Source: Phoronis australis (lineage: Eukaryota > Animalia > Phoronida). From it: a stretch of DNA of 48,514 nucleotides. Numbering within the stretch: the stretch's first letter is position 1; each line of letters begins with the position of its first letter. The stretch lies in contig NMRA01000325.1 in assembly GCA_002633005.1 (NCBI GenBank), positions 457,331-505,844 on the forward strand, given 5' to 3'. Of this stretch, positions 1 to 48,514 are shown one piece after another. The notes under the pieces were generated by a model. It saw nothing but the letters and a program-made list of their open reading frames with translations. It made no database searches and was not told the DNA's origin. A program made the translations under genes and the position numbers.

Positions 1-1067
1 AAATAGTAGACCGGTTCTTGAATTGCCTGGTTTACGTCCTTCATGAGTTCACCTGTCCCAAATTGAGTGCTTTCGTTTTTCTTTTCAGGTCGTCACTAGT
101 CGATTCTTCTAACAGTCGTGATCTGCCCAGTAGCCTATTGTATCAACGTGCGCAACAACGGTCTTGGCAGAGGGTTGCACCAAGCAGACTCCCTTAGAAT
201 TAGTGGCACAAAATCGACATTGGTGTGCAGCAGGAGGCCGAGGGGGGGAGGGGTGGCGGCGTAAATTAGTAGTGACTGAGGGAGACTGAGCTGCGCGAAA
301 TTGGTGATGATCGTGGACGGCGCGAAACTGGTGACGACCAGAAGAAACGGCCCTGTTATCTTCCTCGCAGATTATCAGAAAATGCTAACGATTATCAGTT
401 TCACTTCATCCACAAACAGATTTCACAAGTCAGAGTTTTCACTGTGGTTGAAAACGTAAGCGAACCCAGATGTGTTAGGTCACCTCAGTTGCATGAAGAC
501 ACGCCAGTGTATCACTGAGTTAATATCGGGCGTTTCAAAGGCTGTGGATGAGAAAAGTTTTAATTGTAAAAAAACGGTTGGGTGAATTTGATGTTGGTAG
601 CATTTGAAATTGCATTTGCTTTCTAGTCAACGCCCTTATATATACAATATGTTAGTTAATCGTGTCTTCAGCCGCGTAGCACTGTACTAGTCGACGCATT
701 CCCATCGTTTGCAGTAGGCCTAAACATGTAGAACGACAGCGCTTCTTCAACAATTCAGACGACTACCAGGACAACAAATGGGGATCACGAGTAGATGAGA
801 AAGTACTCGTTTTATTATCATGATTGTCTTTTTAATCTGTTTTGGGTAATTGTTCAATCAAAGTTTTTATGTTGAAACTGAGCTTTCAGATAATATGGAA
901 ATAAACATGTCAGAGTTAACTTGCGTTTCGGTTTGTAACCAGCAGACAATGCATGGATACGTTTAACAAACATAAATATATGCTATGTTCTTGTCATTGT
1001 TCGTCATTTTCTTCACTGAACTCGTTCCCACATCCATTACTGTTACGTTTAATGCAAAATTCGTTAA

Positions 1068-1510
1068 AATTGAGAAAGCGCATGTTTTGATGGTCGGGAA
1101 CCCTCTTTGTACGCCGAATACGCAAGTCCAGCTTTTTATTGGGAAACCATGCGTTGACAGCGCAAACTCGACATTTTTTATTGAGAAAACGCATTTTTAC
1201 AAAAGAGAATCGGTTGTCTGTAACGTTTCATGTGCGTCAACAACGCAAACCAGACCCACTCATTGAAAAGCCCATATTTGTCACCAGGAAGACTCTTCAC
1301 AACACAGCCCGGCCGATATTTCAAGTGAGATAGCGCAGTTTTGAAAAGATTCCGTCTCTTGCGGAGAACGGTTTTTGAGCATCGGCAATGCAAGCCGAAT
1401 ATTTCACATTGAGAAAGCACATCTTTGAAAAGAAGAACCAACACTTGTTGGGAACGGTCTTTGTGCGTCGACGACGCACATTTCTTATTGGGAAAGCCAG
1501 ATTTTCAAAT
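1068..1510. repeat. Degenerate ~60-85 bp minisatellite
   Basis: A TTGAGAAAGCGCATnTTT-like motif recurs at ~1070, 1139, 1181, 1263, 1325, 1409 and 1488. A second motif like GAACGGTCTTTGTGCGTCGACGACGCA recurs at ~1098, 1222, 1366 and 1452. Confidence 0.6.
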
Positions 1511-2054
1511 ATTAATCGCTCAGACCATTTGAGTCTCATTTACCTGCAATTATACTGCTATCAAATGACCGAGCCAGCATTGTTGATACTACGACCGCTC
1601 ATCGAAATAATGTACACCCACGAAATTCGGACACTAGCGGAAACCCAAATTTGTAGGTCCGCCAAATTCGGACACCACAAAATGATATTTCGCGAGATTC
1701 GTCCAAGAATGAATTTTTTCTCTTGGAATTAATTTTCAGTGTCCGAAAATCACGCGACTTTACCGTAGCTCAACTCAAGATTACAGCGACACCTACTGTT
1801 AATAAATCATTTGAAACAGCATCCCATCATTGATTCTGAATGGTGCTTGCCTGCGCGTGATTCCCGCGTTTTCCTGACATAATATTGATGAACAAGTAGA
1901 AGCATTTTAGCTTTTCCATTTTTTTTAGAATTGTGACCATTTGAAAATTTTCCACGAAATTGTCTGAAGTGATACTCTTTTCACAAATTTGGACCTCAAA
2001 AACAACCTCCGCTGTTTTGGCGGATTCTAGCAGATGCGTATATCAGGGTCACCA

Positions 2055-2148
2055 CACAGGCGTCCTCAGCTTCTAATCGTCCCCAATACACTACATGTAG
2101 TATTATATGTAGTGTATTGGGGACGGTTAGAAGCTGAGGACGCCTGTG
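2055..2148. mobile_element. 94-bp foldback MITE with 8-bp TSD (hAT-type)
   Basis: Arms 2055-2096 and 2107-2148 are near-perfect reverse complements (CACAGGCGTCCTCAGCTTCTAA...TTAGAAGCTGAGGACGCCTGTG). The direct repeat GGTCACCA flanks it at 2047-2054 and 2149-2156. Confidence 0.8.
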
Positions 2149-3389
2149 GGTCACCATAGGATCGAATTCGAATCCTCGGTTCCGTCACTCGGGCAGGGGA
2201 TTGACGGCCCTCGGTCAATTTGAACTTATGAAAAGCGACGATCTGCAAGTCGGTAGATTAATTCAGTTTTTGACCGACAGGTGACTCCTTCCATTCATCA
2301 TGGCGGTATTACAGTTTTGAAAGCCAAACATCGGACAGTTTGCATAGCTGAAGCTGGGGTTTGGTCTATTTTGCTAGCAAATCAGTCACTTAAAGCTTTT
2401 CAAACTGTTTGAACCACCGAACAAAACCAATGTAAATGCAGGATTGTCTCCTCCTGACCGCCGAAAGTACACTACACAAGTTGGTATCTCGAAGTCAAAC
2501 GTTTGTTGTTATAATCCTATCTACCAAAACTTGGAATGCGAAACCACCGGAGTCTAGAATCATAATTATGTAAAATTTATGTACGAGGCAAAATGTAACA
2601 TTTTACAAATAAACAGCATTATGGATTTCTATTCGACTGTGCCATGAAATCTCAGACTTGGGTTTGGTACTGAGAAGTCGATTACGCCACACTAAATTTT
2701 GTTCCCTTTTCGTTACTCAGCACATTGTCGTGCAAATACTTCGTTCGGTATAAGAGGTAGTAGTAAATTAAAGCTAGAGTTTTTCACTCCTTTCTTTGTC
2801 GATGAGATTGACTTTATATTACCATAAAAGTGTTATTGGTGAAAAAAAATCATACCTCCTACAGAAATCCTGTTCTAGGACAAAGGCTTACCGGAGCTGT
2901 CAAACGGATCTTCTACATAAGTAATCCCTTCAGTTGCTGATACCATTGTCTGTAGAACACACACTTATTTCCAACTGAAATTAAGTGGTTATACAACAAA
3001 GATTGATATGGTGCATCAGTGTCACCATGCAATATCATAACTTTCTTGCATAAAAACGGCCACAGAGCTGAAAACAACTTGTCCGGTCAAAACTTAGTAC
3101 TATCAATGCCTCTTAATTGATTGTTTAGAGACTCGTATAATTGACGTTTCAGAGGAATTCCATCATGTATTTGTGTACCCCAGATAATTAATCGCAGAAG
3201 CTATAGTGACATAAAAGGCACCACATAATTAAAACCGTCTGAGAAGGCACTTTTTTCACGGCTTGCGCGCGTCACAGCCGGCACATCAAGAATGAGGTTT
3301 AATGTATATCAGTGTGTCATTGATATGTCCAAACAAGATTCCCGATTGTGAAAATGTTAAAAGGGACATCACTTGGCCAATTGCAGTCG

Positions 3390-3645
3390 ATTTCATACAA
3401 GTGGTCTAAAGTTAAACCTGGTTTAAACTGGACTTAGACCACTATGATTTAAAGATCATCTGCATTTCATAAAGGTGGTTTAACTTTTGGACCAGTGGTT
3501 TAGTAAAACCTGGTTTAACTCCAGTTTAAACCTGGTCTAAATCAGTTTTTATTTCACCGACGATGTCTATATTCCTTAGACCTGTAGTTAGATCATAGTC
3601 TTAAACCAGGTTTAACTTTAGACTTAGTCAAACCCAGGTTTAATA
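3390..3645. mobile_element. Palindromic MITE-like repeat rich in AAACCTGG/CCAGGTTT
   Basis: TCTAAAGTTAAACCTGGTTTAA (~3406) has its reverse complement TTAAACCAGGTTTAACTTTAGA at 3601-3622. There are several internal AAACCTGGTTTAA copies. Confidence 0.55.
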
Positions 3646-6011
3646 CTATTAAATATGGCAGACTTGTACGACATAGGTGCAACTGAATAATGCTGTGGCG
3701 TGCATTTACAACGCAGTTTTAGAGTGAGAATGGACTATTTTCAATTCTCAGGTTTACACCGGCACAAGATCAAACATGACAGGGTCGGATCTAGGATTTC
3801 GGCTCATGCCAAAAAATGACGGGATATTATTCTGGAGCAGCATAACGGCTGTCGGTGCTACACACGCCATATCAACACCGTTTGCCCATTCTTAGCGGAC
3901 AATTTCTTGAGCTATAGACTAAAGTAAGTTTTACTCGACTACATGTGGTTTGTCGGGTAAAATGGCGGCTTGAAAACGCACACGAAGGTGTGCCAAGAAT
4001 GCTGCGTTCTGATTGGTCAATTAAGCCGTCCGTCATAATCCTGGCGATAGGTCAATTGTAACCGGTTACTGACTTGAATCCAGTCGAGTCGTCAGTAATG
4101 ACAAGAGCGTAACGGTCGCCCGTTTGCCCAAAGTCAATACTGACCTCCTCCCTCGGCCCTTCGGGGAGGAGACATTTTCAACGGTTCACGAGTCTTCACG
4201 ACACTGATACCACGAGTTCACGATCGACGCCTTGACTCCACTGAAAAAGAGTGTGGTTGGGGCTTTTGGGCTAGACCTTCGCCGTAAAAGTTTGGTACGG
4301 TGATATCACGGATTGTAATTTGAAGACATTGAAGACAATTGTAGGTTTTATGCCCAAAAACGCATTTTCGTGATTATTGTTGGATGGGATGGAATTTTTA
4401 AAGTTATTAGCTTTAGCTAGAGATATAAGACAACAACTATAAGATCCATTGTGTTTTTGTAATTCAATTACACATTGACACTGATTCGCGCCGAGATTCC
4501 GGAATCAAAGCCGCTGTTTTTGCCATTTAAATACACTTAAAATCATACCTGCTACTTTACACGTGAGATATGGCTCGTCAGCAGCAGAGCGTTCGGTTTC
4601 GCTTCTACATTTAATTTCTGTAAAACTTTCCTCGCCCAGAATGTCCCTCTAACGTTTTTACACGTGTCAGTTTTACTTATAATTATGTTAGGCACTATCC
4701 ATGCGAAACTTGAGACTGTTTCTTCATCTTGATTCATATAATTTTGGTCATATCGACACCGTTGCTATGAACATATCGTTCTTTGTTGTAAACTTGTCAT
4801 ACAGTCAATCTATCAACAGCAGTTTAGGAAAATTTCTAAAATCAAAATCTCAGTGAACGCTTTCGGAGAATATGTAGTATCGTTTTGAAAAAGGTCTTGG
4901 TTGTTTCAATTCAAATTTGAACAGTCCTTAACCAACTTTATGACGTTCGTTTGTTTTAAAAGTATTCAAGTTAGTGACAAGCGCCAACCATTACACGAGT
5001 GGTACACCAACCTTCTCTATCAGCTTGTCTTCCCTCGGGGCACTCCACTCTTTATTGGGCATGTTAACCGTTGGGATGTATTTGCAGTGACTTGTAATTG
5101 AGATTGTACTACAATATTGTAACTCTAAAATGGACATTATCGGCGGAAAACGCATTTTGGGGGTTATTGTTCAATAAATAAAATTCCTGAATTTGCAAGG
5201 TTTGACTAGAACTATAAACCAGGACAATCCGTTATACGTTTTTGTGGTTTTGTTGCAAATCCCAATTCTCGCCGTTGTTGAGCAGACATTAGCTGAAATC
5301 AAGGCCCGTGACTTTTTCTGTTAGAATACATTTGAAATACTGGTGTTCATGCAGTATAGGGGTTATATCCGCCAGAAGAGCGTTAAACTGAGACAGCGGG
5401 TGTTGCAAGTTCGATTAAGCGCTGCAGCGAATCAACAAAGACGTCTGATCGCCAATGTCGCTTTAAATGTTATATGGAAATCCTTAACAACACCACTGCA
5501 AATTAATTATATTTTATTCAAACGCAGACACTCATTATTTCATTTTAAAATTCGATACAAATATATGTACAGCAACAAACGTGTCAGCAGCATTAAAAAA
5601 GTTAAATTTCTAACATTCAGACCCTTCTTCAGCGTTAGTGTCTGATTCCTTAAGATACATGTTTGGAATTAAGTGATAATATTAATTAAAGCCATTGCAA
5701 ACAGCGACTATTCTTTAATATAGCGTGATCGTAGAATCATTCAATGGACCTACGGCGAAAGTGCATGATCGAACTAGTTAATAAAACCCTCAGCTAAGTT
5801 GAGACCGTGGAATGCATGTCAATAGCATATTCAGTCAAGGTTTGAATTTAATATCTGTCTAGTGTCGATAAAAAACTCGCCAAAATCACGTGCTCTCATA
5901 CATAGCGATATCTCGCAGAATTTCGTGAGACCTTGACTGGTTTCAAAACTTCAAAATGACGTTATTCCAAGCAAGTCCATAATCTCACGCCACTAGACCA
6001 GTTGCAAAATA

Positions 6012-6222
6012 CAGGGTGTCCCAAAAATGTATTCACACTTTAGCGCAACACCGCCGGGGAGTTCAAATTCAACTCCCGTGGATCAATCTCTGTGCTCACA
6101 AATACTCCTTGCTGTGAAAGTTGGCGCGTGAGCCCTTATGGCCTTTACGTTCACGGGAATGATGAACAAACAATCCAATGTAGTAACCATTTGAAATGCG
6201 AGTGCATTTGTGGGACACCCTG
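6012..6222. mobile_element. Tc1/mariner-type MITE
   Basis: TIRs CAGGGTGTCCCAAAAATG ... CATTTGTGGGACACCCTG, with TA at 6010-6011 and 6223-6224. Confidence 0.85.
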
Positions 6223-8340
6223 TACATAATACATATCCGTGCGCCTTAATCCAACATAATACATTTTGTTTAAAATATTTTTGCTCAAATATTTCACACA
6301 TAGGCGCGCGCGTCTATGTTTCCCTTATTTACGCCGTAAGCGAGTGTCTCTTGCACTTATCCGACATGTCTCAAACTGAACACTAGTCACTCTTAAACTG
6401 AAAACACGTAACAGTATACTTCCCTACCTGCAAATCAACATCTACTTCGATTCATGTTTTGCAGGCTTGTAATATAGGTGCAGCGGATATGGGCGCAGTT
6501 TTAATTCCCACACGGGCTCACATGTACTAGTTCTGCCACAGCACCAGTTGAAATGATCACTGAGCCAACATGTACAATGCGATGTTTTGTTGGTTATATC
6601 AAAGTAATGTTATTTCACCACTGTCCACCAGGTAAACCACAGAAGTATTTTAGACCGATGATACTACTAAAGGATAGATCCAGCATCAAGTCATGTTGCG
6701 GGAACATGTAAACACAACAACAGTCCACCATCATTATGTCACAAACATTGTGAACGAAAAAAACGTCTAGATGTTTTTACGAGGCACTTGGGGCATATGC
6801 AGTGATACACAGAGAACCAAACAGAGAAAAAATGGCATGTGGCAGATTTCATGATCAGATGAATATATGACTGGAAAAAACAGATTGTTATCGAGTTCCT
6901 ATGGAGAAACGAGCAAAAACTCGACACTATTCCTCGCGGAATAATGTCTCGTGGGATATTACTTCATGTACGTCACTCTCGGTACGTTTTGTGTATGTAT
7001 TTACCTATGGTTTTCTTATTGTACGCAAATTTCTTTTTTGTGAGTTAGTTCCGCGGTGTTGCTACTAGTGTTGTTTTTAATGCGGGTTGTAGTCGCGGAA
7101 ATTTAGAGTTTTAATTCCGCCATGTTTTTTCCTGATTTTCTATTTTCTCATGTGCGGTTTACATTCGACATTAGTTATACATTGTGTTAGTGCTACAGTG
7201 GGGCGTAGGCGCACGTAGGCGCAGCCAACCATCTTTTGGCATTTGAACGTAGCGCCTACGCACCGTAAGTTACGTTCAGTGTTCAAGGTGATACGATGGG
7301 CTTTGGGCTCCTACTTACCTCTAATTTTACCACTACATCACTGCATTGTGTACAAGAAGTTATCGATTATTTTTGGTGTAACTGTATCGTGGTTGTGTGG
7401 TTAATGCAAAATGGTATAGTATAATTAGTCCACATAACTTAGACTTATGTGTTTGAATTACCCATTTGTATCCACATTAAAACCCAGGCAGCAGCGCAAT
7501 TCTCACGAGGCGTTAACGGATGAATCGAGGTTACCAGTGCGGGGTTCGATCCGAAGACAGATTGGACGTCTAAATAGTCATCCCAAAACCTACATATTAC
7601 TTAAACACACTCGGACGACAGACCTGCCTTCCCGTAGCCTGAGAATGTTACCTTCTGTTCGCCCTAGGTGGTTGCACGTTGTTGGTGTACGCAGTCTGGA
7701 TACCTAAACGAGGTGATGCCTCATAACCAACTTAAACACACAAATGCATGCACACAACTGAATGGGTGAAAATGAAAATGCCCCCCCCCCCCCGAGTTGC
7801 GAGCTAACAGCCTCTGCTATGAAAAAAAACCTCGGGAGTACAATAAAAATGTTTGAGAAAGAAGCGAGTTCACTTAAACTCAAACAGGCCCAAAGTTTTT
7901 GTAGTCCTTAATTCACGAAAAAAGAAGCTTTGCATGACTCAGTCACAGACCGTTATAGCGCAAGGCAACAGGAAACGGGACGGTGAAGTCTCCTGACAAT
8001 TTGCAGTTCAAAAACGAAGCTTAGGGCGCCCCTGTGCGTGAATTTTCGGAACAAGTAGGCAACTTTTACTGAGCTACCACGGATCAAATACATTCTAATG
8101 GACGCAACACTTACCCAAGATGCTAATAAAGTTTTGCGACTGTAGCATTTCACTTGCGTTGCTCAATGTCATCAACGACAATCATGAAAGCAACTACTCC
8201 AAAGTGGCAATTGAATTTTTCCTAACCCGACAGTAACATCTAGGGAGTTTCTTGTCCGAGTACGTTTTGATACAACAATCACCAGCAATTATTCAGTACA
8301 CTCGATTCATCACATACTAAATTGTTGGCGTATCATGAGT

Positions 8341-11331
8341 TTAAGTAGTTGTGATTATACTTTTAAACAATTTGACGACAAGGCCAACAAACTCCGGAGA
8401 ATCATTTTGGACATCTTTCCAACAGTTGTAATCGGACACCTGGTTGAACTTGTGGTATTTCAGTGGTTGGGGAGGTTCACCTACCACGCTGATGCTGAGT
8501 AAATCTTCGTCCGGCTTCTTCATTGCATACTGCAAAGACGCTTCCACGAAATGCTTTGATTTTCTGGTCAACCGACCAGCGTCAGAAAAGACAAACAATA
8601 GATTTCTGCAGTCTTCCATTGCACCCAAAGAGTGGCTAAATTCGTATTCCCATGGAGGAATGTTATTAGAAATGATACAGGACAGTCCCAAATATTTGGT
8701 GATAATTTTATAAAAGAGGTGAAAAAGACAGTTGCCGTCAGATTCCTGACCAGTGACATAAATTTCATACCCATCGTTACTTTGAATATCTTTCATCCCA
8801 AACACAGTCTGATAAGCCCTCTGGAAGTATTCCCTGGCTATGGCTTCCTTCCCTTTTCTCAGATTTCCCTCAGCAGCCGTCACCGCAGCATCGATCAGAG
8901 TCGCTTTATTCTTAAGAACATGCTCTTTGTGAACAGTCGTCAGCAACATCACTAGCAGATTTACGGCTTCCTCATATTCTCCCTGAGACATAAGCAACCT
9001 GGCCTTATTCAAGTAAGCATCGGAATCGCTTGGATCAAGTTTTAAAACTTCATCAAGGTATTTTAGCGCAGGTGAACACTGTCCCAGTAATTCATGAAAG
9101 CGAGTAAGTTGCTTATGGCTTCTAGATTCTCTGGGATATTTCTCTGTTTCAGCCTCGAGAAGATCTTGCAAAGTTTGAGATGACGGGTGGGTGTAATGAA
9201 AAGGAAGCGACAGCAAGACAGCGTTCTCAACGGCAAAGAAAAACATTTGAATGGCGTCCTCTACAGTCTCTTTCTTTTTTCTTTCATCATCTTCTTCTTG
9301 TGACAATTCCACATAACAAAAGCCCCGTTGTTCATAACAGTTAATCTTGTTCATTAAGCTGCACGCATCAATATCTGACACCGCTTCAAAACACTTCATT
9401 GCATCTGCTGGCTTACTGAGCCGACGATATGTTATTCCCTTGTTGAAAAGCACGGGCACTGAAGTATGCTCACATAATTGACTTGCTTCTTCAAACCTTT
9501 CAAGAGCACGATTTAGTAACAAATTATTGGGATCACGTTCTTTTTTCAAATATTTCGGTGATTTAAGAACTGACGTTACCAATTTTTCGACATTAGAAAC
9601 CGGCTGGGGATTTTGAATATTTGAATAGCCAGTTCTTTTTATCGACAAATCACCCACTTTGATCGTCAATTTTTCTGTAGCGTCCGAAAGATCGTCCCCA
9701 TAACTGGAACCGCAACATCCAGAATCTAAAGACATGCAAGGAAGCTGTCTCAACAAACCCGCACCTTCGCGTGAATCACTTTGAGGCGAATTCCTATCTT
9801 GTGAAATCCTTTTCCCTTCTCTACTTGCAGCGTCCGAAAGATCCTCCCCATAACTGGAACTGCAATATGCAGAATCTAAAGACGCGAGAGGAAGCTGTCT
9901 AAACAAACCCGCACCTTCCCGTGAATCACTTTGAGGCGAATTCCTATCTTGTGAAACCCTTTTCCCTTCTCTACTTGCAGCGTCCGAAAGATCCTCCCCA
10001 TGACTGGAACTGCAATATGCAGAATCTAAAGACGCGAGAGGAAGCTGTCTAAACAAACCCGCACCTTCCGGTGAATTACTTTGAGGCGAATTCCTATCTT
10101 GTGAAACCCTTTTCCCTTCTCTACTTGCAGCGTCCGAAAGATCCTCCCCATGACTGGAACTGCAATATGCAGAATCTAAAGACGCGAGAGGAAGCTGTCT
10201 AAACAAAACCGCACCTTCCCGGGAATCACTTTGAGGCGAATTCCTGTCTTGTGAAACCCTTTTCTCTTCTCTACTTGCAAGCTGATCGAAAGAAAGCTTC
10301 TTTTTAACCATCCGGGCTCTCTGATTTTTGCTTCTTACCTCCACATTCCACTCATCCACGTCCACGAGGCCTAAATGCAAGCAATTGAATGTAGTTCGAT
10401 GTATTCTGTAAGACTCCTCTAAGTACTGTCTTGCTTTCTTTAAGTTTTGATGTTCACGTCTGCGGTAAAATCGTCCACATTCCTGCAAAACGGTACGATC
10501 ATGTGGAGCAAGTTTGATGGCTTTTTCCATGCAATATGCATCGTTTAACTTCGGTATGGATCTTTCTTTACAAATGCCCGATACACAATCTGTAGCCAAA
10601 TCATTCGCTTTCTTATACACGGATGGCATGCCGGAATACAACCACGTCATGGTGCCTATCTTTGTCCAAGCCTTTGCAGAACATGCTTCTTCAACATCGG
10701 GACGGTCAATAACTTCCGTAAGTGAACGGACACCTTTAATGAACGTCGTGCTTGCATCGAAATCTTTGTCGTCGATGTATGCTTCTGCATTGAGACACCT
10801 TTGTAGAACGACCCCATATCTATAGCTCCATTGCCATTTCCCAGGGCGAGCTGCCAGTACTTCTTCATACATCTTTATAGCCTGTGGATGATACTTTGGT
10901 CCAAGCTTTGAGTAGGAATAAGCTAGTTCTGCCTTTGCGTTAGTAACCTGTTCCGCGTAATTCTGTTTGCCCTGCATACTTTTGAGTTCGCTGATAGTTC
11001 TTTCTGCCTTTACCAAGTCTTCACTTTTGATAAGCATGTGCGCATAGTTAGCCCAGGCAACAATATTGTTTGGCTCAGCTGCCCGTACCTTCTTGTTTCT
11101 CTCCCTAGCGGAGTTTGTGTTTTCTGGACCACCCAGCTGCATTTCCAAAAAGGAGAGTAAATTTTCGTTCGCACTTTCATAGAATACTGATGGGTCATCT
11201 TCATCCTCGCTCAAAAGCTTTTTCTTAACCTTTTTCATTACCTTCACAGGACATCTGTCCAGGTGGAATGAACTTGGAAACTCTTTTAGATACGTTCGAA
11301 GTCTCTCCTTCAAAAGCGTCGTTGATTCCAT
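8341..11331 (-). CDS. TTC22/IFIT-like tetratricopeptide-repeat protein with internal 50-aa repeats and a C-terminal TIR-like domain (copy 1, 996 aa from the likely ATG)
   Basis: Open for 3 kb. TTC22-like motifs (FPSSFHLD, ENLLSFL, EPNNIVAWANYAH, AKAELAYSY, AKAWTKIG, CMEKAIKLAP) and TPR helices (ALKYLDEVLKLDPSDSDAYLNKARLLMSQGEYEEA). The C-terminus YEIYVTG...LGLSCIISNNIPP...GAMEDCRNLLFVFS...SKHFVE resembles a TIR domain. ATG placed at 11331 because it follows a TTTTTTAG|ATCAATA acceptor and matches the starts of the other two copies. Confidence 0.9.
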   Translation of the reverse strand: MESTTLLKERLRTYLKEFPSSFHLDRCPVKVMKKVKKKLLSEDEDDPSVFYESANENLLSFLEMQLGGPENTNSARERNKKVRAAEPNNIVAWANYAHMLIKSEDLVKAERTISELKSMQGKQNYAEQVTNAKAELAYSYSKLGPKYHPQAIKMYEEVLAARPGKWQWSYRYGVVLQRCLNAEAYIDDKDFDASTTFIKGVRSLTEVIDRPDVEEACSAKAWTKIGTMTWLYSGMPSVYKKANDLATDCVSGICKERSIPKLNDAYCMEKAIKLAPHDRTVLQECGRFYRRREHQNLKKARQYLEESYRIHRTTFNCLHLGLVDVDEWNVEVRSKNQRARMVKKKLSFDQLASREEKRVSQDRNSPQSDSREGAVLFRQLPLASLDSAYCSSSHGEDLSDAASREGKRVSQDRNSPQSNSPEGAGLFRQLPLASLDSAYCSSSHGEDLSDAASREGKRVSQDRNSPQSDSREGAGLFRQLPLASLDSAYCSSSYGEDLSDAASREGKRISQDRNSPQSDSREGAGLLRQLPCMSLDSGCCGSSYGDDLSDATEKLTIKVGDLSIKRTGYSNIQNPQPVSNVEKLVTSVLKSPKYLKKERDPNNLLLNRALERFEEASQLCEHTSVPVLFNKGITYRRLSKPADAMKCFEAVSDIDACSLMNKINCYEQRGFCYVELSQEEDDERKKKETVEDAIQMFFFAVENAVLLSLPFHYTHPSSQTLQDLLEAETEKYPRESRSHKQLTRFHELLGQCSPALKYLDEVLKLDPSDSDAYLNKARLLMSQGEYEEAVNLLVMLLTTVHKEHVLKNKATLIDAAVTAAEGNLRKGKEAIAREYFQRAYQTVFGMKDIQSNDGYEIYVTGQESDGNCLFHLFYKIITKYLGLSCIISNNIPPWEYEFSHSLGAMEDCRNLLFVFSDAGRLTRKSKHFVEASLQYAMKKPDEDLLSISVVGEPPQPLKYHKFNQVSDYNCWKDVQNDSPEFVGLVVKLFKSIITTT
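9680..10279 (-). repeat. In-frame coding tandem repeat, 4 x 150 bp (50 aa)
   Basis: TTGAGGCGAATTCC recurs at 9781, 9931, 10081 and 10231. The unit is SREGKRVSQDRNSPQSDSREGAGLFRQLPLASLDSAYCSSSHGEDLSDAA. Confidence 0.97.
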
Positions 11332-11338
11332 TATTGAT

Positions 11339-11505
11339 CTAAAAAAGTGAAAATTCTGAAGTAACATTCTGACCATGTTTTCAAGTAACGACATATACAC
11401 AACTTGCACGAGAGAAACAGCGAGAGAGAGAAGGAGTGAGGGGNNNNNNNNNNNNNGAGGGGGGAGGGAGGGAGGGAAGGAGGGAGGGAAAGAGAGAGAG
11501 AGATA
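11339..11505 (-). promoter_or_regulatory. 3' splice acceptor and upstream pyrimidine-rich intronic tract of copy 1
   Basis: Minus-strand AG at 11340-11339 preceded by TTTCACTTTTTT. A (CT)n/(CCCT)n tract spans 11410-11505 and contains a 13-N gap. Confidence 0.7.
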
Positions 11506-12429
11506 GAACGTTTATTGACGTATGTATACAATGAGTACACGCGCCCCCCAAAAAATTTTCAGGCGTCAGGGTTAAACCGTGGCAACCGACATACGCGTGG
11601 GACGGGGCAGTCGAGAAAAGAAAGACTGCTAAATGCGGATAACAGACAGAATTCCAGAGAACATTTAACAACTGTGTATCAGTGCACGGTTTACCTTTTG
11701 AGAACCCTGGCCAGGACACTGTTGTTGGGGTCTCCGCTTTCGCAGCACAGGTCAGCTAAATGCACTTGAAAACGAGCATGTATGTATATATTTCGAAAAA
11801 TTGAAAAAATATGATCCTCCCCTTCCGAGGGAAGTTGAGATCCCTACACAAAACATTCGTGCACAGCCCAGAAGTATCAGGACATTCCACCCAAACAACC
11901 AAAAATGTGAAAAATACAATAGAATTGACCGCCATCGAAAGGGTGGAATTTTGAAGAACGTGAAGACCGCTATTTGTTAATTACACAAAAGGACTATTTC
12001 CGATGGTTAGTTATAGAATAATGTTACTGTTTCCCTTAGTATCACAAAAAGAATAGTATATCTTTTGAAAATGGTTACTGTGAGTTGTTTATATGGAATT
12101 CCCAAATGTGAAAAGCACTGCTGTCGAGGCTACCATTGGGGTGACCGTGAACATGTCGAAGGTGTGTACTCAAATACTCGCAATAATAAACAAATATTGC
12201 AGCTTTTTTTAGCTCAAGTTCAACTCGTGAACAGTTATAGGTTCCTCGGAAATGAGCAAAAATATTGTGAATGCCCAATCTCCCATTTTCCTCCGGTTAC
12301 CCGTCAAAAATCTGTGAGCATGCCTGCGGAAAATGCTTATAACATTCCGTTTTGATCAACAAATTTGTTGATTCTGATTGACATGTTTGTGTATCTACGA
12401 AAACCGACAGATTAATAGATGATTTTTAG

Positions 12430-13060
12430 CAACTGCAAGCTAATCTTTTAAGAAATGATTACGATTCAGGAAATTAAGTGAAGCCTGAATATGGAAAAAC
12501 TCTATAATCCGATCCCCAAATAGTAAAAAGCACTTGGACGCTTTTTGCCTGTCTAAAATAATTCTTAAAGACATTGATGAAATTTGGACACTTCCCAAAA
12601 ATTTACTCACAATTCAAATGACATTAATGCATTGCTTTTTAACAAGATCTGTAATTGTTTGAACTCACTAACAGGTGATCAAAAAGGAATTAAGTCATTA
12701 AATCAAGGTAAACGCACTGCTCTTGGATTTGATTGCTGGTTTCTGATTTACATGTTTATGTATCTATGAAAATGGACTGATTGAGAGGTGATTCCTTGAC
12801 CGGTAGAAGCTAATTTTGAAAGACATGACAATGCCTCAATGAACTTAATTGCAGGCCGACATTGGGGAAATTCGATCTATCATCAGATCCCCAAATATAA
12901 AAGTACACTAAACGAGTTTTATCTATCTGAAATAAGTCTCAAGGAAATTGATGAATTTCGGACAGCTCTACAAATTGTCCCAAAATGTTCTCACAATTCA
13001 AATGGCAATAAATTGTTTATTGGCTTAGGAACTAGATTACTGGGTTTAAGTTTACAAACC
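12430..13060. repeat. Diverged ~370-bp tandem duplication
   Basis: AAGCTAAT...GATCCCCAAATA...TTGATGAA...CTCACAATTCAAATG occurs at ~12437-12625 and again at ~12807-13005. Confidence 0.6.
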
Positions 13061-13234
13061 TTAGATTGAAAAAGAAGTTTAATAAGTACTTAAATAAAAT
13101 CTCATTGGTCATCAAATTGGAAAGGTTCTCTTTGCACTTCCTTGATGTTTTAAGTTTCCAGTAGTATTGCGTATTGAATTTCTTCTTCAAAACTGAATCG
13201 TTTGCTTGCATTTCCCGTGCATACTACACACACG

Positions 13235-13492
13235 GCATGCGCGCACCCAGCGTAAAACATAGGGTGGGAGCTCGAATGTTTGAGGATGTGGACCTTTTAC
13301 AAAAGAAAAAAAGACGGAATACGTTTTTTTTCAGGGCTATGAATTGTGCATACGCCGAATTCCTGCCTTAGTGGACTTTTCTATCGCTTTTTCGGACTTT
13401 ATGTTTCTTTGAAGCGGACCTTTTTGCCCACGTTTCCCAATGGGGGGCTCGTTCGAGCTCCCCGAGCCCTCCCCCCTTGGGTGCAAGCATGC
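13235..13492 (+). mobile_element. ~260-bp interspersed repeat with short TIRs, copy a
   Basis: Ends GCATGCGCGCACCCA ... TGGGTGCAAGCATGC. The internal GCGGACCTTTTTGCCCA block is shared with 14434-14695 and with 44880-45141 (reverse). Confidence 0.7.
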
Positions 13493-14284
13493 ACGACACA
13501 CTCACATTAGAAATAAGATGTGACCATGCAGTAGGCCTGCATAGAGTCTCAGTTACCCACGGGAACTGAATTTGAACTCCGGGTCTTGAAGTGTGTACAT
13601 TTTTGGGACACACACTGTATCATTTCCCCCAGCAACCAGAAACTGGACTACCGGCTGTGTTTCATCTAGAGATTCTGAAACGGCCACAAAGGCACTCATA
13701 CCAGGCACCTCGGGACCTCACTTTTCCAGAAAATTACTTCAAAGAATGGCCCATAAAAGTTTTCCCCGAAATTGTATCATAATATAACAAACCTTGACCT
13801 TCAACCCACAGCAGATTAATAGGTAAGAATCCACTCTTGGAACCCAGCTATAGTTACTTCACGCAGCTCCCACTGAGCTACCCGTCAGTTCGCTGGCCCT
13901 AGGGCCTAGACCCATTCTTACATGTACTCTCCGTGAAACTTCGTTGGTTCACGGTTACTCAAATCCTGATGGCTGCAAGTGCATCCCCGGTATTACCCCC
14001 ACCTATGGCGGCCGTNTAGCAAGGGGGGAGGTTGGGGAAGTCAAATTTGTTTGTGCCCCCCAATAATTGTTTCCTTCCTACGGGTCTGACACATGGCCAT
14101 CGGCCCAAAATACAACAAACAAGATCATTGCGGTATTAGGGCTTTAGATGCGTAGTATACATATTTCACAACTGAGGTATCAAGATTACATAACAGTCTA
14201 TGAAATATAAACAGAGAGGGTCTTGTCCAGAGGCTCTCAGAAAAAATGCAATTAAAACAGTCAGACAGAGGACCACCATAGTGT

Positions 14285-14340
14285 ACAATACAATACAATA
14301 CAACAAAATACAATACAACAAAATACAATACAATACAAGA
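14285..14340. repeat. (AATAC)n microsatellite
   Basis: Tandem ACAAT/ACAAA pentamers. Confidence 0.9.
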
Positions 14341-14433
14341 AAACAATAGAAAATATAACACGTTTAATAAAACGACAATCATTATATTGGGCCATGCATT
14401 GGACCTATGTTGGAATACAGATATATGACATCA

Positions 14434-14695
14434 GCATGCGCGTACTCTACCTAAAAATTGGGGGCTCGAATTTTTGAGAATGTGGACGTTTTACTAAAAA
14501 CGAGGTACGTTCAGTGCTATGATTTGTGTATTCGTCGAATTTTGGTAGTTCCTGGCTTCCTGCCTCTTTAGTGGATGTTTATTTCGCTTTCCACTTTTCG
14601 AACTTTTTTCTGAGGCGGTCCTTTTTGCCCACTTCGCCAAATGGGGGAGGGGGCTCATTTGAGCTTTCGGAGCCTTCTGCCCTGGGTGCGCGCAA
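14434..14695 (+). mobile_element. ~260-bp interspersed repeat, copy b
   Basis: GCATGCGCG...GGGGCTCGAATTTTTGAGAATGTGGACG...GCGGTCCTTTTTGCCCAC...TGGGTGCGCGCA, collinear with copy a. Confidence 0.7.
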
Positions 14696-16249
14696 TAACT
14701 AAACAAATACCTGAACCTGACACCTTAGCCCATTGAAACTGCATACAATACAGGTCAAGTGATTAGTTGTCGTAAGCCTAATCCGCGATCTCGCTTACGT
14801 AGCAGACTGGGTGGTAGTCTATTTATGGGGTAAAACGGCTTGTAATGAAACTAGAACAACTCGATTGAATGTAAACAAAGGCCAATAGTGATCACTGATA
14901 CGCCTAATCCACTACCTGCTCACTGGAGGTGCAGTACGGCACGAAAGTCGCTGATCGATGATCGCTTTTGTAGTTCGGCAAGGACAACTGAATATATAGC
15001 GGCCCATTGGTGCTCAGTGGTTAATTCGACCGAGCCAAGCAACTTATCCCCGTTGCGCAGGCGTTTATGGAAGGGCCGCGTTTTGGGTGGCCAGCATTAT
15101 ATTTTCGTGCGCATTTTTCATGCTGTGCGCCCCGCAACATTGGTCGCACTTAGTGACAGCAGTGTTAGAAATGTCAACAAACATTTCAATTGAAACGCTT
15201 TTTATAACTCTTGTTGATTGCTGTTAATTGTGCATTTCTCACTTAGACGCCGAATAAAAATTCTTGGTCTACAACATATACCACACGCAAAGAGAATTAA
15301 TCAAAGCTATGGTCAGAAAATAGGCTAGGATATTGTGAAGGGCCTGTACCTTCCCACCAATACTGAAAGAGAGGGAACGAGACTGTGAATGTGACAGAAT
15401 TAAAGCTTAAACGAACCTTCTTCGATTCAGCAGAGGCGGCGGCGGTAACCAACGACAACATCAAATGTTGACTTGATAAACGGACTGCTAACAAAGATAC
15501 TATAAAATCTTTGCTGCTAAGCAATCTAAGGTTTTAGAGCCCCTTAACCATCGACCTTTCAGATTTCGTAGCGATGGGCTTTCCACACAAATATTTTTCC
15601 AAGAAATAGAAACGGAGTTACTGCCATCTTCTGGTGGATGCAAAAATCACTTATGGTTATGTAGGACCTTATCGACAAGCCTGTGCACTTGGCAATCTAT
15701 AGATCTAGAAACCTACATAATACACTGAACACAATAAAAGCATATATTTTCTGAAAGTAGAAAGCCTGTAAAATGTGATTTTTGACTTTACCAATCTTTT
15801 ATTAATTGGGTCAAGTCATAATGGCAGCACGGGAATGCTGACATCGTCCATCCACGTTCGTATACGTAAGACCTTATCAACAAATTTGTTCATACACTCA
15901 GATATCTTGAAAACTGTAGAATTTAATAATAATCAGAATCAGAAATGTTTTTCACACTGCAATTCCGTTTTGATAGTACAATAGAATTGATGTTTAGTTT
16001 GATCATTATTTACAGAGTGCCAATTTTGTACGTCAAAGTCAATCTCTGACGAAATTCTGAGAGGAATAAATCTACGTCACCCAGTTCGTATAACCATAAC
16101 TTTCCAAACACGTAGCTATACCGTAACATTTTTACAGAATATGCCCAATTGTGCCTGTCTCCGTCCTCATATTGTTGCCATATAACATACTATACTGACA
16201 CACTGAATTGAATGCGTATGAGGATTCATCTGAAACAGCCTTGTCCAGT

Positions 16250-17415
16250 AAACAACAGACTAAACAAACAGTAAGTATACAACATACATCTACTACACTC
16301 ACCCCTAAGCATGACATTCGGCGTATTTTTTTTAGTCGTAATAAAGGCATACTTTCAGAAATTATGAACATTTTCTATAAAATTGACAATTGCGACACCC
16401 CAAATCTTTACACCATAGCGTAACATGAGTAGAATCATATTTTATTTAACAGCTTAAAAGGACTGATGGTGAAGAGCAATCTAACTTTGACGAACAGACC
16501 TTTATCAAATTTATAAAACTTTTCGACCCTGTAAGGACTTTTGCAGGCTTAGCTTTTTTAGATTCACAATGTTAGATGCCAGTTTTTACAAAATTCCCCA
16601 GTCACGTTAAGTTTTTGTTGCAGCTCAATGACAGTGTCTCCAATAAACACGAAATCATCCGCAAAAACAGACAGTTTACTTAGAATGCACCCTTGCCTGA
16701 CACCGCTTTTGCAACTAAAATATTAATTTTAACACACGCGTGATAAATATTTATACATTTTCCGTGTGTACCCTTCACAAGTAACACATAAAAAGACATT
16801 GAAACTCGACAGAGTCAAATGCCTTGGCGAAATCAACATATCCTCAGTAAACGTTTCCTCGTCGTTCCTTTAAGTACTTCTGGGTCAAGCTTTGTAATGT
16901 AAAGGTGTTCCTTATTGTCGATCATCCTGCTCCAAACCTGGCTTGTTCCTCGGGGATGCATTTAGCGTCGTTCACCCATTCAATCAATGAGATTCTTGTT
17001 GGAAATAGATGTAAACATTTTGCTTAAATTGTCAAGTAAAGACATTCCTCTGTAGTTGCTTGGGTTACTCTTTTGTTCCTTTTTGTGTAGCGGTATGATA
17101 ATACTCTTGAACCGAGCTTCAGGAAAAGTTCCGGTGTTAAAATTCTGTTAAATAGATCATGCAATACGATTGTTAGACTTTCGATGGATGACTTGAAAAT
17201 TTCATTTGGTATACGGTCCTGACCCAGCTATGATAGATGGAATGGCTTGTATAATTTCGTTTTGACTGATACTTTCATTTAAAATATGAAGCCAGTCGTA
17301 AAGAGTATCGCACTGAGCGTCATGATCGTACAATGTTTGGGTCACGATCTCAGTAAATATTCTACGAATCCGTCTTTGTTTAGAGTAGATGATGAGTTTT
17401 TTGCTTTTTAATTAT
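16250..17415 (-). mobile_element. Degenerate non-LTR retrotransposon reverse transcriptase fragment
   Basis: Minus-strand RT motifs in the expected order, with frameshifts: NPSNYRG (~17050), PEEQA (~16945), YVDFAKAFDS (~16812-16840), GVRQG (~16695), LFADD (~16660). Confidence 0.8.
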
Positions 17416-17999
17416 TCATCATGCCCGGGGCCGTCGCTCGGCGCCCCCCCCCCCCCCCCTGCAGGCCTTGGGCTTTCTTGACTTAGGGGCTCTATCTTGA
17501 CTCCGAGCGGTATCCGCTATCTCGTCAAAAAAAATCTCTCCCACAATTACGTCAGGTGGTGATGGAAGTGACCTACCACGACTGACGCTTTTCAAGAGTA
17601 CATCCTTCCATAACCAGTCAGTGGGAATGCCCCCAGGATTTAGGAAGAGGACGTCCAAACTTCAGCACAGCAGAGGGCCCGCCCTGTCTTTATTCCTTAC
17701 TATACACGAACCGTTGAAAAATGACCCCCACTGACACATTCTCAACGGGCTGACACGTTAAACAGCGGCAAAGGACCAAAATTAAAATGAAAGGGGTCAT
17801 TTTCTTTGTTGAAAAAGTGGCCCAGTTAATTTTCCACGTGGATCTTTCAGAAATTGAACACCAGGTTCGGCTACACACACTTTGAGTGACAGCACAACGA
17901 AATCAAAAGACAAAGCTAAAAAGAAAGTTACGCTTGTTTCCCCCTTCGGTGACAGATAATGTAATGTGTGCGATTCAAAACATTTTATTTCGCTTTCGG

Positions 18000-19740
18000 A
18001 AAAGTTCACGATAATTAACGCACTCGACCATAAAAAGTAGGAAAAGAAAATAATTCGTCCACTTAAATGCCCATTTGAGAAAATGGGAAGGATAACAATG
18101 ATATTTTGAGGACGCATATAATTCACATTGGATGATTAGCTTTAAAAACGTTCAATAAAATGAAATTAGAAAGTAGCGTTTTGACGTCCACATAATGTTA
18201 TTTGAAGATAAACAACTGAAGCGTCGATCCAGTAGATATTGAGGCCTCGTCGTATGTGGATTCCCGCGGTTGTAACACCATTCGAGTCAGAGTCAAAGTG
18301 TCTTTGTGTTAATAGAACAATCGAGGGAAAATCTTGTCTAACTACGCATAAACCACTCAATGTTACTTTTCACTGATACACTTCCATCATTTTCAACTTT
18401 TCCACTGTCCTTTTACTTGAATCAAGCCAATTAAGGATAGGCACCTCTTGATGATAAGTATTGTTACTAATACATGTCGTCAGCACGCAGCATACATCTA
18501 TGTATGCAGTCGACATCAAACGGAAATAAACTGTACAATCGTTACTGCTCAAGGACACAAGTTGTATATTATATGCGAGTTAATCTACACGCATAGCCTA
18601 CACCCTCAAGATCGCAAAAGTTTCCATGGGTTCGTATCTTGCATTTCTCCTTGTCCTTTCCATCATAGGGCAAGAAGCCAAAAACGTGGCCGAACAAGAG
18701 GGAATTAAAGAGAAAACTATAATCGAAAGACACCAGCGTCATTATGTTTTTAGCGTTGTTCGTAAGACCGTGTTTGGTTGGACCTTCCGGTAACTCCTTT
18801 ATTCTTCGAATGTCGTCTGATTACTATCTAAACCCGTTAGGATTCACTACATTGTCTAGTTCATCTGACGTGGTGGCAGCGAAATGGCTACGACCTGAGC
18901 TCCGAAGCAGTGAGTGGTCAACAAAAATGAGAACATGACCTCATTTGAAGGTTGGAGGTAGAATTTGTTGTTCATTATCTCATTAGACCCCCAGTTTGCG
19001 CCATTTCTTGTAGACGACGTTTGACTAAAGAAAACCGCCACTGCTTCACTACAGTACGTGGTCTGACCGACCACAGAACAGCAGCGGTGCTACTGTCCAA
19101 ATAAAATTGACTCATTTAGAACTAATGTTGGAAGAAATTGCTAATTATTGTGAAGTCACCCATCGCAGTCCAGGACATTTATAAGAAAATCCAAAACATT
19201 TCGGCTTCTCATCCACCGGTGCACACTTTCTTTCATCTAGGACTCATATCTTAGATCCCAATGAACGTCCTGTGGACTTATTCTAGCGTCTAACATTTTT
19301 CAAGGACAACTTACTTACGTCAGATGTGGCGTAACGCATCATGGCGAAGTTGTCGACATCGACGAACACGACTCCCTCCCTCCCTTGAATACAGTCGTGT
19401 TCTAATAGTTACAGCTGGTAAACCCTGGTATACCCCAACTTTTAAGGAATGATACGGCGGAGAGTTGCGCAACAATTAAGTTCCTCTCCTTTATCAAGAC
19501 TGAAATTTCTAAGCTAGATTATGCATTCACTGCTGGATGAACTTGGCTGGTGCATCGAGGGAATTCCTTCCATCTCTAAGACAACCCCTCCCCCCTTGGA
19601 CCCGTAGAGCCCCGTCATGCTTCTTGTGCACCACCGTCCGCCGCACTCTCTCAGACCACTTCTTGTCTAGATACCCGTTCCTGATCCCCCGCCCGATGAT
19701 AAACGCGCCTTTGTCAAAGGTTGGTCTACGCACGTTTACA
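18000..19740 (-). mobile_element. Highly decayed Ty3/Gypsy-like pol remnant
   Basis: Minus-strand VVHKKHDGALRV resembles the RT motif V.KKDG.LR. Downstream NFIWT and KFYLQP..VVAIS resemble the RT/RNase H connection. Many stops; boundaries are approximate. Confidence 0.4.
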
Positions 19741-20879
19741 ACGTCTCTGAGGAAGGCTCCCTACAAGACACAACATCTTACGACCAGTGGTGTCCCCGTA
19801 GTTCGGTCTCCTTATCTCGACACGTTTGTTGGTCAAACCTTCGTGCGTTTTAATTGGTAACACTCAGTTGTGGAGCAACAGGAAACATTAGCAGGTTACT
19901 ATACAGGTTGGGAGAAACTCAGTTTGTCTTCACACGCGACAAGCATTACTTTGCCGTTTTCGACGACCTTGTTATTGAATCCGTTGATGTAGACGCATTG
20001 GCAGCAACCCCATTTATGGCTTCAGTACAATCTTCTCGCACGGTTATTACGTTGACTGGCGGATCTACAAACACGTATGGCCAACCGACTGGCAAAACCC
20101 CACGAACCACAGCGCTGCTGTCCCACGCATTACGTGCTCCCCCTCCAGTGGCGTATCTACGGACGGAGGGATTCTGCGGGCTTAACCCCCCCCCCTGGGA
20201 CAGCATCAAAAAATAAAAATAAAAAACGTCGTCAGTAAAACAAAAACGGCACCGCCGGCGTGGTAAACACCGGCCCAAGTAAACTACCTCGAAAGAAATG
20301 AGGAGGGAGGGTTCACCATAAAAATATAATTTCTTCGCATTGCGATTTGCAGTGATCACGAAAAGCAACGCATTTCGAGTTTTCATTACTCATCGGCAAG
20401 TGGCGCGGAGTTCAACTGTGCGCGTGCTTCCGTCGACAATTATGAAGTAGCCAAGACGGATCCAAGGGGAAAATGCAAAGCTGTATAGCTCATTTTCTTT
20501 AGGTAATTAACGTCTTTGATACGTTTTGATATGATTAAGGAAAATACTGTGGTATCGCAGCTCTGATATTCAGGTGAATCCACGTGCAACGTTTTTACCT
20601 CAAATGTCAAGTTTTGTCATGCTATTACACTTTACACGTTTGTAACTTGAATTTGACTGGTGTATAATAACATCGTAACGCGCATTGAACATAGAGTGTA
20701 GATGTAATGTGTTTATTTAAAAAAAAACGATCAATTCGTTTTCCGAAGAATTGTCTGGCCACTGTAAGGACCGTTGTGGCGGGCGCTGTGGTTTGGTTGC
20801 GAGTCCGTTTCAAGATACACCGTAGTAAGTTAAGCCTATACATGTACAAGGAATTGACCCGAGGGGTACTCACATTGAC

Positions 20880-21800
20880 AAGGTGACCACATTTGCGAAC
20901 AGAGTACAGTACCAGAAATTACGGGTAGTCTGTATTTTCCCAGTGTTGTGGGGCTCGCACGGTATTCAATAGGCCTCCTGAGGAGCTCTGGTTCTGACCT
21001 TAGCACTGGCCGTCTTCCAACCTGCAATAAGCATCACTGTCATCTTCGACACTGGGAATTTCCGCAGAAATGGCCCACCCGATGAAACGCCCATGCCCAC
21101 GGGCGTTTATTTGGTTTTACGACTTCGGGTTTTAAGTGTTTAGACATTGGGACGTTTATTCGGAAAATTTTAAGTGATGCAAATTGGTCCTGGGATACAT
21201 TGTGAGACAAAAGCGCAAGGTTTGAAGCAGTCTGTGATGAACGGGTCAAATACAGTTGAGCTTGTAACTCTTTTGAATGGGCTAATCTAGATTTTTCCAT
21301 CACAAATGACACATGACTTTGAGATTTGTCATTCTCAAATGTAACATATACTACAGATCCATAGCCGGAGTGAAGCATCTGAGAATATGTGTAGCTGCGT
21401 GGATACAATATTGCCAAAATGTGCTGGTTTGAAGCAACGATTAACATATAGATTTGACAGCTTGGACAGATTGCTTAACCGCTCGTTCCATAGAGTAGCT
21501 TGTTTACTGGGGGTATTAAACTTGGCTTTGCACAGGTCTTGCAATATGAGTTTCGCTGGCAAGATTACAGGTCCGACAAATCCTAAGGGGTCGTATACCG
21601 AGCTCATGACGTACAAAATGCCACGACGTGTAGGCGGCTGATCTCTGAGATCGATTTTATATCCAAAGCAGTCGTTTTCGATGTTCCACTCTATTCCCAA
21701 TGCACGCTCAAATTGAATGGTATCTAAGCACATATCTTTAACAGTAGGTGCCCTATCTGCCTCTGATATTTGATTAATAACAGCTCCTCCTGACTCAATA
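20880..21800 (-). mobile_element. BEL/Pao LTR retrotransposon pol fragment (Pao RT-connection/RNase H region)
   Basis: ERALGIEW...TRRGIL..MSSVYDPLGFVGPVILPAKLILQDLC...QLHIFSDAS, then after a frameshift GYGSVVYV...SFVMEKSRLA. Confidence 0.9.
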
Positions 21801-21806
21801 GGCATC

Positions 21807-23020
21807 GCTAATGGATCAGGATGGATACAAGAGGAAAACTTCCTTGACTACGTTCAGCATTTTGCCCGTCATGCAAAACCTTGTGAAGAAAAGCCTGTGC
21901 TTCTTGTCCTTGATAACCATATTTCTCGCGTCTATATACTCGCCATCGACTTTTGTAAGGAAAGCTACATTAACTGATATCCATTCCTCCACATTCATCA
22001 CACAAACTACAACCATTCGATCGACGAGTAGTTTATGGTCCGTCCATGTAAACAATAGATCCCCTGCATGGATGAGAAAGAACCTTTGGAAACCAATGAC
22101 AATATATGACACCCCAGCAATTGTAGGCGTCACTCTGCCACGAGCCATGTTACCATCAAATGTGATTAAGTCTTTCAGATGCACAGGCATCTGTCCGATC
22201 AATATCGGTATATCTTCACGGATTCTGACTTCTCTGCTTCTCAGCTAACAAAGAAACCAGCACCATCCACAACCTCAGCCTCTCAAGTTGTTTAGTCATC
22301 CAGTCATACAGCTGCAGAGTTTACCTCGCTACAATGAAGCTCCACAGTACAGCCATCCACAGCCGCCGACCACGTAAACTCTCAGTCATCCACTAGGTTC
22401 ACTGTCCGTCCCAATCAGCCACCCACCAGTTCCACAGTCGTACCCGACCAGCCATCCCCCAGTTCCACAGTCGTACCTGCTCAGCCATCCACAACCTCCA
22501 CAATCTTACCCAATCAGCCACCCACCAGTTCCACAGTCGTACCCGATCAGCCGTCCACCAGTTCCACATTCGTACCCGATCAGCCGTCCACCAGCTTCAC
22601 AGTCGAACCTGATAGCCATCTATCAGCTACACAGTCATGTCTGCTAAGTCTTCCAATAGCTCAACAAATCAGTCCATTTCGCCATCAACCAGGTACATGT
22701 GTGATTCTCCTAAGCTTAAGGCTTCTAAATGTTGCGCAAAACTCTTATTTAGTGCACATGCGGTCTTGCCAATACCTCGCGCAGAGAGAAAGGAACTTGA
22801 ACGAAAACCGAATAGGAGGAAGAGGAAAAGCGAAATCCTCACAGACACTCCTGTCAAAAACGTCCTGCTGTCGAAAAAAGCCAACACCAAAAGAACATGG
22901 CAAACGGGGAAAGGAAAAGCCAGCACAAAAGGAAAAGCTACCTCCAAAACAAAGAAAGGACGTCAGCAAAAGAAGACACGCAACGATTCTTCATCGGAGT
23001 ATTCAACAAATTCTGTATAA
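21807..23020 (+). mobile_element. 5'-truncated pogo/Tigger-like DDE_1 transposase pseudogene
   Basis: Frameshifted: ENFLDYVQHF..KPVLLVLDNHIS..IPPHSSHKLQPFDR..SNVIKSFRCTGICPIN, with a C-terminal RKRKSEILTDTP. A possible terminus TTGCCCCGGGCTCCCCCCA lies at ~24550-24570. Confidence 0.85.
22405..22640 (+). repeat. ~33-bp minisatellite inside the transposase linker
   Basis: Repeated CCAATCAGCCACCCACCAGTTCCACAGTCGTAC variants, about 7 units. Confidence 0.85.
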
Positions 23021-23133
23021 CAGTTTAGAAGGTAGAAACAATAAAGTTCTTGGTCCGAATTTCTATTGTTTTCCTTTAGTACAAAACTCAAGTACATTAC
23101 ACAAAACCAAGTCGGATATCAAGATAATTTGAA

Positions 23134-23911
23134 TATAATTTATAAATTATATTCAATGTCTTTTAAAACTACTTATGATTTCAAGTTATGTACACTGCAG
23201 TTTAAACTATTACATAGAATACTTGTAACCAACTCTTTTCTTAGAAAAATTAACCTGGTGGACTCTGATGTATGTACTTTCTGTCATTCACAAAGTGAAA
23301 CAGTGGATCACATCTTTTTCGAATGCAATAATGTAAAAACATTGATAGGAGAATTACGCATTTGGGTGTTGTTGGTAAAAGGTATAAATATGGTTATTGA
23401 CAAAAAAACAATGTTTTTTGGGATGCCCATAAGTAATGAAAATAAAGTTTTAAATTGGATACTTTTGCAATTAAAACATTTTATTTACCTATCCAGGTGT
23501 AAAAAAGTAATCCCCAGTTTCTGTCAGTTCCTTAAGATATTAGAAAGAGAATTTTATATTCAAAGAAGGATTTTATTAAATAATGGTAATTTAGATGAAT
23601 ACCATGTAACCTGGAGAAACTGGTTAACCATAACTTTTGCCTGACAACATCCTACTAAGAGTAGGTTGCGGGGGGGCGGGTGCGTGTGTATGTTAAGGGT
23701 GAGAATGGCTTGATTTTTTTTCTTACATATCTGTATTTCTGTTCTGTATACCAAATTGTGATACTTGACGATAATTTGTTGCAACTAATGTACTTGTATA
23801 CTGTATTGTTTATTGTGTCGTGTAAATTGTAAATACCCATGCTAGAGAAAATAAAAATACTAAAAAAAAAATACCCATGCTAGAGAAAATAAAAATACTA
23901 AAAAAAAAAAA
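23134..23911 (+). mobile_element. 5'-truncated L1/Tx1-like LINE with poly(A) tail and 13-bp TSD
   Basis: zf-RVT motif QFKLLHRILVTN...CTFC...ETVDHIFFEC, with the frame open to 23644. A-rich tail. TSD AAGATAATTTGAA at 23121-23133 and 23912-23924. Confidence 0.92.
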
Positions 23912-24051
23912 AAGATAATTTGAAGTAACTAAGATTCATTTTTGTAATTGTGTACTGTTTACACATAGATTATTACGATAAAGGTTCATAGCGTTAAAAT
24001 TCGTTTTTCTTTACCTAGGTCTGGAATATCTCATTATGTGTGCATATATAA

Positions 24052-24053
<2 letters not shown>

Positions 24054-24098
<45 letters not shown>

Positions 24099-24116
24099 CG
24101 TGTGCGTGTGTGTGTG
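24054..24116. repeat. (TG)n/(CG)n microsatellite
   Basis: Alternating purine-pyrimidine run of about 60 bp. Confidence 0.95.
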
Positions 24117-24939
24117 ACCAAACAAAGACCGGAATACAATTGGCCTATTTTCATCGGAATGTTCGCCACTTTTTTGTTTAAAAAACCAAAACCAATTTCA
24201 AAAAAATATGATCAAAAAATTGTTTTAAGTATGACTTTTATTTTTGTTGAAGGTATTCAAAAGGATAACTTATTTTTTGGTTTTATCTGTTACAAGATCA
24301 CTTTCAATCAAATAACAACTTACCCCAGTATGCCACAACATACCCCGGTGCAGGTAACAACATTCTCCGGCATTGGAGTAAAACGTTACAGTACGGTCAC
24401 CTGATTGAAGTATTGAACTAGACCACTGAACCTTTAATGAATAACTATTCTTTGTAGAATATGGAGAAGAGCACGACCCACGATATTCTTTTGATATTTT
24501 TGCACAATCCCGCAAATAGAGAGTACCACTATTCTGGAATTGTAAATTTTTGCCCCGGGCTCCCCCCACTTCGCTCTTGTCTGCTTTTTCATAAAAATTA
24601 TGTCACGTAGTGCGTAGTTAAATTTGTTGTCAATACTTGTTTCTTCTAGTGAGTATTAAGACCAATGGAAATACGCTTCATGGACAACCTCTCACAGCAG
24701 TTGACCACCAGGTTTTCGAAAGACAACAGGCAAGTGGAAGCTGCCTTTTCTTGTGCCATTAGTAGGATGAGGGGTGCAGAGGATCACTGGAGGATCGGAT
24801 GCACTTCTGGGGGATAGAATTACCATCACCAGATTCCTTGTAGGTGATCGACTCCCTTCTGACTATCGGCATTTTGAGCAACACGTTATGTCTTCTGTTA
24901 AATTACCAATTGCCCTGTGTAATGGTAAAAACATAAAAA

Positions 24940-25277
24940 GCATCAATATCTTTTGGTCTTATTTCAGTGAGAACTCCGACGCCGGGAGTTTTTGGAGAAT
25001 GCTTTAAGTCGAGAGGAGTTCCCAAGTAACTTGCGTGCCACACTCAAGCACGCAGACAGCGACATCTTCCCAAACGTCAGGGAGCTGATATTGATGGGAT
25101 ACGTGTCCCCTATTGTCTGTGCTTAGGCGTATGAAGGCACATTTGAGGATTACTATGTATGAGGAAAGGCTTGTTGGGTTTTCACTGGTGGCCATGCACT
25201 ACGAAACAACAAAAGGACTAGACACATCACTGGTAGCCAATCGCTTTGTCCAGAGCAAACCAAGGTGTGTGTTCTGC
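24940..25277 (+). mobile_element. hAT transposase C-terminal dimerisation-domain remnant (P52rIPK/ZMYM1-like)
   Basis: DIFPNVRELILMGYVSPI ... SVLRRMKAHLRITMYEERLVGFSLVAMHY...NRFVQSKPR. The SxxERSF segment appears deleted. Confidence 0.8.
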
Positions 25278-25501
25278 AAATGTATCTTGTTTATCTGAAC
25301 GTGCACCAAGTTTTGTCAATGAATAACGGCTAGATGCATACATGTAAAATACATGTATGAGCAACCAATAGGGGATCAAAAAGTGTCTAGGGATCAGTTT
25401 TCAAATCTGATATTTTGCATAGAGCACTGTTGGTCTCCTAACGGACCAGGCCAGCTTATTTGTGTGTATATTGACTCTCAGTGTACATCAGTGCCCGGTT
25501 A

Positions 25502-25856
25502 CATGTAACAGTCCCAAATAGGGACTCAACTAAGTTCCCTAAATCTGCTGCGTATTTGTGGACTTGTGAAAACACTGGTTTTCGTTTCTTATACCGTTTG
25601 AGTCTCATTACTAAGTCAATTTGAGTCTTAGCACTAAGTCAATGTTTGTTTAATTAAAACTATGTCCCCAATTATTTTGATTGATTTAAGGGCTCAGGTT
25701 TAGCTATATTATTAGAAACTGTCGATCATTTAGTTAAAGAGGAGATCATAATAAAGATAAATGATAGAAAAAATATTACGTCTGTAAGCAAAGGACACAC
25801 AAATACGCAAAAGACTTAGGGAGGTTAGTTGAGTCCCTATTTGGGATTGTTTCATG
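25502..25856. mobile_element. MITE with ~55-bp terminal inverted repeats
   Basis: CAGTCCCAAATAGGGACTCAACTAAG...GCGTATTTGTG pairs with CACAAATACGC...TTAGTTGAGTCCCTATTTGGGATTG. Confidence 0.8.
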
Positions 25857-26456
25857 CCACCGACCACTGGTACCTCGGCGAACTGGTTTCTTGCATATCT
25901 TTTCACCATGGCGTACAGTTGCATTTCAAGTGATATATATTTATTGAAGAATACACAGAACATACAAAGATTTAATGACAAACCCAGAAATCGCGAAGTC
26001 TTATATCTGGGTTCTAGACAATTTATAGATGAAAGTAATATACATCATAGATTATAGACAACAGATTCGCAACTCCGGCATATTCTTACGAGCTGAGTTG
26101 ACCTCTCCTGACCTATCTGCTGCAGTTTCCGGTCAGTTTTAATTTGACGAGAAATACCTGCATCTACTTTACTGTCCAAAACAGCGAAAAAACATTAATT
26201 TATATTAATTTCGGTATTGAAACGCTCTTCAAAATCTTTCAATAGTAGAAGTGTTGGTATTGTGAGTACTTTTGGCAATGCTACTGGTAATTAATTTCAA
26301 AATTCAAACTTCGGTTCCGACCCTTTATGTCGTCTGCTTGCCCAATAGCAGCATAGTTATCGGACAGTTTTTGATTTACGGTTCACATAGGCCTACTGAG
26401 AAAACTACGAAAGCGTGTTTATAAATCAACATTCTCAAGTGAGCAGTTCTTCTGGG

Positions 26457-26851
26457 NNNNNNNNNNNNNNNNNNNNNNNNNNNNNNNNNNNNNNNNNNNN
26501 NNNNNNNNNNNNNNNNNNNNNNNNNNNNNNNNNNNNNNNNNNNNNNNNNNNNNNNNNNNNNNNNNNNNNNNNNNNNNNNNNNNNNNNNNNNNNNNNNNNN
26601 NNNNNNNNNNNNNNNNNNNNNNNNNNNNNNNNNNNNNNNNNNNNNNNNNNNNNNNNNNNNNNNNNNNNNNNNNNNNNNNNNNNNNNNNNNNNNNNNNNNN
26701 NNNNNNNNNNNNNNNNNNNNNNNNNNNNNNNNNNNNNNNNNNNNNNNNNNNNNNNNNNNNNNNNNNNNNNNNNNNNNNNNNNNNNNNNNNNNNNNNNNNN
26801 NNNNNNNNNNNNNNNNNNNNNNNNNNNNNNNNNNNNNNNNNNNNNNNNNNN
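26457..26851. other. Assembly gap
   Basis: Run of N. Confidence 1.
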
Positions 26852-29004
26852 CGGATTTTGTGGTCTTCGTACACTATGGAAGCTAACGCCTCTGCATTTC
26901 GCCTGCGTAGCCGAACAACCGGCCACACAGCAACCGACCATGATTAGCAGACGACGTACTTGCCGGAAATTACACCAGATAATTGAGCCAGGTGTCGCCA
27001 GTGAGTAATGACGTAAAGGCTTGTGCGTAAGACCACAGATTTCGTCCATTGAAAGTAAACGGAGTTGGCGGTCCATGTACTATAGTCTATGTATACATAG
27101 AGGTATATGCATGAAAGTAGTATCTAATACAAGTATTCCAATATTTAAATATGCTATTACGAAGATATAAAAACATAAACCTGTACAGATATATGTATGG
27201 AAATCAGAAGCAACAATATTGATAAGCGATACATAAAACATTGCTAACGTTGCTTAAGAGGAAGATTGAGAACAAGGTCAAAGTTAGGACTACCATTCAA
27301 TAATGAAACTTTAGTAGGGATATTATTACAAGAATTGAGAGCATTTACAATTAATTGGTTTTCATTGAGTGGACGAAAGAGTGAGTCTCTCAGGTATTCG
27401 ATGAGGGGACATTTCGTTCCGTGAAAACGTTTTCAGGTGATTTGTTTTCGGATACATTTGACGTTTTTACATTGTTGCAACATACGGTAGCCCAACAGTC
27501 CACGTGATTCGGCTTAAAAAAGCGATACTTTTAAACACTTAAAAGTGTTTATTGTCGCTTTCAATAATAGGGATCACCATCGTTCGTTCGTTTTTCTCGC
27601 ATTGACAGTGAACATCTGTTTGTTTCCGGGCGTAACAGTGGCGGTCTTCGTTCCTAAGCAACTAGGGGCTGCTGTCACTCGGTCACCTGATAATCAAGTG
27701 TTGTGATTTTACTTGGCTGCGGGTGCTCCTTTTCTTGAACATTTGGTAGTTGTCAAAACCACTGCATACACACTACACTTTTTCGTATACGACTTTTCGT
27801 ATGCTAAAAATCGGTGTAGACATATGCTCCACTTAAAATTTTGCTGATGGCCTGACCCATACCCAGATGTGCACAATTTTGGTTTTACGGAATTTATGAG
27901 CCGAGTTCACGAGACGAAATCGGGAAGGGTTTAAGTCATCTCAAGAAAAATTCCAGAGACACGTTAACTGCCACAAACTCGCCAGGATGCATGAAATTTG
28001 CTGTGTTTGGCCACAAAAACAAACAATTCTCTAAACAGGAGGTTTTTTTCCTCCTCCCCGCGTCCCACCGTTCGGCTCTATGCGCCTCGGATTTGCGCGA
28101 ATCCTGAACTTCCTTACTGAAAACATAGATCCTCCTCTGCCCCCAAGAAAAACATGCCCTGGTGATTATCTTAGAGTTGGAAGCCCCGTCTGAATACATC
28201 GGTCGTGAACAAGATATTGCCAACGTACCTCGCACCGACAGCACCAGTCTCTGCTCTACTGGTGTTTCCCAGCTATGGCCAAAACACGCCATACTTACCC
28301 CGATTGATGGCAAGACAGGTGTTATGCTAGTTAATACAATTCGACATTGCGAATTTCAAAAACTGAAAACTCCCTAAAACAATTATTATATCCCTATTAT
28401 TAACTAGTCAACAAGAGCTTGCTATTTGGTTTTGCGCAATTGTTTTGTATGAAAAAGCATGGGCCTAAATTGGACATAGACGCTGGTTAACATACACTGC
28501 GCATGTGTCTAACTACGCGAATACACTAAATACTCTGCCACTTCACAGTCCATTGTACAATACAACCCGGAAATCTACACAAGAAAATATCAAATTACCA
28601 GATTAAGACGCGGTCGCAAAGCCAAATTACCCATCTGAGACTGCGAAGTCAAAACACCCAGCCGAGTTGGCACTACAAGGCCTTCCTATATAAGAGTTCT
28701 CGCGAGTCCAATGACTGATTTTTGGGTAAACGGCCAAAACGCACAAGATTCGCATAGACTTCAATTTACAACAACGGACTCTTTGTCATAGGAAGGGGTA
28801 CACGAGCACTCCAAATGAGTTGCAACAAAAGCAAAGAAGGCCTTACACGACAAGTGCTCTTTTGGTGGGAAAAAGTGATTTGTAAACAACAGCTACAAAT
28901 ACGTGGCGACGGTGCTGGGTTCCGGGACAGATTTCGAAACGAATTAAAATTTACATATCAATGGCAGTAGTATCAACACCGAAAAGTCATCGCACGGATT
29001 TTCA

Positions 29005-29388
29005 GTTAACAAGTGACGATTATACCTTTGAACAAAGTGTCGACAATAACAACAAACACCGGTGATTCTTTTTGGACATCTCTCCAAGTGCTGTATTTTG
29101 ATAATCGATTCATCTTGACATGATTGTGGAAGACCACCTACTACGCTGATGCTGAATAAAGCATCGTCTGACCTTTGCTGTACACAGTGCACAGCAGCTT
29201 CAAAGAAGTGCTAAGATTTCCTGGTCAACGCATCCGCGTCAGAATGTACAAACAAGAAATTTCTGCTGTCTTTCATAGCACCAGAAGAGCAGCTAATTTC
29301 GTAGTCCCCTGGAGGAATGTCATGAGAACTGATACAGGACAGCCCGAAATATTTGGCGATAAATTTCGTACTCGTCAGGTCTTTGAAT
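29005..29388 (-). pseudogene. Degenerate partial duplicate of the TIR-like C-terminus of copy 2
   Basis: AKYFGLSCISSHDIPPGDYEISCSSGAMKDSRNFLFVHSDADALTRKS then stop/frameshift, followed by DDALFSISVVG. Collinear with 29550-29997. Confidence 0.9.
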
Positions 29389-29549
29389 GTCCCCAAAGTG
29401 CCAATTGACTTTTTCCTAACCTGACAGTAACATGTATGGGGTCCCTTGCCCCTGTGCATTTTTATATAACCAGCACCAGCAATTATTCAGTACACTTATC
29501 AACACGCAACATCTCGAATCACCACAAGGATTGTCGGCGTATCACTAGT

Positions 29550-32045
29550 TTAAGAAGTTTTGATTATACTTTTAAACAAACTGACGACAAGGTCAACAAA
29601 CTCTGGTGAGTCTTTTTGGACATCTTTCCAACAGCTGTAATCGGACACCTGGTTGAACCTGTGGGATTTCAGTAGTTGGGGAGGATTTCCTACCACGCTG
29701 ATGCTGAGTAAATCATCGACCGGCCTCTGCAGTGCACAGTGCAAAGAAGCTTCCACGAAATGCTTTGATTTTCTGGTCAACAAGCCAGCGTCAGAAAAGA
29801 CAAACAAGAAATTTCTGCTGCCTTCCATAGCACAAGAAGAGTAGCTGATTTCGTACTCCTCTGGAGGTATGTTGTTAGAACTGATACAAGACAGTCCGAA
29901 ATATTTGGTGATAATTTCAGAAAAGTGGTGAAATAGACAGTTGTCGTCGGATTCGTGACCAGTGACATAAATTTCATACTCGTCAGGTCTTTGAATATTT
30001 TTCATCCAAAACACAATCTGATAAGCTCTCTGGAAGTATTCCCTGGCTATGTCTTCCTTCCCTTTTCTCAGATTTTCCTCAGCAGCCATCACAGCAGCAT
30101 TGACCAGAATCTCTTTTTTTTCAAGAACATGCTCTTTGTGAACAGTTGTCAGTAACATCATTAGCAGATTTACGGCTTCCTCATATTCTCTCTGTGACAT
30201 AAGCAACCTGGCCTTTTCCAAGTAAGCATTGGAATCGTGTGGATCAAGCTTTAAAATTTCATCAAGGTACTCTAACGCGCGTGAATGCTGCCCGAGCAAT
30301 TGATAAAGCCGAGAAAGCTGCTTTTGTGATTCAGCGTGCCTCGGGTTTTCTGTCAGTTTTGATTGGAGAAGGTCTTGCAAACTGAGAGATGATGGACATT
30401 GGTAATCAAAAGGAAGGCTTAGTTGCACGGCGTTCTCAATGGCAAAGAAGAACATAACTATGGCATTCTCAACAGCTTCGGTTTTTTTCGTGGCATTCTC
30501 TTCTTGTCTCGCCATCTCCACATAGCAGTAACCCTGCTGCTCGTAGCAGTTGACCTTCATAAACAAACTACAAGTTTCAATCTCCAACAGCATTTTAAAA
30601 CACTGTAAAGCTTCTGCTGGACAGTTGAGCCTGCGATGTACCAACCCTTTGTGGTATTGCGCTTGTGCTGAAGTATGTTCACACAATTCACTTGCTTCCG
30701 CTAACATCTTAATTGCATGATTCAACAATGCGTTTGAAGGATCATATTCTTTTTTCAAATACTTTGGAGACCTGAGAACGTACGTAATGAACGTTTCTAC
30801 GTCATTCAGTTGGGAATACTGGGAATCCATTTCAGGGTTTCTTTTCACCGACAAATCACCCATTCTGCTCGTTAAATCTGCTGTAGCGCTAGAAAATTCA
30901 CAACCAAGATGGGATCCAGAATGATATCCAGAGTCGCTGGATGGGACCGATTCTGGGGTATACCTTTCAGGGGAAAGCCTTTGCTCCGCTGGACGACTGA
31001 ACTGATCAAAAGACAGTTTCTTTTTAACCGCTTCCCTTCTCTTCTTTTTGTTCAACGCCTCCTCGTTCCATATGTCTACGTCTAGGAGACCCAGGTGAAG
31101 AGAGTTGAATGTTGTTGGATGTATTGAGTAAGACTTCTCTAGGTATTGTCGTGCCTTCTCTAAGTTTCGGTTGTTTTTGCCTCTTCTGTAGAAGCGTCCA
31201 CATTCCTGCAGAACAGTGGGATCATCTGGGGCACGTTTAATGGCCTCTTGCATGCAGAAGCTAGTATCTACGACTCTTTCACTGGAAATGTTCAAAAGGC
31301 ACGCTTGAGCCGACTCATCCGCATTCTTGTACACTGAGGGCACGCCGGCATACGAAAAGATCATGGAACCAATTTTGGTCCAAGCCTTTGCAGCCGTTGC
31401 TTTATCAGCATCGGGACAGTCAATAACTTCTCTGAGAACCCCTACTCCTTTAATGAATGTATCGCTAGCATCAAAATGCTTATCGTCGATGTAAGATTCA
31501 GCATTCAGACATCTTTGTAGAACAACCCCGTATCTGTATTTCCATTGCCATTGTCCAGGATTGGTCGCCAACACTTGTTCGTATATTTTTTTGGCCTGGC
31601 CATGATACCTCGGCCCAAGTTTTGAATAAGAATACGCTAGTTCCGCATTCGCACTTGCAACCTGTTCTGTGTAATTTTGCTCGGTCTTGAGACGTTTAAG
31701 CTCATCAATTATTTTTTTAGCTTTCGCCAAATCCTCACTTCTTACGAGCATGTTCGCATAGTTAGCCAATGCGACAATATTTGCTGGTTCAGATTCTCTA
31801 ACTTTCTGGTTGCGTTCTGCAGCTGAAGTTAAGTTTTTTTGCCCACCGAGTTGCATTTCTAAAAATGACAGTAAATTTTCATCAGCATTTTCATTAAATG
31901 GTACTGGGTCCTCTTCACGCTGGCTCGTGATCGTTTTCTTAACCTTTAGCATCCGTTTTGCTGGACATCTTTCCAGGAGGAATGAATTTGGAAACTCTTC
32001 AAGATCTTTTAGGAGTTTCTTTTTCTGAACGTCCATTGAATCCAT
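29550..32045 (-). CDS. TTC22/IFIT-like TPR protein with C-terminal TIR-like domain (copy 2, 831 aa)
   Basis: Intact 2.5-kb ORF collinear with copy 1 (e.g. AELAYSYSKLGP, WxYRYGVVLQRCLNAE, RKSKHFVEASL). Has a single linker unit with DSGYHS. The acceptor TTTTTTTACAG|ATCAACC precedes the ATG. Confidence 0.92.
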   Translation of the reverse strand: MDSMDVQKKKLLKDLEEFPNSFLLERCPAKRMLKVKKTITSQREEDPVPFNENADENLLSFLEMQLGGQKNLTSAAERNQKVRESEPANIVALANYANMLVRSEDLAKAKKIIDELKRLKTEQNYTEQVASANAELAYSYSKLGPRYHGQAKKIYEQVLATNPGQWQWKYRYGVVLQRCLNAESYIDDKHFDASDTFIKGVGVLREVIDCPDADKATAAKAWTKIGSMIFSYAGVPSVYKNADESAQACLLNISSERVVDTSFCMQEAIKRAPDDPTVLQECGRFYRRGKNNRNLEKARQYLEKSYSIHPTTFNSLHLGLLDVDIWNEEALNKKKRREAVKKKLSFDQFSRPAEQRLSPERYTPESVPSSDSGYHSGSHLGCEFSSATADLTSRMGDLSVKRNPEMDSQYSQLNDVETFITYVLRSPKYLKKEYDPSNALLNHAIKMLAEASELCEHTSAQAQYHKGLVHRRLNCPAEALQCFKMLLEIETCSLFMKVNCYEQQGYCYVEMARQEENATKKTEAVENAIVMFFFAIENAVQLSLPFDYQCPSSLSLQDLLQSKLTENPRHAESQKQLSRLYQLLGQHSRALEYLDEILKLDPHDSNAYLEKARLLMSQREYEEAVNLLMMLLTTVHKEHVLEKKEILVNAAVMAAEENLRKGKEDIAREYFQRAYQIVFWMKNIQRPDEYEIYVTGHESDDNCLFHHFSEIITKYFGLSCISSNNIPPEEYEISYSSCAMEGSRNFLFVFSDAGLLTRKSKHFVEASLHCALQRPVDDLLSISVVGNPPQLLKSHRFNQVSDYSCWKDVQKDSPEFVDLVVSLFKSIIKTS

Positions 32046-32929
32046 GGTTGATCTGTAAAAAAACAGTTATTATAAAATGTATGTGTTCCTGCAGACACAA
32101 TCATGCGTATTGCCAGTTATAGTATTGTTGTGTTAGTTGTACGCATTTTGAAGTACCCCCAGATGTTGGACACGTCACTTGGTACTGGCATTTAAAAGCA
32201 TTTTGCCCTCCAGTGCTACTCATTCGTATTCTGATCTGTGTGCAGTGTGAGCATGTTACAATCTTCACTGTCGTTGCTCTGAGCTTGCAAGGTTTTCATG
32301 GTGTAAGTAGTGTTCGATTTTGCTTACTTGTTATATTTCTGGTTTTTGGATTGCAATCTTACTACGTGTCCCTAGTTTTAGAATTTTCGCTCCATTTACT
32401 TTCGCCGTATTTCTTCCTTCGTGGATCATTCCAGGGCTTCGCGCGTTGTTCGCTATGACCTTGAGATTGCACGGGCTCACGGTAAATTTGCGTATAAATT
32501 ATGTTGGTTTTCCTACCTAGTATTTTGACATTAAAGGTCAAAGTTCAACTGACCTTGCCATATCGTTACCTGTGTATTGTCATGATTGGTGTAAGTAACG
32601 GTTTTTGTATATACTATCGTTACTTTTGCTTCTAGTATATTTCGTAGCAGTGACTTGTTGTTGTGTTTTGTTTGTTTCAGTTTACGGCTGGTCAATGTAC
32701 ATGGAAATCGAAAAAAAGTAAAGCGCCAGAACAGTATGGTCTCTTTGAAGTTTTTCCTTCAAACCTTCCTCGACAAAAATGAAAACAATAAGTACGTTTG
32801 TAATGCAGAGTGTGTGGACGATTGACATCACGCGCATGTTCAAGAGGCATTGAACACGTAAGCTCGTCAAAAATGTCTTTCAAACAACTCCTTAAAGAAA
32901 GTACCATGTTGCAACACCTAGTACAGAGT

Positions 32930-33010
32930 AACTCACTTTCCTCTGTGAGGGAATTTCCAGATAAAAAACCGAAATTCAGGATTTAGGAATAGGTGTAAAG
33001 CGAAAATTGT
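32930..33010. promoter_or_regulatory. Candidate NF-kB plus IRF-like motif cluster upstream of copy 2
   Basis: GGGAATTTCC at 32949-32958; AAAACCGAAAT ~32965-32975; AAAGCGAAAAT ~32997-33007; another GGAAATCGAAA at 32703-32713. Confidence 0.35.
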
Positions 33011-35067
33011 AGTCACCACAAATAAAGTTTCTAATCTCCCTCCCACTGTGACTGTGTTTCCAGAAGTTGCCTACTTGACATAACATTAAAATCAGTGGAG
33101 AATTCAACTCCCAAAAGCAAGAAAAGTTCATTTTGCCATGAAAATCTGTTATGTTCAGATGTTTAGTAGTACAAATTTTTTCACCGGAGTCTTTTTTTAA
33201 ACCAATCCGAACATATTTTGTTTTCTCGATATTTGGTTTCAAACCAGAGAAAAGGCATGTTGGAGCGCAAAAAGATGAAACTTGTTCTAGAGAAGTGTGA
33301 CTGTGACAGTTAACTTTGGTATTGTCATGTTAATTAGGAATGCTAAGCTGCCATATTATAAAACGGCCAACCCAGGGCAAATACCACAGTTTGAGGCGCT
33401 GATTTTGACCTTATCACTGCTTTGCATCAATAACTCAAGACACCTAAAAAAAAGACCTAACTTACTGAAAGTACACTCTGTGGGGTTTCTCAAAGATGAA
33501 AAAATTCAACTGTCATATAATTTTGCTTTGATAAGTCCACTGAAAAAACCCGAAATGCCAAAAATGTTGTTTTGGCCTGTTTGCGTCTAAAATCACAAAT
33601 TCACGACTTCATCGGTACAGCACACCTTAGATTCCGGAAATTTATGTTAAAATATGTCATCACCAACTGCATTTTTGGCAATTTCCACTTGAGGTCTGAA
33701 GGGTACCTGTATTCGTGCCAAAAGTTCCCCACTTAACAAGAACGTGCTTTGAAAACGCTGGTACCTCCGTATGCGGGAAGACCAGTTTTTTACATAACTG
33801 TTTATTCAATCTCAAGAAATTGAACAAAGAGTGATACAATTACTACAAGAAGTCGATAACATTATATGCAGGCAGATTAACAATTATAATAACAAGAACT
33901 ATAAAATTCCTTTGGTATAACAACAAAATACGATCTAGTTACAAAAAACAGGCAAACACACAAAAAGCAAAAAAAACAGAAAATCTATTAAGTAAATTAA
34001 AATTTTAGTTTGCTATTATAAATGAAATATATTCAGATGAAAGTTAAGTTGATTGGTAGGTGTGGTAAATGGAGGTCACATCAATATTTCGGAATCAAGA
34101 GCCTGGAAGAGATGGACACGATCTATTTGATTGACAGGGCATTTAAGAAAAAAATAACACTATTTAAGCAGTCAGATTTACAAATATTTTATACCTTTTG
34201 AAAGTTATGTTGAAATTTACAGTTCTGCATGTTCTACTCTAATTGTCTTTCACGTACTCAACCCAACGACTAAAATTTCATACGCTTTCTGCCTGTGGCG
34301 TTTAGATAATGAATTTTCTTATCCCAATCCAGTTCCAAGTATGACAGAACACACAAAATTTTATCAAACTATTTTGTATTGTACACCCTTTTACATTTCT
34401 TGGGTTTTAATTCATGCATTGTATAATACGGTACTCTATATTAGTTTGAAAGATTGTAAGTATTCCGTAAACTATTTAATTATTTGTATTCTGTAGTTTT
34501 TAGGATTGGTCCAGGGTCTATTTTTATTCTAGAAATCGAACCTGAAATTATTTTTTGATACTTCCGTTAAAATTTGTGCAAAATAAAGATAGGTATCTCT
34601 AGGTGCTCTAGTATATTAAGGTTTTCATGGATGACTGTCTAATCCGAGCAATACTTGTAATCTCGTGGAAGTTTTTACTCGAGCTTGTAACGAACTTGGG
34701 ATTAAGCACTTGTTTGCACAAAGTCTCTATGCAGATAAAGGTTGATAGCTATGCTAGACAGCCATGACATTTGTAAATATCACCACTTCGTGTGTAGGGT
34801 TTTCTGAGAGTGCAGTCGGAAAGAGTAACGACTGGTAACTCGGCTACTTTATTATTTGGTATCGTAGTCTCAACTCATACGCAACTTCCGGGCCATTAAT
34901 CAAACTACAGTGGTGGTGAGCGATTGTAAGTATCTGACAAATATAAAATATACTGCCCTGATAAAAGATGTTTCATTTCTTCTGACGATGTGAATATTTT
35001 ATAAAATTAGCAAAAAAGCAGACAGTTTTCAGTTTTTCTGGACTCATCACCTACAACATCAGTTCTT

Positions 35068-37551
35068 AACTAGAAAGATTATTGTCACGTCGTGACAATA
35101 ACGGACTCTGCGCGTGCGTATTACTGGAATTATTATGGGAAGTTACTGACAGCAACCCGTTTACCAATATAAAAAGGAATTCTTTAAAATTGTAGGAGAA
35201 ATTACATATTAATTTTTTGATGACCTTCCACTAATTGACCTCTTCCCGTGCATTATGAGCCCCGATGAAGGAGTAATTGTTAACTCGATTAAAAGTGTGG
35301 TTAATGCTAATAATCACAGATGTTTTACTTTAAGCACTTCAGAATACAAGATGAATGAAGTGGTCAAACTTTCAGAAGAAAAATGCACCTAATGACTCCA
35401 TGGGTGCACCAAATGACCTGAAAATTTAGAATTCAAACTCAATCGCACTTAGTAAACAGTTATGTAATTCTGAAGTCTCTAACTAATTCAAAATTTTAGT
35501 TTGCACTCAATGACCTTTGACCTATTTTTTCTTATTGGTTAGGCCTATTGCGAAGTAAAGTAGAGTATTCACTTGGCATTTTGACTTACACCAGTGTGCT
35601 GAAATTCAAAAGAATTCCTTGAAAAACGTAAGAGATATAAGATTTTGAACGTTACATGACCTTTGCACTAATTGACCTCATCTAGTGCATTTTAAGCATC
35701 TTTAGGAGAATTATTGCAAAGCCCATGGAAAATGTGTTTAACGCTGAGAATCACAGTTGTCTAACGGTTAACACATCAGAAAATTTGCTGATTGAAAAGG
35801 TCAAATTTTCAGAAGAAAAATGCACCTAATGACCCCATGTTGGCACTAAATGACCTGAAACTTTGGATTCCGATTTGATTTACCTGTGGCAATCAGACCT
35901 GTCAATTTGAAATGTCTAGCTCAAAATTTTAGTTTGCACGTAATGACCTTTGACCTATTTCACCTAATTGGATGACCCGATTACTTAGAAAAGTCATTTT
36001 TTAAATTGTCATGTTGACATATACCTGTGCACTGAATTTGAAAAAGATAGCTTTAAAACTGAAGGAGTAGCATTTTGAAAATTAAATGACCTTTGCACCA
36101 AACGACCTCTTCCAGTGCAATATAGAAAATGATTATATAACCAATCAAAATTTATATACTGTCAAAAGCCATATGCTGAATTTAAAGACCGTACATGCAC
36201 CCAATTTGGAGTTATTAAGCCTCAAAGTTGGTCGGAAGAAGAATAAGAATAAGAAGAACTAGAAAGATTATTGTCACGGCGTGACAATAATGGACTGCGC
36301 GTGGGTATTACTGGAATTGTTTGGGAAGTTACTGACAGCAACCAATGTGAAAAGGAATTCGTTAAAATTTTAGGAGAAATTACATGTTAATATTTTGATG
36401 ACCTTTCCGCTAATTGTTCTCTTCCGGTGCATTATGAAACCCGACCAGGGAATAATTGTAAACACAATTTAAAGTGTGGTAACTGCTAAGAATCACAAAT
36501 GTTTTACTTTAAGCACTTCAGAATACAAGATGAATGAAGTGGTCAAACTTTCAGAAGAAAAATACACCTAATGAACCCTTGGGTGCACCAAATGACCTGA
36601 AAATTTAGAATTCAAACTCAATTGCAATTAGTGAACAGATATGTAATTTTGAAGTCTCTAGCTCAAAATTTTAGTTTGTACTCAATGACCTTTGACCTAT
36701 TTTTTCTGATTGGTCAGGCCTATTGCGAAGTAAAGTAGTTGATTTAATTGGCATGTTGACTTACACCAGTGCGCTGAAATTGAAAAGAATTCCTTGAAAA
36801 ACAAAAGAGATATAACATTTTGGACGTTAGATGACCTTTGCACTAATTGACTCTATCCGGTGCATTATAAGCGTTTTTAGGTGAATTATTGCAAAGCCCC
36901 TGAAAAATGTGTTTAATGCTGAGAATCACAGTTGTTGACACATCAGAATACTTGGTGAATGAAAAGGTCAAATTTTCAGAAGAAAAATGCACCTAATGAC
37001 CCCATGTTTGCACTAAATGACCTGAAACTTTAGATTCCGAATTGAATTACCTGTGCCAATCAAACCTGTGACTTTGAAGTGTCTAGCTCAAAATTTTAGT
37101 TTGCACCTAATGACCTTTGACCAGTTTAACCTGATTGGATGACCCAATTACTTAGAAAAGAATTTTTTTAAATTGCCTCATTGATTTATACCTGTGTACC
37201 GAATTTAAAAAGAATAGCTTTTAAAATAAAGGAGTAGCATTTTGAAAATTACATGACCTTTGCACCAAATGACCTCTTCCGGTGCATTATGGAATATTAT
37301 TATATAACGAGTCAAATTTTATGTACTGTCAAAACTAATATGCTGAATTTAAAGACTGTACCTGCACCCAATTTGGAGTTATTAAGCCTCAAAGTTGGTC
37401 GGAAGAAGAATAAGAATAAGACTAAGATTAAAATTGAAGAAAAACCCAAGAACAACAGTACTCTGCGCTTACACGCGCAGAGTAATAAGAAGAATAAAAT
37501 TGAAGAAAACCCAGGAACAACAGTACTCTGCGCTTACACGCGCAGAGTAAT
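35068..37551 (+). mobile_element. Two ~1.2-kb Helentron-like non-autonomous elements (HINE/DINE-1 style), order A then B
   Basis: Units start AACTAGAAAGATTATTGTCACG at 35068 and 36257. They contain internal sub-repeats (TGACCTTTGACC), an (AAGAAT)n microsatellite, and the terminal hairpin TACTCTGCGC-TTACAC-GCGCAGAGTA twice (37459-37484, 37524-37549). Confidence 0.75.
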
Positions 37552-40449
37552 CAATGAGGTCATTTCCAATGACAACACTGACTGCGTTGCAGACCTGTAG
37601 AGTTAAAAAAGTTCCAGTTTATCAAACAATCAACCAGGCGCTAAACTTATGCACCTCATACGCAAGTTTTTAGTATCAACTTTGTCACATTTATAAAGGG
37701 AAAATCTAACTCAAGGCAGACAACGTGACCTTTGTAACAAACAATGGCAAGAGGTCACAGCTGCAATGGCAATTATGAATAATTTTACTTCTCAGGCATT
37801 TTTTCCGTTAAATAGTGGGCATCAGACTGAAACCAATAATTTTATTACAATGTCACTGCGTCATTTCCTGAAAAAACTTGGACTTTATTGAAAATAAACA
37901 TTTTGTTGTGCCTTGTCACGGACGGAAGGGTAATCCGGAAGTAACCGTGACTAGGCTCTTTGACTAAGGTCTGCTGAAAGTTCCGTTGCATTTAATATGC
38001 TCTCAATCACCTCCAAATCCGAGGTCTGAAGTTTTGTTTTCATTCAAAGTTCTTCCAGTATTAAGTAAGTTATCTGAAAAGTCATTTTGAATAAACGTGA
38101 TCCGGAATTGGTATGATGAGAAAAATATACGTACGTTCACGACATTACGTCAAAAGGAATGATGGCGAATATCAATGATATCGAATGACTTATTATTGCA
38201 GCTCGGAGGCCGGTAGCAGCTTGGAACAAGATCCAAAAACCATGCTTCTTTACAGCATTTCCAATCCTACACCAGTTGTAAAAGAATTTTACTTTAAAGT
38301 CAGCTTAACAACGAACCTGCTCGGCTTTTCCTAGCCACACCTTTGGGATTTCCAAGCAGTATGTTTTTTCGAAGAAAACAAAACGTATGTACTGCCATCT
38401 ATTGGTATCTGCAGGAAACTCTGATGACGGGTGAACACAGACAAGTTGTCTCTAATAAGCGCAAATGACATGTAGTGAAAGCCAACGAGCAATTCGCTTG
38501 TTTAGTATTACGTTATTTTGACACTTTGGATTAAGTGAATTTAAAATAAGATAGCAAAATTTAAAACAATTGGCCAAATTTGGGTAGTTCTGTAAATCAT
38601 TTGGCCAATCTTAATCCTCAATTCCCCTGTGACATATAATGCGTTGTCGATTTATCCATTCAAACATATAATTTTGTAAAATTCCCCGTTCTAAATTTTC
38701 CATGTTGTGTCCTGAACCGGAAAAAATCCAAGTCCTGCAAAATTTTGAAAAATGTGTGAATGGATATGTATTCCTATTTTGGGTTATTATAGTGGCGGAC
38801 ACGTCATCAATAAACTTCCGAATTAGCCTTCACAGGCTTTGTGCAATAGGGTTATATAGTCGATGAAATGCGTTGCCAAGGTGCAGGTTTGTGTTTATCG
38901 AGATGCTTCCGATATTTTATAATTAAAGCAAACGTGACGTGAAAATCTGGATGACATAAGAGGCTTTTAAGACATTCAATTGTGACGTGCTGATCCCCAG
39001 CTGGAATCATAGATAGGATTCCCATTACGTTACAAAAAATTAAAAGGAATTTTATAAATGCTGTTAAACTGCGTGCAAGGAAATTCGGATATGGGCGAAG
39101 GTTTACACACTGGGCACGCACCTAAATGCGCGCATACTCCACCACAGTTATAACTTAAGTATTTGTCCACTCCATTGTACAATGCAAAATTTTGGTAATT
39201 TTGGTACCTGTAACAACGTCATGTTACATTTCACGGCTGCATGTTGCAATTCATAAGTTTCAAGTACTTAACAGTTGCAGCCAGGCCAGAATTGAAGCCA
39301 TATGAAGCCTCTTAGATGATCAAGATGTAAAGGGATCACAAATGGGTAACTGATGAATCGAGATTTTGATCTTAAGTCGGAAATAATCCCGCGTTCTGTC
39401 CCAGAATGTAACTCTTAATGTAGACCACTTACTGCTGTGAAGTTGGACTCAGTAACCTCAGTTGCCCCTTACTCAGATGAGAAATTGTTTTTGGGTTTGC
39501 AAAGAATTTACAGTTCGTCATTGCTCGAGACCGTAGGTGCTTGACGCATAAAATAACACCCCTTGACAAGCGAAGTTAAAGAGTCAGGTTTAAAGCAATA
39601 AAGAAGTGTCGTGAGTGTTTTCGAAGCCATCTCCAATTTGACTAAGGAACAACTTGAGACTACCTTGAAACGCAAATTTTGATAATTCTAGACTTATTTC
39701 CTAACAGTATATGGTCTAAATCAAAAGTTGGTGTGATGACAAGTGAGTTCAATGCGGAGTTAACGGGTAGCACAAAGAACATCTAGGTGTTCTAACAGTG
39801 ACACACACGTAAAACATACGTTTTGTACGAACCATTTCGTATTGTAATTAAAATAGTTGAATTACGTTGCCACTTTCGACTGAACCAAATGAAAAGGCTT
39901 CCGTTGAGCCAAAAGTTATCGCAGCCCAAAACTGTCGTAACTCAGGATTTGCTGCGATAAGTGGGATCTTTTGATCGCAACTTGAAGTTTTCACAATTAT
40001 TCATGACTTTTTCAATATTCTTTTTCCGACAGTTTATTCAATTCTCCATTTTTTTCGAAAGAATTTACGGAAGCAATGGCAAATGGTCATGGGAGTCCCA
40101 TCCCTGGAGAGTTTTCCCCAAAATGATGTGTAGGAGAGTGACCTGGTACATTCAAAATCCGAACCAAGGCAATACCTCGGCGAGATCGGGAAAACGGATT
40201 ACCCAAGACAATACCGTGTGTCAAGAATCTTACCTCGGTCGCACCATATTTAATTACCTATAGCAGTAGTAGTAATACAAGCAGCACATTTGTTTATTAA
40301 AGTGACACGTGCTTAAATTTAAACAATTGATTTAGAATTTAAAAAACACCCAGCTCATTTGGCTTATAAGTCGCTGATTACATAGTGATAAACAAACACA
40401 TCTTTGGTTCAATAAATCCTTCTTGAACAAAAACAAAAAGCTCCCTGAA

Positions 40450-40800
40450 CAAATTAATCATTAAAAAGCTAAGCTTATCTGTATCAGAATTTTTTTAAAA
40501 AATGGAATTCAGTTTGCTGGCCTCATTATATCAATTAGTTTTCTACGAAAGTCGCGATACAGAGTACAGTGACACACAAAACGAAGTTTATCTTCTACAG
40601 CATTGAGACCTCATAAGCGACATTACCTATTTTCTGGTTCATTATTAGTGTACCTTCCAACTTAACAAGAACAATAAGATAATAATATGTGTATGTATAT
40701 TCCTCAGCTTTAAATTTTTCTTTAAATGTCATGCAAGTTCTCAATTTAGGTTTTGATCTAATACCCACCTTCCAATTTTCCTCCCCAGTACTTAAGACAA
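40450..40800 (-). mobile_element. LINE ORF2 3'-end remnant
   Basis: SKPKLRTCMTFKEKFKAEEY and a downstream CHCTLYRDFR, typical of non-LTR C-termini. Confidence 0.55.
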
Positions 40801-41084
40801 TAAAATTCATGTTTCACGGTATGGGGACTTGTACTACGTGTTTTTACTGGTCATGATGCGTACGGCGTCGTCATGAGCAAAATCGGCAAACATTCACCGA
40901 CAAGGCATACTTTAGAAGATTGTTTAGCTGCTTACACATGACTTTGTAATGAAACTGTTGGCATACACTCAATGGAAGAATAGTCATTGAGTGTGACAAA
41001 TTACTTTAATAGGGTGCCTGTACTGCCAATGCTTAAGAGCTCTCACTGATTGTTTACACAATGATAAACTTTGAGTGTCAATTT

Positions 41085-43641
41085 TTACTCTGCGCGTGTA
41101 AGCGCAGAGTACTGTTGTTCCTGGGTTTTCTTCAATTTTATTCTTATTCTTATTCTTATTACTCTGCGCGTGTAAGCGCGGAGTACTGTTGTTCCTGGGT
41201 TTTCTTCAATTTTATTCTTCTTATTCTTCATATTCTTATTACTCTGCGCGTGTAAGCGCAGAGTACTGTTGTTCCTGGGTTTTCTTCAATTTTATTCTTA
41301 TGACTCTGCGCGTGTAAGCGCACAGTACTGTTGTTCCTGGGTTTTCTTCAATTTTATTCTTATTCTTCTTATTCTTCCTCCGACCAACTTTGAGGCTTGA
41401 TAACCCCAAATTGGGTGCAGGTACGGTCTTTATATTCAGCATATGACTTTTGACTGACAGAATATAAATTTTGATTGGTTATACAATCGTATTCCATATT
41501 GCACCGGAAGAGGTCGCTTGGTGCAAAGGTCATATAATTTTCAAAATGGTACTCCTTCAGTTTTAAAGCTATCTTTTTCACACAGGTATAAGTCAACATG
41601 ACAGTTTAAAAAATTACTTTTCTAAGTAATCGGGTCATCCAATCAGGTGAAATAGGTCAAAGGTCATTAGGTGCAAACTAAAATTTTAAGCTAGACACTT
41701 CAACTTGACAAGTCTGATTGCCACAGGTAAATCAAATCGGAATCCAAAGTTTCAGGTCATTTAGTGCAAACATGGGGTCATTAGGCGCATTTTTCGTCTG
41801 AAAATTTGACCTTTTCAATCAGCAAGTATTCTGATGTGTCAACTGTTAGACAACTGTGATTCTCAGCGTTAAACACATTTCCCATGGGCTTTGCAATGAT
41901 TCTTCTAAAGATGCTTAAAATGCACCGGATAAGGTCAATTAGTGCAAAGGTCATGTAACGTTCAAAATGTTATATCTCTTACGTTTTTCAAGGAATTCTT
42001 TTCAATTTCAGCACACTGGTGTAAATCAACATGCCAATTGAATACCCTACTTTACTTCGCAATAGCCCTAACCAATCAGAAAAAATAGGTCAAAGGTCAT
42101 TGAGTGCAAACTAAAATTTTGAGCTAGAGACTTCAAAATTACATTTCTGTTTACTAAGTGCTATTGAGTTTGAATTCTAAATTTTCAGGTCATTTGGTGC
42201 ACCCATGGGGTCATTAGGTGCATTTTTCTTCTGAAAGTTTGACCAATTCATTCATCTTGTATTCTGAAGTGCTTAAAGTAAAACATCTAATTTTTAGCAT
42301 TAACCACACTTTTAATCGAGTTAACAATTACTCCCTCATCGGGGCTCATAATGTACCGGAAGAGGTCAATTAGTGGAAGGTCATCAAAAATTTAATATGT
42401 AATTTCTCCTACAATTTGAAAGAATTCCACTTTCATATTGGTAAACGGGTTGCTGTCAGTAACTTCCCATAATAATTCCAGTAATACGCACGCGCAGAGT
42501 CCGTTATTGTCACGCCGTGACAATAATCTTTCTAGTTCTTATTCTTCTTCCGACCAACTTTGAGGCTTAATAACTCCAAATTGGGTGCAGGTACAGTCTT
42601 TAAATTGAGCAGATGAGTTTTGACAGTACATAAATTTTGATTCGTTATATAATCGTATTCTATAATGCGCCGGAAGAGGTCATTTGGTGCAGAGGTCATG
42701 TAATACTTAAAATGCTACTCCTTCTTTATTTTAAAAGCTATTCATTTTAAATTCGGTACGCAGGTATAAGTCAATCAGGCAATTTGAAAATTACTTTTCT
42801 AAGTAATTGGGTCATCCAATCAGGTTAAACAGGTCAAAGGTCATTAGGTGCAATCTAAAATTTTGAGCTAGACACTTCAACTTCACAGGTCTGATTGGCA
42901 CAGGTAATTCAATTCGAAATCTAAAGTTTCAGGTCATTTAGTGCAAACATGGGGTTATTAGGTGCATTTTTCTTCAGAGAATTTGACCTTTTCAATCAGC
43001 AAGTATTCTGATGTGTCAACCGTTAGACAACTGTGATTCTCAGCATTAAACACATTTTTCATGGGCTTTGCAATAATTCTCCTAAAGACGTTTATAATGC
43101 ACCGGATAGAGTTAATTAGTGCAAAGGTCATCTAACATGCCAATTGAATACCCTACTTTACTTCGCAATAGGCCTAACCAATCAGAAAAAATAGGTCAAA
43201 GGTCATTGAGTGCAAACTAAATTTTGAGGTAGAGACTTCAAAATTACATATCTGTTTACTAAGTGCGATTGAGTTTGAATTCTAAATTTTCAGGTCATTT
43301 GGTGCACCCATGGGGTCATTAGGTGCATTTTTCTTCTGAAAGTTTGACCAATTAATTCATTATGTATTCTGAAGTGCTTAAAGTAAAACATCTTTGATTC
43401 TTATCATTAACCACATTTTAAATCGAGTTAACAATTATTCCCTCGTCGGGGTTCATAATGCACCGGAAGAGGTCAATTAGTGGAAAGGTCATCAAAATAT
43501 TAATATGTTATATCTCTTACATTTTTTTAAATTCCTTTTCATATTGGTAAACGGGTTGCTGTCAGTAACTTCCCAAAACAATTCCAGTAATACGCACGCA
43601 CAGTCCATTGTTGTCACGCCGTGACAATAATCTTTCTAGTT
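41085..43641 (-). mobile_element. Two further copies of the same Helentron-like element, order B then A, with four terminal hairpin modules
   Basis: Reverse-complement starts at 43641 and 42537. Hairpin modules at ~41085, 41159, 41239 and 41302, separated by (TTATTC)n. Confidence 0.75.
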
Positions 43642-44879
43642 TACATTTGTTCTTTTTTTGGCTAAATTTTTGTGTTTGAGTACCACCATATAACCATAGA
43701 CAACGCGCATGAGAAGTATACTTGTAATTTGTAGTTTAAGTTATGTGATATTGTATGACACCTACTCTCAAAATATCTGTACGGACTCGTCATGAGCAAC
43801 TGTATACGGTTTCGTATTGAGCTGATTGTGTTTTCAAGTTCTTGTTGCCGTCTAATTATGCATCAATACCAACAGAAAGCAACCCATTCCTATACATATA
43901 AACCAGTATCTTGATAAAAATGCCCTATGACTCTGCAACCGGATTCCCCATCAAACCTTGCTGTCCGATTTACTTCACAGACTATATCTACCAGAAATAA
44001 TTGAGATTTGTTGGTTTCTACGACCTAAACCATGTAAATTCCCTAGCCGACTATTGCGACGACTTCGAACTGGAGGAAATAGTATAAGTACAACAGACCT
44101 CAAGGTTTGTCGCGAGAATGACTCATTACACCGATTACCACACTTACCATTGTAGAACCGTCTATATCTTCTTGAATTTCTCCAATTCCAGTTCACGTCC
44201 CCTCTTAGTGGGCCTACCTCATTCAATCTTAGTGACAAAATGCCACATAGTTTGTGTATACATTCATTCAACTTCAAGCGCAGATGGGGTGGGGATTTGT
44301 TAAAACATTTGTCCCTAATGAGCTACAGTTGTAGCAAATTTCTCAGTTCCTCTACATTCTCATTTTCCTGTTTAAGTCTTTGTTGTCCGTCTTTCAAATT
44401 TGGTTCATCTTCGTAGCCGAACAAGTCAATCTCTCCACCAGACTTATCCACTTTTGATGTAGGCAGTTGCTTAACGTTTGTCATGGCAAAGTTTATTTTC
44501 GATTCTAATGGGTCTCCGCCAGTTTTCTGATATGCTTGAACGCTCACATGAATCTCAAAATCAGTTTCCGTGGAAAAGTTTGAATCCAATACGCCAAAAC
44601 TTTACAGTGTCGTTCGAATACCTCATTGATAGGGTGTTGTTGAGGGTAACAATTCTGCCACGTCTAAATACAGTAAGAATGTTATATTGTCTAAGGGGAA
44701 AGTGACATCTGCATCATGATTAAACTTCAGTGACCCAGGTGTCTGACGTCCCTTAATTCTTTTCAAAGTATCGATCACGCATGGTGTGACATCACATCTT
44801 TCTTTTATTGCTCTGTATTCTCGTCCAAAATCTGTCTCTATATCCCGTTCACACTGTTTTCGCTCTGTGTATTCTTCAG

Positions 44880-45141
44880 CTTTGGGGGGGTCTCGGGGGG
44901 CTCGGAGGAGCCCCCCAATTTGGCGCATTGGGCAAAAAGGTCCGCCTCAGCGAAACGAAAAGTCCGAGTAAACGAGACAAAGGTCCACAAAGTCCACAGG
45001 AATTTGGTCGGCGCGGATGCACAATCGGCAGGCCTGAACCTAGTGGTCCCGTTTTTTTTAATCCTCGTTGATTTGTTTCAGTAAAAAGCCCGCATAACGA
45101 AGAATTTGAGCCCCCCTATATTTTAGGATTGGTGCGCGCAT
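44880..45141 (-). mobile_element. ~260-bp interspersed repeat, copy c
   Basis: TGGGCAAAAAGGTCCGC and GAGCCCCCCTAT...TGGTGCGCGCAT are reverse complements of blocks in copies a and b. Confidence 0.65.
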
Positions 45142-45240
45142 CGCTCTCCCTCTCCCTCCCTCTTACTAGTTGTGTTTATGTCGTTACTTAAAAACTTGGT
45201 CAGAATATTGCTTCAGATGTTTCACCCTTTTAGATCAATA

Positions 45241-47310
45241 ATGGAACCAATGAAGGTTTTGAAGGAGAGACTTCTAACGAATCTCAAAGAGTTTCCAAAC
45301 TCAGTCTGCCTGGACAGATGTCCTGTGAAGGTAATGAAAAATGTTAAGAAAAAGCTGTTGAGCGAGGATGAAGATGACCCACTATAAATATTCTATGAAA
45401 ATGCTAACGAAAATTTACCCTCCCTTTTGGAAATGCAGCTCCGCTAGGGATAGAAACAAAAAGGTACGGGAAGCTGAGTCAAAAATATGGTTGCCTGGGC
45501 TAACTATGCGAACATGCTTATCAAAAGTGAAAACCTGGGAAAGGCAGAAAAAAATATTAGCGAACTCAAGCGTATGGTGAGCAAACAGAATTATGCGGAA
45601 CAGGTAACTAACGCAAAGGCATAACTAGCTTATTCCTACTCAAAGCTTGGACCAAGGTATCACCCACACCCTATAAATATGTATGGTGAAGTATTGGCAG
45701 CACATCCTGAGAAATGGCAATGGAGCTATAGATATGGGGTCGTTCTACAAAGGTGTCTCAATGCAGAAGCATACATCGACGACAAAGATTTCGATGCTAG
45801 CAGTATGTCTATTGAAGGAGTCCGGTCTCTCATGAAAGTTATCGACTGTCCCGATGTTGAACAAGCATGTTTGGCAAAGACTTGGAGAAAGATAGGCACC
45901 ATGACGTGGTTGTATTCCGGCATACCATCTGTGTACAAAAAACCGAACGATCTGGCTACAGATTGTGTTTCGGACATTTGTAAAGAAAAATCCATACCGG
46001 AGTTAAATGATGCATATTGCATGGAAAAAGACATCGAACTAGCCCCAGATGACCGTACCGTTCTGCAGGAATGTGGACGATTTTACCACAGACGTGAACA
46101 TCAAAACTTAAAGAAAGCAAGACAGTACTTAGAGGAGTCTTACAGAATACATCGGACTACATTCAATTGCTTGCATTTAGGCCTCGTGGACGTGGATGAG
46201 TGGAATGTGGAGGTAAGGACCAAAAATCAGTGAACCTGGATGATTAAAAAGAAACTTTCTTTCGATCAGCCTGCAAGTAGAGAAGAGAAAAAGGGTTTCA
46301 CAAATCGTGCTCTTGAAAGGTTTGAAGAAGCAAGTCAATAGCGGAGTTGCAACGCCGCCATATTGGAAATGGGTCAGAATGTTGCATTGTGGTTAAGCTG
46401 GTAAACAAGTACGNAGTGGAATGTGGAGGTAAGGACCAAAAATCAGTGAACCTGGATGATTAAAAAGAAACTTTCTTTCGATCAGCCTGCTAGTAGAGAA
46501 GAGAAAAAGGGTTTCACAAATCGTGCTCTTGAAAGGTTTGAAGAAGCAAGTCAATTATGTGAGCGTACTTCAGTGCCTGCGCTCTTCAACAAGGGAATAA
46601 CATATCGTCGGCTCAATAAGCCAGTAGATGCAATGAAGTGTTTTGAAGCGGTGTTAGATATTCATAGGTGCAACTTAATGAACAAGATTAACTGTTATGA
46701 ACAACAGGGCTTCTGTTATGTGAAATTGTCACAAGAAGAAAATGATGAAGAAAAAAAAGAGATTGAGGAAGACGCCATTGTAATGTTTTTCTTTGCCGTT
46801 GAGTACGCTGTCTATCTTTCTGTCGCTTCCTTTTCGTTAAACCTACCCATCATGTTATACTTTGCAAGACCTTCTCGAGGCTAAAACAGAGAAATATCCC
46901 AGAGAATGTACTAGAGGCCATAAGCAATTTACTCGCCTGGATCAATTACTCGGACAGTATGCACGTGCGCTGAAATACTTTGATGAAGTTACATGTATAA
47001 ATTTGATCCAAGCGATTTCGATGCTTATTTGGATAAGGCCATTTTGCATATGTCAAAAGGAGAATACCAGGAAGTCGTAAACCTGCTAATGATGTTGTTG
47101 CCTACTGTTCTCATAGAGTGTGTCCTTAAGATCAAACAGATTCTGATCGACGCTGCGGTAATGGTTGCTGAGCGAAATCTGAAAAAGGGAAGGAAAGCAT
47201 AGCTAAGGGATACTTCCAGAGAGCTTATAAGGCTGTGTTTGAGGTGGAGGTTATTCTAAGACCTGACGCGTATGACATTTATCTCACTGGCCAAGAATCT
47301 GATGAAAACA
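45241..47310 (+). pseudogene. Inverted pseudogene of the TPR-TIR family, closest to copy 1
   Basis: High similarity to copy 1, including the upstream intron (TTTTAG|ATCAATA ATG). Lesions: stops at 45385, 45622 and 46231; a ~23-bp deletion at ~45440; ~740 bp of linker missing; several frameshifts; truncated just after YDIYLTGQESDEN. Confidence 0.93.
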
Positions 47311-47332
47311 GAATACTTCTAGAGACCTGGGG

Positions 47333-47438
47333 GACCACCATCTCTAGCTGACCCGACTAGAGACAGTGACCACCATCTCTAGCTGACCCGACTAGAGACA
47401 GTGACCACCATCTCTAGCTGACCCGACTAGAGACAGTG
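47333..47438. repeat. 3 x 35-bp perfect tandem repeat with internal hairpin
   Basis: GACCACCATCTCTAGCTGACCCGACTAGAGACAGT at 47333, 47368 and 47403. Stem TCTCTAG/CTAGAGA. Confidence 0.95.
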
Positions 47439-48117
47439 AAGCTCCTATAGGCACTTCATACGCCGAAAGCTTTTTTGCGAATTATTGCAGTGAACTCCAC
47501 CAAGCTGGCATTATAGGGCAAGAGTACTCACCATGCTCTGCTCTGTCAGAGGGTTCTCAAAAATAGTCTATACTGATGGTTGACTGTCAACTGAATGACT
47601 TCACTCTTAAGCCACGTCTTCGTAGCCCCAACATGAGCATCTTGACAGTTAAGATTCTCAAAGGTCAATGTAATACACCAAGTACACACTGAATATTATT
47701 ACTAACACACAAAATGTATAAACGCATAGGTTCTCAATATTTTGCTCAAAATTTCCTAGACAAATGCTGGTTAGCGCGAGCACAACAGGGCTTTCTTCCA
47801 ATGCAACAAGAGCGAAAGAGGCTGAACATGCGGGCTCAGCGGACAACCCGAATATCACCAGCAGACCCTGACTGGCCAAAACAAAAGACCAGTTAGCCAC
47901 AAGAGGGGTTAACGTAACAAGCAATTAGGCAATCCTAACAAACCTGACCTGAAGGGTCAGAGGACACATACCTGTCAGTTTCAGAGTTCATCACATTAGG
48001 CCTCACACTGATTAAAAAATCAAAGTCACGTTGTTTTAAGTACCTTTTGTGTATAGAGGAATGCTATAAGAGGACGTCGTTGTCTTTAATTCCTTTGGAC
48101 TCAAACAAATACTCCCG

Positions 48118-48297
48118 TAATCAAACTTTTTGTTTGAGCAGTTCTTCGTTCAGTTGCCCAAATTGGCAACTGGCCATTTTCAATTCTGCGTGCCAGGTGG
48201 TATGACATCATGTCTCCTGCGCGTGCAGTGTTAAAAATGGCCAGTTGCGGATTTGGGAAACTGAACGAAGGACTATTCGTAAAAAGAGTTTGATTGC
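48118..48297. mobile_element. ~180-bp imperfect palindrome (foldback MITE-like)
   Basis: CTTCGTTCAGTTGCCCAAATTGGCAACTGGCCATTTTT pairs with AAAAATGGCCAGTTGCGGATTTGGGAAACTGAACGAAG. Confidence 0.75.
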
Positions 48298-48514
48298 AAT
48301 CAAAGCATAAATGGCTCAGTTCTCGATTCTGGTAAATGAAGGAAGGATCATTCGGAAAGATTTGTTGATTGCGTGGAAAGATTTAAAGACTCCAACTTCC
48401 TTCTAATATGGCCAAGTACACTTGAAAGGTACATATTATTTACAGTAATTTAACAATTTAGCCAGGGTTAAGCATAATTTGCAGAAAATCTTACAGCGTA
48501 CAGGCTACATTAGG

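Follow-up and report, generated by a model that had tools for sequence, protein, structure and literature searches.

Two intact Phoronis australis genes join a predicted IFIT-type clamp to a degenerate TIR domain: candidate cytosolic RNA sensors

Introduction

IFIT genes are described as having arisen with the jawed vertebrates and interferon, with invertebrates and lamprey lacking them (PMC3688568, available sections). The same sections place nearly the whole IFIT ORF in one exon, preceded by a small first exon. In the part of a 2026 review that is accessible, IFIT homologues are listed for vertebrates only (PMC13197388). In IFIT5, the pivot is the hinge about which the protein moves when it binds RNA, and mutation of K150, R186 or R260 lowers that binding, as given in the accessible portion and Table 5 of PMC9677429. 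The same table lists R253M, which cuts IFIT5 binding about 30-fold.

TIR domains have been linked to TPRs in invertebrates, in brief mentions. A Pacific oyster “TIR-TPR” gene class combines the two, and in the available text of PMC4346834 it is a name in a figure legend, given with neither an IFIT link nor a function. The class is also named, without detail, in the accessible part of PMC9334734, and the excerpt of PMC7075850 mentions TIR-TPR for bacteria only. The available parts of PMC6321704 and PMC6723221 give invertebrate TIR context and hold nothing on IFIT; the former cites a catalogue of such proteins, ecTIR-DC, which may list the family described here. Similarly, the oyster TIR-TPR gene lists may include IFIT-TIR members. 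No paper on IFIT-TIR proteins was found in the literature searched, from which subscription journals were mostly absent.

Here, a stretch of 48,514 nucleotides from Phoronis australis (the window) was analyzed. It is AT-rich, animal-type DNA and contains transposon relics and assembly gaps. Like the IFIT5 and IFIT1 genes, those in the window form a tandem cluster with pseudogenes, and they may hold nearly the whole ORF in one exon. The encoded proteins share with IFIT5 and IFIT1 (PDB 4hot, 5w5h) the predicted whole-chain fold over residues 7–617 of the product of gene B, a collinear sequence and the basic residues K150, R186, K257 and R260. They differ in having about 18–20% identity, a disordered insertion of 70–240 residues in the pivot loop, and extra helices followed by a C-terminal TIR domain.

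Gene organization and transcription

Four copies of the gene lie in the window, two intact and two broken, and the full architecture is restricted to the intact pair:

8341..11331, minus strand: gene A, intact single ORF, 996 aa, IFIT-TIR architecture
29550..32045, minus strand: gene B, intact single ORF, 831 aa, IFIT-TIR architecture
45241..47309, plus strand: pseudogene C, broken copy of A with 85–88% DNA identity, stops and frameshifts
29012..29409, minus strand: relic D, broken TIR-only duplicate directly downstream of B

As the original prediction had it, A and B are intact; both are uninterrupted minus-strand ORFs, and they are 64% identical. The pseudogene was said to share their architecture, and in this the prediction was wrong. 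Pseudogene C, which has six stops within its first frame, lacks the stretch matching A 9515–10259, that is, the whole linker, and stops near B residue ~702, about 14 residues into the TIR, so that this domain is almost absent. Relic D had been missed. An assembly artefact as the cause of the deletion in C was rejected on the strength of a contig of run X1, possibly the source of this DNA, which shows the joint.

In A, B and C, the ATG is preceded at 7 nt by an acceptor-like site, ttttttAG (a pyrimidine run plus AG). The start of gene A was inferred from this common site; an in-frame ATG at 11394 is an alternative that would give 1017 aa. Because the acceptor-like AG lies at an equal distance from the ATG in all three copies, a small exon upstream of each ORF is suggested, in the style of IFIT genes. 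Sense reads end at this site, and no spliced joint reached the listing threshold in the three RNA runs.

Transcription was assessed with three raw RNA runs carrying the same species label, using 18–19% of the reads of each. Genes A and B are transcribed at a low level, with depths of 0–4 and 0–2.8, respectively, over the three runs. First mates of the reads over both genes lie almost all on the plus strand, which fits minus-strand transcripts in the usual stranded libraries. Many of these reads show 90–99% likeness, and alleles or other paralogues may contribute. Sense-strand reads carry on across relic D, which probably sits inside the 3′ UTR of B. Sixteen ISRE-like and five κB-like sites are scattered over the window; these uncontrolled counts do not enter into the evidence. 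Rfam gave no match.

Structure of the encoded proteins

The model of B was built from an alignment of 83 sequences (pLDDT 88.1, pTM 0.84), and a two-sequence model (pLDDT 38) was set aside. The parts of the protein, and the TIR of A, are as follows:

30999..32045, minus strand: first part of the clamp, B residues 1–349, as far as the first pivot helix; includes K142, R178, R284 and R287
30786..30998, minus strand: Ser-rich insertion in the IFIT pivot loop, B residues 350–420, mostly disordered
30006..30785, minus strand: rest of the clamp, B residues 421–680; clamp to ~617, then further helices leading to the TIR
29559..29984, minus strand: TIR of B, residues 688–829; BB-loop Pro728 kept, catalytic Glu site occupied by Phe763
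8350..8775, minus strand: TIR of A, 33.0 bits to the C-terminal profile

In this model, B 7–617 superposes on the IFIT5–RNA structure 4hot (Z 24.4, rmsd 4.2, 450 of 476 residues). The top 11 structure matches of this segment are IFIT1 or IFIT5, with Z of 22–24, and the best non-IFIT match reaches 19.4, which sets the TPRs apart from housekeeping TPR structures. Foldseek, one of the checks originally proposed, returned IFIT5 as the top five matches for B. At the sequence level, the best natural PDB sequences for the family profile are IFIT1 (E 1.9e-33) and IFIT5 (3.6e-31). The profile is collinear with IFIT1; the alignment is interrupted and picks up again at chain position 317. Pfam finds TPR matches above cut-off in both A and B.

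Originally, the chain was read as two TPR domains joined by a Ser-rich linker. The linker stands, being Ser-rich and disordered; the two domains do not, as the single whole-IFIT superposition and the collinear IFIT1 alignment rule them out. Instead, both TPR blocks of B are modeled as halves of one IFIT clamp (subdomains I–III with the pivot), and the linker as a segment inserted between the pivot helices. A and B are classed as IFIT-like and not as IFIT because they are not TPR-only: with insertion and TIR the chains measure 831 and 996 aa, versus about 450–490 aa for a TPR-only IFIT. The N-terminal motifs named at the outset are present (A: FPSSFHL, NIVAWANYAH, AELAY; B: FPNSFLL, NIVALANYAN, AELAY), and these correspond to P.xFHL, NxxAWANxAH and AExxY, which the original prediction attributed to TTC22. 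A cytosolic location, suggested from the lack of a visible transmembrane or signal segment, agrees with hydropathy, as no 19-residue window exceeds 1.61.

The C-terminal domain of about 140 residues, correctly anticipated as alpha/beta, is predicted to have five strands and five helices in the flavodoxin-like TIR fold. Residues 688–829 of the B model superpose on the TIR of IL-1RAcPb (Z 12.5, rmsd 2.9, 131 aligned) and also on those of TIRAP (Z 11.4), SARM1 (11.3) and TIR-STING (10.8). A profile of 18 C-terminal sequences had 47 PDB matches at E ≤ 10, of which 46 are TIR proteins; the best is TIR-STING (1e-9), and TLR, TIRAP and MyD88 are included. A C-terminal profile from which A and B were left out scored them at 33.0 and 45.6 bits, and 1000 shuffles plus two reversals reached at most 6.1. 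The superpositions and profile matches identify the C-terminus as TIR-like, so that the refuting case of a non-TIR C-terminus, set out at the start, does not apply, and the joined clamp and TIR architecture of A and B, that is, the fusion first proposed, is close to certain.

The Pfam check gave TPRs in both proteins and left the TIR unfound. Taken alone, the C-terminal domain has no Pfam match at E ≤ 10 (A and B) and no PDB sequence match (B), and hence the TIR is recognized through the family profile only. Pfam TIR_2 is found at E ≤ 0.001 in one of 25 full-length relatives and at E ≤ 1 in nine of 18 C-terminal parts (best 8.1e-8; none for B). Box 1 of B is YEIYVT where the family mostly has D-V/I-x-I-L, and box 2 of A and B reads NNIPPE/W versus RDxxPG, the family mostly having DxxPG. 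With no Pfam match and an altered box 2, both TIRs are degenerate in sequence, and this was counted against the sensor reading given below. In the BB loop, Pro is more frequent than any other residue (33 of 79 family rows), and the next position is Gly in 47 of 79. In the column of the catalytic Glu, B has Phe763 and Glu occurs in 0 of 79 rows, in a register taken from the profile alignment and not from a residue-level superposition. Lacking the catalytic Glu, this TIR is probably a non-enzymatic scaffold. The idea of a sensor-effector is retained in that form, and the NADase effector is dropped.

The fold and the BB-loop proline are shared with the non-enzymatic animal TIRs of IL-1RAcP, TIRAP and MyD88 and with oyster TIR-STING, which is likewise an invertebrate sensor of a nucleic-acid pathway and carries a fused TIR. 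A and B differ from these animal proteins in having no membrane anchor or death domain and in their degenerate box 2, and from TIR-STING in having Phe (in B) where it has the alpha-C Glu.

Relatives in other animals

A HMMER search of 1.84 billion representative proteins listed 150 proteins: 117 match the N-terminal part, 31 are TPR proteins of no relation and two match the C-terminal part only. The C-terminal part, the TIR, is also matched by 81 of the 117 N-terminal relatives, with profiles built from many of the same rows (six of the 81 lie outside the alignment). No TIR was found in the other 36, many of them short or partial, so the domain is not essential family-wide. Identities between relatives are 20–30%, and expansions are lineage-specific. 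Among the 30 relatives looked up, the named ones come from gastropods, bivalves, two hemichordates, lancelets and lamprey; nearly all are annotated as uncharacterized, and two are named IFIT5 or IFIT5-like. By sequence, relatives having clamp and TIR together are present in molluscs, hemichordates, lancelets and lamprey. An Atlas search with the lamprey protein led to a further cluster, rich in echinoderms, 91% of whose members have TIR_2.

Neither B nor the A/B alignment retrieved any relative in word-index homology searches. With N-terminal relatives as queries, the same kind of search yielded members from lamprey, lancelet and snail and no vertebrate IFIT or TTC22, and neither sequence is among the 150 HMMER matches listed. 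In trees covering IFIT-TIR relatives only, A and B pair as sisters; their long branch falls outside the mollusc expansions and adjoins deuterostome members with weak support (SH-aLRT 85–88).

Candidate RNA-contact residues and the pivot-loop motif

In 14 of the 831 columns, 55 or more of the 83 rows have Lys or Arg. The leading three, B R287 (76/83), R178 (75/83) and K142 (72/83), align with IFIT5 R260, R186 and K150, respectively. The column of IFIT5 K257, which presumably also serves RNA binding, is Lys or Arg in B and in 65 of 83 rows. Other contacts are gone: IFIT5 R253, Y250, Y254 and Q288 are replaced in B by Q280, T277, E281 and H317. This loss was counted against an RNA sensor, and because of it the ligand of B may differ from 5′-triphosphate RNA. 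Opposite IFIT1 R38 and Q42 stand Thr38 and Gln42 in B, and Lys and Glu in A. Acidic residues outnumber basic ones in both proteins (B: 105 K+R versus 116 D+E), which also counts against RNA sensing.

The pivot-loop linker spans from 4 to 434 residues across the family, and in B the stretch with pLDDT < 50 is confined to 356–411. The features of note here are:

30918..30935, minus strand: DSGYHS, B residues 371–376, phosphodegron-like, within the pLDDT < 50 region
9679..10279, minus strand: four tandem repeats of 150 bp (50 aa) within the A linker

DSGΦxS resembles the beta-TrCP-type phosphodegron of IκB-alpha. DSGxx[ST] is present in 10 of 83 linkers, versus a mean of 0.82 and a maximum of six in 1000 shuffles, and occurs 0 times in the 60,732 residues outside linkers. 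The fourth residue is hydrophobic in all 10, and eight permuted or respaced control motifs are found in 0–3 linkers each. The carriers are scattered on the tree; with the DSA variant included, 12 rows amount to nine changes on a quick tree. Absence of the strict motif from 73 of 83 relatives means that it is not essential family-wide, and was counted against the sensor reading. Each repeat of A holds one degron-like variant (DSAYCS three times, DSGCCG) and none the strict motif. RNA depth is zero over 9965–10129 of this repeat region, leaving the copy number without read confirmation.

Proposed function and alternatives

We give about an even chance to A and B being one-piece cytosolic RNA sensors. 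Here, the clamp would take hold of foreign single-stranded RNA by its 5′ end; clustering of the TIRs would follow, and with it recruitment of a TIR adaptor and the onset of immune signaling. Afterwards, a kinase and the beta-TrCP ubiquitin ligase could act on DSGΦxS in the pivot loop, so that the sensor is removed and the signal ends. The low expression of both genes was counted against this reading.

The IFIT clamp evidence applies equally to a restriction factor that sequesters foreign RNA ends, its TIR oligomerizing or acting as a decoy that dampens Toll/MyD88. Erosion of box 2 in A and B fits such a protein, as do the relatives that lack a TIR, among them lamprey paralogues and short isoforms, and vertebrate IFITs work without a TIR and can inhibit signaling (PMC13197388, accessible text). 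Retention of the TIR in 81 of the 117 relatives, most of which helped build the profile, and the prevalence of the BB-loop Pro and following Gly speak against it, and we judge it rather unlikely. Slightly less probable again is a role away from pathogens, in which the protein is a TIR adaptor or scaffold and its clamp has a protein or cellular RNA as ligand; this would bring A and B closer to the poorly known TTC22. By language-model features, Atlas scores to the N-terminal part of a relative are nearly equal for TTC22 clusters (0.95) and IFIT clusters (0.96); the TTC22 clusters are about 500 aa long and have no TIR family. The loss of several triphosphate contacts and the presence of reads in three RNA runs, possibly from unchallenged animals, would suit this role, whereas the conserved basic residues at IFIT RNA-contact positions would not, and lineage-specific expansions with 20–30% identities are more in keeping with immune than with housekeeping genes.

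An RNA-activated NAD-cleaving enzyme, like SARM1 or the bacterial TPR-TIR defense proteins, was rejected and is very improbable. The fold does match the SARM1 TIR, and in both A and B, as well as in 22 of 79 members, a Glu lies two residues past the usual site. Against this, the Phe763 column, shared with the Glu of TIR-STING (WSKFE) and TLR (WCQYE) in the profile-alignment register, has no Glu in any of the 79 rows, and the Trp-Cys motif is absent.

Evolution of the family and the locus

More broadly, and more doubtfully than the sensor reading of A and B, the IFIT-TIR proteins could form an unrecognized group of RNA-end receptors in the cytosol, spread across Bilateria, with signaling through the attached TIR and shut-off through a pivot degron. 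Vertebrate IFITs would then be TIR-less descendants turned interferon-induced effectors. A whole IFIT clamp that keeps RNA-contact residues and carries a TIR in these animals would move the origin of the fold back to early bilaterians, and would give invertebrates without interferon a candidate for the detection of viral RNA ends. The value rests in the family more than in the locus, and some members are already named IFIT5-like in databases. What the locus adds is the dead catalytic site, the degron-like motif of the pivot loop and a converted TIR end:

29450..30270, minus strand: gene-conversion tract in B, shared with A at about 8240–9050; covers the last helices, the TIR and ~100 bp after the stop

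Genes A and B are under purifying selection (dN/dS of 0.28 over 830 codons). They have swapped their 3′ (TIR) ends by gene conversion, and the sensor ends have diverged. The exchange follows from three observations. DNA identity between A and B is 58–77% before the tract and 81–91% inside it, rising at about B residue 595 and persisting beyond the stop. dS falls to 0.23 in the TIR versus 0.83–1.27 elsewhere. Within the tract, A lies nearer to B than to C, although C is its copy, a three-way pattern. With two intact copies, two broken ones and gene conversion, the locus bears out the proposed birth-and-death evolution, and its duplication, decay and conversion resemble, by analogy, those of immune clusters.

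Repeats and break points around the genes

The pseudogene derived from gene A, copy C, breaks off at three perfect 35-bp repeats (window positions 47333-47439). It also carries an internal, near-perfect duplication of 141 bp (46199-46339 and 46415-46555) flanking a single N at 46414, which is probably an artefact of a contig join. Downstream of A, short repeats at 6935-7000 and 7190-7343 are present in very high copy, with a contig depth of >10,000, and are transcribed from both strands. The remaining repeats, retrotransposon relics and open frames are as follows:

21043-21847, minus strand: broken relic of a Pao/BEL retrotransposon (Pfam Peptidase_A17)
22382-22636: tandem array of a 33-bp unit, 7.8 copies, which reads as a Pro/Ser/Thr-rich frame
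23045-23641, plus strand: 3'-terminal part of a LINE-type element, with the Pfam domain zf-RVT
26855-27079, minus strand: open frame with the residues MVGCCVAGCS that runs into an N gap
35068-37551 and 41082-43641: pair of repeat arrays in opposed orientation, with units of 425-1190 bp

The paired arrays, which lie between gene B and copy C, together form a large inverted repeat of approximately 1.9 kb at 87.5%, and their inner ends carry sub-repeats of 62-80 bp. Such an arrangement suggests a non-coding transposon of the foldback or composite type. Pfam searches returned no match for the Pro/Ser/Thr-rich frame or for the frame running into the gap; the latter resembles the start of a THAP zinc-finger.

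Predicted structure and relatives

The predicted structure of B is closer to RNA-bound IFIT5 (rmsd 4.2-4.3) than to unbound IFIT5 (rmsd 5.5-5.8), a difference that may be nothing more than prediction bias. Among the relatives having both clamp and TIR parts (IFIT-TIR), the Batillaria protein P0004 (1941 aa) contains two complete units in tandem, and this is either a genuine doubling or a gene model that merges two neighbours. In lamprey (proteins P0157-P0164, P0172, P0110 and P0130), a full IFIT-TIR gene is present with short annotated isoforms, and the same set includes paralogues with no visible TIR.
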